From positions 1-57,929 of IMG/VR virus record IMGVR_UViG_3300045988_084596: a stretch of DNA of 57,929 nucleotides. One strand, 5' to 3'. This stretch comes from a virus. The position numbers were made by a program, and so were the translations under genes. The number at the start of each line of letters is the position of its first letter. Position 1 is the stretch's first letter. The notes under the pieces were generated by a model. That model worked only from the letters and a program-made list of their open reading frames with translations. It was not told where the DNA came from and ran no database searches. Below, in pieces: positions 1 through 57,929 of this stretch.

Positions 1-23
1 TAGCTACATGATAAGGAGAAAGT

Positions 24-1241
24 ATGTCTGAAATAAATCAAGATACTACTTTCGAGCGTTTTTGTAGTTTTGACACTATGTATGATGCGTCTTATAAGGT
101 ATGCCGAAACGTTCGATGGAAAGATAGTACAATTAATTTTGAAGAGAATAGGATAGAAACAATTTTAAAAACAGAAGCTGATCTGCGAGCGTGTGAATAC
201 GAATAGCTTGTGTTTAGTTGTTTTTCGATAATCGAACGAGGCAAACCAAGAGATATAAGAGCGTGTCATATCAACGACAGACTGGTACAAAATGCGTTAT
301 GTGAACAAGTTTTATTACCAGAATTAACTCCTAGATTTATCTACGATAATTGTGCTACTTTAAGAGGAAAAGGAATAGACTTTGCTTTAAAAAGAGTAAA
401 GAAACATCTTCAACAAGCTCATAGAGAATATGGATTAGGAAAAGATTTTTATGGGTTAAGAATTGATATTCAAAAATATTTTGATTCTATTGACCATAAA
501 TCTTTAAAGAAAGCGGCTAAACGTTTGATAAAAGATAAAAGAATTTATCAACTATGCTGTTATTTAATAGATACATTTTCTTTTAAGCTAACAAAAGATT
601 CCTCTCCCATACCAGGAAAAGATTATTATATTAGTAAACGGCACAAATACACGAGAATTAGTACCACTAATTTTAAGCCTGGCCGCAAATACTATGAATA
701 TGATAATAAAAGTCTTGGATTAGGAAGTCAAACATCACAATTATTCGCATTGCTAGCATTGAACGAAATTGACCACTTCATCAAAGAAGAGTTACATATT
801 AAGTATTATGGTCGTTATATGGATGATTTATATTTATTCCACAATGACAGTCAATACTTAGCCGAATGTGAAAAGAGAATAGAAGTTCGCTTAAATAAAC
901 AAGGATTAAAGATGAATAAGAAAAAGACTACTATTACTAGAATCTCTCCTATTCACGCGGACGGCAAACGTCACGCTCCATTAAAATACTTAAAGTGGAA
1001 CTTTTATCTCACAGACACTAATCATATAATACAAATTCCTTTTAAAAAGAAAGTGGCTCATTAGCGCAGAAAGTTGAAGAAAATGCAAGCGCTATGGCTA
1101 GAGGGTAAAATTTCAACAGATGAAATTTAGAAATCCTATCAAGGTTGGAGGGCACATATTTCTAAAGGAACTTGTTTTTATATAATTCAAGATATGGACA
1201 ATTATTTTCGTTCATTATTTAAAGGAGTTGAAATAAAGTAA
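24..1241 (+). CDS. DGR-type reverse transcriptase (diversity-generating retroelement RT), translated through 3 in-frame TAG codons (204-206, 1062-1064, 1128-1130)
   Basis: RBS AAGGAGAAAGT before ATG at 24. Motifs ERGKPRDIRACHINDRLVQNAL (RT motif 1), QKYFDSIDH (motif 2), LGLGSQTSQLFALLALNEIDHF (SQ instead of SP, DGR hallmark), GRYMDDLYLF (YxDD active site), C-terminal thumb SYQGWRAHISKG. The ORF track splits it into 24-206 plus 210-1064, but both are in frame 0, as is the extension to the TAA at 1239-1241. Confidence 0.8.
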
Positions 1242-1903
1242 TGTATATTCTATTAAATAGAGAGAATGTAGTAGTTGATATTCTTTCAGAAGCACGTTAC
1301 ATTAAACTGCAATCCTCAAATGGTATTGTCGTTGCCTGCGAGGAAGAAGAGGGAACTGGGGTTATCGGCTCAAATGGAGATACACATTATACTCTAATTA
1401 AAGCCGATGTATTAAATCAATCTAATGCTGTAAAAGTATTAGAGATAGAAACAATTCCATCAGATGTTACTCCTAATTATTCAATATATAATCAAGAAGA
1501 TGGAACATTCACTTCTGATTTAGATTAGGCAAAGTATGACAAACAAGAGGAAAACAAGAAACTATTCGCAGAGTATCTTGCTACCCACCCACTAACTTGG
1601 GTTGATGGAAAAGAATATGGAATTACGTAGGAGGACCAGTCTGAGATTAGCTTAAATCTCAATCAATATCAAGTCGCTCTCGCGGCCGAAGTAGAAAATC
1701 CTACGCTTGAGTGGCACGCTCGACACGAAGAATGTGTGCCATGGAGTTTAGAGCAATTATCCGCTCTAAGTTTAGCTATTTTAAATGCGGTATATCCCAA
1801 ATATCATTTAATGCAAGAATATAAAACTTAGATATTCGAAGCTGATTCAATAGATAAATTAAAAGCTATTGAATTAAACTATGAAGATACCGACAGTGAG
1901 TAA
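1241..1903 (+). CDS. hypothetical acidic protein (~220 aa) with 3 in-frame TAG codons
   Basis: ATG overlaps the RT stop (TAATG). Frame stays open through TAG codons to the TAA at 1901-1903. No motif recognised. Confidence 0.45.
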
Positions 1904-2338
1904 AAATATAATTCTATTTGCAGTTGGAGGAACTCTATATTACGGTATAGAGTTCCTCTATAAAACTTTTATCAGCTTTGGAACTTGTCATTGGTCTATG
2001 TTCTTATTGGGCGGCTTATGCTTTTTATTAATAGGACTAATGAATGAGAACGTTCTTTGGGAAGAATCTATTCTTACTCAAGGAGTAAAAGGCTCTTTAA
2101 TCATAACTGCTTTAGAATTAATCTTTGGTCTAGTATTAAATGTAAAACTAGGCTTAGGTATTTGGGATTATTCTCATGTTCCATTGAATTTTATGGGGTA
2201 GATTTGTTTACCATTCTCTATCGCCTGGTTCTTTTTAAGCCTTTTGGCAATAGTATTAGACGACTGCCTAAGATGGAAATGGTTTGGAGAAGAAAAACCG
2301 CATTATCATTTATATAGTAAACCTCCTTGCGAGAAATA
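1881..2338 (+). CDS. small multi-pass membrane protein (~152 aa), one in-frame TAG at 2199
   Basis: Hydrophobic segments FAVGGTLYYGIEFLY, MFLLGGLCFLLIGL, LIITALELIFGLVL, CLPFSIAWFFLSLLAIVL. Ends at TAA 2336-2338, immediately before a bidirectional terminator. Confidence 0.45.
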
Positions 2339-2390
2339 AAAAAAAATGGGGAGAACCTTGAAATTAAGGTTCTCCCCATTTTTTTTATTT
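2336..2390. terminator. bidirectional rho-independent terminator between convergent transcription units
   Basis: A8 tract, hairpin ATGGGGAGAACC/GGTTCTCCCCAT (2346-2379), then a T8 tract. Confidence 0.7.
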
Positions 2391-3167
2391 TACATCAATG
2401 ATAATAATAGCAATATCATTTGTTGGTTTTTCTTTTGTATAAAAGGTAATTCCAACCCCAACTGATGCATCAGCGTGATCAATTTTACTATACTCTTCAA
2501 GATTAGAAGTATAACTAATAATAGGTGGCACATTACCTGCTTTTCCGCAAGTTAAAGAAGTATTGGAATAAGTATATGTATACATATCTTCATTTAATAC
2601 CCAACCTGATGCAGAAAGAGTTGCTGGATAAGCTGCCGTAGTACTTCCACTAATCTAGTTATCTGTTTCCAATTTGCTATACACATCTAAATTAGTTCTC
2701 GCCCCTGCTGCATTAATTGCCCCGGTTCCACCAACTGAAATTGGAAGCGTTCCAAATTGCGGAGCGCCAGCTGTAGCGGCAAATAAAGCGCCAGTTCCTT
2801 GCAATCCTGTTACACCATTCTCGCTATTTCCGATAACAATCTAACCAGCCGCAATTTCAACCATCTTTACCGCATTAGTTCCATTACCAATTAATAAAGC
2901 ATTTACAGTTAGACTATTATGTCCAGTTCCGCCCTGAGCTACAGTGGCAGTCATATTTTTAAGAAAAATATCATCAATATCAATCTCAGTAATATCATTC
3001 TTTAGAACTTGAGCAGCATAGGCATTTACCTGCAAACGCCCACCTTCTTCATTACTAATATCAATAAAGAGATTTCCTTTATCTTCTGTGAAATAAGCGT
3101 ATCCTTCATGAAGAGGTACACTATTCAAATTATCTTCTGGTCCTCGAAAAATCTTAAATAAAGCCAT
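2385..3167 (-). CDS. tail fibre protein (260 aa), one TAG
   Basis: RBS AAAGGAGGGCC before ATG at 3167. N-terminus MALFKIFRGPEDNLNSVPLHEGYAYFTEDKGNLFID matches the conserved N-terminal motif of Gram-positive phage tail fibres and HylP-like proteins. Last gene of the late operon; TAA stop at 2385-2387. Confidence 0.6.
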
Positions 3168-3200
3168 TTTAGGCCCTCCTTTATACTCTCTAAATATAAA

Positions 3201-5132
3201 TTAAGGTATTAAATCACTAAAACTTCCCCAAGATAACAACTCTTCTATCTATTCGGCAGAATATGTCTATCTATCTTTATTTGTAATAGCTCCACCGATT
3301 AAAGTGTTGATATAATGAACGCTATAAGTTTTATTTGTTACCTCTCCGCCATCTTCATTATTATAATCATTATCAATAAGGTTAGCAATACCTCCGGTTA
3401 GTTGAACTCTTCCCCATACTCCATCGGCTGCTTTATAATACCAATAAGAAGTTTCCTAATTAGTCTCATATTCAACCCAAGTAATAGAGAAAATATCCTC
3501 TGCGCTGATTTCTCCATCGTAATTTTCTTCGATGTAATTTACGCCATTCTATAAAGAATCCTTAATTGTTTCAGTTTCGTTAATAGTGTAACTTTTAACT
3601 ATTTTAAGAGCTTCTCCAACAGGACCTTTTAAGTTTCCTTTATTCTTAACCCATGTTCCATTAGAGCTTAATGAATAAATATCTCCTGTATCAGTATTTA
3701 AATACAAATCTCCTGTTTTAGCTCCATCAACAGTAACATTTAAAGATGTATCAGAAACAGCTAATCCAGCAAATAATTTAGATCCTCTTGGAATCTAGAA
3801 ATCAAGATTTACTGTATCAGAAGAAATAATCTTACTAGAGACAGATCCCTCTTCATCAATTCCTATAAAATCAAAAGAAACTCCGTATTTAACCGCGGAT
3901 GGCAGCCCAAAGATAAGTTTCCAAGCGGTTTCTTCCGTATTAGTAAATTCTCTTACTACAGTAGGTGCAGTTGGTTCATACTCGCTACCACCATTTGTAT
4001 AAGGATCTAATTTTGTTACTTCTATTTCAGGTAATGGAGACTAAATACAAGCAACATATTGGAAAGTGCAAGTTGTACCCGACTTCTTTGTTACCTTGTA
4101 AATAAAACCGGTCGGTGCATTAATATAATAATCACCAATATTATAATCTGCAAAAGCTTCATTCGTTTCTTCATAAGTCCCAGCAGTTCTTTCCCCTAAT
4201 AGTTCACCATAATAAAACTTAATAGATTCTGGTAAACTAAATTTTAATACCGGAGAATTAATATTAGTATTATCTATCTAAACTGATGGGTTTTCCTCTG
4301 GACCTACAATAATAGTCTCTGGATTTCCCATTACCTAGCTTTGAGGTAAAAAGAAATTAATAACTGGCTTATTTATATCATCAAAATTTATCTCAAAATA
4401 TGGTGTTTCATTAGAATCAAGAACTGTTGTAGTTCCTTCCTATAATGATTGAGATACAGGTAATTGGAATTTAATTGCCGGTCTATTTATAGAATAAGAA
4501 CCAGACGTTTCTAAGGATACTGTAGGTTCCTCTCCAACATTTAATAATTCAACTAGCGCCGTTTCAATAACTTGTGATTGTGGCAAAGATAATTTTAAAC
4601 TTGGATTATTTATATCTGTTGTATCTAATTTCACACTAGGATTTTTATTGCAATCTAGAACGGTTGTTTCACCTAATTGAATATTTTGACTCTAAGGTAA
4701 CTAAAAAGTTAGCCACAATCTATCTAAATCTGTATTATCCCAAACTACATTTGGATCTTTATCGGCATCAAGAACTTCTGTATCATGTAGGCTAATTCTT
4801 GGTGTATTTCCTGTCATGGAAGCCTGCATCTCATAGCTTAGGCCGCCCGCAGACCCACTTCCATCTTTATCATTAAAAACTTTTTTCCAAAGGGTAGAGT
4901 TATAACTTTTACCATAATTCTATAAATCTTCATTCTTATAAATATCATAATTTGCATCACTTGGCAAACCATACGATACAATAACGAAATCTCCAGGGAA
5001 AATAGAAGATGTCCAACCCTTTGTTAAATCTCTATCCATCTAATATTTACTAGTAAAGATTTGCTTAATTTCAAAATCTATACCTTTAGGTCCTCCATAG
5101 AAACTCTCCATAGTTTGACACCTCCTTATACA
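3201..5132 (-). CDS. large tail fibre / receptor-binding candidate (~643 aa) with repeated L-P-Q/E-S-Q modules, many TAG codons
   Basis: Frame is continuous with ORF 4440-4634 and ends at TAA 3201-3203. Internal repeats KLSLPQSQVIE, KFQLPVSQSLQ, NFFLPQSQVMG, KFSLPESIKF. In-frame ATG at 5132 overlaps the upstream gene's stop. The strong RBS-ATG at 5110 is in another frame and closes after 27 codons. Confidence 0.5.
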
Positions 5133-5706
5133 TAAATAAAGTCAATAATGACATTATATAAATCCTAATAATTTTCTGGAGCATCAACATTATCAGGATT
5201 TGGTAGTACATAAATGCCATTTACCCCCTGATTATATAAGCTTAATGCTGTCTAATAAGCCTCTATATAAGCAGTCTGAATATTATTATATGCGTCCCAA
5301 TAAGCCTTATACCCTTCTGGATCGGTATCTTGATCTGGCATATCTGGATTTTCTTTATAAAATCTCTCCAAATCTTCACTCCTTTTTTTATCTGCGGCTT
5401 GCATTCCCGCAGTTCCTTGTTCAATAGCCTACTGAGATGCTTCTTCGTCTTTTTCATACTTTCTAGGTCTAATAAAATACATATTAGTAATAGCTATGTC
5501 ATCATCTAGTTCATATATTCCAGTTCTACCAACCATAATAGTTTTTGATTCATTCATAACTATCTTGGTCCCAGCAGGAGCCTATACTCCAACTTTATTA
5601 AATTGAGAGGCCCCCACTTGGACAACAATATCACTGAATATATTCTACCCACTAGAAACATAACTACCACTGTTGTTATCTATTACATTATAATATATTT
5701 GACCAA
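5125..5706 (-). CDS. tail-associated protein (~190 aa); start uncertain (see findings)
   Basis: Open frame ending at TAA 5125-5127 and containing TAG codons. The best RBS-ATG (5716) is in the -1 nt frame and stops after 9 codons. A TTG at 5706 is in the body frame. Confidence 0.35.
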
Positions 5707-5732
5707 CAGTTGGCATTATCTCCTACTCCTCC

Positions 5733-7616
5733 TTATACTCTTGTTAATACTTCCGTGGCTGTAATACTCATAGTTCCATTATATGAAAGAGGTAAAGTGA
5801 ATTGAGTTATCTAATAATTTCCACTAAGTCCACTGTCTTTATCTTCAACATAAAGAATATTATTTGGTTCCATATAATATTTTGGTAAACAAGTAATGGA
5901 TATAGTTGTATTATAATTTAAATTCTAATACAACATTTCTCTAATTTTATCAAAACAACTCGCATTTGTGGAGCTTATTGAAAATAAATTATAATACTCA
6001 GAAGTAAGAACAAAAAATCTCTAACCAATTCCTCTATATTCTGCTATCAAATCCTGGTCTAATCCTTCAATAAATATAATATCAGGAGCTTCTATATTAT
6101 ATACGGAAGTTATATCAGAACTATTAATTACTTTAGTCCTTCTACCTATCTCATTTATTGAATATTTTCCAATTTCTGAACCGGTATCTATAAAATCTAG
6201 CCAATAGTTTAAATTTCCTGGATTATTAAATACATCTGGATTCCAATGATTATATTCATCCCATTTCTCATTTAGTGGATTATATAAATTGCGCCATTCG
6301 GCGATTAATTCAGAGTCATAGTAATTATCATATACACTATTTGTTACTTGTGCGTTTAATGCTCTACGATATAATTCCTCTCTCCACTCATCGCACGGAG
6401 ATCCAACTAATTCTACTTCATATCCTGATATTGAATAATCAGAAGATATATTATTAAAATCATATCTTATAATTAATCCCGTCTCTTTATCACTCACAGC
6501 CCACATATAATATCCTGCTAAGTCAATTATTGGTTTGGTATCAATAGCAAGATGATACCTAATATCAACTTCTATTCCAGATGTAGTGGTTCTCTTTCCC
6601 CAAACATAAAAATCATTTTTTATATTATCAAACTTTGGACTGCGGGTTATGGCTGTAGTAGTATCAAGATCGGTTAAAGAGTATAAAAACTTAGCATTAT
6701 TATAGCTCTTTACATAATTTTCTGGAGATAACTCTGTTAAAGGACTTCCAGTATTAAGATAATTCTTTATCTCCTAAAAGATAAAGCGACCATCTATATC
6801 ATAAAAATACTCAAAATTTCCAAGAACTTCAACTATTTTATCTAATAGAGTAGTTACAGTATCTTCAGCATCTAAAATTAATTCTCCCGGATAAGTAAAT
6901 TCAGTTTCTCTATATCCAGCATCCTATCCATAACTTACCATATGAGGAAAATCAGCGCTTGGAGAAAAGTCCATACTTTCATAATTATTGCTAAAATATA
7001 TGGGTTTATCTCCTATATATTTAACTAACATCTTACAAGTTTCTTCTATGTCAGTAATAATAATATTTGTTATAGCTTCTCCGCCCCAATGGTTGACTGC
7101 TTCATATATAATTTGAAAGATAGTTGGATATACAATTTCTATATCTCCATCTTTTTTCTATATATAACTTTCATGAAAGGTTATAGAGCCTGGAAACGTC
7201 CCTCCTGCGGTTCCATCAAGTAAACACATTTTATCTTTTCCACTTATAGAGATTGTCCATCCAGAAGTGGATCTTGCTACCGATGCGTTAGATAAAACAA
7301 ATAATCCACAAGGAAACCAAATTATGTCACCATAATTTGCATAAGATTTTAAGGGATTATTATATCCAACAAAAACTTTAACTTTCTTGTTTATTGAAAT
7401 CTCATTATCTATATTTTCAATATCGCTATTATTCTCATTAGCCAACATAGTTAGGTTAATTGTTCTACGAACAGAGGACGATCCATTAACACTTAAACTA
7501 CCAGCAGTTATGTTACCCTATATTTCTCTAATAGGTTTTTCATCAAAAGAAAGTAAAATAATTTTTGCGTAATGAGTTTTAATATTTAATTTATCAAGAG
7601 CTATAAGGAAATCCAT
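5733..7616 (-). CDS. tail/baseplate structural protein (627 aa), several TAG codons
   Basis: ATG at 7616. Frame matches ORFs 7158-7448 and 6021-6506; TAA at 5733-5735. N-terminus MDFLIALDKLNIKTHYAKIILLSFDEKPIREIQGNITAGSLSVNGSSSVRRTINLTML resembles the N-terminal region of siphophage distal-tail/Tal-type proteins. Confidence 0.5.
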
Positions 7617-7629
7617 ATCATTTAAATAA

Positions 7630-10419
7630 TCAAACATAATACTATTCCACCTTCATGCGCATTTGATTTGTTAAACATTTATAATTTATTACACAAAACT
7701 AAGCACTTTCTAAAGCTATATATTTAACCATATTATCTAATGGATTAAGAGTATACCTTCCAGTTGAGCCAATCTTTATAATAGACGGATCACTTCCATC
7801 TGGACTAGAACTAATTAAAAGGGTAGTTCCTTCATCTGCCTCAATGTCAAGTAAAACAATATCACTAAAAGTATAATAAATCTCGCCATCTGTCAACTAT
7901 CCATCATCATTTAATTCAAAATGAGTATTGTATATAAGCTCAACTTGTTTCTATGTCTCTTCTTTTATTATCTCGTAAATATTAATGGTTTTATATAGAT
8001 TAAAGGTTGTATTATCAACAATAGTATCTCCCTATTTATCCTTGACTAAAAACTTTTCCATATTTGGTGGAACATTACTAAATATACGATAAGTTTCACT
8101 GTTTCTATAATCGTAATTATAGAATTTTAAAACTCCATCTGTACCAGTAAAAATTCCAGAAATCTATCCCCAAATGCGAGAAGCATCAATAGCAGAAACG
8201 ACTCCAACAGAAACGTCCTCAACCTAATTCAACTAGCAAACATAATTTACAATAATAGGAACGCTAGATGCGGACAAAGATAAAGAATTTACATTTTCAT
8301 TTAAATGATAAACTCTATTTGGAGCAACTAAAATTCTTGAACCATTAACATTAATTTCGATAGTCGCGGATTCAGGGCCATCAAGAGCGAGAATCAAATC
8401 TTTACATTCCTAAATCTGTCTATCATATTCAGAAGTATCCTCGTCATCTCCCGCGGCTTCAGATTTAAGAGCTTCTAATTCTAGTAATCGTGCAGTCAAA
8501 TCTATTTTTGGATATTGCTCAATCTAAATATCTGTAACTTGAATTAAATTAAGTTTATATCCTCCGCCTATACTAACTTCTTCCTGCTCTCTTATCTTTG
8601 CATATAAATCTATATTTCTGCCATAAATTCCACTTAACTATCCGAAAGAATTTATTCTATCTTCGCTAGCCAAACTTTCAAATTTACCAATATTTATTAT
8701 ATTAACTTCATTTAAATTTTCTATGGTATTCTCTAAAACTTCATACGCAGTAGCAGAAAAAGAGTAAATCATGCGGCCGACCGTATTATTCGGAGTCAAA
8801 GATACATTCAGCAAGCCTATAATTATATTTCCTTCGGTAGAAGATTTAAAGAGCTTATAATTAAAATCATTTAAAAATTCTTCTACTTTTTCTCTAAATA
8901 TTCTTTCAATAAAAATATTATCATTTGTTAAACTAGTTGAGATAGATAATTTATTTTCATCTGTAGAAACTTCAGAATAAGTTTCCTACTTCTCTTGACA
9001 TTTTCCTCTGGTTACATTGTTTTTAATAAATTTGTCTTTGGGAATTACTAATTCATTATTGTAATAAAGTCCATCATCTTTTAAAGAGAAAAATGTCTAA
9101 TCTTCATCCATCTAAAAACTTATTAATCCAGAAATTGGAAACTCTGCATAATAAGCCTTACCATTCTAAACCAAATGAGGATATTTACTTCCTAAGGTAT
9201 CTTGTTTACTTCTTAAAGTAGTATGTTTAAAGCTGGATAATGTCTAATTAAGAGATAACTTTAACTATATATTATCCCTATAAATATAGCTATATTGGAA
9301 ATCAACACTTCTACCTTGGTTACTTGTATCATATACCTAAGAAGTCCGCAACCCTGCTGAATTTTCCTATTGTATGGCATATTTATATCTTATACCACTT
9401 TCAATAGCAAAATCAACATGAATAACTGAATCATTTAATACTTGATTAGAAAATTTAAGATATTTTAAATCTTCCCATATCTAATAATTACTTTTTTCAG
9501 AACTTCTTGTTATTACATAACTACCACTAAGTCCATTTTTAGCGGTACAAAATATTTTTATACAACCATTTTCTCGACAATATACATCATTATCTTCAAC
9601 TCTAATAGATACTCCCTCTAAATCTCCCAAATAGGTCCTATTAACTGAAAAATTATAAGGTTCTGATTCTCCTTCATATTCATTGATAGTAATAATAGAG
9701 TAGACTACTGTATAGCTTTTATTATTAGTTAATACGGTTTTAAATCTATAAGTATCGGTATTATTAATAGAACCATTGTGCTATAACCATCCAGATGTTT
9801 CAAGTAAATAATTAGGATCTTTAGAGGCTCCTTCATACAAATCAAATTTATATCTATCTAATAATTCATTACTAGCAGAGCTAATATTAAAGCTTCCTAT
9901 AAATAAAGGAGTAAGAGTTGCCTCTATTCTTTCAGTAGATATAACATCTTCTCGTTTAGCTTCATCGTTTTCTATTTTAATAATTGGTGTATCTATAGCC
10001 TTAATTATCATTACTGTAGACCATTCAGAAAAGGCTCCCGCATCTATCTGCTATTGTTTCCAAGTGGCAAATTCTGATAACGAAGTATACATTGGATTTA
10101 TACCAAAACGCATTTGTACTTTGTATAAATAGCCTGGCTGCCAAGATTCAGCTAATTCGCTTCTATTAATTGATACAAAATATTGATTTCCTAAAGACCC
10201 TATCGCAGAAGGAGCTTTATAAATAGTTCCATCTGGATATTGGTCTGTATTTACAATACTTTTATTATTAGACTAACGAACTAACCGCACTTGTACATGA
10301 CCTATGTCACTAAAAGACGTAATTGACTATAGCGTAAAATTTATCTGATATACGTTCACGCTAGAAAGAAATGCTGGCTATGTACTCTACAAAGTAGGCG
10401 GATAAATACTAATTGGCAC
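7630..10419 (-). CDS. large tail protein (929 aa), many TAG codons
   Basis: GTG at 10419 after AAGGAGG. Frame agrees with ORFs 9781-10011 and 7699-7896; first non-TAG stop is the TGA at 7630-7632. Confidence 0.45.
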
Positions 10420-10504
10420 AATTAACGCCTCCTTTTTCTCATCTAAAATATTTAAAAAATCTTATATTTTTTATAAATATAATTGGCCAAGAGGCTGACG
10501 AGTT

Positions 10505-10876
10505 TTACTCCTCGTCAGCCTCCACCATAAAATATAGAGTATTCATAACTTTTAAAGGAATATCATACCCCTATAAAATATCAATAGAAAAAGTCGCTAA
10601 TGGAACGCTAGTATTAACCGCCAATAAAGCATTTAATTCTTGATTAGCCGCTTCCCTTTTCTCCTCTGAAATCTAATAGGTTATATCATCAACTTTTTCT
10701 CCATATCTTTCAATAATCTTTTTTCGTTCGTTATAAATATCCTCAGCAATAGGAGAAAGAATTTTAAAATTTCTTATTACTGCATATGATACACTCGCGG
10801 GAAGAAGTGAGCAATCTTGTATTGTAGAATTTAAATTCTCAACTGCTTCCAAAATATCCTTGTTTAACATTTTCAT
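10505..10876 (-). CDS. hypothetical protein (123 aa), possible fibre assembly factor, 2 TAG codons
   Basis: RBS GAAAAAGGAGTC before ATG at 10876. TAA at 10505-10507 lies inside hairpin GAGGCTGACGAG/CTCGTCAGCCTC. Confidence 0.4.
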
Positions 10877-10896
10877 AATTAAGACTCCTTTTTCTC

Positions 10897-11637
10897 TTAT
10901 GGTGAAACCGCATCTGCTAAAGCTTCAAATAAAGCTGCACTAATCAAAGTTTTATCTGCGGTAACTCTTGAAGTCCCGCAAGCAGATGCCATAGAATTAT
11001 AAACACTCGCAGTTATCCAATCACCACGAGAAACTTTTAAATTATTGTATGAAGAATACTGATTTGACTAGTTTCTCCAACTTTTATATTTGCCAACCTA
11101 GTCGGCTAACTAATTCCATTTGCTGGCTGTAGCATAATCTGCTATATAATCTCCAGGACTGCACCCAAAAGAAAAGCTAGTTGGTTGTGTATATACAGTT
11201 ACACTATCAGATGCAGATCCTAAACTAACTGTTGTCCTAGACGTAGTTGGCCCAGTAGTTGTTGTTACATCTTCATAGATTGGATTTCCATTTTCATCTT
11301 TTCCTACTTCTTCTCTATGAGTAGACCATCGAGTTACAGTGGTGGTTTTCGTACATCTAGCACTTAATGTGCCTCTAACTGTGTTTGCCCTTCCCGCGGT
11401 TAAACCAGTAAAATTATGAGTTGGTTCTTTTGAACTAGAGCTGCCTCCATCGCTAAAGCTCCAACTCCATACTGTATTGCTATAAGAAATAGTAGTTCTA
11501 GAACCGTTTTTACTATCTCCCGTAGTAGTCGTTCCAGAATCACTTGGATATACCCATCCTACCGCAGTACAACTTATTGAAGCATATCTCTATCCAACAC
11601 TAGAGTAAGAAGGAGAATGTAAAGTTACAGAACCCAT
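10897..11637 (-). CDS. tail protein (246 aa), Ser/Thr-rich with Ig/FN3-like character
   Basis: RBS GGAG 14 nt after the upstream stop; ATG at 11637; TAA at 10897-10899. Several in-frame TAG codons. Confidence 0.4.
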
Positions 11638-11651
11638 ATACTATCAACTCC

Positions 11652-14600
11652 TTACGCAAATTGGGCATAGATACCGTGCTAATTTTCTTTAGAAACATTT
11701 ACATTTAGACTTCCTCCAGTTATCCATATTCCGCCACCTTCTGTTCGTAGAGCTATGTTTCTAGAAGATTTTAAAATAATACTATGATCTCCTCGTTCAG
11801 TAAGAATACCAATATTCTCAGTAGGACCATAATCATCTTCTCCTTCAACATATCCTAAAGTTCCCAGCTTATTTCTCCAACGATTATCTAAAAATATATC
11901 TACTTGATTCGTCTAAACTAAACCATTATATAGTCTTGTGGCACCATTTTCCAATCCGCTTTCACTGATGATCCAGCCACCAATCTCACCATTATCACAA
12001 GTCAAAGTAGTTGCATTAATATCTCCGCTAATATCTACATTGTCTGATTCAAAATCATCACACACAATTCTACCATTTGAATATAGTGTAGTTCTTCCTC
12101 CAGAAATTCTATTTGAACTGATGATCCAGCCACCAATCTCACCATTATCTGCATAAATTGAACCATTAATCGTTGCATTTTTACACTACATTTCTCCAGA
12201 GCTAGTAACATAAAAGTAAGAAGATCCAGAGAAAACTGGTCTATCTGCCGTACTGCTAGAACTAGCTCCTGCCCAAAAACGATAAGTACCAGAGCTCGCT
12301 ATTCCAGTTCTATAATTATCACTAGTTAACTTATTAGAAGAAAGAATCCAACCTCCAATATTTCCCTATTTAGCAGTAATTAATCCGCCTTTAGAAACAG
12401 AAAATTTAGCACTTGATGCTGTAGCACTTCCTGCCCAAATAGCAAAATCATTATTATTAGTAGGAGTAGAAGTATTGGTTGGAGATTGGCTATTTAATTC
12501 AACTCTCGTTGAGCCAGAGCCGCTATATAGTCTATTGGTTTCAATAGTCCAACCATTAGATCCTGTTTTCGTTCCTCCAATTTTACCAGAAGAGGCGTAA
12601 ATAGTCCCTGAAACTTCTGCATTGGTTGCTTTTACAGTTCCATTATATTTTACTGTAAAAGCTCCTCCGCCAATCTTTATAGCTTCGGTAGATCCATCTG
12701 CTTTAAGATCAGCAAGAGTAATAGTCATTCCATTAGAGGCATCCCCGCCTTCTTCTGAAGAATTCCCTCCACCATAAATCTTCGCTGAAGTTCCATCAAT
12801 AATGATCTATCCTCCACCACTTTTAGCTCCAAAAAACGCTGTTCCATTTTCCATTAAACCAAAAGTATTAACTCCAGCTTTATAACCATATAAACCTATT
12901 TTATCTTGAACGCTATCTTTTCCCATAACTACACCAGTAAAACGATTAAAACTATCTTTCTCTCCTGCTCCAATCTATGGAGCTAAGATATACTAACCAT
13001 TTTCTTCATCAATTTGTAGCTATGTGCCATCCCATCCATTTATTAGCTCATTGCCATATGTATCAAGATATAAAATAACGGGATGGTAGATATATTTTCC
13101 TTCGTATTCACATTTTAATAAAGCAATACTATTATCTTCAAAAATAAAACTAGATGCAGGTTCAAGATAATAAAGATTATCTTTTTCTTCAACTGTTAAA
13201 ATTTCTTTTACAAGAGAAGAAATATTGCGACTATAATCCTAATTATTAACAATAAATTCAATGTTATTGCTATAAAAGGATGGATTAACACCAGACGCAG
13301 TATATTTAATATAAGAAGGAATAGAACTAATATCAATATTATTTAATTCATCATCACTAAAATTAACAGCAACATCAATAGGGTAATTACAGTAAATTTC
13401 ATAGGCTCTATTATTCTTATTGTCATTAATAGTTACCTAAACTTTTACATATCCGCCCGCGGGATTTGAGATCAACTATGTTGTACCACTTGCTATTTTG
13501 CGGTCATCATTTTCGCCTTCCCGCAATTCAATATTAACACCAGTCCATTTATAAGATAGGGTGTAATTACCATTATTATTGATTAATTCTCCATCTTTAT
13601 ATACATAGCATCTTATAGGTAATTCATTTACCCAAGATTCATCTCTATAAACTAATGGAGTTAATCCAGATAGTTTCAATCCAGTGTCAGGGTCAAATGG
13701 TCTAATAGCACTTACATACGTAGTACCGTTCGTACCCTAATCACCATCTTTTAAGAACAGAATTTCTTTTCGGAAAGAATATTCTTGCTCATCCATAGTA
13801 ATTATACGAACTAAGATAGTATTATTGTTAAAATTAACTTTATACTTCTACTTAATAGTATAATGTAAAATATTACTATTGTCAACCCAGAGGTTTTCAA
13901 TCATAGACTCGCTAGGATTATATCTTGAATTAGTAATATCTTTTCCATCTGGACCAATCCATTCTACTTTATAAGAAGTTCCTACACCATCTTTCCAAGT
14001 TAAAACAACTTGAAGAGTACGTTCTTTTTCAGCGTCTTCAATAGCTATATCTCCATTTGCATCATATCTGAATGTATCTTCTCCATTATAGGTGATTGTT
14101 ACATCTTCTTCAGAAGAGCTATTTGTGACAAGATGTTCTAATACAGAGATAATCTCGGTATGTTCTTTATTATAAACTCCACAAATAAAAGTGACAGAAG
14201 AGTACAATAACAAATTAGTAACTGTGATGGAATTTTGCTATAATCCAACTGCTGTATAGCTTCCATCTGGATAAAGCATATACCAATCTCCAATAAGAAC
14301 GGTGTTATCCGCATTGTTCTAAATTTGAATGATGATATCTTCTCCTACTGTTGTTTGTTTAAGCTAAAAATCATAGTTACTTGTTAAATTATATATCATT
14401 ACTTCCGCACTCAATGTTACGCTATCATTATATATAACCACTAATTTATACTACTTCTAATGTTTCACTTGCTCAGCCTTAAGTGTCATCGTATTGCTCT
14501 CGGACGCTGTGACGGGAGCCCATCCTACACCACCATTTTTATCGTAAGAATCGCTACCTAACAAAACACTTACATCTCGCTCAAACCACTTACATTTGCA

Positions 14601-15566
14601 AGTTTGTTCATCTATTATATTATCGCCCTAATAAATTAATCGACCAACTAAATCAAGAGAAGAGATCTCATTAGTAAATGAATTTCCTTGCGGGGTCGAA
14701 ATATCTAAATAATATAAATTATCTGTTAAATCTTTCTGTTCAACAAACTAAATCTCTATATCCTTTACAAAAATGTTAGGTACAGTTCTATTTTCTTTAT
14801 CTGTAACTACACCAGATTCCACATAACGATCATAGACAAAATTTTCTTCAAATAACTTAATCTATTTAAGTCCAGTTAAATAATTTTTTTGAGCCTTAAT
14901 AACCACAGATTGCGGGCTGTAGACCTAAAAGCGATAGGGGTCTCCATTAAAAGAACTTAAATCAAGCTTATAAGAAACTATATCTCCACTTTTTGTAAAG
15001 AACTATATATCTAAACCATAATTTCCTTTGGTGTGTTCACAATGGAAAGTGGTTAAGAAAGAGGCTTTTATTCTAATAAGCTCATTATTATTTGCATACT
15101 ATTGGAATAGTCCATGATATCCTTCTTCATTACCACTATAAATAATCTACTAACTTAAATCACTATCTGCTGGTGCGCCTGCTACGACGCCCCTTTCTGC
15201 ATCTTTGTCATAATCATACATTGTATCAAATGTTGGGCTTTTTTCTATTATTGAATTAGAAAGCGACAGCATCTCTCCATATGATAATGATTGTTCATTT
15301 GTCTTACAAACAATTCTTTTTCTTGCAGATAAATCATCCTGGGGAATAGTAACATATACAGTATCCCCTACTTTATACTGCTTTTTTACATCATCCGCAA
15401 AAGCAGAAACTATATTTCCAGAATATTTAACTTTATACTCTCCGCTATCAAGATTAACAATACTACTAATCTCTGCTGAAATAGTCTTATCATAAGTTAA
15501 TTTTGATAGTGCTTTATCAACTAGAATATCTATCGTCTAAAAGATAGATTCAGAAGCAGTATTCAT
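11652..15566 (-). CDS. very large tail protein (1304 aa): distal-tail-like N-terminal part fused to a fibre region with repeated G-x-I-G-G-W-I/T-I motifs
   Basis: RBS GAAAAAGGAGGATA before ATG at 15566. One frame carries ORFs 13848-14213, 13476-13679 and 12366-12728 and ends at TAA 11652-11654. My manual translation passes only TAG codons (about 50 of them). Repeats GNIGGWILSSNKL, NGEIGGWIISSNRIS, NGEIGGWIISESGL. Confidence 0.5.
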
Positions 15567-15617
15567 TATTTATCCTCCTTTTTCTCATAGGGATAATAGG
15601 GGAGGAAATCTCCCCTA

Positions 15618-18600
15618 TTATCCCTTTCTTCTATTTGCCCATTGAGTAGCATCATCAGCCAAACTACGAATAGCATCTTGAATTTCATCAGAAGATGTCG
15701 CATTTGGGAACTCAACTCGCTCAATATTTATATACGGTTCAACTGTGTTATCTGCTGGAGTAATCTAAGTATTAGATCCTAATCTTGATGCCATAAGATT
15801 AGAAATAGATAGTGCATTTCCATCAAGCGCTTTCTCTATAGAAGCTATAAAACTAGGTTCAAAAGCTCTTATAGCAGAAACCGCCGCGAGAATATTTTTC
15901 GTATCTTCTTGATTTAAAACTAACTCTTTTTCGTGCAAGAAAGCTAATTTAGCATTATCAAATTCTCCAGTATAACCTCCTGTATCAAATCCGCTTATTT
16001 GACTTTCTTTTAACCAGCCATATGCAGAATTATTAGACTATACATGAATCGGATATGGTCTGCCTTTAGCTATATTAGTTATTTTAACTTTCTTGCCGGG
16101 CCCACGTCTACCTGCTGGATCTGTGCCATAAGAATCATGATAATAAGTCCCACCAGTATAAATGACTTCGTCTCCTACTTCTGGGATTCCATTGCCACTT
16201 CCAGCTCCTCCACTGGAAGATCCGCTATTACTATTGCTAGAGTTATTATCAGAAGATTGATCTGAATTAGCGGGAGGTAAATCATCTTTATCTATTCCTC
16301 CAGCGCTTTCTATTGTATTTCCAGCTGCTCTAGCAGCCTCCTCAAGAGCCCTTATATATTCTCTAACTGATTCAGCCATGTCTAAATATTCTTGACTTAA
16401 ATCTTGAATAGTGCTTATCTATTCTAACATCTAAGTGACAGCTTTCGATCCTGCATCAGAACATAAATCAGTAGAAGTTGAAACATCGTCAATATAATCT
16501 TTTAAATCATCAAGGCTTGTTCCAGTCTAATCAGCCACTCCAGAGACAGTAGTTTGATAATCTTCCATTGCTTCACTTGCTTCGTCCATGGCTTTAGATA
16601 GAAAATCTTCAAAATTTCCAGCATTAGAAGTCATATTAGCAAGATCTTTTGCAAAAACATTATCAAATAAATCAATAAGTTTTGTATTACTTCCAACTAT
16701 ATCTTGAATCTATTCATTATCGGATAATAACAAATCAATAATACTAGAGCCAGAGTTAGCTATAATATCCTGAATTTCTTGACTTGTAATTCCAGTTAGA
16801 TCACTTACCTCATCTCCCGCAACAATAGCCATATCAATTAAGGCTTTATTACCGGCTTCGGTCATATCCTAAATAGCGATCTGTTTTTCGTTCTCTAGAT
16901 CCTTAACCTTCTGCGTATAATAAGAATAGATTTCTTGCGCGCGGGCAGATCTTTCCTCATCAGTCAAGGTCATATCAGAATAAATCTCTTTTATTTTATC
17001 CTGACATTCCTGCCAAGTAGAAATAATTTCTCCAGTAACATCTTCAACCTATTGTTTAGCTATATTATACCATTCATTCTCTGCATCAAGTAAATTCTAT
17101 TCCGCATCTGCTATCTAGCTCGCATCTGCGGTGTATTGATAATTCCAGTTACCTTGACTATCTCTTACTAATCTAAGCTGATTCTTTGCATTTTGAGCAT
17201 CTTCAAGAGCCATCTGGGCCTAAAGAACATTATACTTGGCTTCAAGAATTTCTAGATCATATTCAGATAGAGTATTATTCTCTCTACGAATGTCAATTTC
17301 TTCTTGTAACTATTTCAACTAATCTTTCATTTTAGAATTAGTGGCTTTATCAATATCCTATTGAAGTTTATTATACCAAGAAGATACTTCATATGCTTCA
17401 TTTACTTTATCTAAATATCTATCTTCTTGCTCAATGTAATGATCGAACTTGTCTTGTAGCAAATCTAAGCCAACTCCGCCAGAAACCGCCTATCCAAATT
17501 CATATACGGCTCTTTCAATAGCCTAAGTATACATTTCTTGTGCCGTTTCCATAGCGGCTTGCGCGGAACTTAACATCGCCTATTGAGCTTCATTATATTC
17601 TTCTAATAATGCATCTCGATTAGCTTTTAAACCATCATATGCTGGATCTGTTTCATCGCCATCTAATGCATCTAACGCACTCTAAGCTTCTAAAAGTTCC
17701 TATTTAATACCGTCATACCACTATTTATTTAACTGCGCATTTGCTATTTGAGCTTTCATTGTCTCTTCGCTTACTTTTTGGAGCTATTCAAATCCTTCTT
17801 CGGTTTTATATGTAACCCCCTAAAGTGTATACAATTCTTTTATAAGTCCAAGAATTGATTCATTATGATCAAGTTGATCAGTAAATTCAGCGAATCTTTC
17901 AGATGCAGCGTCTAATGCATCTGGCAACATTTCTTCAAGACCCTCTACCCAATCAAGTAGAACTTCTGCGGTAGAAATTATTTTACCCTATAAATCAGAT
18001 ATTTTACTTATAATTCCATCAATATTAGTCGCATCCGTTGCGTTAGCCAATTCTTCTTGATAACTTTTAAGCGTTTCTTCATAATCCTTGATTATTTTTA
18101 TATTTTCGTTCACACTATTTTCATCAATACGAGCGACTTCAATACCATGAGTTAATTCATCACCAAATGATTCTGCAATCTTTTTAGTTAATTCACGAAC
18201 AGCATCTTTAGCATCTTTTATTTCTATTACAACTTCAAGTTTATATTCAATCTAGCTCAATCTATTATCTGCAATATTTCTTTCTAACTCTTCCTATTCG
18301 TCCTTTACTTCTTGAATTTTGTCAAGAGTTTCTTCGTATTGGGCGAGAGCATCCTAACGAGCTTGGAATAATTCATCAGCAGCTTCCTTTTGTAACTGCC
18401 AACTATCATATTCTGCCTATCTAGCTTCCTATTCATCTTTGGTAAGATTACTGAAAGTAGCCAAGAAAGCATTATAATCTGCCAAGAAGTTGTTATTATA
18501 ATCATCTATTATAGATTGAAGAACAGCTTGATAACCTTCAATCTCCCCATTTTCATTAAAAGTAAGAGAATTACTAAACAATCCTTGAAGATCTGCCTAG

Positions 18601-21600
18601 TCTTTTTCAAGATAGGCTTCAGCTTCATTAAGTAGTTTGTTATAATTAGCTTGCTATTTCTCTAATTCTTGAAGTTCTCTCTAGTATGCTTGAAGTTTAT
18701 TAGCTCCATAAGCTCTATCTATATTATTTTCAATATCATCTAATAAATCGTTCTAATTCTCAATCTCACGAGTTATTTCATGGTATCTATCTTCAATATC
18801 CTTTAGAGTCTTTTCATCTTCTTCGTCATACTTAGTGCCTTCATTATCTCCGCCACTACCAGAATCATCTCTAATATTATCTGTCGCTATTCTATTTGGA
18901 TCTAGCGCCCCATTTGGATCAGAAGTAATTGGTTCTTGACCAAAATCAAAAATACCACCCTGGCCAAACCCAGTTTGAGTATTTTCTAGATAATTGCCGG
19001 CTTCTTTTAGTGCATTGGTAAAATTATCGACCGCTGTTCCGCCATGTCCAGTAATATTAAAACCTAATGAGGGAAGAGCAATACCAGATTTTCCTTCAGT
19101 TTCAAACCATTCTGCTAGATCAAATTTCCCTGGCTTAATATATGGCTAAAATTCTAAAGTATATTCAAAGTTATTAATAAGTTCTCCTAATGCTGATAAA
19201 ACTTGGCCAGCAGCCTAAGATACAGAATGAATGGTATTTCCACTTTCCGCCATAGTGGAATTAATAACAGCTCCAGCAATATTGGCATCAGTTGACATTG
19301 CCTACATTAAATCACTAGCACTAGTATTTAATCCATCTGCTAAAACTATACCCTAATCAAGAACTCCTTGTAAAATTCTCTTATAAGCCTCATTGTTTGT
19401 CTATTCCAGAGTTGTTAACTCTGCTCCCATAGAGGATACCATTTGCTAAAACTGAGCAGAAGTCGTATCAAAATTATTATCTACAGTAAAATCAATAGAA
19501 CCAAAATCATCTGCATAAGTTAATAAATAGTCATAGTTATCTACAAGCGTATTTACTAGCCCCATCATATTTTGAGCATCGCTTACTTGTTTTTCCCAAG
19601 TATTTAAATTAGTTATATCATCTATGGCTCTTTGATACTCTTCCGTAGATAATGTTGTTTGATCAACTCCTTCTTTTAATTCCCAGGTTCCGTCACTATT
19701 CTATCTAATATTTTTATTTAATTTAGACTAAGAAGTAATTAAAGCCTAAGTAGCTGCTATAGTTCCTTCATAGTAGTCATCCATATTAATAGAACCGGAT
19801 TTAAACTATTTATTTAAATCTATTAAACCATCCGCAATAGACCCAGTAGCTGCTACAAGTGTAGCTTCATATAAATCGGTTTCTTCAATATTATCATCTA
19901 TTTCTTCATTTAATCTATGAAAACCTGCATTAATTCCACTAATTCTTTCGTTGATAGTATTAAAATATTCAGCAGCACTTATAGTCCCATCCTGATATGC
20001 TTTAGCATTATCACTTAAGGCTTCAGTTCTCTCTTTAAATAATTCTATATCCTGCTCACTAGTAAAAGTATAATTATTTAATGCATCAGTTTCACTAGCT
20101 TTATTAACTAATGCATCCCACATGCTAATATAGTTCTAAAGATAATCTGTATTAACTCCATACTTCTCTTTTATTGACTCTATGGTAGCATCTAAAACTT
20201 GTTCTTCTTCTCTCTCAGAGTCTAATAAGGCTTGCAAAGATGAATTAGTAAGTTTATAAGCGTCTCCAACTTTTATAATATACTAGGCATAACTTTCATC
20301 CGCAGCTATTAACTCTTGAACTTGATCCATCGTTAAATAGCCTTCCTAATCTTTATAAGACTATAAAGCTGTTTCCAATGCCTCTTGGCGTTCATTTAAA
20401 GTATCTAAAAGTTCTTTTAATTCTTCTATACCATTAACTTTTACATTTATTTCATTAGCCTTATAATCATCTAAGAATGCCTATAATTCTTCTACCGTAT
20501 CAAAATTATCTATATTAACATCCATTAGGATTTCCCAATCCTCATTAGTTAAAGAATCAAAATCGAAGTCATTAAATTTATTTTCTACTTTTTCTTTAGT
20601 GTCATCCACTCTATTGTTGATAAAAGTTAAAAATTCATCAACGCTTATTCCAGCAAGCATTAATTCATTTTGAATAGACTAAGAAATTAAGCCTGCCGCA
20701 GCATCAATATCACTGTTAGATAATACAGAATATAATTGAGTAGAAGTCTATTTTATAACCTAATTATCTAACATAGGTTCTAAAATTGCTTGTTCATACT
20801 CGCCCTGACTACCATAAAGATTCTTTCTTATTTCAGCTAACTGCTCCTACATATTAGCTATTGTTGCAGAATCATATTCAATCGTTCCATCTACTATAGC
20901 CTAAATATAGGCAGCGTAATCGTCTTCTGCTTGCTAAATAGCTTCAGAATTTTCTGTAACCCACTGAGCGGTAATTTGCTTATTTTGCTCTAACCAGTCT
21001 TGATACTGGACTTCATAATCTCGATAAGCATCAGAAGTTTTATCTAATCCCTAAGTGATACTATTAAACCAAGTATCAGCATCTACATATTCATCTCTAT
21101 ATGTGTATTTATTCTAATCAAGGATTGCCTAGGCATTTGGATCATTTTCCAAATCCATACTCTACTCTAATTCTTTATACCAATCTTTATTACCATTATA
21201 TTCGTTCCAGCTTCTCCACTGCGTTAAATCTGGACCATTCGCCAAACTACCAGTAGATTTTTCATAATTTTCTTTAATGGTTTGTGCCTAAGCCTTTTGA
21301 GCTTCCTAAGCTAATTTTTCCTATAATTCAACCTATCTCTATAAAGAGGCTTCTGCCTACTCGAGTTTAGTTAATTCTTCCTATTCGACAACCGTAAGCG
21401 TATCTTGATTATTTAATTCTTCAATTCTGTCTTTAGTTGTCTATAATTCAGAATTTAAAGACTCTAAAGCAGATTTCTAATCTTCGTAAGCCTAAGTTAC
21501 ATCAGAAATTTTTTCTCTAGCTTCTTCTTCTGTTACAACAAAAGCAGAAACAATATTAACGAGAAGCGTAACTCCTAAAGTTATTAATCCAATAAGAGGT

Positions 21601-24323
21601 AATGCCGTTGAAATAGCTGCCCCCACTCCTGTAATACCTATAGCTGCGGTTTTAGCTGAAGCTCCAACCGTTAAATAAGATATTGCAGTTAAACTATTCT
21701 ATAAAGCGTTCTCCTTAAATAAAGTTGAAATAGCAGGCAGCAACATTCCTAAATTAGTAAGAATAATATTAAAATCCTCAAGAGTAAATTCTCCATCTTT
21801 AATGGAATCACTAAAAGTAGAAAATATAGAATTAATACTTGTTATTCCCATTGTAATCTAAGATAAAGAAGTACCAACTTTAACAAGAGTCTCTGCCCAA
21901 TCTAAAGAAGCATATCTATTATTTTTTAACCCTTGAGTTATCTAATCCATTTCCTACTTTAATCTAGCGAGACCCTGTTCAAATGCCTAGCTACTAATTT
22001 CATTATTTTTAAACGCAGCAACTAATCCACTCAGATCATTCTTAAATCTAATTGAACCGTCTCCTAACGATCCAATAATTCTGGTTAAAGCAGTTACATC
22101 CTAAGCGGCCGTTCTAGTATCTGCGCTAAACTATCCCTATATAGAAAGATATTCTATTATCTCTTGATTCGTTGCATCCTGAGCGCCTTCAAAAAGATTT
22201 AAATTTCTAACTAAATCAATGGTACTCTAAGATATTTGATCTGTCCCAGATCCAACTAATCTCTATACTTCCTAAAATTTAGATAAATTTATACTTGCAT
22301 CTTTTAATTTAGAAATTAAAGCCTATAAAGCATCCTAATTTGACTTTAGCTAATCATTATAAAGAATTCCTTCTTCTACGTCTCCATATAAAGAAAAATT
22401 TTTCTCATCCTCTTTAACTAAGCCTTCTAATAATTTATTTCTCCAATTACTATTAGGGCCTAAATGGTCAGATAGACTATTAGTATAAGAAGCAATTAAA
22501 CTATCAGATTCGGTGACCTACTATCCAATTAAATTTACCTAAGTCTATAAAGTTTTTACTCTATCCAAATCTTGCTACAGAAGCCCAGCCTGACGCTCTG
22601 ATAACTATGTAGCAGCTGCCGCTGACTCACCCTAAAGACGCACAATCTCCGCCTAAGTGCCAACCATCTTCCCCTATATAGTATCTTCAAGAGTAGATTT
22701 TGCAATTATATCTGCCATCGCCGCAGCCTAATTTCTTAAATCTTGCGCACGATCTTTTTCTCTTTTTCCAATAATTCCCAAGTTAGCAGCTATATCTCTC
22801 ATGCCCTAAGCTATTTTATCTCCAAAAGCTTTATTCATCAATAAAGCCGTAGTCACTAAAACACCTGACATTCCACCTAATCCATCTATAATATCAGCCG
22901 TTACAGTTAAAATAGGAGTAAGAATATTATCAACGGTAATATAAAAGTCCGAATTTATTAAACTATCATAAATATCTTCCGCGGAAGCTCTTACTCTATC
23001 TCTTGCAGCTTCCCAAGATTCAGCGTAAATATCCGCCTACTCCTAAAGAGATCCTTCTGCCCCATAAGCACTAGCTAAATTCTCCTAAAAGAAATCCCAA
23101 TTATCCATAAGAGCAATAAGACGAGTATACTAACGAGCTCCAGCTACGGTCTAAGCTAAAGCAATTTGCTAGTCATTAGATAAAGTCTCCCACTTTGTTC
23201 CTAATTCTTCAAGTAGAGTATCCATTTCTTTAATCTATCCATTAGTATCAAAAATATCAATACCCACTTTTTCAAGAGCTTTAGAATATTTATTTAATGT
23301 AGTACCATCATCAAGTGTTTCACCTAAATTTAAACCCTAAATACGGGCAAAGATAGTTCTAAAAGCTGTACCTACTGTATTAGCAGATTCACGAGTAGTT
23401 GCAGTAACAGTAGCAAGAGCAGATGCAGCATATTCATAACTCAATCCAACTGTATCTGCAACAGCGGCAAACTATTGAATACCCTCTGAGATTTCATCAG
23501 AGCTAGATGCTGTATCGGCACCTAAACGCACCATTACGTCAGCATAATATTCAAGACTCTTACTTCCATCATAGAAGTTATTCCAAACTGCGGTTAACTG
23601 ATCCGAAGCTGTCTATGCACTAACTCCCGCGGCATTAGCCATTTTAATAGTTGTTTCAGTTCTATCTAGAACTTCCTACTCAGTAAGACCTTGCTGATAA
23701 TAGATTAAAGCAGCATCAGTATAATCAACCGTAGTTGTACTTAACGCTTTAGCTGCCTCATTTGCCTATTTAGCAAACTTAGCCATATCTTCTGAGGAAT
23801 TTTCAGTAACTATACGAATATTTGTTAATGATTCATTTAAATCTTGTGCGTATCCATAGGCTGTTTCTAAAGAGCCAATAAATCCCTATAACGCACTCGC
23901 TGTGATCTACCATCGAACAGTATTCTTCATTGTAATCCATAAATCAGACATTAGCTTATTTGTTCTAATTAATGGAGTTTCCGCAGCCATAATAGATTGA
24001 GAAAGATTTAAAAATGTTTCCTATCCTTTAATACCTAACTTACTAAGCTAATTATAATAATCTGTTAAAGTTTTTCCACTCTTTGCCAAACTATCATTAA
24101 ACATTATAAGATCTAGTTTACCAGAAGAACTATTTGTAGCCATCTAAAGATTTCGTCCCAATTCAAGAGCTGCTAAAGAAGCCTCTCTTAATTCTTTGGA
24201 AATAGATGACTAACTACCTAGTTTCTATAAACTATTTATAATTTCATTAATAGAAACTTTTAATTGACTTGTATCTGCGTCAAAACCAACAGAATACTTT
24301 ATCCTTCTATTGTTACTGGCCAC
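15618..24323 (-). CDS. tape measure protein, ~2901 aa, extremely TAG-rich
   Basis: GTG at 24323 after AAAGGAGGAAAAGGAT. N-terminus VASNNRRIKYSVGFDADTSQLKVSINEII. The same frame contains ORF 19806-20123 and C-terminal ORF 16038-16379, which bears the conserved TMP C-terminal motif GGYTGEFDNAKLAFLHEKELVLNQEDTKNIL. TAA at 15618-15620. Across 8.7 kb only two segments of 60 or more codons are free of stops, so in-frame TAGs are dense. Lies between the chaperone gene and the tail tip genes. Confidence 0.6.
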
Positions 24324-24339
24324 AATCCTTTTCCTCCTT

Positions 24340-24395
24340 TATCACTATAAAAAAATAAGGCTCTTGAGAATTATATCTCAAGAGCCTTTTAATTC
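24340..24395 (-). terminator. intrinsic terminator-like hairpin between the chaperone gene and the tape measure start
   Basis: On the minus strand: GGCTCTTGAGA tataatt TCTCAAGAGCC followed by TTATTTTTTTAT, then the tape measure RBS. Confidence 0.5.
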
Positions 24396-24426
24396 TCTAT
24401 CTAATTTGTAAATTATATTAGATTTA

Positions 24427-24966
24427 TTAATCTTTTCCAACCACATCTTTAATTACCGATAAAGCCTCAAGATTCTCACCATTTTTAATTTTATTCAACA
24501 TATCGGTAATATATGTATCTAATCCAGAAGCATTTTTATTCATCATTTGGATAATGCCTGCGGCAGAGCTATTATATCTTGCTATATCGCTTAGAGTATC
24601 TTTAACTAAATCTTCAATAAAAGACAATTCATCTACTGGAATAGCACTTCTAACTGCATCAATAACACCATTAGTCTCTAGTGTATCGTAAGTTTTTGCA
24701 ATATTTTCATGCACATCTTCTTGCTCAAAAACGATTCCACCATACCACCTGCAAATAGCAATAGCAAAATAAGTTTCTACTCTCACCGGACTAAAACATC
24801 CAGTCATCTCATCTATCGCTAAATCTGCGACAAAAGTAATAAGATTTGTTTTATCTGTAATCGGGAGATAATTAACCACAGACAAAATCTTATCTTCTCC
24901 AATTTTTACTTCTGTATATTTAATTTTAGGCTCCAAACCCAAATCTTTAAAAGTAATTTCACTCAT
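24427..24966 (-). CDS. tail assembly chaperone (gpG-like position), 179 aa, TAG-free
   Basis: RBS AAAGGAG before ATG. Acidic protein immediately upstream of the tape measure gene and downstream of a consensus promoter. Confidence 0.5.
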   Translation of the reverse strand: MSEITFKDLGLEPKIKYTEVKIGEDKILSVVNYLPITDKTNLITFVADLAIDEMTGCFSPVRVETYFAIAICRWYGGIVFEQEDVHENIAKTYDTLETNGVIDAVRSAIPVDELSFIEDLVKDTLSDIARYNSSAAGIIQMMNKNASGLDTYITDMLNKIKNGENLEALSVIKDVVGKD

Positions 24967-24998
24967 TGTAAAAACTCCTTTATCTCATTTATATTTTT

Positions 24999-25027
24999 AT
25001 TATACTAGAAAAATTAACTATTGTCAA
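24999..25027 (-). promoter_or_regulatory. consensus sigma70-type promoter driving the chaperone and tape measure genes
   Basis: Minus strand TTGACA-atagttaatttttctag(17)-TATAAT. Confidence 0.55.
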
Positions 25028-25031
25028 GTTT

Positions 25032-26474
25032 TTAATATGCGTATTTAGACAATATATTATTGTTTAATGTAGCAGAAATTGTTAATTTACTTATGACTTC
25101 ATTAATTATATTACTACGAGTTAAAGCGTCTAATACATTTGGACCAGTATTTCCATACCACTTATTACCGGTAGAATTTTCTCCCCCAATAGAAACTATT
25201 TCATGACCGCTATTGCGAACTATATCATCACAAATATTATTTATAATACGCTAAATAGAAAAAACTTTACCATTAACAATAAGTAACTGACCAAGATGTC
25301 CTTTAGAAGAAGCTAGACCGCCAGAAGAAACCCATTCATTAAAAAATGAGGCGGCTACCGATGCACGAATATTATTAAAAGATTCTTCAAAATCTGATCC
25401 AGTGAACCTATGAGCAATCATATTATAAGCAAGATATTTTTCCGGCTAACCAGAAAAATAATCCCCTACATTCATATTTGAAAAAACCTAAATTCTATTT
25501 GCAGATTTCTTTTTATTCTACCACTTTGCATTAACATTAGCACTAATTTCTATATTAAATACTTGATTACCCTTAGTTACTGACAAATTAAAAACATCAT
25601 TATTAAAAACTTTAGCAGCACCTCTACTTCCATTGTCAGAAGTAGTATTCTATCCTCTATCAACCCACTTTAATTTCCCACCAGACTATTTAATAGCAGT
25701 ATCTAATATACTATCCGCAGTATTAATTCCAATAGATATACCTTCTGCGACTATAGCTTGACTAATCTAATTTCCAATAACTTTTCTAAAAATATATGAT
25801 ATTGTATTAGCAAAAGATCTAGAGCTTACACTTCCACCTTCATTTAATCTTGAAACCGCTCTACTCAACGAATCTATTACTTCTTTCGCTACATTGATAT
25901 CCCCATCTTCAATAGACATAACATAGTGCTGCTAAGAATTATCTATCTAAAAACTAGTACCAACTAGCGATCTTCCTATCTAGGTTAAAGCATCAAGAAC
26001 ACTGACATTTATCATATTGGCTTTCATAAGAGCCTATATCAATAATCTAAAAAAATCATTAACTCTTTTTATATCAGGTGTCCCATTAGCCAACAAATTA
26101 TTAAAATTGCCAGCCTATTGTAATATAATATTATAATTTTCAAAATTTACCTATCCACCGGCTAATTCAATTCCTTCATTGATACCTGCCGCGATCTAAT
26201 CAAGAGTAGAATCCAATAAAGTGCCAATCTATAAATCACTTAAAACTCTCAATCCACTCGCGGCAACCGGACCTTTAGATTGCATCTATTCTTGAATTGA
26301 TGCAATCTAAGTCTCAATTCCCGCAGTCTTCATTTTACTCATTGCCTCTTGATACTATCCACTAAAGAGAATATTTGCGGACTCTACATCTCCGTACTCT
26401 CTTAAATGACTGCTATGATAAACAATATAATTTAAAGACCAACGCTATACATAATCATAAATATTAACATCCAT
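25032..26474 (-). CDS. tail structural protein (~480 aa), many TAG codons
   Basis: RBS AAGGAGATATAGGAAT before ATG at 26474; in-frame TAA at 25032-25034. No ORF of 60 or more codons without TAG. Confidence 0.4.
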
Positions 26475-26533
26475 ATTCCTATATCTCCTTATAAAAAGAA
26501 AAAGGGAGGACTTTATTAAGTCCTCCCTTAAAA

Positions 26534-27925
26534 TTAAATGGTGTCATCGCTAACAGAGACTAACTTATTGCGCATTTTTGCGCCAGAATAAGTACTTGTG
26601 CTTTCTGCAAAACTGAGCTTGTTATTAATAGTATAACTCTTCTCAAAGTCTCCGTTAATCTTAGTAATCTTAGCTGTAATAGGAGTTGTATTACTCTCCT
26701 TAGTAAGAATTACTAATAGGCCATCTGCCAATTCTGCACCATCTACGGTTTGAGTCTTTGTATTGCCCTCAATACGGTCATCAGTAGAGAAGTATTTCTC
26801 ATATGCTGGGTTAGTTGTTACTACAGTATACTTGGTACTATCACTCTCTACTGGAATTTGGAGGCTAATTTGTGCGGCCTCTGGAATTGTATCTCCATAA
26901 GCCTCAGTGTCATAAGCCTTTCCTGTTACAGTACCAGTTACATCAAGCTCCGCCTCTGTGGCACTGTTAGAAACAAAATTTACAGTTACATCAGCAGCTT
27001 CACTCTCATAAGTACCAACATTCTCAGAGCATGGCTCACGAGAACCTTCGGTTTCCCCAGTTTCATCAGTAATTACCTGAATAGCGGCAAGAACTTTATG
27101 AGTTTGATCAAACTTAGTGTAGTCTGGGAAAGCGTCCATTGTGAATGTAAAGGTAGATGGATCACCGTTAGCAGCCATGCTAAATGTGAAGTTACTCTGA
27201 ACCTTGCAGTTAGGAATAATAAATTCAGCAGGCATATCTACGCCATCGCTCTCACGGCGGAATAGAGTAGAAGCTTCAAGATAATAGTTTCCGCCAAACT
27301 TATCAGCGGTAATCTCAATCATCTGGGCACCACCAGTACGCTTTACATAATAGTCAACTAAAACGATAGTACCAGATGGGAGCACTCCCGCATGAGAATA
27401 GCAAGTTAAAGTTGATTTTCCGTCCTCTGTATAAGAAACAGAAACAGGAATACATGGTTCAGCATTAACTTGACCATCATCTCCTAATACCATTACAAAA
27501 ATGTCAGCAGAACGATGATACATTTCATTTTCATGATCTGCAAATCCATTCCAGCAAGCTTTATCAGGAATCACGATAGTGTTAGCTGTTTCAACTTCTA
27601 CCTGAGAAGTTTGATGAACGTAAATTGGAGCTTCTTTTGTTGCATCAAGCAGACCTGCACCAGAAAGAATAGAGAAACTCTCTGGAGAAAGCAAAGCATC
27701 TTCCATTGTAAATGTTAGAGTACGCTCACCTTCCCAAGCAATCAATCTAGTATATCCACGTCCGCCCTGTGCGTATACAGTTGTTGCAGCACCTTCAAGA
27801 GTAGAGGTTCTTAAAGTGTCAAAGTACAAAACTGGTTCATTTTTATAGAACTTACGATTACCTAAAGTCTGATAGCTTTTGGCACGAAGTACTACATCGC
27901 AAATCTCACGAATACCAAAACGCAT
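26534..27925 (-). CDS. major tail (tube) protein with C-terminal Ig-like/Thr-rich region, 463 aa, TAG-free
   Basis: RBS GGAGGAATTAGCTC before ATG. Long uninterrupted ORF with a Thr/Ser-rich, Ig-like repetitive C-terminal half; position upstream of chaperone and tape measure. Confidence 0.5.
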   Translation of the reverse strand: MRFGIREICDVVLRAKSYQTLGNRKFYKNEPVLYFDTLRTSTLEGAATTVYAQGGRGYTRLIAWEGERTLTFTMEDALLSPESFSILSGAGLLDATKEAPIYVHQTSQVEVETANTIVIPDKACWNGFADHENEMYHRSADIFVMVLGDDGQVNAEPCIPVSVSYTEDGKSTLTCYSHAGVLPSGTIVLVDYYVKRTGGAQMIEITADKFGGNYYLEASTLFRRESDGVDMPAEFIIPNCKVQSNFTFSMAANGDPSTFTFTMDAFPDYTKFDQTHKVLAAIQVITDETGETEGSREPCSENVGTYESEAADVTVNFVSNSATEAELDVTGTVTGKAYDTEAYGDTIPEAAQISLQIPVESDSTKYTVVTTNPAYEKYFSTDDRIEGNTKTQTVDGAELADGLLVILTKESNTTPITAKITKINGDFEKSYTINNKLSFAESTSTYSGAKMRNKLVSVSDDTI

Positions 27926-27939
27926 GAGCTAATTCCTCC

Positions 27940-28665
27940 TTAATTTTTAGGATGTATATCTCGCATCCATGATTCAACTGGTTTATCTGGTTTGCCGCCC
28001 GCAAGACGAACCCGCAAGTCAACATCCCATTCAATAAACGCATTATATCTTTCCATCAAATCAAATATCTAAAACATATTTAGATTTAAGCAATCCTCTA
28101 AACTCATTGTATTAGATCCGATTGTCAAGATAGATATATAGCGTGTTAGAACACTCTCATTATTTCCTTTGCTTTTGATTTCTGCTACTTTTCGTCTACC
28201 GCGCATTAACTTTTCAGCAATTTCTTTAGCTCGGTCATTAGCTGGATTATAGATAACATTATTTCCCTAAAATAGACTGTTTACACACAAAATCTCTTTT
28301 AGTACGCTTTGAAAAATATCAAAGTTATTATCATCTATTAACAAAGGCTAATTTTCTCCTTGCTTAGTTAAAATTATTGAATTTCTAGTTATTACTGGTA
28401 TATAATCAGGAAATAATAATGTAAGTAGCATAATAACAGCATTTTTTTTATCTTTATCCTGTGACTATTCTAACACCTTCATCAATACTTGAAAATTAGT
28501 TAATGATGATAAAAGAGTTTCGTCCTATATTAATGATTCTTTATCTAAACATAAATATTGAACTGCCATAAAAAATTTTGTCTCTCCCATAAGAGCTATC
28601 TCTTTAATGACGGGAACGTGAATAGTAAGTTGTAATTCAGGAATGGGAATATCAATCCCGGCCAT
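27940..28665 (-). CDS. hypothetical tail-module protein (240 aa), several TAG codons
   Basis: ATG at 28665; TAA at 27940-27942, just before the major tail gene RBS. Confidence 0.35.
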
Positions 28666-28681
28666 TAAAGCTAGTCTATAA

Positions 28682-29218
28682 TCAAGCAAGCGGATTTACC
28701 TTATCTTCATTTCCGCGAATAGCAAGATATGTTAGAGACAAACCAGCAAATTCTTCATCATATATATATGGCGTAGCTGATACAAATTCTAGCTCTCCTA
28801 TACCCGTTAAATGAGTTCCATCAAGCATTGAATCTATCTCTCCCGCGATTCGATAAGGCCGTAAATCATAATCTCCCAAATCCCAATTATCATAATGACA
28901 AATAATATCAATACCAAATGTATTATCTCTATATTCAGGATTTGTAGAATTTCTAACCATAGTGCCATAGATCAATCTTAAATAAGATTTTTCTGGTCTA
29001 TCAACCTTTATCTTAGGAACAGCAGAAATCTACTTAGTATCAATCATTTCCTTTATCATATCTCCTGTAACGGTCGGTTTACTTTTCCAATCTCTAGTAT
29101 TATAAGTTAATAATTTCAAAACATTCTAATTAGAAAGTATTCTTTCCATAATCAGAGAAGCATCTTTCTACATACCTAACAAACTAGATTTAGGATACTC
29201 ATAAGTATTTTTTTTCAT
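28682..29218 (-). CDS. hypothetical head-tail joining module protein (178 aa), TAG codons, TGA stop
   Basis: RBS AAGGAGAGTGAATTGAA before ATG at 29218. Frame matches ORF 28682-28975, which ends on TGA. Confidence 0.4.
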
Positions 29219-29233
29219 TTCAATTCACTCTCC

Positions 29234-30208
29234 TTAAAATAAAGATTCTACTACAATAACTTTTTCCAGTACAGTATTATCCTTCTTCCATACTAGAGTG
29301 AATTGACCATGAGTAGTTTTATTCCACACCAACTAAACAGATTTATTTCCATTTGGACATAAAGTTACAGGAACATTCTTTTCCAATATTGACCAAGCTC
29401 CATTAGCTTCTTCTACAGAATAAGATTCTTCTATCATTGGTTTAATAAAAGTCTCTCCCATAATCCCGCTATTTGGAGTAGGATCTTCTGGTTCGAATAT
29501 TAAACCATCTTTCATACTATTTTCTATATCATCAGTATCTCTATTTATATAATCTTCTTCTGCACTCACTTCAATTACATTCTTCATACTTATATCATCT
29601 GGAGCCTAAACTTTCCAACATCTTCCAGCGAACAAAAATTCACTATATCTATCAAAAGCATGAATAGTTTTTTCATTTCTTGGCATAAGTATGTTTAAGC
29701 TAAGATTAGGTTTATCCAATCTTTCTTGATTCTTCTAAATAGACTCGATTTGGGTTTCAACTGGACCTCGAATCGCAGCCCAAGTCTAACACCAATTCCC
29801 TTCCTAATCTTTAAACTTAATTCTATATCTACAACGTCTTATTTCCCCTCTAAAATAAGCGTCCTCAGTTATTTCTTCAAGATAAATTATCCAATGAGTG
29901 CCAGTTTTTTTCCACTCAAAGACATCTCCAGGCGCATATTGATTAATATGATCTATGGAGATTATCTTATCATCATAGTCCTGTTTCACTTTATCTGGAT
30001 TAATAAGCGCACGACACATAGGATAAATATTCATATCTGGATCAACAGCATCTAACGTTGCATCTAAAACCTAGGTTGACTTCTAGACTAATTGAACAGT
30101 ACAGGCTTGATAAGAATATAATAATGCTTTCTAAAGAGTTCTCCATTTATCTTTGATCATTCTATCTTCCTAGTGAATACCACCCTACCATTCAAATCTT
30201 TTTCGCAT
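29234..30208 (-). CDS. hypothetical protein (324 aa), TAG codons
   Basis: ATG at 30208. Frame matches ORFs 29804-30034 and 29333-29587; TAA at 29234-29236. Confidence 0.4.
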
Positions 30209-30212
30209 TAAT

Positions 30213-30538
30213 TCAAGATTCGTCATCTCTAATCACCTACGCCAACAAATCAATACATCTAAAGACTGTTTTTCGATAAATCATAAAATCATTACAGACA
30301 TTTGAAGATAACCCTTCCAGTTTAGACAATAAAATAAGTCCCTCAACTCTATCTTTATATATTTTAACCAATCCACTAATTTCTTCTGTTATTACATTCA
30401 AATGATTTACCCAGTCTTCATTATTCTCTCTCATTGGAATTAACTTCCATAACTAATTAATCAATCTCTTTAAATCCTACTCTTTTGTTTCTAATGGGAA
30501 ATTAATATCATATTTATCCATCAAAAACACTCGTCTCT
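30213..30538 (-). CDS. hypothetical protein (108 aa), TAG codons
   Basis: ATG at 30538; reads through TAG at 30237-30239 to TGA at 30213-30215. Confidence 0.3.
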
Positions 30539-30711
30539 CTTAATGTTGACCAGTTTGATTTATAAGAGCCTTGATTATCAATTAGTTTTCTTCTTTTATA
30601 GAGACGCTGCATATGATGACTTTGACGTTCTGCTTCCTTTTTCAACTCTATTAATTTGGCTAAATGATTGGCCTAGGAAGTCATTTTAAAATCTGTTCCA
30701 GAATATTTCAT
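30524..30711 (-). CDS. small basic protein (62 aa)
   Basis: ATG at 30711; one TAG; TAA stop. Confidence 0.3.
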
Positions 30712-30717
30712 TCTCGT

Positions 30718-31072
30718 CTATTCTATTGAAGCCACCTGGCGTTGCAACCAAGTATTATACATTAGAATAGCAAGAATGTTTATTTCTTCTGTCGTTAAAT
30801 GTGCAGAAAAGGCTGGAATAATAGTTGCTATTCCAGTCTCTTCATCATTGTTTTCTATATTGGTAAAACTGTATAATGGAAAACGAGGGAATTCAAAACC
30901 AGGAAGAGCATCCATTAATATATTATATAAATCTTTTTCGGTATCTTCCTATGTCCATTCCATATACATATCATCAGTAATTTTACCAAAAAATCTATCA
31001 TAAATTTCTTCAAAGGGGGTCGGATCGCCCTAAATTGGATATTTTTTATTATCCATGGCTATAACCTCCCTT
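30718..31072 (-). CDS. head-tail connector-like small protein (118 aa), 2 TAG codons
   Basis: ATG at 31072, directly downstream of the 177-aa gene; position in a head-completion cluster. Confidence 0.35.
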
Positions 31073-31075
31073 ATA

Positions 31076-31609
31076 TCAATCAGAAATAGCTACTCTGCGT
31101 TTTGGAGCATCCTCACTTGTAGTTGACACTCTTCTTACAGGTTTCTCTTCCTTAGGATTCTTTTTATCATCTGCTGTTAATTCTAATGCTTTAGTAACAT
31201 TAAATCCTAATTGTTTTTCCAAAGCATCTCTTTTAGACATATCATTTAAGGGAAGAGAAATAGCATGGGATTTAATCAGATCTTTGGTGCCTTCTGGAGC
31301 AAAATCAAGAGCATCCTTAAATTCATCTAAAGAACACGTATTCATCCAAGAATCAATCTCTTCTTCTTTCATCCAATACTCTGGTTCAACCCTACCATTA
31401 ATAAGATATTTAACAATCTCTCTATCATCTACAAGCAAGTAATTATAAATTAATTTGCGGCCTCCAGGTGTTTGTACTAGCTTTTCTAGTTCAGATACTT
31501 CAAGTTCCTTGTGTTCTCCAGGGTAAAACATACGGCGCACGCCCAATTCAGGCAATCTATATACAACACGACCTGCGCTTTTATTATAAACAGTGCAACT
31601 ATTTTTCAT
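31076..31609 (-). CDS. hypothetical head-module protein (177 aa), TAG-free
   Basis: Complete ORF from the track, immediately downstream of the major capsid gene. Confidence 0.45.
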   Translation of the reverse strand: MKNSCTVYNKSAGRVVYRLPELGVRRMFYPGEHKELEVSELEKLVQTPGGRKLIYNYLLVDDREIVKYLINGRVEPEYWMKEEEIDSWMNTCSLDEFKDALDFAPEGTKDLIKSHAISLPLNDMSKRDALEKQLGFNVTKALELTADDKKNPKEEKPVRRVSTTSEDAPKRRVAISD

Positions 31610-31673
31610 AATTTTTATCTCCTTTTTCTCAATAAATAAAAGGGGATAGGGATATTTCCCTATCCCCTGTCAA

Positions 31674-32726
31674 TTAACCATTATTTGGATTTGGGTTAGT
31701 ATTATCAAGCTCGCCTTGAAGTTCAGTATCAACATAAGAGAAGATGTTATTCGCCATCATTACACCGACACCAACCTTACGGTAAACCTGAATATCACGA
31801 GACCAGTCGTCATTATCATCGCGTTCGCGCACGTGGGTAGTACCCTCAAAAGCAACTTTTACAGGACGGCTCTCAGCTCCGCCAGGAATAATCCAAGCAT
31901 AACCTGGATCGATCATCTTTTTGGAGTTAGTCTCATCCTCAAGAGTTTGAGGTAGAATTACCACTCTAGTTCCCTTGTAATTTGCAAGATAACCAGTTCC
32001 CCAATACTGATCTCTCATATTGTCAGAAATCCAAGCATCATTGTCTGGAATCATTTTTACTGCAAACTCACGAGTGCAATAAATAGTTGGCTGACCATAA
32101 GCAGTAGCAGTATTTACAAGATAATCCATAGTTGGTTCGTCAAAACCAGCAACAGCACAACGGTTTGCTGCGGGAAGCTGATTGATAGAACCCATAAGAG
32201 CTTGAGCAATCTCTCTATAAATAAGCTCTTGCATACCCTCTGTTACAATTTGAGTAAGTTCTGCAAAGTTTACTCTTCCGTCAAGGAACTCCTCAAATCC
32301 GATACGAGCAGCTCCACCAATGGCGCTTGTTCCAACTTCAAAGCTCTCAGAACCAAGCTTAAAGGTCTCATACACACCAGCAAGTCCCACACGAGTAATG
32401 AATTGCTTAGCGCGAGTAAGTCCAGTTCTACGAGTAAATACAGGCTTGTCGCCTTGTGCGAAAGTTCTAATCTCAGCAAAATTGCCATAAGAATTGAGTA
32501 AACGATTAGGAACAACTTCATCCATAGTCTGCTCAATTAAAGAGAATAGAGTATTTTTATTTTCTCTATAAAGTTCATCTGTGCCAACAAATTCATTTAG
32601 CTCATTACGCAAAGTGATATTTAAAGCGTCATAGCTAAAAGACTCTCCTTGATAGCTATAGGTACCAGAAGGATTTGCATTAGCGACAGTTTTCATTAAA
32701 CTAAGTAAATTAGCTTTATCTAACAT
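31674..32726 (-). CDS. major capsid protein (HK97-fold candidate), 350 aa, TAG-free
   Basis: Uninterrupted ORF downstream of scaffold and decoration-like genes. Size and composition are typical of HK97-like capsid proteins; followed by hairpin GGGGATAGGGA/TCCCTATCCCC. Confidence 0.65.
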   Translation of the reverse strand: MLDKANLLSLMKTVANANPSGTYSYQGESFSYDALNITLRNELNEFVGTDELYRENKNTLFSLIEQTMDEVVPNRLLNSYGNFAEIRTFAQGDKPVFTRRTGLTRAKQFITRVGLAGVYETFKLGSESFEVGTSAIGGAARIGFEEFLDGRVNFAELTQIVTEGMQELIYREIAQALMGSINQLPAANRCAVAGFDEPTMDYLVNTATAYGQPTIYCTREFAVKMIPDNDAWISDNMRDQYWGTGYLANYKGTRVVILPQTLEDETNSKKMIDPGYAWIIPGGAESRPVKVAFEGTTHVRERDDNDDWSRDIQVYRKVGVGVMMANNIFSYVDTELQGELDNTNPNPNNG

Positions 32727-32745
32727 TCTTCTTCACTCCTTCCAA

Positions 32746-33435
32746 TTAACCTACACGCTGTACTTTTACACCAGGTTGAAGATCTGGCATAGTATACACT
32801 TTTACTACTGCAAAGATAGGATCTAAATCTCCACCTTTAGCAGAAGTTTCAGTATCTTTAGTTAAATATCCATCAGTATCAATCTTTAGACGATCGCCTA
32901 CTGCAAGTTCTCCGGCATTAGCCTTAATGGTATTAGTAGTCCAAATATCACCAATGCTAATCTTAATTACGCGAGGTACCATTTTAGTTCCTTCTGGCAT
33001 CAATGCAGGATAAGTAAATGTCTCCATATTTTTCTTATATGCTACATCACTACCTTCGCGTACAGCTTCTCCGGTATAATCACTTATTGTAGCAAGTGTA
33101 GAAACTGTTTGTCCAATTGGACTATATACACGAGCATTATAATTATCCTTAATCATAGCAAAATCAGCGTCAGTTTCGCGATCTCTATAAATCTTTACTT
33201 CATTAAATACCATCATCCAAGCGCCAGAAGTAGCTTCCGTACTAAAATCGCATACGCCTTTTGCATAATCATACTTTACAAATTGACCGTTCTCAAGAAT
33301 CTCAATAGTGCTAGCTGCGGGAAGCTGAGCATATACTTGACCATTTCTTGGAGCGGAAAGATGGTTTGGCTCCACTTGACCATATCCATACTGGACAAAA
33401 GTGGCATTACCTAATCTTTTAGAACTCTTAGCCAT
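32746..33435 (-). CDS. capsid decoration or second capsid-associated protein (229 aa), TAG-free
   Basis: Sits between the scaffold and major capsid genes. Confidence 0.4.
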   Translation of the reverse strand: MAKSSKRLGNATFVQYGYGQVEPNHLSAPRNGQVYAQLPAASTIEILENGQFVKYDYAKGVCDFSTEATSGAWMMVFNEVKIYRDRETDADFAMIKDNYNARVYSPIGQTVSTLATISDYTGEAVREGSDVAYKKNMETFTYPALMPEGTKMVPRVIKISIGDIWTTNTIKANAGELAVGDRLKIDTDGYLTKDTETSAKGGDLDPIFAVVKVYTMPDLQPGVKVQRVG

Positions 33436-33448
33436 TCTTTAATCCTCC

Positions 33449-34066
33449 TTAAATACTGCTTTTAGCAGTTTCACGAATTGCTTTTACCCAATCAGGAACG
33501 TTGTCAGTTTCTGGATTATTTAAATTAAAAAGTCCCTTTGGGGTATTATCTTCTTCTTTATGCTTTTCTTCAAGATTGAAATTTACTTTATTTCTAACAC
33601 AAAGAATAGATAATTTAGCTTCAATATCATCTAAAGAATAAGTATCAATATGCTCAGCGACATCTTTCTTATCCTCATCACTTAACATATAGAAACTATC
33701 AATCATTTGTTGTTTACTTTGACGTTCAGCATTAAGTTTAAATTCTCTTAGTACTGTAACTTCATTATCTAGATTAGTTTTTTCTTGCTCAAGAGCAGAG
33801 TACTTAGTCTCTAGATCGGTAAACTTTGTAAGTAACTCTGTATATTCTGTTACTTCTTCAAGATTATACTTCTTATCTTGAGGAGCGTTCTTTTCCTTCT
33901 CTTTCTCGGAAGTTGGAGCAGGATTTTCAGAAGTCTTCTTATCCTCTTCAGGATTAGGAGTATTTTTCTCGAAATCGGTAGGTACTTTATTCTCTTTCTC
34001 CATAGGTTCTTGAGAGCCTCCTTTATTTAAAGTTTCTTTTAATTGATCCATCATAGAATACATCAT
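33449..34066 (-). CDS. scaffolding protein (205 aa), TAG-free
   Basis: Highly charged, Glu/Lys-rich with predicted coiled coil (TELLTKFTDLETKYSALEQEKTNLDNEVTVLREFKLNAERQ). Lies between the portal/protease and capsid genes. Confidence 0.6.
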   Translation of the reverse strand: MMYSMMDQLKETLNKGGSQEPMEKENKVPTDFEKNTPNPEEDKKTSENPAPTSEKEKEKNAPQDKKYNLEEVTEYTELLTKFTDLETKYSALEQEKTNLDNEVTVLREFKLNAERQSKQQMIDSFYMLSDEDKKDVAEHIDTYSLDDIEAKLSILCVRNKVNFNLEEKHKEEDNTPKGLFNLNNPETDNVPDWVKAIRETAKSSI

Positions 34067-34078
34067 AGTTTTAAGTTT

Positions 34079-34664
34079 CTAAAACTCTTGATTATTCTCT
34101 AAAGAAAATTGAGAACTAAATTGAGCTCCCTCGAAACAAGGCTCAACATTTTCTCCGAGAACACATAATTTCTCAATCAATGCCTCATTGTAGATAAAGA
34201 TTCTTTCATTTGTTTTATCATCTTTTGTCCAAAATCCTGATTGGTTTTCTTCATTCAATTCCATAGAATGGTTATTGCCATTCTCCAGGATTCTTTTAGA
34301 TTCTGGATAAACGCTAGTCCAAATGTATACATCTGTCACAAGATATTCTCTTTCTACGCCTTCATCATTGAACTTCTAAAACCATACATTTGCATTTGTA
34401 GGAACAAATCCATATGGTCTTGTAGTATCAACAATAGCAAACTTACCATCTCGAACAATAATTTCTCTGTTGTGGCCTTCAAAATCATTTATTTCATGAT
34501 TAAAATATCCAACAATAGGACTTCCTGGTAGTTTACGTCCCATTTCCGCGGCCACTTCTTTGGTAATTACAGTATGGTTGCGGTTAGGTTGCTACCCAAC
34601 GTAGCAAACTTTGCAGACACCTTTACTAACTAGAGGAGAAATCTAAGTGTTCTAAATATATTCC
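34079..34664 (-). CDS. possible prohead protease or other head maturation protein (~195 aa), 4 TAG codons
   Basis: RBS AAGGAGGGATTGAACTTGC, then ATG at 34664. The frame reads through TAGs into ORF 34079-34339. Assignment rests on its position between portal and scaffold only. Confidence 0.3.
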
Positions 34665-34710
34665 ATTGTATTTAAAATGGGAACACTAATATGCAAGTTC
34701 AATCCCTCCT

Positions 34711-36336
34711 TTATGACGAACTTTCTTGATTAGCTATTGTCTTATCTGACTTTTCGCCATCTTCTTTTTTGGGCCTGCCGGCTCCATTAGTATTAGTTGA
34801 ACTTGTCTACTTATTCTAAGAATTAGTTTTAGATAACTAATTATTATTACCCAAATCTTTTCCGCTTCTGGTATTAGAACTCATAGGTGGAATCATAATT
34901 TCTGCCAAATTCAATACTTCGTTCTCAAATGTTAATGTAGCTAATATACTCGATTGAGAGTGACCTAAAGCAATCTGTGGCAACATCTTAGAATAACCCA
35001 GTTGAGCGTGCTCTTTATATAATTTAGATAACTCTTTATAATTAAACTAGGTAGTTTCTAACATTTCCGCTCTAAACTCATAATGATTTTTGCGATTAAA
35101 TTTCTCTACTACTCGATTTAATAAATCTGTAAACATGAGAGGAATATCTCTTACGCTAGATTCATCTGTCAAAATAGAATTTGTAACTGCAATATTGCCA
35201 TCTGCATTAAACAAATTATGAGTTACACCTGAGTTATTATAAACTGTACGTTCAACTTTTTCCAAATCGTCTGTTGTTGTATTAGAATTATTATCTTTTG
35301 TATCAATTTTTTCAATATCTGCAAAAGTTGTTAATACATCTACACCAATAGCTCGTTTTAACATAGTTACAGCATTATTATGAATATCCCTTGCTTCATC
35401 AACATCAAAAATCAAATCTCCATTTTTATCAAGAGGCAACTTCTAAATAATAATTTTTAATAATTGTTGCATTGTCTTTTGACGATCTAATTCTTGCGCT
35501 TGATCCAAATCAATAATAGAAGGAATAACCCCAGCTAGAAAAGGAAATTCATTATCATTTAGACTAAACTTTACAGAAATACTAGGATCTAGTGGATACC
35601 ATACAGTAGTATCACCTGGATAATCCCCTTTTAATTTTCCCTGTTTATAAAGAATATATGCCTTTTGAATGTCCTGTGGAAAAATCTTTAATATCTAGAT
35701 TTTATACTGCGGATTGGCAAAATAAGTGTCAAAAAACTAAAGATTTAATTCTACTATTGGATTAGGGCCCTAGAAATATCTACTTCTGCAATATGAAGCT
35801 GGTAATTTCTAAATTGCAAATCTATCTCCAAAATCAACAATTACACCATAATAAGCTCCTTCTTTAATAATATCTAATGATATATTTCCAAGCATTCTCT
35901 TCACACTAGATTTATCAAGGTAAAGCAAGACCTTTGAAAAATCTTTCAATAGCTTATCTTTATCTTTCTACGCATCTACTGTGTATGGAGTAATATACCA
36001 ATCAAATCTATATAAGAAGGCTAAATATTTACATAATCTATAATAAATACCGCTACTTTCATAAAAGTAATTAGAAATCTCTCTTAAAGTCTTGTAATCA
36101 TGCTTATAAATAGCATTTAATACAAACTTTTTATCTCCATAATTTCTATTTATCTTTTTATATGTGCCTAGATTAATAAGCGCATCATCCACAGACCGTA
36201 ATCCAACTCGCATTTTTGCATAATCAACAGTATCATAGTTCAAAAAATCTTCTTCCTATTGATAACGAGTAATAATACCTCGATCTAGTAGATCAAAACC
36301 TTTAGCTCTTATTTCTTCCTATCGACGTTTTAACAA
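34711..36336 (-). CDS. portal protein (~541 aa), many TAG codons
   Basis: RBS GGAGGTGATAT then TTG at 36336. One frame contains ORFs 35968-36243 and 35047-35439 and ends at TAA 34711-34713. Position directly after terminase large subunit and the nuclease insert. Confidence 0.55.
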
Positions 36337-36354
36337 AATATCACCTCCAGGTGT

Positions 36355-36710
36355 TAATATCCAGCTTTACTCATTAAATAATCATAAGAGATGATATTTT
36401 CCTCCGTATAGGGAACTTCAATGAGGGTAATACCTTTTAATGCACAAAATCTACGCTTTTGATTATCATTATATTTCTATTGGTATAATCCTCTATTTCC
36501 ACCAAATTTACTAACAGCCTAATAATGCTATTTACCCTGATACTCAATTAAAAAATCAAGATTTCCATCATCATCAAAAACAGCAAAATCAAAACGAAGT
36601 GGCCTGCCACTTGGCGCTTTCAGCCCAGGAAACTCATACTCTTCTTTAAAGTTCATGCCATTTTGCTCTAATATCTCATGAATTTTAATTTCTCCACGAC
36701 TGGCCTTCAT
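36355..36710 (-). CDS. PD-(D/E)xK-type nuclease-like protein (118 aa), possible homing/selfish endonuclease
   Basis: Motif FDFAVFDDDGNLDFLIEYQGKQH (D...ExK core). ATG overlaps the terminase large subunit stop; two TAG codons; TAA at 36355-36357. Confidence 0.45.
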
Positions 36711-36713
36711 ATC

Positions 36714-38459
36714 TTACACCTCACTCATAAACATAAAATCTGAAAATCTTCTACTTTTACGCTTGCGTTTACTATCCTCTTCCTATTTAATATAATATAA
36801 TCCATATTCAAGCGCAGAGAATTTATCTTTGGGCACAGACTTATTTGCCTGTTTTAAAATAATATTTACACCCTCATTTTCTTCTCGCAAATTTAGCATT
36901 TCTTCTCTTAATATAGAAGTTAAAGTGAATGGTTTTAAATATTCTGCCCGCTCTTCTGGTTTCATGGCTTGACCTTTCTTGGTACCAAGTAATTTATTTC
37001 TAGCAACTTTTTCGTCGATTAAAAATCTTAACTTTCCAGCCCGCAACTATGTCTAAACATTGCTATGGGCTTCGGTATTAATTGGCGCATTTGCCTTAAT
37101 TTCATAAATAGCATCATATTCTGTATTATCTGTTCTAAACCGTTTATATTCTCCATCTTCGTCATTGGCTACACCAAAATCAGGAAAAACCTCGTTAGTA
37201 TCTGGTACTATTTGTGGTTTAACCATGTAATCCATCAATCCAGCACCAAGTCCATTACCGTCAATAACAATAATTTTAGCTTTATAATCATAATATAATC
37301 TTTTTAGCTTAATTGCCTAATCTTCAAAATGTTCATCATCCATAGTATATATATTAACAAGAGACTTAATCGCTGGTCCTTGAGACTGAGGGGTTACTTT
37401 AAATACACATACAACAGATTGACATTTCTTTCTTCCTACATCAACAGAAAGAACATAATATGCTTGAGCAGAAGAGCGTCCGGAAGATTCATATTCAGGC
37501 TAAAGCAATTTTCTACTTCTATCAAAAGCATCACCATTAAAGAAGGCATCTTCTACGGTGCCACTCCATTTAGATTCATACTCTCTATCAAATGATGCTT
37601 CATTAAATGTACCATCTTGTTTTAACTCCTATACAAAGTTGCGGGATTGCAATCCCACTAGCACAGGAATTCTCCATGTTCCGCCCATTACAATACTCTT
37701 TTCGGGTTCTAGTATCATGCGCACTAGCAAAGTAATCAACTTATTATATGGGAATGTGTTTTTCCACCCCGCAGTAGTAACATAAATCTAGGATTTATTG
37801 AGTGTTTCTTCTTCATGAACAGATCCATCTAAACATCTTCTATCAACGTTCATTAGAGGGATTAAAACTTCATTTAAAATATCCCCATCTACACCAACGC
37901 ACTCCTCAATTAATCCTCCATGTCTACGCTTACCACGAGAAGATTCTCTAGCAGCAACGTTGTCAAAATAAGATCCATTTTTGAAGATATACTTACAATA
38001 ATCTTTTCCTTCCTAAGTCTTACCTCTTCGCCAATCAATCTCTCTCTAAAGCGCGGGAATCGCATTACAAATTTCCTAGACTTTTTCTTTTGCTATACCT
38101 GCTGCCTGTTCTTTTCCACCAGAAGTAATGAATAGCTTACATCCAGGATATAATATACATCTACACATAAGCACCGTTACTGATAAGAATGACTTAGAAT
38201 AGGCACGAGGAAATACCATGTATACATACTTATATCTCATAGCCGCCCGCAAGAAAACTCTCTAATAAAAATAAAAATTAATTTCTTTTTTTCTTGTCTC
38301 GTCTCCGCCGGTCTACAAAAAGTCAATAAACATATCTGGATATTCTCTCCAAAAAGCTATATACTATCTTGCTGCTGGAATTATCGCACGAACTCTTTCT
38401 TCGGAAAGGCCAATTTTCTTATTATTATTTGAAAGGTTTAATAAATCTTTTAATGCCAT
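36714..38459 (-). CDS. terL: terminase large subunit (581 aa), about 12 TAG codons
   Basis: RBS AAAGGAGG 8 nt before ATG at 38459. The continuous frame was checked block by block through ORFs 37053-37238 and 36783-37046; TAA at 36714-36716. Carries an ATPase-like N-terminal half and an RNaseH-like nuclease half (IVIDGNGLGAGLMDY). Confidence 0.65.
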
Positions 38460-38462
38460 ATA

Positions 38463-39632
38463 TTAAACCTCCTTTAATATATTATTTAACATTTCCTCAT
38501 CTTTGTCTCTTTCCGACTCTTTCATATCTTCATACTCTTGATAATCTTCTTCTGTTAATTCTGGATGCTCGTAATTAAATAAATCTTCATCCTCATCGCT
38601 ATCTTCAACATCAATATTTGCCTCGCGTTCTCTGTCTTTAACTATTTCTCTTAACGAAGCTTCGATCATATTACCAAGATTCATTTCCTCTGTAACTAGA
38701 GTATGAGTATATTGCTGTAAATCCTAAAGAGTTCTATCTACTTTATCTTGGGGTCCTTCCGTATAATATCTAGGAATAAAACCCTCTCTTTCACAAAGGG
38801 CTACTAATTCACCTATTGAATCTACAAATTCACCGGATTCGCCTTTGTTCTAAGCAGCCGTAAATTTGCCGCTTTTCATTAAACTATCATAGGCTTTTTG
38901 CATCTTCTAAAAGCCATCAATATCTCCAGCATCAATTAACTAATTTGCTTTTAAACTAGCTTTACATACCATAATAAGAGTATCTTTATGACCCGCTCCT
39001 TGAATATCATAAGAACTCATCATATCATTGTAAAGCTGCTCCATTCTTACTCTTTCTTCCCAAGAATATCCGCGGCCCCATTTAAGACGTAATACTAATT
39101 TATCTTCTTCGGTTAGCTAATCACCAAAATCATCATCTTCCTCTGGATCTTCATATTCTGGAGTTCCTACAGGGGCCTAAACATCCTCTAATTCTTTTGG
39201 TTTTGGAGGAGTTCTATCAATAGACAACTGCTCTTGAATTTCATCTTCTGTAAATCCTTGAGCCTTCATATTAAGAACTTTTTTATCAATGGAATCTTTC
39301 TCTAGCGTTTCTGTATCTGCCCAAGTGTATTTATTCCATTGCTTTAATTTCATTTTAGATAAATAGCGTCCAATAATAGTTAATCCAGTAACTTTCTTTG
39401 GATCTTTTCCATATTTCTCCAATAAACCATTCCATTCTTCTTTAATATATGGAACGTCAATCTCCTATAAAATCCATTTATAAGTTTCTGGATCCCAGTT
39501 ATCTACATGCATAGTAAGACACTTTTTACAAATATCCATCTTTCCATCTGGAGGATACTTCTCTAAATTTTTTGACGTATAAAACTATTTATCATCCATA
39601 GTTTTACCACATTTTTTACAATAATGGCTCAT
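38463..39632 (-). CDS. packaging-associated protein with N-terminal zinc ribbon and acidic C-terminus (389 aa), possible terminase small subunit
   Basis: ATG at 39632. Frame includes ORFs 39177-39422 and 38463-38684. N-terminus CKKCGKTMDDKQFYTSKN...DICKKC; position immediately upstream of terminase large subunit. Confidence 0.35.
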
Positions 39633-39638
39633 TTATAA

Positions 39639-40709
39639 TCAACCTCTTTTCTTATTGCGACAGCGCTTACAAATACTATACAAATTATCCTTACTTGTCT
39701 TATTCTTTGAAAAGAATTGATTATGGGCTGGCTTTAATTGCCCACACTTAGAACATTTTTTCATTGGGTATCCTTTTTGTTTATACTACCAACGTAAAAA
39801 ATCTTCTAAAGCCTCTTCCGCAATGAGTTTAGGAATCTTATTTCTCCATAGGCTAGAAATATATTCAACACTATATGTTTTACCAAACTCATTTTTTAAT
39901 ATTTCCTATATTTCGTTATTCTACTTTTTATCAATTTTGAGTTCAACAATTCGTAAATAGATTGGAAAGTCTTTGAGAGCTTTATCACATATTTCTTCAA
40001 ATGATTGAATTAAATACCATGTATCTCCCTCAAACTAATCATAACTATCCTCTTTTAATTTTGAATAATTGCATAAAATAGCAGAAACAACATTGGCGTC
40101 CATTAGCGAAATACCCTTTACTACTACCTTCTGTCCATTAAGATAACTCTAATCATCAAGAGAAATATGAGTTCTTACGGATCTCGTTAATTTACATGGT
40201 ATAATAGGTTTCTAATATGCTTGCTTAATGATATACTAATCTTTTCGCATCTCTATTAATGCTTTTTTCATCATATATGCCTATTTTGTCCCAGCAGCGC
40301 GTTTTAAAGCACCCTCCCAGACATTAATGGTTTCTCTCAACTATTTTAAACATGGTATAGTATCTAAATCTTTCTGTGTAATAGAAATCTTTGGCTAAAA
40401 TATAACATTTTTATTTTCTGACATTAAACCATAAATGCCATCCTCGCCATTTTCCATCTATGACGCAAGCCCTTCGAAAGAACATTCTCTTTTATTAACA
40501 GTAGCCATTCTATTATCTGTTAATATATTCTTTTCTTTCTTATCTTGCTTTTCCATACATAGAACTAAATAATCTGCTAATATTTCTAAATAACTCGAAC
40601 TAAGGTTCGGATTTTCTGCGATTATTTTTTCGACAAGCGCCTTCCGTTCTTCTGGAGACTCAATAGTATAATCTAATTTTATCATACTGTCATCTCCTTT
40701 TATACTCAT
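39639..40709 (-). CDS. DNA-binding-like protein (356 aa) with C-terminal CxxCG...CKRC zinc ribbon, 10 or more TAG codons
   Basis: ATG at 40709 from the track; same frame through TAGs to TGA 39639-39641. C-terminus CSKCGQLKPAHNQFFSKNKTSKDNLYSICKRC. Confidence 0.35.
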
Positions 40710-40738
40710 ATAATAACAAAAAAAAACTAGATTGTCAA
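40710..40738 (-). promoter_or_regulatory. sigma70-type promoter for the late/packaging operon
   Basis: Minus strand TTGACA-atctagtttttttttgt(17)-TATTAT, about 10 nt upstream of RBS AAAGGAGATGACAGT. Confidence 0.45.
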
Positions 40739-40745
40739 ATCTTAT

Positions 40746-40774
40746 TTGATTAATTTATTTAAAAATGATATAAT
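40746..40774 (+). promoter_or_regulatory. divergent sigma70-type promoter for the FolD operon
   Basis: TTGATT-aatttatttaaaaatga(17)-TATAAT with an extended TG. Confidence 0.45.
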
Positions 40775-40811
40775 ATAATTATAAAAAATAAGATAGGAGA
40801 TTTGTTTGCCA

Positions 40812-41144
40812 ATGTTCTTTGACGAACCATATTTAGATTTACCGGAAAAAGCATAGTATTATTTTAATATCTTAATAATCAGTATTGCTATATCTCCATA
40901 GTATGCTTAGGAAATCTTCCAAAATAAAGCAATAAGTTTATGGGATATTTAGGGAGTTAATGATCCTAGACCTATTGCTATTCATATATATACTTCTTAC
41001 CATATTAATAAAGATTTTGATTATGAAGTATAGTGTATTCCTCACTAGGTATTAGAAGTTAATGAAAATGAAATATCTTTCTATGAAATGATTGATTACG
41101 ATACTAGTGATCCTTGGAGGCTTGATCCAGATGCAATAGATTAA
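40812..41144 (+). CDS. hypothetical protein (110 aa), 7 TAG codons
   Basis: RBS ATAGGAGA before ATG at 40812. Open to TAA 41142-41144 only if TAG is read. Confidence 0.3.
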
Positions 41145-41916
41145 TATAAAAGAATATTTTCAACAATAGGTAAACAAATTGCGGGAGATTAGTGGTAATG
41201 TTCCATCACTCATGATTATCGACGCAACAGCCTAGGATCCCGCAAATCAAATTTATATTCGTAATAAAATAAAAGACTTTAATGCTCTTGGTTGGGAAGC
41301 AGAAGTGTTTAGAGCGAATAGTTCAGTAGAGTTAAGATTACTCTTAGGCCATGCGAAAGACTGGGATGCGGTAATAGTTCAAATGCCAGTAGCAAATGGA
41401 ATTGATTTCAATTATAGTCAAATACCTATCTCTAAAGATGCGGATGGTTTAAATCCTATGAGCAATATTACTCCAGCAACAGTAAGAGGAATTATAGACT
41501 ATTTGGATGAATGTGGTTTTAACTACGAAGGTAAATCTGCTGTTGTTTTGGGAAGAAGCGACATTGTAGGAAAGCCAATGGCTAAAGCTCTACTAGATAG
41601 AAATATGACCGTATCAGTATGTCATAGCAAAACAGATATAAATACAAAACTCTATTTAACAAGGCAAGCAGATTTAATTGTCTCTGCGGTAGGAAAATTT
41701 AGCTTAACAAGAGAAGCCTGTCCTAACGCTATTGTTATAGATGTTGGTATTCGCAGAAATGAAGCAGGAATTACTCTTGGAGACTTTGTAGAAATTGATG
41801 AAATTGCAAAAAGAAATAATGTATGGTCAACTCCTGTCCCCGGAGGAGTAGGTCTATTAACAAGATTGGGGTTGATGAAAAATTGTTTATAGTTAGCGAA
41901 ACAGGCGCAAAGATAA
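41131..41916 (+). CDS. folD: bifunctional methylenetetrahydrofolate dehydrogenase/cyclohydrolase (FolD), 4 in-frame TAG codons
   Basis: Aligns residue by residue to E. coli and B. subtilis FolD. DPANQIYIRNKIK matches NPASQIYVASKRK, VIVQMPVANGIDF matches LVQLPLPAGID, SKDADGLNP matches DKDVDGFHP, GRSDIVGKPMA matches GASNIVGRPM, VIDVGINRNE matches VIDVGINRLE, TPVPGGVGLLT matches TPVPGGVGPMT. The homology continues across TAG codons at 41137, 41167, 41233 and 41890; true stop is TAA at 41914-41916. Confidence 0.75.
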
Positions 41917-42269
41917 TGAAATTTTCGGGAGATTTTGACAAATATGCTGAAGAAGTTCTTCATATTAACAATCCCTTTCGAAAATTTTATCATACACAAA
42001 GTTCTTCAGTATTTAAAACTAACACCGATGGTATCATAACAATAGATATGGAAGAATCTCGAAAAATATATGAAGAAACAAAAGTAAATAGAGAAGAATG
42101 GATTAAATTAAGAGATAGATATGTCGCAGAAAGAATACTGCGGGAACTTGGATATGAAGTTCTATTAACCTCGTCTTATTTTGAATACTATCCTGATGCT
42201 ATTCCTTGTGAAGGAGCGTCAGGGCAATGCACAATAGACTGTAGAATGAATGGGTGTAAATATGAGTAA
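41917..42269 (+). CDS. hypothetical protein (117 aa)
   Basis: ATG abuts the FolD stop; TAA stop. Confidence 0.4.
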
Positions 42270-42450
42270 AATGTGTCCTTGTATTGATTATTGTTATAAT
42301 AGATTCGGTCGGTAGTACACACCAGACTGCGACAATACTTGCGATTATGCAATTAAAGTTAAAGAAAATAAAATGCTTAAAGAATATTTAAAGAGATTAG
42401 CGGCGGAAACAAATAGTTTACACACTTTATTTGAAGATTGGGATAATTAA
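42262..42450 (+). CDS. small Cys-rich protein (62 aa), one TAG
   Basis: MSKMCPCIDYCYNRFGR(Q)YTPDCDNTCDY...; TAA stop. Confidence 0.25.
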
Positions 42451-42494
42451 ATTATCCACTTCTGCCCAACCGCACGGAAGAAAGGAAACTGCAA

Positions 42495-43262
42495 ATGAAA
42501 CGAGAAGAGCTCAAACAACACGCGCAATCGCATTACGCAGACATTAAAGTGAGACTCAAGGAAGATACAGATCGCGCAATTATAAACTCTGAAATTTTTG
42601 GCCCCAATCTTCCTTTTCCGCTAAAACCGCAAGAAACCTACCATAATACCTTTTATCTTAAAGACCAAGATAGCGTATCCTGTCTATTTGGTTTAACCGA
42701 TCGGAGCAAGACCGCAATCTTAAATTATGCAAGCTATAAACATCCAGGTGGTTACTTCCTTGGAGGCAGCTCTGCACAAGAAGAGGCATTGTGTCACGAA
42801 AGCAACCTTTATCCTATTCTTCTTGCTTTTGATGATACTTATTACGCATGGAATAGACAGAGACTAAATCGAGCCCTATATCTTGATAGAGCTATCTATA
42901 CTCCTGATGTAGTCTTTGAAAAAGACAATGGTAGAAAATTAGCTGATGTAATTACTTGTGCTTCTCCTAATTATAGAACAGCACATACTTATCAGCAAGT
43001 TCCTCTTTCTCTAAACAATAGGATAATGGAAGAGAGAATTAATTTTATGTATCGGATTGCCGAGGCTAAGGGAGTGGAAAATTTAATCGCGGGAGCCTGG
43101 GGCTGTGGTGTTTTTATGCAAGATCCATCAACGGTCGCCACCTTGCTCGTAAGCGCAGCCCGCAATTATAATATTCCAAATATTTATTTTGCAATTCCAG
43201 ACCGCAATTCCCGCAATTTTAGAATTTTCTTGGAGGTTTTGGAAAAATGTTCAAGCAATTAA
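42495..43262 (+). CDS. bacterial-type poly(ADP-ribose) glycohydrolase-like macrodomain protein (DUF2263/TIGR02452 family)
   Basis: RBS GGAAGAAAGGAAAC. Signature ILNYASYKHPGGYFLGGSSAQEEALCHESNLY matches the PARG catalytic GGG-X6-8-QEE motif (T. curvata PARG LNFASA..PGGGFL.G..AQEE.LCR.S.LY). TAG-free; TAA stop. Confidence 0.75.
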   Translation: MKREELKQHAQSHYADIKVRLKEDTDRAIINSEIFGPNLPFPLKPQETYHNTFYLKDQDSVSCLFGLTDRSKTAILNYASYKHPGGYFLGGSSAQEEALCHESNLYPILLAFDDTYYAWNRQRLNRALYLDRAIYTPDVVFEKDNGRKLADVITCASPNYRTAHTYQQVPLSLNNRIMEERINFMYRIAEAKGVENLIAGAWGCGVFMQDPSTVATLLVSAARNYNIPNIYFAIPDRNSRNFRIFLEVLEKCSSN

Positions 43263-43684
43263 TTATCGCAAGACGAGATTTAAATATGTCTCCAGGGAAA
43301 CTTGCCGCACAAGTTTCCCATGCTTCTATTGCTTTTCTTTTGGAAAAGTTATATTGGGGAAGTAAAGAAGTTGTTAAAGAAAGAGACGGTCTTATGTATC
43401 ATATAGGAATAAGCCTCGATAGAGACTTATTCCATAACTGGATAGCGGAAGCGGAGACCAAAGTAGTTTGTAGAGCGAAGAATAAGAATGATTTGCTAAA
43501 AGCTGTTGCAATGGCTAAAGAATTAGGATGGGAAGAGAATAAAGACTACTGGCTTATTTATGATGCTTGTAGGACGGAGTTAGAGCGTGAAGGCCCGGAA
43601 GGGACTTTGACGTGTATTGGATTTAGGCCAATGGAGGCGGAAGAAATTGATAAAATTGGGAAGAAGTATCAGCTTTATAATTAA
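43247..43684 (+). CDS. peptidyl-tRNA hydrolase, PTH2 family
   Basis: N-terminus MFKQLIIARRDLNMSPGKLAAQVSHASIAF matches the PTH2 signature (human PTRH2 [25 protein letters not shown]). Overlaps the PARG-like gene by 16 nt; TAG-free. Confidence 0.75.
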   Translation: MFKQLIIARRDLNMSPGKLAAQVSHASIAFLLEKLYWGSKEVVKERDGLMYHIGISLDRDLFHNWIAEAETKVVCRAKNKNDLLKAVAMAKELGWEENKDYWLIYDACRTELEREGPEGTLTCIGFRPMEAEEIDKIGKKYQLYN

Positions 43685-43889
43685 CATAATATTAATCGTA
43701 TTGTTGTTAACTGCTTGCGGAAAGGAGAACGATCGTTATCCAAGGCTAGAGTATATTCCTACAATGTGGAGATCTGATGCGACTAATATTAAACTAGAGG
43801 ATGGATATATCTTAAAAGGATATGAAATGATAGAAACTGAGGATGGATATAATTTGATTTTTAATTTTGAAGCAACCGACGATGGATAA
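43617..43889 (+). CDS. small lipoprotein (90 aa), candidate superinfection-exclusion-type protein
   Basis: Signal peptide RRKKLIKLGRSISFIINIILIVLLLTAC with lipobox LLTAC. Overlaps the Pth2 3' end in another frame, so the start is uncertain. Confidence 0.4.
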   Translation: MDLGQWRRKKLIKLGRSISFIINIILIVLLLTACGKENDRYPRLEYIPTMWRSDATNIKLEDGYILKGYEMIETEDGYNLIFNFEATDDG

Positions 43890-44310
43890 AGTATTAGTAT
43901 GGTTTGACGGTAAGCATTATTATAATATATGCGCAGTCTGTGGAGAATTATATCCAATTTACAAAGTAGAAGATCATATTATATATAATTTAAAGAAGAA
44001 GTGTAAATGCGGAGAGAAGAAGTGAGTTCTTCTCTCTTTTTCGTTATTGAGATTGAAAAGTTGATTTAGATTTTGAAATGGCGTGGCAGAACGATTTCAC
44101 CAAAAAATTTCCAGTTTTTCCCAAAATACACGCCCCTCTTTCACATGGTAAAGTATTGAAGTGTAGTTGGCCTCTTTCGCTCGCTAAAGTACGAAAGCAA
44201 GAAAGCACGCCCCTAAAGGAATACGCGCGCGTAAAGGGTTTGTGCAAACTGCACAACAAGATGTTATTTATTTTGTGCAAAAGAGAGAGAAAGAAATTTC
44301 AAAAAAACTA

Positions 44311-44339
44311 TTGACAAGTGAGCGTTTTGGTGGTAAACT
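44311..44339 (+). promoter_or_regulatory. sigma70-type promoter (first of two tandem)
   Basis: TTGACA-agtgagcgttttggtgg(17)-TAAACT with a preceding A-tract. Perfect inverted repeat ACTGGAC tt GTCCAGT sits at the expected +1. Confidence 0.45.
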
Positions 44340-44405
44340 GGACTTGTCCAGTAGGACAGAGACAAAAGCACGGCACTTTGAAAATTAAAAAATTTCAAAA
44401 AAGGT

Positions 44406-44434
44406 ATTGACAAACTGCTAAAGGTTTGATACAA
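44406..44434 (+). promoter_or_regulatory. sigma70-type promoter (second tandem)
   Basis: TTGACA-aactgctaaaggtttga(17)-TACAAT with extended TG; A-tract upstream. Confidence 0.5.
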
Positions 44435-44488
44435 TACAGACAGAACAAAAGAGAACCACACCACAAAAAGAAAGGGAGTCAAAAGAGT

Positions 44489-44863
44489 ATGAAAAAGATT
44501 GATTTTACCAATGAAGATCGAGCCATTATTATGGAGTATATGGCGGCTAAGATGGCTAAGTCTGCGGCGGAGGCGGCGGAGAAAGCAGCTAAGGCTAAGG
44601 CTAAAGAGCTATTCTCCAGATTAGGTAAGGCTTTTAAGGCTACGGACAAAACAAGTTATCTATATGGCACGGTACAAATGCAGGGTAAGGCGAAAGCGGT
44701 GGTATATAAAGAAACTACCGCAAAAGGAACGGTTGACTGGAAAGCCTATGCTATGGCATTAGGTGGAACGGAAGCCGAAGCAGAGCAATTCCGCAGACCT
44801 TCCGATATTCGTACCTCTTTTGATTGGGCGACAAAGACCCAAGAAGAAGAAATTAGAGGATAA
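44489..44863 (+). CDS. hypothetical Ala/Lys-rich protein (124 aa)
   Basis: RBS AAAGGGAGTCAAAAGAGT before ATG at 44489. The track ORF starts further upstream at 44426 in the same frame. Confidence 0.45.
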   Translation: MKKIDFTNEDRAIIMEYMAAKMAKSAAEAAEKAAKAKAKELFSRLGKAFKATDKTSYLYGTVQMQGKAKAVVYKETTAKGTVDWKAYAMALGGTEAEAEQFRRPSDIRTSFDWATKTQEEEIRG

Positions 44864-45130
44864 CAGTTTATAAACCCTGCCTTGCAAAACACAAGGCAAG
44901 GCAGGGTTATAATAATTAAAAGAAAGGGGCATACTATATGTATCAGTTACAAGTTTTAGCCAATGAGAAAATGCGCTATTATGAACCATCCACCCTTTCA
45001 ATGGCAAGATGGAAGGTCAGTCACGAGATAGTCAATCCTAATCATTGGATTGTGGATTTATCCAGTGGAGAAATCGTAGATTAAAAAGAAGCTGACCTAA
45101 CGGCTATACGGGGAGAAAGGATAAAAGACT

Positions 45131-45433
45131 ATGAACAATTATATTAAGTGGTTCGTTGGGCCTACTTTTAGAAAGCGTGAATTTATTAAACTTTTGCGGT
45201 ATAAGATGAATGTGCGTTCCGCAGAGGTAGAGGACGGCATCATCTTAGACCTGGATGCTTTTAATGCCATGCGAGTGGCCTATATGCCACACTGGGCTTA
45301 TATCAATAGAAAGTTTATCAATAGCAATCTGCATACCAGAATTGCAAGCGAAGACGAATATAAGGTTGCTATGATCGGAGATACAATCGGTACTGAATGG
45401 GTTAAAGAACAGGAGGCAAAGAAATGGAAATGA
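45131..45433 (+). CDS. hypothetical protein (100 aa)
   Basis: RBS GGGGAGAAAGG; TGA stop. Confidence 0.4.
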   Translation: MNNYIKWFVGPTFRKREFIKLLRYKMNVRSAEVEDGIILDLDAFNAMRVAYMPHWAYINRKFINSNLHTRIASEDEYKVAMIGDTIGTEWVKEQEAKKWK

Positions 45434-45592
45434 GAATTATTAAGCGGATAGGAGGCGGCATTTGTGCCGCTCTCCTACTCTGGACAGTTCTTAGTTGGGC
45501 TGATATAGTGGCGGATAACTGTGAGCCAAACCCACAGCACAGCGAATATAATATGTTCGTTCTCATGACTAAATAATAGGAGGAAAAAGAAA

Positions 45593-45826
45593 ATGTATAG
45601 AGGGACTTATATCGACGCCATGGGCCGCAAGCGCAGAGAGATGGGATATTTCAGTCTTAATAAGCCCACTCTGAATAAACTCCATATACCAGTAATTGTC
45701 CAAGCGAGAGATAAGACAAGTGCGGCGAATAAAATCAATAGGAAATATAAGTTGCGTATAAGTCCCAGTAATCTGCGGGAGGTGCCGATGGGCACAGGCT
45801 ATCTCATGGAAACCATGGAGCTGTAA
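45593..45826 (+). CDS. hypothetical basic protein (77 aa)
   Basis: RBS AGGAGGAAAAAGAAA before ATG; TAA stop followed by a double terminator. Confidence 0.4.
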   Translation: MYRGTYIDAMGRKRREMGYFSLNKPTLNKLHIPVIVQARDKTSAANKINRKYKLRISPSNLREVPMGTGYLMETMEL

Positions 45827-45840
45827 AGGAATAATACTTG

Positions 45841-45875
45841 ACTGGCAATCTACACAAAGATTGCCAGTCATTTTT
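45841..45875 (+). terminator. intrinsic terminator (first of a tandem pair)
   Basis: ACTGGCAATC tacacaaa GATTGCCAGT then CATTTTT. Confidence 0.55.
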
Positions 45876-45898
45876 ATGCACTTTTCCATATTGACTTT

Positions 45899-45937
45899 TC
45901 GCCGGGCCGCCAGCGTGCGCCGCGGCCCGAATTTTTA
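45899..45937 (+). terminator. conserved GC-rich hairpin terminator (family member 1 of 6)
   Basis: CGCCGGGCCGCcagcgtgcGCCGCGGCCCGAATTTTTAT. Confidence 0.55.
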
Positions 45938-46011
45938 TTTATTCGGCAATTTCAACAATTATATGACCGAAAGTCTGTGCAATTCGACGAAAGTTTTTCT
46001 CCCGAAATTAC

Positions 46012-46040
46012 TTGACATTCCTTTTGCCATGTGTTATTAT
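46012..46040 (+). promoter_or_regulatory. consensus sigma70-type promoter
   Basis: TTGACA-ttccttttgccatgtgt(17)-TATTAT, preceded by TCTCCCGAAA. Confidence 0.55.
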
Positions 46041-46092
46041 ATACTTGTCCAAAGGGACAGGCCACAAAAAGAATTTGAAAGGAAGTAAAAAA

Positions 46093-46332
46093 ATGACTTT
46101 AGATATGGTTGCTTGGTTACTTTCTCCGCTTGCAGAAGATACTATGTTCTTTGACGGGGAGGGATTCGAAATTATCAATAAGAATACCCAAGCTCATTAC
46201 CACGAATTACCTGATGGTAGAATAACTCTGGGAGGAGACGTAATCGAGGTATCTAAGGAATGGGTTCTGGGACTTCAGGTAACCGGCATTGAGGCAAGAG
46301 ATAACAATTTAATCATTTATGTAGATGGTTAA
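46093..46332 (+). CDS. hypothetical protein (79 aa)
   Basis: RBS GAAAGGAAGTAAAAAA before ATG at 46093. Confidence 0.4.
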   Translation: MTLDMVAWLLSPLAEDTMFFDGEGFEIINKNTQAHYHELPDGRITLGGDVIEVSKEWVLGLQVTGIEARDNNLIIYVDG

Positions 46333-46394
46333 GAAAACTTGCGGGAGTGGAGGCCATAAATCTCCACTCCCCATGATAAAAAGGAGGAATAAAT

Positions 46395-46610
46395 ATGATT
46401 GCTGTTATTAAATTTGAAAGTGTAGAAAAATCTGCGGAGTTTGGAGACACAATTTGTAATATGGCTGGTTGGTGTTTGAATCATCCTCTTAATTCCAATG
46501 TTACCGGCTGTGTTCGTACTCTTGATTTTAATACCGGCGACAAACAAGATAGAGCCTTATATAATTATCTGCTAAAAATTAGAGCTTTCGAGGAGGTGGA
46601 ACTAAAGTGA
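46395..46610 (+). CDS. hypothetical protein (71 aa)
   Basis: RBS AAAAGGAGGAATAAAT before ATG. Confidence 0.4.
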   Translation: MIAVIKFESVEKSAEFGDTICNMAGWCLNHPLNSNVTGCVRTLDFNTGDKQDRALYNYLLKIRAFEEVELK

Positions 46611-47016
46611 GTATTGAGCGTTTACCGCATACATATCCTATCGGTTCCACTGTTTGGACAAATAAGGGATATGGCACAGTTCTACTTCACATTGGTAAAT
46701 ACCATCTGGTTTGGTTACAGAGATTAGGGCTGGCGTAATGCCGGCCCTATTGATTTTTTCAAAAAAATATATTATAATAATTATAGAAAAATAAAGAAAG
46801 GAGTTTTTCTAATGACCTTAGAAGTGCTGAAAGCACTCGCGGTTATTTTGGAGTTCTGTTTGAACTAGGATTCTTGTAAAAATTGCCCTATGTCTCAGTT
46901 CTGCCAGAAAATGCCTTGCGAGCGGTAAATGTTCCTTCCGATTGTTCTAAATCGGCGATTCCCGTGATGGAGTCGTTTTTCGCACGAGCCTAGGTCACTA
47001 GAATTTATTTATCAAA

Positions 47017-47250
47017 ATGCAAGAAACTACTTTCTCTCGCAAATTAGATTCAAGTGGTAGAATTATGATTCCGATTCGCTTGCGTGAACAAATGGGACTT
47101 ACTTCCGGTTAGGAATACTATTTTACTACTATGGTAAAAGATGGTAGAAAATATATCTGTATTGACTGCGGATCGGTTGATTCCTCGCTTGAAGAAGCTA
47201 TGAAAATTATCCAAGCAAACGGATTAAAGATTGTTGAAAATGCCGATTGA
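47017..47250 (+). CDS. AbrB/SpoVT-like swapped-hairpin DNA-binding protein (77 aa) with one in-frame TAG at 47110
   Basis: KLDSSGRIMIPIRLREQMGLTSG(TAG)EYYFTTMVKDGRKYICI resembles the AbrB N-terminal domain (VDELGRVVIPIELRR.LGI...). TGA stop, then a double terminator. Confidence 0.55.
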
Positions 47251-47293
47251 CTTCTCAAAAGAAAGGGAGTTGTTGGTATGCAGAAATTAATGA

Positions 47294-47324
47294 CCTCCTG
47301 AAATTCAGGAGGTTCTTTTTTTAT
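47294..47324 (+). terminator. intrinsic terminator
   Basis: CCTCCTGAAATTCAGGAGG then TTCTTTTTTTAT. Confidence 0.6.
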
Positions 47325-47329
47325 TCGAT

Positions 47330-47368
47330 CGCCCGGCCGTGCACTATAGGCGCGGCCGGAATTTTTTA
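47330..47368 (+). terminator. conserved GC-rich hairpin terminator (family member 2)
   Basis: GCCCGGCCGtgcactataggCGCGGCCGGAATTTTTTAT. Confidence 0.55.
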
Positions 47369-47369
47369 T

Positions 47370-47423
47370 CAAGAGGCAATTTGCACAATTTTCCAGCCGA
47401 AATTTTGTGCAGTTTGCCTCTTG
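47370..47423 (+). promoter_or_regulatory. conserved dyad element (CAAGAGGCAA-TTGCACAATTTT...AATTTTGTGCA-TTGCCTCTTG)
   Basis: Near-perfect 22-bp inverted repeat around a 9-nt centre, located between the terminator pair and the promoter. Paralogous copies at 48263-48310, 49842-49919, 51636-51670 and 45946-45982. Confidence 0.5.
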
Positions 47424-47449
47424 TTTTCTATCCCGAAATCTGATATACT
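47421..47449 (+). promoter_or_regulatory. sigma70-type promoter
   Basis: TTGTTT-17-TATACT with extended TG, preceded by TATCCCGAAA. Confidence 0.45.
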
Positions 47450-47481
47450 TTAATCAACCTAAAGAAAGGAAGTAAATCAAA

Positions 47482-47946
47482 ATGAAAAAGATGCTCTGCT
47501 TTGATATGGATGGAACAATCGCTGACCTGTACGGCGTGGATGATTGGTTAAAAGATTTAATGAATGAAAATCCCTATCCATATACAGTCGCCAAACCTCT
47601 TTGCGATATAGAAGAATTGAATACCGTTCTTAATAAGCTCATTGAGCAGGGCTGGGAAATTCGGGTTATCAGTTGGCTTGCAAAAGACAGTTCTAACTCA
47701 TATAAAACTGCTGTTCGTGACGCAAAGCGCACTTGGCTTGCAAAATACAACTTCCCCGCACATAAAGTCCACCTTGTGGAATATGGCACAACAAAAGCAA
47801 ATTGTGTGCGGAAACACTTTGAGCCGGGAATTAGCAATTTCATTTTGATTGATGATAATAAAAGTGTGCGGGATGGCTGGCATTTAGGGGAAACAATCGA
47901 GCCACATGAAGATTTACCTACGGCCTTATGGCGACTGGTAGAGTAA
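47482..47946 (+). CDS. HAD-superfamily 5'(3')-deoxyribonucleotidase-like protein (154 aa)
   Basis: Motif I MLCFDMDGTIADLYG (DxDGT) is typical of NT5C-type dNMP nucleotidases. RBS GAAAGGAAGTAAATCAAA. Confidence 0.65.
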   Translation: MKKMLCFDMDGTIADLYGVDDWLKDLMNENPYPYTVAKPLCDIEELNTVLNKLIEQGWEIRVISWLAKDSSNSYKTAVRDAKRTWLAKYNFPAHKVHLVEYGTTKANCVRKHFEPGISNFILIDDNKSVRDGWHLGETIEPHEDLPTALWRLVE

Positions 47947-47986
47947 TCCACCAGTCAATCTTAAAATAAGAAAGGAAGTTTTGTAA

Positions 47987-48175
47987 ATGAAGATTAGAAA
48001 GGTTAATAGGCTTATCCTCAGCGAGGAAGAGCGACAAGTATTGAAAAATGCGTCCATTCTCATTGGTCAAATTGATCAGGTTATGGCCGACAATGAAATT
48101 GATGACGATATTTCGCTTGAAGATTTAAGCTATTGGCTTGACGAGATTATCAATAAAGAATATCTTGGATATTAA
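47987..48175 (+). CDS. hypothetical acidic protein (62 aa)
   Basis: RBS AAGAAAGGAAGTTTTGTAA before ATG. Confidence 0.4.
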   Translation: MKIRKVNRLILSEEERQVLKNASILIGQIDQVMADNEIDDDISLEDLSYWLDEIINKEYLGY

Positions 48176-48199
48176 GAGGGCTTCGGCCCTCTTATTTTT
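48175..48199 (+). terminator. intrinsic terminator (UUCG-type tetraloop hairpin)
   Basis: AGAGGGCTTCGGCCCTCT then TATTTTT. Confidence 0.55.
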
Positions 48200-48216
48200 A
48201 CTCTTTAATATCGTTT

Positions 48217-48262
48217 GGGCGGCTCGCTGGCGCACGCGGCGAGCCGAGTTTTTGTTTTTGTC
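48217..48262 (+). terminator. conserved GC-rich hairpin terminator (family member 3)
   Basis: GGGCGGCTCGCtggcgcacgcGGCGAGCCGAGTTTTTGTTTTTG. Confidence 0.55.
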
Positions 48263-48307
48263 GATGTTGCACAATTTTGGCTTGCAAATTTTGTGCAATT
48301 TGCCATC

Positions 48308-48336
48308 TTGTAATTATCCCGAAAGTATGGTATTAT
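48308..48336 (+). promoter_or_regulatory. sigma70-type promoter
   Basis: TTGTAA-17-TATTAT with extended TG, preceded by TATCCCGAAAG. Confidence 0.45.
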
Positions 48337-48501
48337 ATATTTGTCAAGAGGGGAAGGCCAAGAAATCAAGAGGTCGCGAACTCTTAGAAAGTAAAGGAAG
48401 TAAATTTATATTGTGTCGTAAGTCGAGTGAACGCCGTTAGAATAGGCCGTTCTAATGCCCAGTAGCTTGCAGTAAATCGCAATAAAAATTTCCTTTTCCT
48501 C

Positions 48502-48530
48502 TTGACATCAAGCATGATATGTGCTATAAT
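48502..48530 (+). promoter_or_regulatory. consensus sigma70-type promoter
   Basis: TTGACA-tcaagcatgatatgtgc(17)-TATAAT. Confidence 0.55.
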
Positions 48531-48562
48531 AAACTCAACAAGAGGAAAGGAAGTCAAAGATT

Positions 48563-49354
48563 ATGATTGATAAGCGTAGACACTATGTTTTGGTGGTTGA
48601 TACTGAAACTGCTAACACACTGACTGAAACTGACGAAAACGGCAAAGCCCGCATGGATATGAGTTGCGTTCTTGTCTATGATTGCGGATGGGCGGTAGTG
48701 GATACCAAGGGCAATATTTATGAAACTGCCAGTTTTGTAAATAGGGACATTTTCAACGATGAGCGGGATCTCATGCGGACTGCTTATTATAATTGGAAAA
48801 TTCCCCGCTATATTGAGGAACTGCGGGCCGGCACTCGTAAAATGGCTACCACTTATGAAATCCGCCAAGCTATGCTCAATACCATTGAGCGATACGGCAT
48901 TAAGGAAGTTGCGGCTTATAATGCCAGATTTGACGATAATGCCTTGAGAGTTACACAACGATGGGTCACTTGCTCCAAGTTCCGCTACTGGTTCCCGTTT
49001 GATAGTGTGGAAATCTGGGACATTATGAAGATGACACAGGATGTTATCTGCAATATGCCCACTTATAAGAAATTCTGTCAGGAAAACGGATATGTCCAGG
49101 CCAATGGCGTTCCTCGTAAGACTGCGGAAATCGTGTGGCGGTTTATTTCTGGCAATACCGATTTTGAAGAAAGTCATACGGGGCTTGAGGATGTTCTCAT
49201 TGAGGCGGAAATCATGTGGTATTGTATGCGTCAGCATAAGCCCATGAGAAAGGCCCTGTATGAGAATAAGAGAGAGTTTCCACCTATGACAGATTTTCAG
49301 CGTCAACTTTCCGCAAGTATGCGTTCAATTCCAACTATCCGGGTAGGGGCTTAA
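48563..49354 (+). CDS. DEDDh-family 3'-5' exonuclease (DnaQ-like), 263 aa
   Basis: Exo I motif VVDTETAN, Exo II motif AYNARFD, Exo III motif HTGLEDVLIEAE (H...D). RBS AGAGGAAAGGAAGTCAAAG. Confidence 0.6.
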   Translation: MIDKRRHYVLVVDTETANTLTETDENGKARMDMSCVLVYDCGWAVVDTKGNIYETASFVNRDIFNDERDLMRTAYYNWKIPRYIEELRAGTRKMATTYEIRQAMLNTIERYGIKEVAAYNARFDDNALRVTQRWVTCSKFRYWFPFDSVEIWDIMKMTQDVICNMPTYKKFCQENGYVQANGVPRKTAEIVWRFISGNTDFEESHTGLEDVLIEAEIMWYCMRQHKPMRKALYENKREFPPMTDFQRQLSASMRSIPTIRVGA

Positions 49355-49381
49355 AGCCCCGCCCGACAGAAAGGAAATAAT

Positions 49382-49573
49382 ATGTCTCAAGTTCATTGTA
49401 TGCGGTGGAGTTGCCCGCATTATGCCGAGGAAGGCATGGACCCAGAACAAATCTATGATACTATCTGCCCAGATTTTGACACGGAATCACTTTGTTGCTC
49501 TTTGGGTGAGCCATGGTTCGACTGTGACGAATATCAGAGACAATATGGAGTTGATGATTTCGAGGAGGAATAA
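49382..49573 (+). CDS. small acidic Cys-rich protein (63 aa)
   Basis: RBS AGAAAGGAAATAAT before ATG. Confidence 0.35.
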   Translation: MSQVHCMRWSCPHYAEEGMDPEQIYDTICPDFDTESLCCSLGEPWFDCDEYQRQYGVDDFEEE

Positions 49574-49574
49574 A

Positions 49575-49757
49575 ATGGTAACAAAAACTGTATATACCTC
49601 TTCTCTGTGCGCAGATGCCGTTTATATGGCAATTCAAATTATTGAGCGTATGGGATGGTGTCATGATGATATTGACGAAGATGGAAATATGCTGGTAAAT
49701 GTTCCCATTGAGGATGAACACCTGTTTGATTTTCTGGATAACTGTATTTTCTGTTAA
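49575..49757 (+). CDS. small hypothetical protein (60 aa)
   Basis: RBS GAGGAGGAATAAA before ATG at 49575. The track's longer 49422 ORF shares the 3' part. Confidence 0.3.
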   Translation: MVTKTVYTSSLCADAVYMAIQIIERMGWCHDDIDEDGNMLVNVPIEDEHLFDFLDNCIFC

Positions 49758-49786
49758 GAAGGGCTTCGGCCCTTCTTTTTTTATAC
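49758..49786 (+). terminator. intrinsic terminator (UUCG tetraloop hairpin)
   Basis: GAAGGGCTTCGGCCCTTC then TTTTTTTAT. Confidence 0.55.
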
Positions 49787-49792
49787 AAAATT

Positions 49793-49832
49793 TGAGCGGG
49801 TCGCGCAGGAACGGCGCGACCCGAGTTTTTCT
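49793..49832 (+). terminator. conserved GC-rich hairpin terminator (family member 4)
   Basis: GAGCGGGTCGCGCaggaacgGCGCGACCCGAGTTTTTC. Confidence 0.55.
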
Positions 49833-50027
49833 TTGTAAATGTTGCACAAAAATTTCAGCTCCGTTTTGTGTAAAATTCTGCACAAAAACTTTCTCCCAAA
49901 ATTCAGATTTTTTGTGCAATTTGACGCTTGCAATCTGCTTTTGCTTGTGGTAAAATACATTCAGAAAGTGAGAGAGACGAACGGCAGACAGCGACAGCGA
50001 ATTTCTCAAAAATCTTTCAAGAATCTC

Positions 50028-50056
50028 TTGACAAGCCTTTGAAGATGTGCTATAAT
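50028..50056 (+). promoter_or_regulatory. consensus sigma70-type promoter P1 of a triple tandem array
   Basis: TTGACA-agcctttgaagatgtgc(17)-TATAAT. Confidence 0.55.
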
Positions 50057-50105
50057 AAGTACAGAAAACAAGGCAAGGAACCTTGAAAAGTGAATAAAAA
50101 AGGGC

Positions 50106-50134
50106 TTGACAAACTCTCCAAAGTGTGTTACACT
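50106..50134 (+). promoter_or_regulatory. sigma70-type promoter P2
   Basis: TTGACA-aactctccaaagtgtgt(17)-TACACT. Confidence 0.45.
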
Positions 50135-50200
50135 ATAAGGGAGGTTGAGAGGGCAAACAAGTAAAGAGCAAAAGTTCTTGAAAAAAGTTTGAAAAACCTC

Positions 50201-50229
50201 TTGACAAACTCCCGATAGTGTGGTACAAT
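50201..50229 (+). promoter_or_regulatory. sigma70-type promoter P3
   Basis: TTGACA-aactcccgatagtgtgg(17)-TACAAT with extended TG. Confidence 0.5.
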
Positions 50230-50278
50230 ATAATCAAAGGACAAGGACAGTCCTAAAAACCAGAAAGGATGTATTACC

Positions 50279-50680
50279 ATGAGCGAGAAGAAAATCCGTA
50301 TCACTAAGGCCCAGCGTTTCGAGGACATTAAGGCCCTCTTGGCTGGTGATGAGGTGAAGCATGGCACAACCATGGAGATTGCCATGACCGTCATTGACCA
50401 TGAGCTGGAGCTGTTGCGGAAGAAGAATAGCTCCGGCGGTGACAAGAAGCTGACCTCGACCCAGCAGGAGAACGAAAACTTTAAGGAGCAGATTATGGAG
50501 TATCTGGCTGGTCTGGACGCCGATACCGATGGCGTGACCTGCACGGAAATTTTTAAGGCTATTCCTGATCTGACGGCCTATTCTAACCAGAAGGTCGCCG
50601 CTCTTGTGCGGCAGTTGAAACTCGATGGTCGAGTAGTCTGCACGGAGAAGAAGGGCAAGTCCCTCTTTAAGATGGCGTAA
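50279..50680 (+). CDS. hypothetical protein (133 aa), compositionally atypical (GC-rich codons), possible winged-helix C-terminus
   Basis: RBS AGAAAGGATGTATTACC. Codon usage (CTG, GAG, AAG, GCC) differs visibly from the rest of the window. Followed by hairpin GGGCGGGGtgaaaatCCCCGCCC. Confidence 0.45.
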   Translation: MSEKKIRITKAQRFEDIKALLAGDEVKHGTTMEIAMTVIDHELELLRKKNSSGGDKKLTSTQQENENFKEQIMEYLAGLDADTDGVTCTEIFKAIPDLTAYSNQKVAALVRQLKLDGRVVCTEKKGKSLFKMA

Positions 50681-50818
50681 CCCCGTATAGGGCGGGGTGA
50701 AAATCCCCGCCCTAACTTATAATATGGGGGTGATATTATATCCAGTCGCATTAGTGACGCTGAACGGATTGCAAGGTATAAAGCCCTGCAATTAACGCCG
50801 GAAGAGGAGGCAGATTTA

Positions 50819-51136
50819 TTGGCCTATGATAAGGCGGTAGAGGCTGATAAAAAGACTGAATACGATTTATCGCCAGAAAAGGCGAAAATCGCTCAAAAGT
50901 TTGCCCATGCTGGAACGCGCAAACAGCCAACCGCATATAAGTTCACTACACGGCAACGCAAGCCAAACGCCACGAAAGGCGGTATAATTGCGGAATTGGC
51001 AGAGTTTTTGGAAAAAAACAGTCAATTCTCTATCGCTGACTTGTCTATTACTAACAAGGAAAGACAGATTGCGTTTTCTATTGGTGGGGATAGTTTCGAG
51101 TTGACGCTTGTGCAAAAGCGTAAGCCGAAGAAATAA
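50819..51136 (+). CDS. hypothetical basic protein (about 105 aa); start uncertain
   Basis: TTG at 50819 from the track. The frame is open back to 50723 with no ATG. Followed by hairpin CGGGGTAGGgtcggCCTACCCCG. Confidence 0.3.
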   Translation: MAYDKAVEADKKTEYDLSPEKAKIAQKFAHAGTRKQPTAYKFTTRQRKPNATKGGIIAELAEFLEKNSQFSIADLSITNKERQIAFSIGGDSFELTLVQKRKPKK

Positions 51137-51192
51137 CGGGGTAGGGTCGGCCTACCCCGGCCCTACCAGAAAAGAGGCAAGTTATAGTTAGT

Positions 51193-51543
51193 TTGCAGAC
51201 AAGGGGAAAAGAGTTCCTATATGTCGGACATTATATCGACAAAAAGGGGCGCTATATTCTCAAGATTGGTACGACAAATGACCTTGAACGCAGAGCCGCA
51301 GAGCATACGAGAAATTATAAGCGGGCGCCAGATTACACCATGCCGGAAGATGGTTCCTTTATCTATGATTGGCATATCAAACTTTCCAAGTATAATACCC
51401 TACGATACGAGGATGTAAACCGGACTTTGTGGCAGAATATGGGAATTGGTCGTTTTATCAGAAATGACCGTTTCTTGTGCGACACTCCCCCGGCCATGGT
51501 TACGGTGGTTATTCGCAAGGCATATCCAATAATTCTCAACTAA
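51193..51543 (+). CDS. GIY-YIG-like nuclease domain protein (116 aa)
   Basis: FLYVGHYIDKKGRYILKIGTTNDLERRAAEHTRNY resembles the GIY...YIG...R...E catalytic core. Confidence 0.45.
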   Translation: MQTRGKEFLYVGHYIDKKGRYILKIGTTNDLERRAAEHTRNYKRAPDYTMPEDGSFIYDWHIKLSKYNTLRYEDVNRTLWQNMGIGRFIRNDRFLCDTPPAMVTVVIRKAYPIILN

Positions 51544-51548
51544 AGAAA

Positions 51549-51577
51549 AATCTCCCCTTATGGGGAGATTTTTTTTA
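51549..51577 (+). terminator. intrinsic terminator
   Basis: ATCTCCCCttatGGGGAGAT then TTTTTTTT. Confidence 0.6.
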
Positions 51578-51587
51578 CGCAAAATTT

Positions 51588-51628
51588 TGGGCGGACCGCT
51601 TGCGTGCGCCGCGGTCCGATTTTTTCTT
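51588..51628 (+). terminator. conserved GC-rich hairpin terminator (family member 5)
   Basis: GGGCGGACCGCttgcgtgcGCCGCGGTCCGATTTTTTC. Confidence 0.55.
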
Positions 51629-51679
51629 CTATTGTCATTTTCAACAATTTTGAATTGAAAATCTGTGCAACTTGACAGC

Positions 51680-51708
51680 TTGACTTTCTCCCAAAAATGT
51701 GGTATCAT
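51680..51708 (+). promoter_or_regulatory. sigma70-type promoter
   Basis: TTGACT-17-TATCAT with extended TG, preceded by TTTCTCCCAAAAA. Confidence 0.45.
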
Positions 51709-51734
51709 TTAACCATGGAAAGGAGATAAAAGAA

Positions 51735-52187
51735 ATGGAAAGTCTGAAACAATTTCGTGTTAATTTTCAAGTTACCTTTTGGTGTGAAGGTCGCAAGGGT
51801 ATTTTCTCTAAGAAGCCTTATAAATTTACGGTATCATTTTGTGATGATATTATACTTTCTACCTTTTTAATCAATGCTCGAACCGAAAAAGAAGCGGTTA
51901 AAACGGGGAAAAACTATGTTGAAAATATAGTTCAATGTTGGGTTGAACAGTCAGAAGAAAATCAAGCCACAGGCGAATATATGATTTTAACTGGAAATAT
52001 GGCTGATACAAAAAGATTTGAGTGGTCGCCTAAAATCTACGCCATTACCGGGTATGAAATTAAATTTATTTCTTGTGAAATGGTTTGCGACTGGGCAAAA
52101 GAAAGGGTCGAGAGAGCGGCAAGAGAACTGACTATGGAGCAATTTAAGCAAGTTTTTAGTGAAATTCCGGCTGAGATTTTTCATTAA
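51735..52187 (+). CDS. hypothetical protein (150 aa)
   Basis: RBS AAAGGAGATAAAAGAA before ATG at 51735. Confidence 0.4.
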   Translation: MESLKQFRVNFQVTFWCEGRKGIFSKKPYKFTVSFCDDIILSTFLINARTEKEAVKTGKNYVENIVQCWVEQSEENQATGEYMILTGNMADTKRFEWSPKIYAITGYEIKFISCEMVCDWAKERVERAARELTMEQFKQVFSEIPAEIFH

Positions 52188-52204
52188 AGAAAGGAGATTT
52201 TTAG

Positions 52205-52456
52205 ATGGTTGATATTGATTTCAACAAACTGAATGACGAGGAGTTGCAATGGTTGAGTGCTACAGCCTATAAAGAAGTGGCACTTAGAAAACAAAAAGCG
52301 CGAGAGAAAGATTGGAATAGTCTAATCGAAGAGATAGACGAGTATTGTAAAAAGTATGGAGAAATAACTATCGTTGAATATGGAGATAAATTTGTTCTTG
52401 AATTTCCGATACGGTGTAACTGTATAGGAGAAATCAATTTAGAAAACGAGGATTAA
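52205..52456 (+). CDS. hypothetical protein (83 aa)
   Basis: RBS AAAGGAGATTTTTAG before ATG. Confidence 0.4.
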   Translation: MVDIDFNKLNDEELQWLSATAYKEVALRKQKAREKDWNSLIEEIDEYCKKYGEITIVEYGDKFVLEFPIRCNCIGEINLENED

Positions 52457-52458
52457 GA

Positions 52459-52486
52459 AAAGAGAGGCTTCGGCCTCTCTTTTATT
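52459..52486 (+). terminator. intrinsic terminator (UUCG tetraloop hairpin)
   Basis: AAGAGAGGCTTCGGCCTCTCTT then TTATTT. Confidence 0.5.
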
Positions 52487-52502
52487 TCATATTTCCTAAA
52501 CT

Positions 52503-52541
52503 CGACGGGCCGATCGCGGGCGACTCGGCCCGAGTTTCCCC
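52503..52541 (+). repeat. GC-rich hairpin family member 6 (no T-run)
   Basis: CGACGGGCCGatcgcgggcgactCGGCCCGAG has the same architecture as the five terminator hairpins but ends in TTTCCCC. Confidence 0.4.
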
Positions 52542-53269
52542 GATCGGACCATAGCGCAAAATTTTCATAGCAACTTGGCCATAACGCAACTTCATAGCGA
52601 TTTTCCCAAAATTCATAACGCCCTCTTCCAAACACCGATCGGCCCTACTTTACTTCTTCCTTTATCTAGTTCCGATCGGTTCAGCAATATTGGCTCTCTC
52701 GTCCAATTTTTTATAATAAAAATCTTAAAATTGTCAAGTATTCACAGTACCAAAACTTTCTAAAATACAACTAGCAATAGCAAAGATATAGCTATGAAAA
52801 ACAAATACGACCAGAGATTTCTTTCGCGGAGCCGATCGGTTTAACACGATTTTATGATAAAAATAGCTTAAAAATAGAGATTTTAGCTAGATAAACCGAT
52901 CGGCCCGCAATCTTTTACCTTTTGTTATCGCAAAATATAACAAAAAACCTCTAAAATCTTGCAAAAATGCGCGTTTTTCTAACAAATTTACTTAAAAATA
53001 AGTAAAAAATGCCTCGTTTTTCTCAAAATTTCTTGATATTCACAGAATTAAAACCATTAAAGATACAGCAAACAATAGCAAAGATGTTGCTAACTATTTG
53101 AAAAGGAAAAATCTTTTCCGCGGGATTCCATTAAAGCGATCTTTTTATCTAGACCCGATCGGTTCGACAATATATAAAAAATATAATATAATATATACAT
53201 AAGATAAAGAAAAGGAGGATTTTAGTTTAAGAAGCATCATAACGCTTTTTCTAACTAAAAGAACTTATT

Positions 53270-53713
53270 ATGAATAGTTATGAGATTATGATTCGTGATG
53301 CAATGCAGAATGGTTCTACTCAGGAGGAGATTGCAAAGGCATTTACCGATGCTATGAATAGAATCTCCGAGGCTAACGCCGCAGACCGTGAACGCGATAT
53401 TCTTCTGGATGAGATTGAGTCTACTTTTTATGGCAATGTTGATGATTTGTCTCTCACTGAGGATGACGTTGGTCGTGTAGCTGCGCTGGTTTATAGCAAG
53501 AGCAATCCTAAGTGGACAGCAAATGATATTAAGCAGTTTATGCAGGCTATGACTGTAACTGCTAAGACTTCCGCTCGAGTAGTCAATGCAAAGAGTCTTG
53601 ATGAAGTAATTGACATTGCTGTTGACTCTATTTCTGATGCTCTCGCAGGTAGTATGAATAAGGCTAAGACTGATGAGGACAATATCATGGAGTTTTTGAG
53701 ACATTTGAAGTAA
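53270..53713 (+). CDS. hypothetical acidic protein (147 aa)
   Basis: Protein-like composition on the plus strand; the antisense ORF 53255-53722 is low-complexity. Weak RBS; followed by terminator GGAGAGAAGtattgtaGCTTCTCTCC plus a T-run. Confidence 0.4.
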   Translation: MNSYEIMIRDAMQNGSTQEEIAKAFTDAMNRISEANAADRERDILLDEIESTFYGNVDDLSLTEDDVGRVAALVYSKSNPKWTANDIKQFMQAMTVTAKTSARVVNAKSLDEVIDIAVDSISDALAGSMNKAKTDEDNIMEFLRHLK

Positions 53714-53899
53714 GATAAACAAGAGGAAAAAGATTAAAGGAGAGAAGTATTGTAGCTTCTCTCCTTTTTTATATATATTATAATCGCGGAAGGCTAGGTT
53801 TACGATCGTTGTGACGAGTGTTGTGATGGTTGTACCTAGACCCGATCGGCACCCAACTCCACCATTTTATAAACTCCTTTTAATTTCCTTTAATTTCTT

Positions 53900-54319
53900 T
53901 CAATCTTCATATAAAGATAATCTATATCTCTATCCAGTTCTATTTATCTCTCTTATCCTTCCAACCAAATCATATATCTCTCCATTTTTATCTCGATTTT
54001 TCAATTCGATTTCTCTAAAACCTTCTTCTAACTTTTCAATTCGTTTTTCTAAATCGGTTATAGAGTCCTCTAAATCTTGAGTAAAAACATCTATACTTAT
54101 CCTATTATGATATTTATCTACTATAACTCTACTTCTTCCTTCTACCTTTAAATTCTCTTCCATCCATTCTTCTAACTTATCATCAAATTTATTCTTTACA
54201 AAATATACCTTGCCTTCTTCTTCATCATCTTTAAAGTAAACTAATACTGGTTCATACTAATTTAATCCATTTTTCACGAATTGATAATTTTCTACCTTAA
54301 TTGGTTTAAATACTTCCAT
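53900..54319 (-). CDS. hypothetical protein (139 aa), 2 TAG codons
   Basis: RBS TAATGGAGGATAAAAAT before ATG at 54319. Frame includes ORF 53930-54163 and ends at TGA 53900-53902. Confidence 0.4.
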
Positions 54320-54450
54320 ATTTTTATCCTCCATTATAATTGCGGGCACATGGGACTTCGATATTCTGAGAGCGGAGCTCGAAGAAATATCGAAGTCCCT
54401 TAGATAAATTATTTAGTATATTATTTAGATATAATATGATTTTTTACCTC

Positions 54451-54496
54451 TCGTAAATAGATAAAATTACCCTTTCGTAGATAGATAAAATTACCC
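54451..54496. repeat. two 22-bp direct repeats (iteron-like)
   Basis: TCGTAAATAGATAAAATTACCC at 54451-54472 and TCGTAGATAGATAAAATTACCC at 54475-54496, overlapping the 3' end of the replication-organiser-like gene. Confidence 0.45.
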
Positions 54497-55129
54497 ATTC
54501 AGCTCAATAGTCAAATTAAACTAGATTAATCTCATACGAGGAACGGGTTTACCATTACTCTAATCATAATAATTTTCATACTCAATAAGACCAAGCTTTG
54601 ACAAACACAGTAGCGCATTTGTCACAATCTAAGAATTTCTTGAACTTCCTTCTGTTTTTAATCCTATATGTTCACCGATCTCCTTAAGAGTAAAACTATA
54701 TTTTTCATCCGTGCCTAAAGATTCTTTATATTTCCATCTTTGCCCTAAATATGTGTAAACCTTGATTACCTATTCCTTCAAAGTATCATTTATAAATCTC
54801 AAAGTCTACAATGGAATCATAAAAAAAATATCTTCTTTCATAGGAAGAATATACTACCTATTTTCTTCATCATCAATTATATAACCCTAAGCTATAAGAT
54901 AATCTCTGTGCGCTCGATAAGTCTTTGGAGTTTTTATACCAAGTTTCTCACATAGACTATTCTACGAAGGAACATCATCTTTTGAAACCACTGTCTATCC
55001 ATTTTTATCTACATACGATAATTCCTAAAATAACGCATATAATTCTCCATCAATCTTTTTGTCATTTAAAAAAGTCTAGGTATCAAGAGTTACATTAGCA
55101 GGAAATCTTTTTGATATATTTCCTTTCAT
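54490..55129 (-). CDS. phage replisome organiser / DnaD-like N-terminal domain protein (~200 aa), about 10 TAG codons, with a +1 frame discontinuity near 55019-55023
   Basis: RBS ATAAGGAGGTGATAGAAG before ATG at 55129. The body frame (ATG at 55065 to TAA at 54490-54492) encodes FFMIPLQTLRFINDTLKEQVIKVYTYLGQRWKYKESLGTDEKYSFTLKEIGEHIGLK, resembling the phage replication-organiser N-terminal domain. The two frames join seamlessly if one T of the run at 55019-55021 is skipped. Confidence 0.45.
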
Positions 55130-55430
55130 CTTCTATCACCTCCTTATATTATATAAAAAATAAAGGGTAAAAACAAATTAACTTTACCCAATAACTAAAT
55201 ATTTTCTCAAAATCATGATATACTTCCTCTACGTACATATGAAATTTTACCTCAATTTTTTACCTCTTTTGGATATTCCGATCGTTTTTAAAATGCGGGA
55301 TTGCCAATTTCTCTGCCTAAAAAATTCCCGCATCCGTGAGAAATTATGACGGTTCGTTATAATCCATAAGATTTACTTGCATATCTTAATAAAATACGGT
55401 AATATATTTATATAAATAAGAAAAGAGGTT

Positions 55431-55943
55431 TTGCTCATGCCATTAACTATTGGATTCTTTATATTACTCATGGTTACATCGCTTATAGTATTATATAAAG
55501 ACTGTGACTCTTTTGCAGAATATCTATTCTCTACAATTCTCGGAGTTGTACTTTCAGCATTTATCACTTTCTTATTTGCGATTATAATTTGTGGTATTGT
55601 TATTTTTGTTGAACCTGCAACCTATTCTGCGAAAACCACTCAAACATATTCTATTACTGCTTTGAGTGATAATTTTAGTTCTTACGTAGGCTGTTATTAT
55701 ACAGAAGATGGGCTCTATTACTCATTCCTGTATCAAACAGATAAAGGTATAACTGCTAAATCTATTGAAGCAAATTAGTCTTATATCAAGAACACAAATG
55801 ATGACCCATACATAGAAGAAAATAAAATCCGTTTCAAAAACCCAGTTTTAAATTTCTTACTTGGACCTCGGTCTGTTGAATACACCATCTATATTCCAGA
55901 AGATTCATTTATCCAAGAGAATTATGTAATCGACCTTGAGTAA
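55431..55943 (+). CDS. membrane protein (~170 aa), one TAG at 55776
   Basis: RBS AAGAGGTTTTGCTC before ATG. Two TM helices LTIGFFILLMVTSLIVL and LGVVLSAFITFLFAIIICGIVIFV; reads through TAG to TAA 55941-55943. Confidence 0.4.
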
Positions 55944-55980
55944 AATAAAGACGCTCTTAAAAGAGCGTCTTTATTTTTTT
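55944..55980 (+). terminator. intrinsic terminator
   Basis: AAAGACGCTCTTaaAAGAGCGTCTTT then ATTTTTTT. Confidence 0.6.
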
Positions 55981-56032
55981 ATAAAATTATTATATAATAT
56001 ATATAGAAAGTTAAGGAAAGGGAGTAAAAGTT

Positions 56033-56467
56033 ATGAAGATTAGTGAGCTGATTAAATCAGAAGGATACAAGAACTCCACTGTAAGAATCTGCGAGTTCCT
56101 CGGCTTTTCTGATACAGATCAACTCAAAAGAGCTAAATTCTTCGCTATTCAAGAAACTTATAGTCCTATTCCGGTTCTTGGGGTCAGCATTAATAATGGA
56201 GACCCAACTTGGCGGTTATGCGAAGTAGATAATAATGTAAGAGATCTCTATTCTGTTGATGAAGGATATAAAATTCGCCTTAAAATTTGCAACGAGTTCG
56301 GAGGTCGTACTTACTATCAAAGTGATTTTCTCTCCTTGCTAAAGAGTGGACACATTGTTTATTGTCCTAATGAAAATAAATATAAAATTAAACACATTGT
56401 TTGCGCAGAAAAAATCAGCGATGGAGCAATCTTAATTCATGAATTTGATTCTGTAGAGGAGGTATAA
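56033..56467 (+). CDS. hypothetical protein (144 aa)
   Basis: RBS AAGGAAAGGGAGTAAAAGTT before ATG. Confidence 0.4.
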   Translation: MKISELIKSEGYKNSTVRICEFLGFSDTDQLKRAKFFAIQETYSPIPVLGVSINNGDPTWRLCEVDNNVRDLYSVDEGYKIRLKICNEFGGRTYYQSDFLSLLKSGHIVYCPNENKYKIKHIVCAEKISDGAILIHEFDSVEEV

Positions 56468-56470
56468 AAT

Positions 56471-56662
56471 ATGGATATGTCATTTTTCGCATACACTGGC
56501 GCTTTTGAACTGGCTGCTCGAGAATTGGCTTCAAAGCCATGGACTATGAACGATCCATCTCAGCAAGCGCAAATCTGCGCAAAATACGGTATCTTTTTTG
56601 ATAACATAACAGATGATGAAATTGATATGCTTTCTCAAATGGTTGAAGAGTATTCTAATTAA
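56471..56662 (+). CDS. hypothetical acidic protein (63 aa)
   Basis: RBS GAGGAGGTATAAAAT before ATG. Confidence 0.35.
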   Translation: MDMSFFAYTGAFELAARELASKPWTMNDPSQQAQICAKYGIFFDNITDDEIDMLSQMVEEYSN

Positions 56663-56678
56663 AGAAAGGAAGAGAAAT

Positions 56679-57215
56679 ATGATTGGTGAGACTATTACTG
56701 TAAATGGAGTAAAGTGCCTTGTTCTTGACGAAATTGATGGTAACCCCTTCGTAATTGCACTTGAAGTAGGAATTGATTTTGTCTTTGGAAATTCTAATAA
56801 CTATAAAGAGAGTACATTGCGGAAGGGCGCTGAGGCTTGGCTTAAGAAAACTGGCATTAAGGCTATTCCGCGCGATGTCGACCTGACTGCAATGGATGGA
56901 TATAAAGGATATGGTTCACTAAATACCGCTGTTGCACCCCTTACCTTCGACGAATATCGCAAGTATAATCATATTCTAACTCCTCATATCAAGAATTGGT
57001 TCTGGCTTGTTACCCCTTGGGGATCTCCTGAGAAAGATAATTGGGCCTCGCTCTACGTTTGCGTTGTCCTCTACGATGGGTCTGCGACCTACAACTTCTA
57101 CTACACCGGCATCGGGCTCGCGCCGGCTTTCATTCTTGATAAAAATGAGAAGTCTCTTAGTGACTTTACTAATGAGGAGCTAATTGCTGAACTTAACAAG
57201 AGATTGAAGGTATAA
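56679..57215 (+). CDS. hypothetical protein (178 aa)
   Basis: RBS AAGAAAGGAAGAGAAAT before ATG at 56679. The track's 56613 start is in the same frame. Confidence 0.4.
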   Translation: MIGETITVNGVKCLVLDEIDGNPFVIALEVGIDFVFGNSNNYKESTLRKGAEAWLKKTGIKAIPRDVDLTAMDGYKGYGSLNTAVAPLTFDEYRKYNHILTPHIKNWFWLVTPWGSPEKDNWASLYVCVVLYDGSATYNFYYTGIGLAPAFILDKNEKSLSDFTNEELIAELNKRLKV

Positions 57216-57217
57216 TT

Positions 57218-57929
57218 ATGTATCGCCTTAGCTCTAAAGATATTGACCCAATTCTTGACAAATATACAGAAAAAGTTAATTCCAAAACAGGATATTATAA
57301 AATTCCGTATGATTCGTGGAGACTATTAAAGAAATTAGCTTCCTCAGAATTAACTTTTGAAGTTGAAACTAAAATTCGCTGTGGAGAAATTTTTCTACTC
57401 TTAAATAGTGGCTCTTTTCACTATGACATTCCCATCACTTACGGTTTTGTAAGTATTATGAAAGAAAGGTTGACAAAGGCAATGTATACTGATTCTAATT
57501 CTGCTACTACTAATTCTAAGCCCAATAAGCCCTCTTTTAATATGAATATTGATTTTGGCCCTTGCGGAGATGAGGTGGCCTTTTCTCCTTATGGCTTGGC
57601 TATTCGTAATTCTAAGGGTGAATATTTTACCTATAATCCTACCTCTAAACAGACCATTGATGTGACTGGTTTTACTTTCACCTTCCAGAATATGGTATAT
57701 CGTATGCCTGTCGCGGCTTCTGCTGTAAAGGAAGGCGACATGATTATTCATAAGCATCACCCCATGTTCGTTTCGTCAATTTCTGAAGGTAACATTGAAG
57801 TCATTGATATCCTTGAGTCTGAGGTTAAAACTGTAATTCCCACCTCTAATCCCTTTGGCTTTAACTTTATTACCAAGATTATGCCTATCGTAAACTTTGG
57901 TAATACTGCACCTTCTCCTGACCAGCCTT
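57218..57929 (+). CDS. hypothetical protein, 5' partial (at least 237 aa, runs off the window)
   Basis: ATG at 57218 after AAGGTATAATT; frame 2 has no stop to the end of the window. Confidence 0.4.
   Translation, partial: MYRLSSKDIDPILDKYTEKVNSKTGYYKIPYDSWRLLKKLASSELTFEVETKIRCGEIFLLLNSGSFHYDIPITYGFVSIMKERLTKAMYTDSNSATTNSKPNKPSFNMNIDFGPCGDEVAFSPYGLAIRNSKGEYFTYNPTSKQTIDVTGFTFTFQNMVYRMPVAASAVKEGDMIIHKHHPMFVSSISEGNIEVIDILESEVKTVIPTSNPFGFNFITKIMPIVNFGNTAPSPDQP

What the first reader, a model, noticed from the sequence alone, without database searches (positions are those of the whole stretch)
42495..53713. Two genomic compartments: GC-richer, TAG-free, promoter-dense early region versus AT-rich, TAG-laden late region
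All plus-strand genes from 42495 to 53713 end in TAA or TGA and contain no in-frame TAG; the AbrB-like gene has one, an exception.

These genes use visibly GC-richer codons. Examples are 48563-49354 and 50279-51543.

They are driven by near-consensus TTGACA-17-TATAAT promoters, which suggests host RNAP and the standard code before any recoding machinery acts.

The minus-strand structural module is AT-rich and unreadable without TAG suppression. This matches the early and late code-switch logic proposed for recoded phages, and adds a compositional dimension.
Basis: seen in the sequence. Interest (0 to 1): 0.65.

Follow-up and report, generated by a model that had tools for sequence, protein, structure and literature searches.

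The report
TAG-free early island in recoded phage
This is a fragment of a gut phage that reads the stop codon TAG as glutamine in most virion genes, while an 11-kb block of small, promoter-rich genes stays free of TAG and uses GC-richer codons; the layout is a clear example of an already published early/late code-switch design, with a codon-composition split added.

Summary
The 22 plus-strand genes at 42.5-53.7 kb hold 1 in-frame TAG in 2,496 codons. The 26 minus-strand virion genes hold 294 in 12,571 (58 expected in the island, P=3e-24). No gene ends in TAG. Pooled GC3 is 0.41 against 0.22, with almost no overlap. The island carries 9 extended -10 TTGACA-17-TATAAT promoters (0.15 expected) and many terminators.

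The window is about 58 kb of a roughly 145-149 kb SPbeta-like siphovirus, a distant relative of phAss-1. TAG means Gln. The suppressor tRNA(CUA) is not in the window. In near-identical contigs it lies about 25 kb to the right, behind a perfect sigma-A promoter and beside about 30 other tRNAs.

In 23 relatives the island orthologs have no TAG, and their GC3 is 0.15-0.25 above the late module of the same genome. A standard-code relative, phage EF1, shows no such split.

"Two compartments" is too simple: five abundant virion genes lack TAG, some plus-strand genes carry TAG, and TAG-free AT-rich blocks exist.

The early/late, dual-coded model is already published (Borges 2021; Pfennig 2022). Possibly new are the conserved GC3 offset, PeSL-like terminator-promoter cassettes, and an AbrB-like regulator that gained one TAG independently in several lineages.

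The parts
42300..53800 (+). TAG-free, GC3-rich, promoter- and terminator-dense island of about 22 small genes. It is only 66% coding.
2385..40709 (-). AT-rich virion module in which TAG means Gln. It runs from terminase and portal through the tape measure to the tail fibres. 21 of 26 genes contain TAG. The 2,901-aa tape measure (15618-24323) has 111.
47017..47250 (+). AbrB/SpoVT-family regulator gene, the only island gene with an in-frame TAG (47110-47112, codon 32). The TAG lies inside the DNA-binding domain.
48502..48530 (+). Perfect TTGACA-17-TATAAT promoter with extended -10 TG, upstream of gene 48563-49354.
50028..50229 (+). Three tandem TG-type promoters (50028-50056 at 12/12, 50106-50134 at 10/12, 50201-50229 at 11/12) upstream of gene 50279-50680, which has GC3 0.70.
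44311..44435 (+). Two TG-type promoters (44311-44339 at 10/12, 44407-44435 at 11/12) upstream of the gene that starts at ATG 44489.
45896..46040 (+). Regulatory cassette copy 1: G+C-rich terminator hairpin, inverted repeat, then TG-type promoter (46012-46040).
47326..47446 (+). Regulatory cassette copy 2. A 1.6-kb insertion in relative L012 sits exactly here.
48213..48336 (+). Regulatory cassette copy 3.
49791..49900 (+). Regulatory cassette copy 4, with a degenerate promoter part. It marks the edge of a variable segment.
51585..51708 (+). Regulatory cassette copy 5, with promoter 51680-51708. A deletion breakpoint in relatives L012 and L049 falls here.
40710..40774 (.). Divergent promoter pair at the strand switch. 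The minus-strand promoter (40738-40710, 11/12 with TG) precedes the first virion-module gene, whose real start is ATG 40685 with SD AAAGGAG and which has 11 TAG. The plus-strand promoter is 40746-40774.
31674..32726 (-). Major capsid protein (YonB family). It has no TAG, GC 0.40 and GC3 0.28. It is TAG-free in all relatives down to 55% identity, apart from one TAG in L069.
26534..27925 (-). Tail tube protein (YomU_Tube). It has no TAG and GC3 0.27.
24427..24966 (-). TAG-free 179-aa gene inside the virion module, with its own 12/12 promoter (25027-24999) and terminator (24388-24357).
41092..41916 (+). FolD-like gene on the plus strand. It is AT-rich (GC3 0.26) and has 4 in-frame TAG, so strand does not decide the code.
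42495..43684 (+). The first island genes: a microbial-type PARG macrodomain (42495-43262) and a PTH2 peptidyl-tRNA hydrolase (43247-43684).
53900..55129 (-). AT-rich two-gene insert that ends the island. The HTH protein gene 54491-55129 has 11 TAG in 212 codons, the highest density in the window.
56033..57215 (+). The TAG-free plus-strand genes resume here (GC3 0.31-0.43). In relatives the block runs on to about 63.8 kb with falling GC3.

Best explanation
The flagged region is the host-dependent, 'dual-coded' early gene island of a phage that reads TAG as glutamine.

Shown:
- The window belongs to a roughly 145-149 kb SPbeta-like siphovirus.
- TAG supplies about half of all Gln codons in its virion genes.
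- The island avoids TAG both as a sense codon and as a stop.
- It has GC-richer synonymous sites.
- It is cut into one- to three-gene units by strong sigma-A-type promoters and intrinsic terminators.

Inferred: on infection, host RNA polymerase and host tRNAs express the island in the standard code. A separate perfect sigma-A promoter, outside the window, drives the suppressor tRNA(CUA), which sits next to a set of about 30 phage tRNAs. Once these accumulate, the AT-rich, TAG-laden genes become translatable. Those genes favour TTA, AGA, ATA and AAA codons, for which the phage carries its own tRNAs.

On this reading the GC3 offset exists because the island stays tied to the codon preferences of a GC-richer Clostridia host. 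Genes translated after the tRNA array is expressed follow the phage's AT mutational bias, including CAG to TAG.

Repeated terminator-operator-promoter cassettes also make the island a hyperplastic region in which accessory genes are swapped.
For: Recoding:
- The longest ORF rises from 465 to 2,901 aa when TAG is read through.
- Window TAG positions align to Q in 35-43% of cases in five IMG/VR relatives and 19-28% in phAss-1, L077 and L088, where Q is still the commonest residue; background Q is 3.4-4.4%.
- Three TAG/Q swaps occur in the AbrB-like gene.

Island statistics: 1 against 294 TAG, P=3e-24, with frame-specific depletion. GC3 is 0.41 against 0.22 and no gene ends in TAG.

Promoters and terminators: 9 TG-type promoters against 0.15 expected. 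There are 31 terminator-like sites against 12.7 expected in 40-58 kb.

Conservation:
- Orthologs of the 20 other island genes that have detectable orthologs (one further ORF, 49382-49573, had none) in up to 23 relatives (28-100% aa identity) have no in-frame stop, except one locus for 49422-49757.
- In all seven contigs where both modules were sampled, island GC3 exceeds late-module GC3 by 0.15-0.25.
- Island genes present in at least 18 loci are more GC3-rich (0.48) than accessory ones (0.38, p=0.03).
- Across 12 loci (several closely related), late-module GC3 anticorrelates with the TAG share of Gln codons (rho=-0.72, p=0.008).

Control: the standard-code relative EF1 has no GC-rich island. 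GC3 is 0.24 against 0.19 (p=0.075) and its overall GC there is lower.

Machinery: tRNA(CUA) is found in four relatives, 440 nt downstream of a 12/12 TG-type promoter with no plus-strand terminator-like site reported between them. At least 31 tRNAs include Ile-UAU, Leu-UAA and Arg-UCU. Late genes use ATA, TTA and AGA about twice as often as island genes.

Host hint: near-identical contigs are binned with Oscillospiraceae and Eubacterium MAGs. Babkin et al. predict a Eubacteriales host for phAss-1.
Against: - There are no expression data, so 'early' rests on promoter matches alone.
- The host is unknown, so 'host-like codon usage' is untested. MAG binning of a phage-sized contig is weak evidence.
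- The share of codons Watson-Crick cognate to a phage tRNA is the same in both gene sets (0.50 and 0.51).
- TAG-free status and high GC3 are separable. Capsid and tube genes are TAG-free at GC3 0.27-0.28. Plus-strand genes at about 60-64 kb are TAG-free at GC3 0.18-0.25.
- In phAss-1 the head genes are GC3-rich and TAG-poor although they are late.
- A sigma-A-type promoter also precedes a TAG-rich gene.
- Island proteins diverge faster than virion proteins (72% against 89% identity in the same contigs), and gene content varies. Exchange therefore contributes.
Confidence: 0.6

Rival explanations
1. Mosaic origin. The island is a hyperplastic region filled by cassette exchange with GC-richer, standard-code phages or hosts. 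On this view it is TAG-free and GC-rich because of where the DNA came from, not because of when it is expressed.
For: - Five copies of a terminator-inverted repeat-promoter cassette are present.
- Insertion and deletion breakpoints in relatives fall on these cassettes: 47378-47411, about 49385/49754, and 51624. Cassette 1 is 87% conserved between unalignable flanks.
- Eight island genes occur in only 3-6 of 23 relatives.
- Island proteins diverge faster than virion proteins.
- phAss-1 also looks compositionally mosaic.
Against: - The most widely conserved island genes (at least 18 of 23 loci, down to 28-37% identity) are the most GC3-rich: 0.48 against 0.38 for accessory genes.
- The GC3 offset persists in every lineage even as absolute GC3 shifts by 0.17-0.18.
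- No TAG was seen in the 35-68 Gln codons sampled per contig across 13 contigs (not all independent), while TAG/CAR swaps occur freely in the neighbouring AbrB-like gene. This points to ongoing purifying selection rather than recent arrival.
Confidence: 0.2
2. Expression level rather than timing. TAG is avoided wherever high or reliable protein yield is needed, because suppression is inefficient. The island is simply a set of strongly expressed genes, like the capsid and tube genes.
For: - Five abundant virion genes, including capsid and tail tube, have no TAG (P=1e-16).
- The capsid gene is TAG-free in every relative examined apart from one TAG in L069.
- The same is reported for a crAss-like phage.
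- Island promoters and ribosome-binding sites are near-consensus.
Against: - It does not explain the GC3 offset, since the TAG-free virion genes keep GC3 at 0.21-0.28.
- Many island genes are small ORFans that are unlikely to be needed in bulk.
- It does not explain why TAG is also avoided as a stop codon.
Confidence: 0.1
3. Region-specific mutational bias. Heavy transcription or a different replication or repair exposure would produce the GC3 difference without any selection on codons.
For: - GC skew changes sign with gene orientation at about 41 kb.
- The island is unusually densely transcribed, judging by its promoters.
Against: - Plus-strand genes on both sides of the island (41092-42269 and 55431-55943) share its strand but are AT-rich.
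- The frame-specific absence of TAG cannot be produced by a mutational bias.
- EF1 shows no such effect.
Confidence: 0.07
4. Artefact. The GC-richer block would be host flank or an assembly chimera.
For: None beyond the compositional jump itself.
Against: The same order, virion module then island then tRNA array, recurs in more than 20 independent contigs from different samples and collections. Phage genes lie on both sides.
Confidence: 0.01

Closest known systems
Recoded phages with a standard-code or 'dual-coded' early block and a code-15 late block (Ivanova 2014; Yutin 2021; Borges et al. preprint 10.1101/2021.08.26.457843; Pfennig et al. Mgcod preprint 10.1101/2022.06.29.495998)
   Same: - TAG means Gln in structural genes.
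- A block exists in which TAG is neither sense nor stop, so both codes give the same proteins.
- The code change lies close to a strand switch.
- The phage encodes a suppressor tRNA(CUA).
- The capsid gene is TAG-free, as reported for a crAss-like phage.
   Different: - This is a different virus group: an SPbeta-like siphovirus, probably of Clostridia, rather than crAss-like or Lak phages.
- The code boundary does not coincide exactly with the strand switch.
- The suppressor lies about 44 kb from the start of the code-15 block rather than at its 5' end (the usual position in Pfennig's survey).
- The dual-coded island differs by 0.15-0.25 in GC3. Text searches of those papers found no mention of this.
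phAss-1 and the proposed Phassvirus group (Babkin et al. 2023, PMC10607447; OQ749652, 'Caudoviricetes code 15 clade')
   Same: - Human-gut origin and a genome of about 136-150 kb.
- A very long tape measure protein.
- 28-36 tRNAs, including Sup-CTA.
- TAG means Gln in terminase, portal and tail genes.
- No dedicated aminoacyl-tRNA synthetase is reported.
- The capsid protein is 52% identical.
   Different: - There is no megablast-level DNA similarity, so this is a different genus-level lineage.
- The window phage is much more AT-rich. Its late GC3 is 0.22-0.24, against about 0.2-0.26 only in the phAss-1 tail block.
- It is recoded far more widely (TAG share of Gln 0.44-0.46).
- In phAss-1 the head genes are GC3-rich and TAG-poor.
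PeSL regulatory cassettes of T4-type phages (Arbiol et al. 2010, PMC2839356; Comeau et al. 2014, PMC4122927)
   Same: - Repeated composite elements of about 100-150 nt combine a strong sigma-70-type promoter with a G+C-rich stem-loop terminator.
- They lie between small ORFan genes in a hyperplastic region.
- Indel breakpoints between relatives fall on them.
   Different: - There is no sequence relationship, and the host is Gram-positive-type (TG-extended -10 promoters).
- The stem-loop is a separate upstream terminator.
- An additional inverted repeat (TTGCACAATTT...AAATTTTGTGCAA) lies between terminator and promoter.
- Mini-circle formation was not tested.
Host-takeover early gene cluster of Bacillus phage SPO1 (recalled from my own knowledge, not checked here)
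   Same: Many small genes of unknown function are arranged in short operons, each with a strong sigma-A promoter and terminator, and are expressed first by host RNA polymerase.
   Different: No homology was tested. SPO1 uses the standard code throughout and switches by phage sigma factors.
Enterococcus phage EF1 (MF001358), a standard-code relative
   Same: It has an SPbeta-like virion module (capsid 36% identical), a genome of about 142 kb, several tRNAs in the 50-kb stretch examined (Arg, Ile-TAT, Phe, Cys), and small genes divergent from the virion module.
   Different: It has no TAG recoding and uses TAG for 16% of stops. It has no GC3-rich island (0.24 against 0.19).

Membership tests
Code-15 (TAG to Gln) recoded phage with a dual-coded early block | In-frame TAG breaks conserved phage genes, and read-through restores full-length ORFs. 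| tested here: met
   The longest ORF rises from 465 to 2,901 aa. 21 of 26 virion genes contain TAG.
Code-15 (TAG to Gln) recoded phage with a dual-coded early block | TAG positions correspond to glutamine in homologs. | tested here: met
   Q is the commonest residue at window TAG positions in all seven subjects: 35-43% in five relatives and 19-28% in phAss-1, L077 and L088, against a 3.4-4.4% background. There are three TAG/Q swaps in AbrB-like orthologs.
Code-15 (TAG to Gln) recoded phage with a dual-coded early block | The phage encodes a suppressor tRNA with anticodon CUA. | tested here: inconclusive
   The window has none (0 tRNAs; no Rfam match reaching a gathering score). It is present in four relatives, two of which carry a capsid protein 99-100% identical to the window's, about 25 kb beyond the window end. 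The window's own genome was not seen there.
Code-15 (TAG to Gln) recoded phage with a dual-coded early block | A contiguous block in which the reassigned codon is used neither as sense nor as stop. | tested here: met
   In 42495-53713 there is 1 TAG in 2,496 codons and no TAG stop. This holds in 23 relatives.
Code-15 (TAG to Gln) recoded phage with a dual-coded early block | The dual-coded block contains early-expressed genes. | not testable with these tools
   Only indirect support: 9 TG-type sigma-A promoters and small ORFans. There are no expression data.
Code-15 (TAG to Gln) recoded phage with a dual-coded early block | The code switch coincides with the switch of coding strand. | tested here: not met
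   It is close but not exact. Plus-strand FolD (41092-41916) has 4 TAG. Plus-strand fibre genes in relatives also have TAG (L020 15249-19450). Five minus-strand genes have none.
Code-15 (TAG to Gln) recoded phage with a dual-coded early block | The host uses the standard code. | not testable with these tools
   The host is unknown. Related contigs are binned with Oscillospiraceae and Eubacterium MAGs.
SPbeta-like siphoviruses and the phAss-1 group | Virion proteins belong to the YonB/YonD/YonG/YomU/YomV/YomW families. | tested here: met
   Pfam hits are recorded for products of near-identical contigs.
SPbeta-like siphoviruses and the phAss-1 group | Same genus as phAss-1 (Phassvirus members share 80-86% nucleotide identity). 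| tested here: not met
   There was no megablast match to any of 50,697 phage records. The capsid protein is only 52% identical at the amino-acid level.
PeSL-type mobile regulatory cassettes | A repeated composite of a strong sigma-70-type promoter and a stem-loop terminator lies between ORFan genes. | tested here: met
   Five copies are present. The hairpin has compensatory changes at 5 of 10 pairs.
PeSL-type mobile regulatory cassettes | Recombination between cassettes generates indels or mini-circles. | tested here: inconclusive
   Indel breakpoints in relatives lie on cassettes 2, 4 and 5. Mini-circles cannot be tested here.
AbrB/SpoVT transition-state regulators (gene 47017-47250) | An N-terminal swapped-hairpin DNA-binding domain. 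| tested here: met
   A profile of six orthologs hits the AbrB N-domain (1z0r, 2k1n, 1yfb; E about 2e-6), Abh and SpoVT. The single sequence falls just below the Pfam cut-offs.

The most novel reading that the evidence does not exclude
The phage may run two translational regimes that are also written into codon composition. The first is a host-tRNA, standard-code regime for the early island. The second is a phage-tRNA, TAG-as-Gln regime for everything made after its roughly 30-tRNA array and suppressor are expressed.

The AbrB-like repressor inside the island would act as a sensor of the switch. Its DNA-binding domain is interrupted by a single TAG that arose independently at codons 25, 32 and 40 in different lineages. 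Full-length protein could therefore appear only once suppression is active. It might then bind the inverted repeat in the terminator-promoter cassettes and shut the early promoters off.
Probability: 0.2. Interest if true: 0.7.

Novelty: new member of a known kind. Interest (0 to 1): 0.42.

Why it matters
Recoded phages are common in gut viromes, but how and when they switch code is known only from sequence patterns.

This clade offers a clean case outside the crAss-like phages. A sharply bounded, code-neutral early island is marked by consensus promoters, and the suppressor tRNA sits behind a consensus promoter of the same kind.

The conserved GC3 offset, and the clade-wide link between AT-richness and the TAG share of Gln codons, support the idea that recoding spreads by AT-biased mutation in genes freed from host translational constraints. 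They also give a simple sequence-only marker (GC3 plus absence of TAG) for predicting early genes and improving annotation.

The TAG-interrupted AbrB-like regulator is a concrete, testable candidate for a link between the code switch and transcriptional timing.

Tried and rejected
- Other recodings. Reading TGA through left the longest ORF at 465 aa. Reading TAA through inflates ORFs non-specifically (longest 515 aa).
- Megablast of both halves of the window against 50,697 phage records found nothing. Protein-level search was needed.
- Recoding machinery inside the window was not found: 0 tRNAs and no Rfam match reaching a family's gathering score. I walked rightwards through IMG/VR relatives in three steps before finding tRNA(CUA).
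- A greedy six-frame ORF caller with TAG read-through gave spurious antisense ORFs in GC-richer DNA. I replaced it with ortholog-based tblastn counts.
- Matching phage tRNA anticodons to codons does not separate the gene sets (0.50 against 0.51). Only the ATA, TTA, AGA and AAA preference differs.
- Within the late genes, TAG density does not correlate with GC3 (rho=0.07). The GC3-TAG link holds between regions and lineages, not gene by gene.
- PHROGs and Pfam gave no function for most island genes.
- A search for DGR template/variable repeats near the reverse transcriptase found nothing of 50 nt or more in 1-16000.
- The genome-collection scan returned only phage-sized contigs binned into MAGs, not an integrated prophage. 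The host is therefore not established.
- The 153-aa 'MazE' call in relatives looks like an artefact of TAG read-through upstream. I take the 77-aa ORF from ATG 47017 as the gene.

Full report
**What the window is.** Under the standard code the minus strand from 2.4 to 40.7 kb is shattered, with a longest ORF of 465 aa. Reading TAG through gives a continuous virion module, including a 2,901-aa tape-measure ORF with 111 TAG.

Products called on near-identical public contigs carry the Bacillus SPbeta virion families YonB (capsid), YonD, YonG, YomU (tube), YomV and YomW, plus PhageMin_Tail. The capsid protein is 52% identical to that of phAss-1 and 36% identical to that of Enterococcus phage EF1. 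phAss-1 is a 136-kb TAG-recoded human-gut phage (Babkin et al. 2023, PMC10607447). There is no DNA-level match to any deposited phage.

Related contigs reach 145-158 kb and recur at about 145-149 kb. The window is therefore roughly 40% of a genome. Two such contigs are binned into Oscillospiraceae and Eubacterium MAGs. That is only a weak host hint, though it agrees with Babkin's Eubacteriales prediction.

**Check of the observation.**

- *TAG.* I called ORFs with TAA/TGA as the only stops, so absence of TAG is not circular. The 22 plus-strand genes in 42495-53713 then contain one TAG in 2,496 codons. The 26 minus-strand genes contain 294 in 12,571. At that rate 58 would be expected in the island (P=2.6e-24). 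TAG against CAA+CAG is 1:71 in the island and 294:290 in the late genes (Fisher 5e-19). The island genes still hold 76 out-of-frame TAG trinucleotides, so the depletion is frame-specific.
- *Stops.* No gene in either set ends in TAG (40 TAA, 8 TGA). In EF1, TAG ends 11 of 70 genes, which makes 0 of 48 improbable (P=3e-4). The island is thus 'dual-coded' in the sense of Pfennig et al..
- *Composition.* The GC difference seen per kb lies at third codon positions. Pooled GC3 is 0.407 against 0.220, with nearly disjoint ranges (Mann-Whitney 4e-9). GC1+2 differs only marginally.
- *Promoters and terminators.* The island plus strand has 14 sites matching at least 10 of 12 positions, against 2.4 expected. 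Nine carry an extended -10 TG and a 17-nt spacer, against 0.15 expected. The remaining 46 kb has three such sites, two of them the divergent pair at 40710-40774. Terminator-like hairpins are also enriched (31 against 12.7). The island is only 66% coding, against 98% for the virion module.

**What TAG encodes and where the machinery is.** Window TAG positions align with Q in 35-43% of cases in five IMG/VR relatives and 19-28% in phAss-1, L077 and L088, where Q is still the commonest residue; background Q is 3.4-4.4%. In the AbrB-like gene, TAG and Q swap at three positions between sister lineages.

The window has no tRNA and no Rfam match reaching a family's gathering score. Walking rightwards through IMG/VR contigs of the same phage shows a tRNA array starting about 6.4 kb beyond the window end. 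It holds at least 31 tRNAs, including Gln-UUG, Gln-CUG, Ile-UAU, Leu-UAA and Arg-UCU.

A tRNA with anticodon CUA lies about 25 kb beyond the window end (L027:12790-12865). Positions 2-6 of its acceptor stem (GCGGA) and its discriminator base match the phage Gln-UUG tRNA. It lies 440 nt downstream of a perfect TTGACA-17-TATAAT promoter with TG, and no plus-strand terminator-like site was reported between them. The recoding device therefore appears to be under host-type early control, as the code-switch model needs.

**Is the split general?** tblastn of window island proteins against 23 relatives (28-100% identity) finds no in-frame stop in orthologs of the other island genes. The one exception is a single locus for 49422-49757.

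In every contig where both regions were sampled, island GC3 exceeds late-module GC3: 0.41 against 0.24, 0.46-0.52 against 0.28, and 0.58 against 0.42. Across 12 loci (several closely related) the late-module TAG share of Gln codons falls as GC3 rises (rho=-0.72, p=0.008). This fits AT-biased mutation (CAG to TAG) as the source of TAG, as Borges et al. argued at whole-genome level.

phAss-1 has an AT-rich, TAG-dense tail block (GC3 0.20-0.26) in an otherwise GC3 0.45-0.6 genome. The standard-code relative EF1 shows no GC-rich early block. Text searches of Babkin 2023, Borges 2021 and Pfennig 2022 found no statement about an intragenomic GC or GC3 split.

**Why 'two compartments' is too simple.**

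- Five virion genes (capsid, tube, 32746-33435, 31076-31609, 24427-24966) have no TAG (P=1e-16). They keep GC3 at 0.21-0.28, and their higher GC comes from codon positions 1 and 2.
- The capsid gene is TAG-free in all lineages examined, apart from one TAG in L069. The same is reported for a crAss-like phage.
- Plus-strand FolD (41092-41916) has four TAG and low GC3, so the compositional boundary is near 42.3 kb and not at the strand switch.
- A minus-strand AT-rich insert at 53900-55129 ends the island. Its HTH gene has the highest TAG density in the window.
- TAG-free plus-strand genes resume at 56.0 kb and continue to about 63.8 kb in relatives, with GC3 falling to 0.18-0.25. Fibre genes further right on the plus strand contain TAG, and the genes after the suppressor are again TAG-free.
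- The minus-strand promoter 40738-40710 (11/12 with TG) precedes the first virion-module gene. Its usable start is ATG 40685 behind AAAGGAG, and it carries 11 TAG. Here the block before suppression would be translational, as Borges et al. proposed.

**Architecture of the island.** Five copies of a cassette of about 110-150 nt occur at 45896, 47326, 48213, 49791 and 51585. Each has three parts:

- a G+C-rich hairpin followed by a T run, with compensatory changes at 5 of 10 pairs among the copies;
- an inverted repeat, TTGCACAATTT...AAATTTTGTGCAA;
- a TG-extended promoter.

Synteny breaks between the window and its relatives fall on these cassettes. There is a 1.6-kb insertion at 47378-47411 in L012 flanked by cassette copies, a variable segment ending at 49754, and a deletion from 51624 in L012 and L049. 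Cassette 1 is conserved at 87% between unalignable flanks. This works like the PeSL elements of T4-type phages (PMC2839356).

Exchange therefore contributes to the island. However, its most widely conserved genes are the most GC3-rich (0.48 against 0.38 for accessory genes, p=0.03). That argues against imported composition as the main cause.

Functions found in the island are a microbial-type PARG macrodomain, a PTH2 peptidyl-tRNA hydrolase and a T5orf172 domain protein. Gene 48563-49354 matched only phrog_20187 (unknown function), with no Pfam hit; an exonuclease-like role is my reading of its sequence only. The rest are ORFans.

**The exception.** The 77-aa gene 47017-47250 is an AbrB/SpoVT-type regulator. 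A profile of six orthologs hits the AbrB N-terminal domain at E about 2e-6, although the single sequence is just below the Pfam cut-offs.

Among the 29 loci searched (23 IMG/VR relatives, six close ENA contigs) plus the window, 25 loci carry the gene and 19 of them, like the window, have exactly one in-frame TAG. It sits at codon 32 in the window lineage, at codon 25 in two other lineages and at codon 40 in a fourth. Each position aligns to Q (or to R or K) in sister lineages. Four lineages have none. All three positions lie within the DNA-binding domain.

TAG is therefore tolerated here and nowhere else in the island. The cautious reading is that this regulator is needed only after suppression starts. 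The bolder reading is that it senses the switch and shuts off the early promoters. Nothing here tests binding.

**Verdict.** It also rests on inferred timing and simplifies a mosaic pattern.

My preferred mechanism (confidence 0.6) is a host-dependent, code-neutral early island, with later genes that depend on phage tRNAs and on TAG suppression. Cassette-mediated gene flux is a contributing factor and the main rival (0.2).

The incremental novelties are the conserved GC3 offset, the PeSL-like cassettes in a Gram-positive-type phage, and the recurrent TAG in the AbrB-like regulator.

Noticed in passing
window 47017-47250 (TAG at 47110); orthologs in L045-L066: The AbrB/SpoVT-type regulator is the only early-island gene that tolerates TAG. 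Exactly one TAG occurs at codon 25, 32 or 40 in different lineages, each aligned to Q in sister lineages. All three positions lie inside the DNA-binding domain. It may be gated by the suppressor tRNA.
   Followed up: yes
window 45896-46040, 47326-47446, 48213-48336, 49791-49900, 51585-51708: There are five copies of a composite cassette: a G+C-rich terminator hairpin with compensatory stem changes, the inverted repeat TTGCACAATTT...AAATTTTGTGCAA, and a TG-extended promoter. Indel breakpoints in relatives fall on them. They are functionally like T4-type PeSL elements.
   Followed up: yes
window 31674-32726, 26534-27925, 32746-33435, 31076-31609, 24427-24966: Five virion-module genes, including capsid and tail tube, have no TAG (P=1e-16) but keep low GC3. 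Avoidance of TAG and GC3 richness are therefore separable.
   Followed up: yes
window 40685-40774: A divergent promoter pair sits at the strand switch. A near-consensus TG-type sigma-A promoter drives the first virion-module gene. Its start should be re-assigned to ATG 40685 (SD AAAGGAG), and it contains 11 TAG, which implies translational rather than transcriptional gating.
   Followed up: partly
window 24357-25027: A self-contained unit lies inside the virion module. It has a perfect 12/12 promoter (25027-24999), a TAG-free 179-aa gene and a strong bidirectional terminator (24357-24388), just upstream of the tape-measure gene.
   Followed up: partly
window 24-1241: A reverse transcriptase (RVT_1, E=1e-16, YMDD motif) with 3 in-frame TAG lies at the left edge, followed by a DUF4376 protein (1241-1903) and a CmpB-like membrane protein. 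It looks like a diversity-generating retroelement, but no template/variable repeat of 50 nt or more was found in 1-16000.
   Followed up: partly
window 53900-55129 and 54447-54494: A minus-strand AT-rich two-gene insert sits among plus-strand genes. Its HTH_36 protein gene has 11 TAG in 212 codons, the densest in the window. A 2 x 24-nt tandem repeat lies at its 3' end. Some relatives (L011-L014) carry a small RHH-protein cassette there instead.
   Followed up: no
window 52456-53270, motif copies at 52655-52691, 52832-52851, 53138-53174 and 53825-53849: An ORF-poor gap of about 800 nt carries a repeated motif around the palindrome CCGATCGG (TTTATCTAG..CCGATCGGTTC..CAATAT). The motif overlaps the -35 of promoter-like sites. 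A 72-nt direct repeat occurs at 52723 and 53021. This could be an operator set, an origin or a non-coding RNA locus.
   Followed up: no
window 50028-50680: Three TG-type promoters in tandem, two of them within 57-nt direct repeats, precede the most GC-rich gene of the window (50279-50680, GC 0.52, GC3 0.70). This gene is conserved in 22 of 23 relatives and has no known function.
   Followed up: no
window 41092-43684: Auxiliary genes sit at the start of the plus-strand block: FolD (4 TAG, AT-rich), then a TAG-free microbial-type PARG macrodomain and a PTH2 peptidyl-tRNA hydrolase. The last two could be counter-defence or translation-rescue functions.
   Followed up: partly
L028 1410-1725; L020 and L027 (relatives, right of the window): One relative carries a phage-encoded tmRNA (tag peptide DNDYFENYLAA) inside the tRNA array. 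The array holds at least 31 tRNAs, but no tRNA-Tyr was seen in the stretches examined.
   Followed up: no
window 2339-2386: A 20-bp-stem perfect palindrome flanked by A and T runs lies between the convergent plus-strand genes (24-2339) and the end of the minus-strand virion module. It is a bidirectional terminator.
   Followed up: no
window 46820-46876: An 18-codon hydrophobic mini-ORF (MTLEVLKALAVILEFCLN) lies behind a good SD, in the roughly 230-nt leader between promoter-like site 46750-46778 and the AbrB-like gene. The AbrB-like gene itself lacks an obvious SD.
   Followed up: no

What the first reader, a model, noticed from the sequence alone, without database searches (positions are those of the whole stretch)
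44239..51670. Recurrent dyad-symmetric element TTGCACAA(TTTT)...(AAAA)TTGTGCAA between terminators and early promoters
Copies sit at 47370-47423 (a 22-bp near-perfect inverted repeat CAAGAGGCAATTTGCACAATTTT / AATTTTGTGCAGTTTGCCTCTTG), 48263-48310 and 49842-49919. Degenerate copies are at 51636-51670 and 45946-45982. A compact version, TTGTGCAaacTGCACAA, is at 44239-44255.

All lie immediately upstream of the -35 of an early promoter and are followed by a conserved T(A/C)TCCCGAAA box.

This looks like a common operator for a dimeric regulator controlling the early units. An RNA leader hairpin is less likely, since the elements are upstream of the -35.
Basis: seen in the sequence. Interest (0 to 1): 0.6.

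Follow-up and report, generated by a model that had tools for sequence, protein, structure and literature searches.

The report
Shared Clostridial promoter-upstream dyad, phage early promoters
The repeated dyad is real, but it is not private to this phage: it is a protein-binding-type element placed just upstream of the -35 box in many gut Clostridia phages, other mobile elements and some host genes, so this phage's early promoters probably use a host factor that is still unidentified.

Summary
Six dyads (TTGCACAA-N15/16-TTGTGCAA) lie at 44240-51670, all intergenic, against 0 in 300 shuffles. Five follow a double terminator.

In four copies the promoter-facing arm sits 8-9 nt upstream of a sigma-70-type -35. 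In two it sits 29-30 nt upstream, about two helical turns further.

Strand hairpin potential is not conserved, so this is a DNA site, not an RNA structure.

The same dyad-plus-promoter occurs in more than 119 viral contigs and 75 genome stretches, almost all Clostridia. These include unrelated mobile elements and host promoters (GH53 galactanase operon, NrdD, MatE). In six Lachnospiraceae the arms, -35 and -10 are invariant while the spacer drifts. A related Enterococcus phage lacks the 8-mer.

Each arm appears to be the well-kept half of a 17-bp palindrome (TTGTGCAA-N-TTGCACAA). The proximal site abuts the -35 (centre about -43). A second site lies 33 or 43 bp upstream.

My best reading is a host-supplied dimeric factor in an activator-like position.

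The TCCCGAAA box tracks the phage lineage and is the better candidate for a phage-encoded regulator.

The factor and the sign of regulation are unknown.

The parts
44240..44256 (.).
   Evidence: The same N1 head-to-head arrangement recurs in 18 independent contexts in the fetched loci and in more than 120 viral contigs.
44273..44280 (+). Copy F, promoter-facing arm TTGTGCAA. It lies 16 nt after CTGCACAA (44249-44256) and 30 nt upstream of the -35 at 44311.
44311..44339 (+). Promoter-like site TTGACA-17-TAAACT (TG-extended), first of a tandem pair with 44407-44435
45903..45936 (+). Copy A: conserved G+C-rich hairpin (CGGGCCGC/GCGGCCCG) plus T-run, a second terminator after the gene-specific one at 45839-45870
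   Evidence: (families D1/D2).
45951..45982 (.). Copy A dyad, degenerate: TTCAACAA-N16-CTGTGCAA
45998..46040 (+). Copy A: TCTCCCGAAA box (45998-46007), then promoter TTGACA-17-TATTAT (46012-46040). The arm is 29 nt upstream of this -35.
47333..47367 (+). Copy B: conserved G+C-rich hairpin (10 pairs) plus AATTTTTT
47381..47412 (.). Copy B dyad TTGCACAA-N16-TTGTGCAG. The inverted repeat extends to 47370-47423 in this copy only.
   Evidence: (z = -7.6).
47421..47449 (+). Copy B promoter TTGTTT-17-TATACT, 8 nt after the arm. TATCCCGAAA box (47429-47438) lies inside the spacer.
   Evidence: Read. The 8-nt spacing class is supported.
48220..48253 (+). Copy C: conserved G+C-rich hairpin plus AGTTTTT
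48267..48298 (.). Copy C dyad TTGCACAA-N16-TTGTGCAA (both arms perfect)
48308..48336 (+). Copy C promoter TTGTAA-17-TGgTATTAT, 9 nt after the arm. TATCCCGAAA box (48315-48324) lies in the spacer.
49797..49830 (+). Copy D: conserved G+C-rich hairpin plus AGTTTTT
49842..49919 (.). Copy D: four arms, TTGCACAA (49842), TTGTGTAA (49866), CTGCACAA (49878) and TTGTGCAA (49912), with spacings of 16, 4 and 26 nt. TCTCCCAAAA box (49892-49901) lies between the last two.
49928..49956 (+). Copy D promoter TTGCAA-17-TGgTAAAAT, 8 nt after the arm. Three consensus promoters (50028, 50106, 50201) and gene 50279 follow.
51592..51625 (+). Copy E: conserved G+C-rich hairpin (CGGACCGC/GCGGTCCG) plus ATTTTTT
51640..51670 (.). 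Copy E dyad, degenerate: TTCAACAA-N15-CTGTGCAA
51680..51708 (+). Copy E promoter TTGACT-17-TGgTATCAT, 9 nt after the arm. TCTCCCAAAA box (51687-51696) lies in the spacer.

Best explanation
Each 8-mer 'arm' is the well-conserved half of a roughly 17-bp palindromic binding site (TTGTGCAA-N-TTGCACAA) for a dimeric DNA-binding protein. That protein is supplied by the Clostridial host, not by this phage.

In the window the promoter-facing site abuts the -35 hexamer. Its centre is about -43 if transcription starts 7 nt after the -10. A second site lies 33 bp further upstream, or 43 bp in part of copy D; these are three or four helical turns.

Bound on one face of the helix next to sigma-A RNA polymerase, the factor most likely helps recruit or stabilise polymerase at the phage's early promoters. 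These promoters often have imperfect -35 boxes and sit behind double terminators. The phage has in effect copied a host promoter-upstream element.

The T(A/C)TCCCGAAA box is a separate element specific to the phage lineage. It lies in the promoter spacer or between the arms, and it is the more likely target of a phage-encoded regulator.

What is shown: the motif, its grammar, its phasing and its distribution. What is inferred: that a protein binds, that the protein is host-encoded, and that it activates.
For: Reality and placement:
- 6 dyads against 0.000 in shuffles.
- In 25 related loci, the distance from arm to the next -35 falls at 8 nt (11 sequence clusters), 9 (14), 18 (1), 29-30 (4) and 41 (2), and at 33 nt (2 clusters), which does not fit a helical series. 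Orientation is fixed.

Grammar:
- Arm-to-arm spacing is quantised: N15/16 in 48 of 78 and N26 in 10 of 78, against 5% in a random control.
- Head-to-head arms strongly prefer N1, which gives a perfect 17-bp palindrome; 18 contexts. That palindrome is found in more than 120 viral contigs.
- In five distinct contexts the palindrome directly abuts TTGACA.
- The outer half after the proximal arm keeps TTGC: 3.53 of 7 matches against 1.88 expected (consensus).

Not phage-specific:
- More than 119 viral contigs and 75 genome stretches, against roughly 1.6 expected (my own uniform-composition estimate, not a tool output), nearly all Clostridia.
- 120 of 194 of these loci share no protein with the window.
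- Other elements interleave their own operators between unchanged arms.
- Host promoters of the GH53 operon, NrdD and MatE carry it. In six Lachnospiraceae the arms, -35, -10 and a LacI-like operator are invariant while the 16-nt spacer is free.
- Related Enterococcus phage EF1 has no 8-mer in 40.6 kb that includes its early region.

Two promoter classes in the window:
- Dyad promoters have -35 boxes TTGTTT, TTGTAA, TTGCAA and TTGACT.
- Dyad-free promoters are perfect TTGACA with A-tract upstream regions.

Box is lineage-bound: 77% of dyad promoters in related loci, 39% in loci sharing a protein, 11% in unrelated loci.
Against: - No binding protein is identified, and no matching published motif was found.
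- Perfect dyads are rare in host genomes: 75 stretches in about 185,000 species, many on phage-like contigs. A host regulon is therefore thinly documented, and part of it could be promoters acquired from mobile elements.
- Many dyad promoters elsewhere have consensus -35 and -10 boxes and should not need an activator. A site abutting the -35 can also repress.
- The outer half-sites are only partly palindromic, so the 17-bp model could be an over-reading of 8-mers plus a TTG(A/C)C feature.
- Enterocloster phage PMBT24, which infects a Lachnospiraceae host, lacks the dyad, so the element is not universal in the host lineage.
- Transcription start sites are predicted, not measured.
Confidence: 0.45

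Rival explanations
1. State-sensing repressor site. A host regulator binds the dyads and shuts the phage early promoters under particular host conditions such as stationary phase or sporulation. The phage keeps the sites because the delay benefits it. This is the logic of Spo0A boxes in Bacillus phage phi29 (from my own knowledge).
For: - The sites abut the -35 of promoters that are often already consensus.
- Paired sites three or four turns apart suit cooperative repression or looping.
- The host genes carrying the dyad include secreted proteins and carbohydrate-utilisation operons, which are typical targets of transition-state repressors.
Against: - The sites do not overlap the core promoter beyond about 1 bp.
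- In the window the dyad promoters have the weaker -35 boxes, while the dyad-free promoters are perfect. That is the pattern expected for activation.
- The box does not match the Spo0A consensus TGNCGAA (read).
Confidence: 0.18
2. An UP-like element read by RNA polymerase itself. The arm and its A/T flanks (GAAATTTGTGCAAwwT) would be a Clostridia-type upstream promoter element contacted by the alpha C-terminal domains, with no separate factor.
For: - Position is -57 to -38, orientation is fixed, and displacement by about 10, 21 and 33 bp is tolerated. UP subsites behave this way (from my own knowledge).
- The element is generic across unrelated mobile elements, which add their own operators around it.
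- In the window it takes the place of the A-tract upstream regions seen at dyad-free promoters.
Against: - G, T, G, C and A are invariant inside the arm, and there is a second inverted arm 16 or 26 nt upstream even where no divergent promoter exists. Neither is expected of alpha-CTD minor-groove contacts.
- Transcription start site mapping in the Lachnospiraceae C. phytofermentans reports only an A-rich region upstream of -35 (PMC5171806).
- The Enterocloster phage lacks the element.
Confidence: 0.15
3. One reading: a common operator for a phage-encoded dimeric regulator, either gp50279 or the AbrB-like protein at 47017, controlling the early transcription units.
For: - The dyads mark all six early units.
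- gene 50279, which follows the largest array (four arms in copy D plus four promoters), has a confident model (pLDDT 87) with a C-terminal winged helix. Its Phass-1 counterpart is arranged the same way.
- The AbrB/MazE-like gene carries an in-frame TAG and lies behind a different promoter type, which fits a late-made shut-off factor.
Against: - The dyad occurs in elements and host promoters that lack these genes.
- gp50279 homologues number only 195, all unnamed proteins from metagenome-type sources.
- In the locus-level tests, the presence of any window protein, including these two, tracks the box; this is confounded by phylogeny. Dyads were not tested.
Confidence: 0.12
4. Mainly historical. 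The dyad is the footprint of back-to-back divergent promoters, each arm belonging to one promoter. The whole terminator-dyad-promoter cassette was then spread by duplication or recombination, as with T4 promoter-stem-loop (PeSL) cassettes. On this view the distal arm has no present function in this phage.
For: - In relatives the distal arm has its own complete minus-strand promoter at the mirror distance: L001 (three cases), L009 7649, L007 7369 and L024 191.
- In the window only copy B keeps a minus-strand -35 (TTGATA-18-TATAGT).
- The five modules are alignable paralogues.
Against: - Distal arms stay perfect in B, C and D although the minus-strand promoters are gone.
- Host promoters with no divergent partner keep both arms invariant across six species.
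Confidence: 0.07
5. A nucleic-acid structure: an RNA leader or anti-terminator hairpin, or a DNA cruciform.
For: Copies B and D fold far better than shuffles (z = -7.6 and -3.3).
Against: - Copies A, E, C and F do not fold well (z = +1.4, -1.0, -1.8 and -1.6).
- The dyads lie after two terminators and before the -35, so they fall outside the predicted transcripts.
- Across loci the spacer length and the arm sequence are conserved, not the pairing.
- Rfam finds nothing.
Confidence: 0.03

Closest known systems
Class II activator sites (CRP/FNR at -41.5; phage Mu Mor and C dyads at about -43.5; lambda CI at OR2 for PRM). Comparison from my own knowledge.
   Same: - A palindromic site for a dimer that abuts or overlaps the -35.
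- One well-kept and one degenerate half-site, as in lambda operators.
- A partner site an integral number of helical turns upstream.
- The outer pentamers TTGTG/CACAA resemble CRP/FNR-type sites. HcpR sites TTGTGA-N6-TCACAA are listed in PMC545781.
   Different: - The site is 17 bp (TGTGC-N5-GCACA), one base pair shorter than CRP/FNR sites.
- A normal -35 hexamer follows it rather than being replaced.
- The binding protein is unknown, and activation has not been shown.
Rex operator (TTGTGAA-N4-TTCACAA) of Firmicutes. Comparison from my own knowledge.
   Same: Outer bases TTGTG...CACAA, and a widely conserved host regulator in Clostridia.
   Different: - 18 bp against 17 bp, and inner bases GCAA/TTGC against GAA/TTC.
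- Rex is a repressor whose sites overlap promoters.
- The gene set here (phage early genes, GH53 operon, NrdD, MatE) is not a redox regulon.
ComK boxes of Bacillus subtilis. Comparison from my own knowledge.
   Same: Two dimer sites upstream of the -35, with discrete spacing classes that differ by whole helical turns.
   Different: The sequence is different (AAAA-N5-TTTT), and ComK is absent from most Clostridia.
phi29 p4 sites and plasmid RK2 KorB class I operators. Comparison from my own knowledge.
   Same: One regulator site repeated at many promoters of a mobile genome, placed just upstream of the -35, often between divergent promoters.
   Different: Those regulators are encoded by the element itself and their sites are confined to it. 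Here the site is shared with unrelated elements and with host genes.
T4-type PeSL cassettes (promoter-early stem-loop). Comparison from my own knowledge.
   Same: A repeated intergenic cassette combining a stem-loop or terminator with an early promoter, flanking small early genes.
   Different: Here the order is terminator, then dyad, then promoter. The conserved core is a protein-site-like dyad shared well beyond the phage lineage.

Membership tests
Phage-specific operator (CI/Cro- or p4-type) | Dyad symmetry next to the regulated promoters | tested here: met
Phage-specific operator (CI/Cro- or p4-type) | Sites confined to the element that encodes the cognate regulator | tested here: not met
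   The dyad occurs in unrelated mobile elements and at host promoters. It is absent from the related Enterococcus phage EF1.
Phage-specific operator (CI/Cro- or p4-type) | Binding by a phage-encoded protein | not testable with these tools
   gp50279 has a predicted winged helix. No binding data exist.
UP element (alpha-CTD site) | Located at about -38 to -59, and functional when displaced by whole helical turns | tested here: met
   The arm lies at -51 to -44. Displacements of about +10, +21/22 and +33 bp are seen.
UP element (alpha-CTD site) | A/T-rich tracts without invariant G/C positions | tested here: not met
   G, T, G, C and A are invariant in 327 non-redundant contexts, and there is an inverted partner arm.
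Class II activator site | Palindromic dimer site centred near -41.5 to -43.5, abutting or overlapping the -35 | tested here: met
   The 17-bp palindrome model is supported. The centre is about -43, using predicted start sites.
Class II activator site | Transcription depends on the bound activator | not testable with these tools
   The only indication is indirect: the dyad promoters in the window have the weaker -35 boxes.
CRP/FNR or Rex operator | 16-18-bp palindrome, TGTGA-N6-TCACA or TTGTGAA-N4-TTCACAA | tested here: not met
   The preferred arrangement is TTGTGCAA-N1-TTGCACAA (17 bp): 18 contexts at N1, one at N0 and none at N2.
Spo0A box (tested for the TCCCGAAA box) | Core TGNCGAA | tested here: not met
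   The box reads T(C/A)TCCCGAAA or TCTCCCAAAA, which lacks the G at position 2.
RNA leader hairpin, attenuator or known RNA family | Transcribed, with pairing conserved through covariation | tested here: not met
   The dyads lie between the terminators and the -35. Folding z-scores are inconsistent. Rfam gives no hit.
Intrinsic terminator (tested for the G+C-rich hairpin of the module) | G+C-rich stem, short loop and a 3' T-run, with the stem maintained by compensatory changes | tested here: met
   Stems of 8-10 pairs followed by A(A/G)TTTTT. The stems differ between copies but stay complementary.

The most novel reading that the evidence does not exclude
The 17-bp palindrome TTGTGCAA-N-TTGCACAA may be the site of an undescribed, widely conserved transcription factor or polymerase-associated factor of gut Clostridia (Lachnospiraceae, Oscillospiraceae, Acutalibacteraceae). 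It would work from a CRP-like class II position. A very large group of uncultivated phages and other mobile elements would have copied it as the hallmark of their early promoters, and would layer their own lineage-specific operators on top: here the TCCCGAAA box, elsewhere the operators next to small ribbon-helix-helix genes.
Probability: 0.3. Interest if true: 0.75.

Novelty: new member of a known kind. Interest (0 to 1): 0.5.

Why it matters
If correct, the motif is a ready marker for several uses:
- It annotates early promoters in a large group of uncultivated gut phages that use TAG as a sense codon.
- It points to Clostridia as their hosts.
- It provides a portable strong-promoter architecture for genetically difficult gut Clostridia.
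- It makes an open question directly testable: which host factor do these phages depend on at the start of infection? A 17-bp probe can be used for pull-down or DAP-seq.
- It separates a generic host-type element (the arms) from a lineage-specific one (the box), which suggests how mobile elements build private regulation on a shared promoter scaffold.

Tried and rejected
- **Known RNA families.** Rfam at gathering thresholds found nothing relevant in the window or in 18 host loci. ARAGORN found no tRNA in the window.
- **Literature.** Searches on the 8-mers returned primers and unrelated sequences. The phAss-1 paper does not mention promoters or repeats. A transcription start site study of a Lachnospiraceae reports only A-rich upstream regions.
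- **Known motifs compared by eye.** I rejected Spo0A, CodY, CcpA cre, TnrA/GlnR, NtrC, sigma-54 -24/-12, NrdR, PurBox, the Noc site, DnaA and LacI-type operators for wrong spacing or wrong core bases. These are comparisons from memory, not database tests.
- **A phage binder by co-occurrence.** Every window protein tested tracks the box equally, which is phylogenetic confounding.
- **Ribbon-helix-helix proteins as the generic binder.** They lie downstream of the dyad in 20 loci, but the window has no homologue (best tblastn E = 0.74), and those elements carry their own additional repeats.
- **Pfam and PHROGs on about 20 early proteins.** No clear regulator emerged beyond the AbrB/MazE-like protein.
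- **Enterocloster phage PMBT24 as a cultured example.** It has no dyads.

Full report
**What the window is.** It is 57.9 kb at 34.6% G+C and comes from a tailed phage that reads TAG as a sense codon. The minus-strand structural genes (2385-40709) are full of in-frame TAG; a 2901-codon tape-measure-like ORF has 111. The plus-strand block from about 41.8 to 52.2 kb is almost free of TAG. The only relative among deposited phages is phAss-1, a human-gut phage of the 'code 15 clade' with a presumed Clostridia host. The finding lies in the standard-code, presumably early, block.

**Checking the observation.**
- TTGTGCAA occurs 8 times against 1.87 expected, all between 44240 and 51115, and 7 of the 8 are intergenic.
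- The full dyad occurs at six places against 0.000 in 300 dinucleotide shuffles, and nowhere else in the window.
- The box occurs 6 times against 1.0 expected.

**The unit is larger than described.** Five copies are paralogous modules of about 130 nt. Each has four parts in order:
- the upstream gene's own terminator;
- a second, conserved G+C-rich hairpin whose stems differ between copies but stay complementary, followed by A(A/G)TTTTT;
- the dyad;
- a sigma-70-type promoter with a TG-extended -10.

**Details that needed correcting.**
- The promoter-facing arm is 8-9 nt from the -35 in B, C, D and E, but 29 nt in A and 30 nt in F.
- The box lies inside the promoter spacer in B, C and E, between arms in D, and upstream of the -35 now used in A. 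F has none after it.
- D holds four arms. F holds three, including a near-perfect 17-bp palindrome.

**DNA site or strand structure.** Folded as single strands, only B (z = -7.6) and D (z = -3.3) beat shuffles. A, E, C and F do not (z = +1.4, -1.0, -1.8 and -1.6). The dyads lie after two terminators and before the -35. Rfam finds nothing. What is conserved is the 8-mer sequence, its orientation and its spacing.

**Relatives.** Twenty-three IMG/VR loci fetched through the 263-aa protein (48563-49354), plus phAss-1, all show the 8-mer at 6-15 copies per roughly 9.5-14 kb locus.
- Across 91 sequence clusters, the distance from the arm to the next -35 is 8 nt (11 clusters), 9 (14), 18 (1), 29-30 (4), 33 (2) or 41 (2). 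Apart from the two clusters at 33 nt, these steps are about one helical turn. TTGTGCAA always points at the promoter.
- Arm-to-arm spacing is quantised at N15/16 (48 of 78) or N26 (10 of 78). A random control gives 5%.
- In several relatives the distal arm has its own complete minus-strand promoter at the mirror distance. The element is therefore symmetric: -35, N8, arm, N16, arm, N8, -35.

**The turning point: distribution.** With TTGAC added it matched 75 stretches among 185,579 species genomes. My own uniform-composition estimate of the chance expectation is about 1.6. Nearly all hits are Clostridia: Lachnospiraceae, Oscillospiraceae, Acutalibacteraceae, Ruminococcus, Coprococcus and Christensenella. 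A few contigs look mis-binned.
- Only 74 of the 194 loci share any protein with the window.
- Twenty loci carry a small ribbon-helix-helix gene behind the dyad. They interleave their own repeats between unchanged arms, for example CTGTTGCGTG three times, ACTCACGCGAGTAT three times, or TTGCGCAA.
- Other hits are ordinary host promoters: a GH53 galactanase operon with a LacI-like operator at the start site, NrdD, a MatE pump, and secreted or lipoproteins. All have TTGAC-17-TGnTAxxxT.
- In six Lachnospiraceae MAGs the GH53-operon promoter keeps both arms, the -35, the -10 and the LacI-like operator invariant, while the 16-nt spacer drifts.
- Enterococcus phage EF1 shares the exonuclease-like gene and the genome layout, yet has no 8-mer in 40.6 kb that includes its early region.
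- The element is not universal in the host lineage. Enterocloster phage PMBT24, whose record annotates a sigma factor, has no dyads.

**What the arms are.** Head-to-head arms strongly prefer a 1-nt gap, which gives the perfect palindrome TTGTGCAA-N-TTGCACAA. There are 18 such contexts, and more than 120 viral contigs carry it. In five distinct contexts it directly abuts TTGACA.
- In ordinary dyads the 8 nt after the proximal arm keep the inner part of the missing half: T 0.57, T 0.90, G 0.66, C 0.44. That is 3.53 of 7 matches against 1.88 expected, and the signal is specific to this register (consensus).
- The host promoters show fuller outer halves, TTGTGnAn and nTnnACAT.
- I therefore read each arm as the good half of a 17-bp dimer site. 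The proximal site spans about -51 to -35, with its centre near -43. The partner lies 33 bp upstream in the N16 class or 43 bp in the N26 class, that is three or four helical turns.

**Mechanism.** The geometry is that of a class II-type activator site with an in-phase upstream partner.
- In the window the dyad promoters have imperfect -35 boxes: TTGTTT, TTGTAA, TTGCAA and TTGACT.
- The dyad-free promoters (44407, 48502, 50028, 50106, 50201) are perfect TTGACA with A-tract upstream regions.
- Phages keep near-consensus sites at almost every early promoter, so the sites presumably benefit them.
- I therefore favour recruitment of host sigma-A polymerase by a host factor (confidence 0.45).
- Alternatives are a conditional host repressor (0.18), a polymerase-intrinsic UP-like element (0.15), a phage-encoded regulator (0.12), and a relic of divergent promoters (0.07).
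- Binding, the identity of the protein and the sign of regulation are all inferred. Start sites are predicted.

**The box.** T(A/C)TCCCGAAA is present in 77% of dyad promoters in the phAss-like loci, 39% in motif-seeded loci that share a protein with the window, and 11% in unrelated loci. The background for this pattern is about 1% per 17-mer.
- In N16-class promoters it sits in the promoter spacer or between the arms.
- In N26-class promoters it sits only between the arms, in either orientation.
- This mirrors where other elements place their private operators. The box is therefore the better candidate for a phage-encoded regulator.
- gp50279 is modelled with confidence (pLDDT 87) and has a C-terminal winged helix weakly resembling PerR, ArsR, MarR and Z-alpha domains. 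It has 195 homologues, none named, almost all from metagenome-derived collections.
- The AbrB/MazE-like gene (47017) carries an in-frame TAG and follows a different, AT-rich promoter-like repeat.
- Co-occurrence cannot choose between these two.

**Comparison with known systems, and novelty.**
- By position and symmetry the closest are class II sites (CRP/FNR; Mu Mor and C; lambda CI at OR2).
- By sequence the closest are Rex and HcpR-type sites (TTGTGA-N6-TCACAA), but the site here is one base pair shorter.
- By spacing classes the closest are ComK boxes.
- By use at many promoters of a mobile genome the closest are phi29 p4 and KorB.
- By cassette structure the closest is T4 PeSL.
- These comparisons are from my own knowledge. 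The defining spacing of the CRP/FNR and Rex families was tested and not met.
- I found no published description of this motif.
- I class it as a new member of a known kind, a promoter-upstream factor site. Interest is moderate (0.5) because the site is shared between gut Clostridia and a very large set of their uncultivated phages, and because the factor can now be looked for directly.

Noticed in passing
window 2385-40709 (- strand); 46813-46928 and 47017-47250 (+ strand): TAG is read as a sense codon in the late genes; for example, ORF 15618-24323 has 111 in-frame TAG. No tRNA gene lies in the window. Two small TAG-containing genes, one of them AbrB/MazE-like, sit inside the otherwise TAG-free early block.
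   Followed up: partly
window 46762-46808, 53176-53222, 55982-56028: A separate AT-rich repeat family (AAAAAATATAwTATAATAwwTAtAGAAA...AAGGAG) lies directly upstream of genes, including the TAG-containing ones at 46813 and 47017. It is a candidate middle or late promoter class distinct from the dyad promoters (family D5).
   Followed up: no
window 44311-44435 and 50028-50229; L001 3119-3329: Tandem arrays of near-perfect sigma-70 consensus promoters lie 78-96 nt apart. Most are preceded by A-tracts (AAAAATTTCAAAAAA). They sit in front of gene 44489 and gene 50279. The same arrangement precedes the gene at L001 3355-3777, the apparent counterpart of gp50279 (similar N-terminus, read by eye), in phAss-1.
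   Followed up: partly
window 45903-45936, 47333-47367, 48220-48253, 49797-49830, 51592-51625: A conserved second terminator follows each gene-specific terminator. The flanks GGCGG...CCGA(G)TTTTT are kept while the stems covary between copies and between relatives. In many relatives the T-run runs straight into GTCAA. On the opposite strand that gives arm-N8-TTGACA, with the hairpin occupying the position where a -10 would be. This is unexplained.
   Followed up: partly
L001 2969-3060; L009 7560-7650; L007 7369; L024 191: In relatives the distal arm drives a full minus-strand promoter that fires into the G+C hairpin and the 3' end of the upstream gene. In phAss-1 the hairpin is bracketed by face-to-face promoters whose -10 boxes are 33 nt apart. 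The purpose could be antisense RNA or transcriptional interference, but it is unknown.
   Followed up: partly
window 47343-47372 (- strand): Only copy B keeps a minus-strand promoter-like site (TTGATA-18-TATAGT). Its -10 falls in the loop of the G+C hairpin. It is not conserved in the closest relative, L004.
   Followed up: partly
window 45975-46040: Copy A looks like a decayed dyad promoter. AAGTTT stands where B has TTGTTT, and the box is still in place. A new consensus TTGACA-17-TATTAT lies about 20 nt further downstream, which gives the 29-nt arm-to-(-35) distance (read).
   Followed up: no
window 42495-43262 and 43247-43684: There is a microbial-type poly(ADP-ribose) glycohydrolase domain protein (Pfam E = 6.7e-26) and a PTH2 peptidyl-tRNA hydrolase (E = 1.2e-22) just upstream of the early block. 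The hydrolase is notable in a phage that recodes a stop codon.
   Followed up: no
window 51108-51115: The only exact 8-mer inside a coding region lies in gene 50819-51136. It is conserved in relatives as part of the coding sequence and has no dyad partner or promoter, so it is probably incidental.
   Followed up: partly
L028, L032, L161, L168, L170, L175, L207, L218 and others: Unrelated Clostridial mobile elements place their own repeats (TTGCGCAA, CTGTTGCGTG, ACTCACGCGAGTAT) in the promoter spacer, between the arms and on the mirror side. A small ribbon-helix-helix gene lies downstream. One such operator, TTGCGCAA, differs from the arm by a single base.
   Followed up: partly
L324 12824-12852 and 13488-13516 (Enterococcus phage EF1): Two EF1 early promoters carry a CCCGAAA or CCCAAAA box in the spacer (TTGACAccaCCCCGAAActatggTATACT), although the phage lacks the dyad. 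This is a weak hint that the box follows the phage lineage across host orders; only 2 clear cases among 37 promoters.
   Followed up: partly

What the first reader, a model, noticed from the sequence alone, without database searches (positions are those of the whole stretch)
52457..53850. Putative origin or regulatory hub: 800-bp non-coding region with CCGATCGG palindromes and ~130-bp direct repeats
This is the largest non-coding stretch in the window. It is AT-rich yet punctuated by seven perfect copies of the 8-bp palindrome CCGATCGG, which contains GATC and the CGATCG site. Two copies share the 14-mer CTAGACCCGATCGG.

It also holds two long imperfect direct repeats. The palindromes bracket gene 53270-53713.

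It lies about 1.2 kb from a DnaD-like replication-organiser gene that has its own 22-bp iterons. The arrangement suits an origin of replication, or a cluster of binding sites for a dedicated regulator, or a partition-like centromere.
Basis: seen in the sequence. Interest (0 to 1): 0.65.

Follow-up and report, generated by a model that had tools for sequence, protein, structure and literature searches.

The report
Conserved palindrome array beside phage origin
An 0.8-kb untranslated stretch of a stop-codon-recoded gut phage carries seven copies of the palindrome CCGATCGG, and related phage lineages keep them at the same spot beside the replication-initiator gene, so this is a real control region, though the factor that reads it is unknown.

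Summary
CCGATCGG occurs 8 times in the 57.9-kb window (0.12 expected), and 7 copies lie in 52540-53849.

The window is part of a TAG-recoded Caudoviricetes phage of about 120-150 kb. It is distantly related to phAss-1 and probably infects gut Clostridia.

I found the same module in at least four diverged lineages. Their non-coding DNA is only 45-55% identical and the embedded 147-aa protein only 18-31% identical, yet the 8-mer is kept perfectly. In eight non-redundant lineages there are 46 copies in 11 kb of modules and 2 copies in 159 kb outside. The bases flanking the 8-mer are not conserved.

From 5' to 3' the module holds:
- a strong promoter;
- a GC hairpin supported by covariation;
- a first site;
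- CATAGCG/CATATGC repeats;
- further sites among two more consensus promoters;
- a fast-evolving gene (replaced by the rep gene in one lineage);
- a terminator;
- a last site.

The module always lies next to a Rep-like winged-helix gene. That gene has its own 24-bp iterons, which are the better origin candidate.

My best reading is an operator array for an unidentified dimeric DNA-binding protein that controls origin-proximal early transcription. An accessory role at the origin, or action at the RNA level, remains possible. A partition centromere is unlikely.

The parts
51680..51708 (+). Promoter P1 (TTGACT-17-TATCAT with an extended TG). In the other lineages the equivalent promoter sits directly in front of the GC hairpin. 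Here two extra genes (51735-52187 and 52205-52456) lie between them.
52458..52483 (+). Intrinsic terminator of the inserted two-gene unit
52506..52532 (+). GC hairpin: 8-bp stem CGGGCCGA/TCGGCCCG and an 11-nt loop, followed by AGTTTCC. It is conserved in all lineages with compensatory changes. It is likely a 5' stabiliser or attenuator on the plus-strand RNA.
   Evidence: 98% of cells paired; the top pair occurs as GU, AU, GC and UA
52540..52547 (.). CCGATCGG site 1, 7 nt after the hairpin. It holds the same position in the L139, L146, L169 and L171 lineages and is absent in L174.
52550..52621 (+). Five copies of a second motif, CATAGCG/CATAACGC (52550, 52566, 52580, 52593, 52614), plus TTTTCCCAAAA (52601-52611). 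The other lineages carry CATATGC and TTTTCCCGAAA at the same place.
52635..52642 (.). CCGATCGG site 2
52672..52679 (.). CCGATCGG site 3, 10 bp upstream of the -35 of Pmid
52690..52717 (+). Promoter Pmid (TTGGCT-16-TATAAT)
   Evidence: equivalents in L139 and L146
52684..52887 (+). Direct-repeat unit A. Its copy of the site-plus-promoter junction is degenerate.
52832..52839 (.). CCGATCGG site 4. It forms a 13-bp inverted repeat with site 5.
   Evidence: I10
52896..52903 (.). CCGATCGG site 5
52961..53226 (+). Direct-repeat unit B
53155..53162 (.). CCGATCGG site 6. It ends 1 bp before the -35 of P2, with its centre about -40.5. The spacing is identical in the L139 group.
53164..53192 (+). Promoter P2 (TCGACA-17-TATAAT, 11 of 12 consensus positions)
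53270..53713 (+). 147-aa all-helical protein of unknown function. It evolves fast (18-31% identity between lineages) and belongs to a family of 1225 metagenomic proteins with no Pfam domain. The L173/L174 lineage lacks it.
53736..53767 (.). Bidirectional intrinsic terminator
53842..53849 (.). CCGATCGG site 7, beyond the terminator, in a conserved context (GTGACG ... CTAGAC-site-CACCCAAC)
54400..54500 (.). Neighbouring candidate origin: an AT-rich 12-13-mer x3 (54400-54437) and 24-bp iterons x2.2 (54447-54500), just downstream of the rep gene
   Evidence: analogous iterons in L005
54491..55129 (-). Rep-like winged-helix/HTH gene with 11 in-frame TAG codons. It is syntenic with the module in all lineages.

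Best explanation
The 0.8-kb spacer is the control region of an origin-proximal immediate-early transcription unit, and the CCGATCGG copies are operators in double-stranded DNA.

**Proposed mechanism.** Host sigma-A RNA polymerase fires from two or three tandem near-consensus promoters (P1, Pmid, P2) as soon as the DNA enters the cell. A sequence-specific, twofold-symmetric dimeric DNA-binding protein, most probably phage-encoded, then occupies the 8-bp palindromes. The sites lie next to, between and downstream of these promoters, and one lies beyond the terminator facing the rep/iteron region. I expect the protein to bind cooperatively or by looping. Binding would switch the unit off, or retime it, relative to the start of replication next door.

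**What is shown.**
- The statistical excess of the palindrome.
- Its exclusive clustering in the module.
- Its perfect conservation across diverged lineages.
- The promoters, terminators and 5' hairpin.
- The synteny with the rep gene.

**What is inferred.**
- That the sites act as DNA rather than RNA.
- That the effect is repression or timing.
- The identity of the binding protein. The candidates from co-occurrence are the highly conserved 105-aa basic protein (50819-51136) and the 133-aa winged-helix-like protein (50279-50680) just upstream. The AbrB/MazE-like protein (47017-47250) is a third candidate.
For: **Excess and clustering.** There are 8 copies against 0.12 expected, and 7 lie within 1.3 kb. 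In eight non-redundant lineages there are 46 copies in 11.3 kb of modules and 2 copies in 158.6 kb outside.

**Selective conservation.** CCGATCGG is the only 8-mer repeated in all three lineages compared in that test. The non-coding DNA is only 44-54% identical, and the embedded protein only 18-31%. Within the window's own clade the flanks mutate while the 8-mers stay. The flanks are not conserved and the core is a perfect dyad, as expected for a symmetric dimer site.

**Position relative to promoters.** Site 6 ends exactly 1 bp before the -35 of the near-consensus promoter P2, both in the window and in the L139 group. Other sites lie within about 10-40 bp upstream of Pmid in all three lineages, and at about +16 to +20 downstream of its start in L146 and L174. 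One site lies beyond a strong terminator, where the plus-strand RNA should rarely reach.

**No consistent RNA pairing.** No partner pairing of sites recurs across lineages, and the two strands give similar duplex energies.

**Candidate binders.** The 105-aa and 133-aa proteins accompany the module in every motif-bearing lineage. The motif-less relatives L005 and L006 lack the 105-aa protein in the DNA held.
Against: - No binding protein is identified. The 105-aa model has low confidence (pLDDT 68) and no fold match. The 133-aa protein has no family hit. The 147-aa protein is helical with no DNA-binding fold.
- Apart from P2, site positions relative to the promoters differ between lineages.
- Site 1 lies at about +33 to +42 of the P1 transcript, at a fixed distance after an RNA hairpin. 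That hints at RNA-level action.
- Some site pairs have G.U-extended complementarity (7 extra pairs in L139 and in L146). Extensions of 5 or more occur in 8.5% of site pairs, against 2.6% at random positions.
- The L174 lineage lacks site 1.
Confidence: 0.4

Rival explanations
1. Accessory part of the replication origin. Strong promoters would drive an untranslated, structured transcript toward the Rep/iteron region. This would activate or prime the origin by transcription, as in lactococcal phage c2 ori, T4 oriF/oriG, lambda ori activation and ColE1 (from my own knowledge). The GC-rich palindromes in AT-rich DNA would bind an origin-accessory protein or anchor RNA-DNA hybrids. This reading is not exclusive of the operator model.
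For: - The module is always next to the Rep-like gene and its iterons. The last site is only about 100 bp from the first iteron in L141 and about 600 bp here.
- In L173/L174 the module directly precedes the rep gene and there is no 147-aa gene.
- Two or three tandem consensus promoters all point toward the iterons.
- The 5' hairpin shows covariation, so the RNA matters.
- 52700-53269 is AT-rich, with GC 0.29.
Against: - The canonical origin features (iterons and an adjacent AT-rich repeat) lie outside the palindrome cluster.
- A strong bidirectional terminator separates the promoters from the iterons.
- DnaA boxes are not enriched.
- GC skew follows gene orientation only.
- The motif-less relative L005 has Rep plus iterons without any CCGATCGG, so the palindromes are not needed by this initiator family.
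Confidence: 0.25
2. RNA-level element. CCGAUCGG copies in the long leader, and in the 3' UTR of the convergent rep-operon mRNA, would pair with one another within or between molecules, or be read by an RNA-binding protein or RNase. This would control stability, attenuation or processing of the early transcripts.
For: - Apart from the last site, which lies beyond the terminator, all sites lie in one plus-strand transcription unit that begins with a hairpin kept by compensatory changes. G.U is the commonest top pair, which fits RNA on the plus strand.
- Site 1 follows that hairpin at a fixed 4-7 nt, and the last site abuts another conserved stem.
- The window's leader (52500-52920) folds better than shuffles, z = -5.0.
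- Extended complementarity between some site pairs includes G.U-only extensions.
Against: - A palindrome pairs with itself trivially, so the folds are not independent evidence.
- The L139 and L146 leaders fold no better than shuffles (z = -1.2 and -1.5).
- The best partner pairs differ between lineages, and the minus strand scores as well as the plus strand.
- L148 breaks the 4/5 extension without compensation.
- If only structure mattered, the cores would covary rather than stay identical.
- No Rfam family matches.
Confidence: 0.17
3. Target cluster for a DNA-modifying or DNA-cutting enzyme. The GATC or CGATCG core would be methylated, or a nuclease or terminase would cut there, as at the GATC-containing hexamers of the P1 pac site or the GATC heptamers of P1 oriR. 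Possible outcomes are a methylation-timed switch, a packaging start or a recombination hotspot.
For: - An exactly conserved 8-bp palindrome with free flanks resembles a restriction-modification-type recognition site.
- A T5orf172 (GIY-YIG-related) gene lies just upstream in most lineages.
- One 138-kb contig is broken inside the module.
Against: - No methyltransferase or terminase gene was found among the neighbouring genes tested.
- The terminase and late genes are more than 12 kb away.
- The T5orf172 gene was not found within 10 kb of the L146 module.
- Other contigs end at unrelated positions.
- GATC is only mildly under-represented in the window overall, at 0.63 of expectation.
Confidence: 0.06
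4. Partition centromere (a parS-like array) of a phage-plasmid.
For: It is a cluster of identical palindromes in a non-coding region.
Against: - No ParA/ParB-type Pfam hit appears in the called genes within +/-10 kb of three related loci or in the window genes tested.
- The region has no similarity to any PLSDB plasmid.
- The only genome-collection hits are phage-sized contigs binned into MAGs.
- The sites are interleaved with strong promoters and a gene.
Confidence: 0.03

Closest known systems
Conserved inverted repeats (CIRs) of Streptomyces phage phiC31 and stoperators of mycobacteriophage L5 (own knowledge)
   Same: Both are many copies of one short sequence, confined to intergenic DNA of a phage and conserved between relatives. 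A phage regulator reads them to control early transcription.
   Different: Those sites are 13-17 bp long, scattered over the whole genome, and bound by the known prophage repressor. Here the sites are a bare 8-bp palindrome concentrated in one 1.3-kb module. No repressor or lysogeny genes were seen, and the binding protein is unknown.
GATC-containing repeat clusters of phage P1 (seven TGATCA/G hexamers in pac; five GATC heptamers in oriR) (own knowledge)
   Same: Each is a handful of short GATC-core repeats clustered in about 0.2-1 kb, forming a cis-acting site linked to replication or packaging.
   Different: The P1 elements work through Dam methylation and lie inside pacA or beside RepA iterons and DnaA boxes. 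Here methylation is untested, no methyltransferase was seen, DnaA boxes are not enriched, and the sites are interleaved with promoters.
Iteron-type phage and plasmid origins (lambda O/ori, SPP1 G38P/oriL, lactococcal Rep/ori) and the transcribed non-coding ori of lactococcal phage c2 (own knowledge)
   Same: A winged-helix initiator gene flanked by direct-repeat iterons and AT-rich DNA lies next door. Strong promoters produce an untranslated structured RNA nearby.
   Different: The CCGATCGG copies are palindromes, not iterons. They are irregularly spaced and are missing from a relative that has the same Rep-plus-iteron arrangement (L005).
HIP1 (GCGATCGC), the highly iterated palindrome of cyanobacteria (mentioned in PMC8112702)
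   Same: It is an 8-bp palindrome with the same CGATCG core, kept by selection.
   Different: HIP1 is dispersed genome-wide in thousands of copies. Here the motif is essentially absent outside one module.

Membership tests
Operator array of a phage transcription regulator | Short dyad-symmetric sites, repeated, far above chance | tested here: met
   8 copies against 0.12 expected; 46 copies in 11 kb of modules and 2 copies in 159 kb outside
Operator array of a phage transcription regulator | Sites overlap or abut promoters | tested here: inconclusive
   Site 6 ends 1 bp before the -35 of P2 in two lineages. The other sites lie at variable distances, and one lies beyond a terminator.
Operator array of a phage transcription regulator | Sites conserved while the surrounding non-coding DNA diverges | tested here: met
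Operator array of a phage transcription regulator | A cognate DNA-binding protein is identified | tested here: inconclusive
   Candidates come from co-occurrence only: the 105-aa, 133-aa and AbrB-like proteins. No DNA-binding fold was demonstrated.
Iteron-type replication origin | Tandem direct-repeat iterons for the adjacent initiator | tested here: not met
   The palindromes are not direct repeats. The iterons lie at 54447-54500 and 55243-55266, outside the finding.
Iteron-type replication origin | Adjacent initiator gene | tested here: met
   A Rep-like HTH gene at 54491-55129 is syntenic in all lineages. The family assignment is weak: HTH_36 E = 6e-4, below the curated cut-off.
Iteron-type replication origin | DnaA boxes or a skew inflection | tested here: not met
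   DnaA-box-like 9-mers occur at background density. GC skew follows gene orientation.
Iteron-type replication origin | Replication initiates here | not testable with these tools
   This needs marker-frequency or 2D-gel data from infected cells.
Partition centromere (parS/parC) | Adjacent parA/parB (or parM/parR) genes | tested here: not met
   No such Pfam hits in the called genes within +/-10 kb of L169, L171 and L173 or in the window genes tested
Partition centromere (parS/parC) | The element resides on a plasmid or plasmid-prophage | tested here: not met
   No PLSDB match. The genome-collection hits are phage-sized contigs only.
Structured cis-regulatory RNA | Base pairs supported by covariation | tested here: inconclusive
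   Met for the 5' hairpin. Not met for pairings between palindromes.
Structured cis-regulatory RNA | Match to a described RNA family | tested here: not met
   Rfam at gathering and E-value thresholds gave only terminator-like noise.
pac/cos packaging site | Location at or next to the small-terminase gene, or at genome termini | tested here: not met
   The module sits at the end of the early operon, more than 12 kb from the late genes. Contig ends are inconsistent.

The most novel reading that the evidence does not exclude
A dedicated recognition system of a type not yet described would couple shut-off of immediate-early transcription to replication start in stop-codon-recoded gut phages. An uncharacterised, very conserved small basic protein (the 105-aa family, about 2000 metagenomic members, no Pfam domain) would read the bare 8-bp palindrome CCGATCGG, either as DNA or as an RNA duplex formed between leader copies. 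Alternatively, the palindromes could let the leader RNA and the convergent rep mRNA pair with each other.
Probability: 0.15. Interest if true: 0.6.

Novelty: new member of a known kind. Interest (0 to 1): 0.42.

Why it matters
These 120-150-kb TAG-recoded phages are common in human and animal gut metagenomes. The three protein families searched have about 200 to 2000 members. Their regulation is unknown.

This module is a compact, clearly delimited cis-regulatory element lying between the standard-code early operon and the recoded rep gene. It offers a practical entry point for several questions:
- which protein reads it;
- how early transcription is timed against replication and against the switch of genetic code;
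- where the origin lies.

The finding also corrects the gene picture. The window must be read with TAG as a sense codon, and the true iteron origin candidate is 0.6 kb to the right of the finding.

Tried and rejected
- **tRNA or known RNA genes in the spacer.** ARAGORN found none. Rfam found nothing at gathering or E-value thresholds.
- **DNA similarity to GenBank phages or plasmids.** No match. The 147-aa and 105-aa proteins also have no tblastn hit in the phage collection.
- **Function of the embedded 147-aa gene.** No Pfam, PHROG or NCBIfam hit and no PDB sequence hit. The AF2 model (pLDDT 79) has no significant fold match in PDB or BFVD.
- **The 105-aa candidate binder.** The AF2 model has pLDDT 68 and no significant match. 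dsRBD-like hits have probability below 0.1.
- **DnaA boxes.** They occur at background density.
- **YGCGGR as a third motif.** It is not enriched.
- **Specific RNA helices between palindromes.** Partner choice is not conserved and there is no strand asymmetry.
- **Generic scan for CCGATCGG pairs in viral contigs.** The hits were mostly GC-rich chance matches and collagen-like GPIG coding repeats (L064, L084). The scan also revealed the first diverged orthologues, L063, L076 and L112.
- **Genome-collection scan.** Nearly all hits were chance. Only two phage-sized contigs, binned as Eubacterium and Oscillospiraceae MAGs, carry the module.
- **Literature search for CCGATCGG.** It returned no operator or recognition site of this sequence.
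Full report
**1. What the window is**

With the standard code, the minus-strand block 2.4-40.8 kb is broken into short ORFs. Reading TAG as a sense codon restores long genes. One gene of 2841 codons has 108 in-frame TAGs. Coverage by ORFs of at least 150 codons rises from 17.5 kb to 56.3 kb.

A structural protein has 40-53% identity to Enterococcus Schiekvirus-like phages and to phage phAss-1. phAss-1 is a 136-kb gut phage described as using code 15, with a predicted Clostridia host (PMC10607447).

Genes on the plus strand at 41-52.5 kb use the standard code. This is an early operon with FolD-like, PARG, PTH2 and PNK-like genes and many small ORFs. No tRNA gene lies in the window.

**2. The observation**

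- CCGATCGG occurs 8 times, against 0.12 expected and a shuffle maximum of 1.
- Seven copies lie at 52540-53849. The eighth is inside the PARG gene.
- 52457-53269 is non-coding under either code and is the largest gap in my gene list.
- The two long direct repeats are real. A 72-nt ungapped core is 72% identical. The gapped units 52684-52887 and 52961-53226 score 84, against at most 42 for shuffles.
- In that alignment site 4 matches site 6. The sequence after site 4 is a decayed copy of promoter P2. The repeats are therefore an old tandem duplication of a 'leader-site-promoter' unit.
- The duplication is shared by the window's clade (W, L148, L169, L171). It is weak or absent in the other clades.
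- Only 52700-53269 is AT-rich (GC 0.29). The first 240 bp have GC 0.48.

**3. Transcription signals**

- A strong terminator (52458-52483) ends the upstream genes.
- Promoters Pmid (52690-52717) and P2 (53164-53192, 11 of 12 consensus positions) point rightward.
- The 147-aa gene (53270-53713) is followed by a bidirectional terminator (53736-53767).
- Site 6 ends 1 bp before the -35 of P2.

**4. Relatives**

Close relatives (96% identity) keep all seven sites. A pattern scan for pairs of the palindrome in viral contigs gave mostly GC-rich chance hits and collagen-like coding repeats. It also uncovered diverged orthologues. Further searches with proteins and patterns gave these lineages.

| Lineage | Sites in the module |
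|---|---|
| Window clade (W, L148, L153, L162, L169-L171, L211, L227) | 6-7 |
| L139 group (more than 12 contigs, including the L151/L164 and L159 subgroups) | 5-6 |
| L112/L146 | 5 |
| L173/L174 | 2 |

Non-coding identity to the window is about 53% for the L139 group and 44% for L146. The 147-aa protein is 31% and 18-20% identical, while the upstream genes are 55-80% identical.

In every 10-20-kb locus the palindrome occurs in the module and almost nowhere else. The totals are 46 copies in 11.3 kb of modules and 2 copies in 158.6 kb outside. It is the only 8-mer repeated in all three lineages compared in that test. The flanking bases are not conserved. Within the window's clade the flanks mutate while the 8-mers persist. 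This is strong evidence of selection on the 8-mer itself.

**5. Conserved architecture**

From 5' to 3' the module holds:
- the terminator of the upstream gene;
- a consensus promoter P1 (TTGACA-17-TGnTATAAT);
- a GC hairpin with a 7-8-bp stem and an 11-13-nt loop, followed by (A)GUUUY;
- site 1, 4-7 nt later;
- three to six copies of CATAGCG/CATAACGC (or CATATGC in other clades), plus TTTTCCCGAAA;
- further sites interleaved with Pmid and P2;
- a downstream gene;
- a terminator;
- a last site in a conserved context.

In the window, P1 is at 51680-51708, and two extra genes sit between it and the hairpin.

The hairpin is supported by covariation. 98% of cells are paired. Two pairs change on both sides. 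The top pair occurs as G.U, A-U, G-C and U-A. Only 4 of 500 shuffles reach the observed score. The prevalent G.U argues that the plus-strand RNA is the relevant species. Similar large-loop GC hairpins followed by U runs act as terminators elsewhere in the early operon (47333-47359, 51593-51619). I therefore read the hairpin as a 5' stabiliser or an attenuator.

**6. Link to replication**

To the right, on the minus strand, lies a Rep-like gene (54491-55129, 11 TAG codons). Its family evidence is weak:
- a weak HTH_36 hit;
- very weak RepA-type hits;
- precomputed HTH_11, HTH_36 and HTH_Crp_2 hits on a homologue.

Its own repeats flank it. There are 24-bp iterons at 54447-54500 next to an AT-rich 12-13-mer x3, and TTTTACCTC copies at 55243-55266. 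The same iteron flanks Rep in L141, only about 100 bp from the last palindrome. L005 is a relative without any CCGATCGG, and it has three 24-bp iterons just after its Rep gene.

In L173/L174 the 147-aa gene is absent. There the leader, with two palindromes, directly precedes the rep gene. The non-coding module is therefore tied to the Rep/ori neighbourhood rather than to the 147-aa gene. The initiator family does not need the palindromes.

DnaA-box-like sequences are at background density. GC skew simply mirrors gene orientation.

**7. DNA or RNA?**

RNA folds pair the palindromes with each other, but that is trivial for a palindrome. Only the window's leader folds better than shuffles (z = -5.0, against -1.2 and -1.5 for L139 and L146).

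Extended complementarity between site pairs is somewhat enriched. Extensions of 5 or more occur in 8.5% of pairs, against 2.6% at random positions. Two are 7-bp G.U-containing extensions.

Against a specific RNA structure:
- the best partners differ between lineages;
- the minus strand scores as well as the plus strand;
- L148 breaks one extension without compensation.

If structure alone mattered, the cores would drift. I therefore favour recognition of the duplex 8-mer by a symmetric protein, as DNA. RNA-level action stays as a live rival.

**8. Who binds?**

The question is not resolved.
- **The 147-aa protein** is all-helical (pLDDT 79) and has no fold or family match.
- **The 105-aa basic protein** is picked out by co-occurrence. 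It is 51-99% identical across lineages and has 1981 homologues. Its real N-terminus probably extends upstream. It was not found in the DNA held for the motif-less relatives. Its model is weak and unmatched.
- **The 133-aa protein** has a winged-helix-like C-terminus by eye only, with no family hit.
- **The AbrB/MazE-like 77-aa gene** (47017-47250; Pfam hits just below cut-off) is conserved in two clades. It carries an in-frame TAG at codon 32.

**9. Verdict**

The feature is real, strongly selected and, as far as I could find, undescribed. It is most simply a new example of a known kind of element: a clustered operator array in a phage early control region, placed next to the replication module. 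The origin proper is better assigned to the iterons at 54.4-54.5 kb. The centromere reading is unlikely. The binding factor, and the choice between DNA and RNA action, remain open.

Noticed in passing
window 2385-40754 (minus strand) and 53900-55129: The genes are readable only if TAG is a sense codon. One gene has 108 in-frame TAGs. The early plus-strand operon at 41-52.5 kb is essentially TAG-free. No suppressor tRNA gene lies in the window.
   Followed up: partly
window 47017-47250: An AbrB/MazE-like 77-aa regulator gene sits inside the standard-code early operon and has a single in-frame TAG at codon 32 (47110-47112). The full-length protein would be made only once TAG suppression is active, which could act as a built-in timer. 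The gene is 60% identical in the L139 group.
   Followed up: partly
window 24-1241: A reverse-transcriptase gene (RVT_1, E = 1e-16, 3 TAG codons) lies at the left edge of the window, upstream of the minus-strand late-gene block. It may be a diversity-generating retroelement.
   Followed up: no
window 54400-54500 and 55243-55266: 24-bp iterons x2.2 and an AT-rich 12-13-mer x3 lie just after the Rep-like gene. Related TTTTACCTC copies and a one-mismatch palindrome (55278) lie in its promoter region. This is the best origin candidate in the window.
   Followed up: partly
window 47333-47359, 51593-51619, 52506-52532: The early-operon terminators are GC-rich stems of 7-8 bp with unusually large 11-13-nt loops.
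   Followed up: no
window 41131-43684; L169 1073-1633: The early operon encodes FolD-like, PARG (ADP-ribose glycohydrolase) and PTH2 (peptidyl-tRNA hydrolase) proteins. A relative adds a SIR2 gene. These look like counter-defence or host-takeover genes.
   Followed up: no
L146 (IMGVR_UViG_3300031555_002663): ORF statistics in this lineage improve more when TGA is recoded (46.5 kb) than when TAG is recoded (33.9 kb). A relative carrying the same module may therefore use a different recoded stop codon.
   Followed up: no
L017, L018, L072, L074, L115, L128: Unrelated low-GC viral contigs carry pairs of a longer palindrome with the same core (AAATTTCCCGATCGGGAAATTT), spaced 49-50 bp apart. These look like a two-site operator of another system.
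   Followed up: no
window 50723-51136: The 105-aa ORF is probably about 135 aa long. The 30 codons upstream of the listed TTG start are conserved in homologues but have no ATG here.
   Followed up: partly
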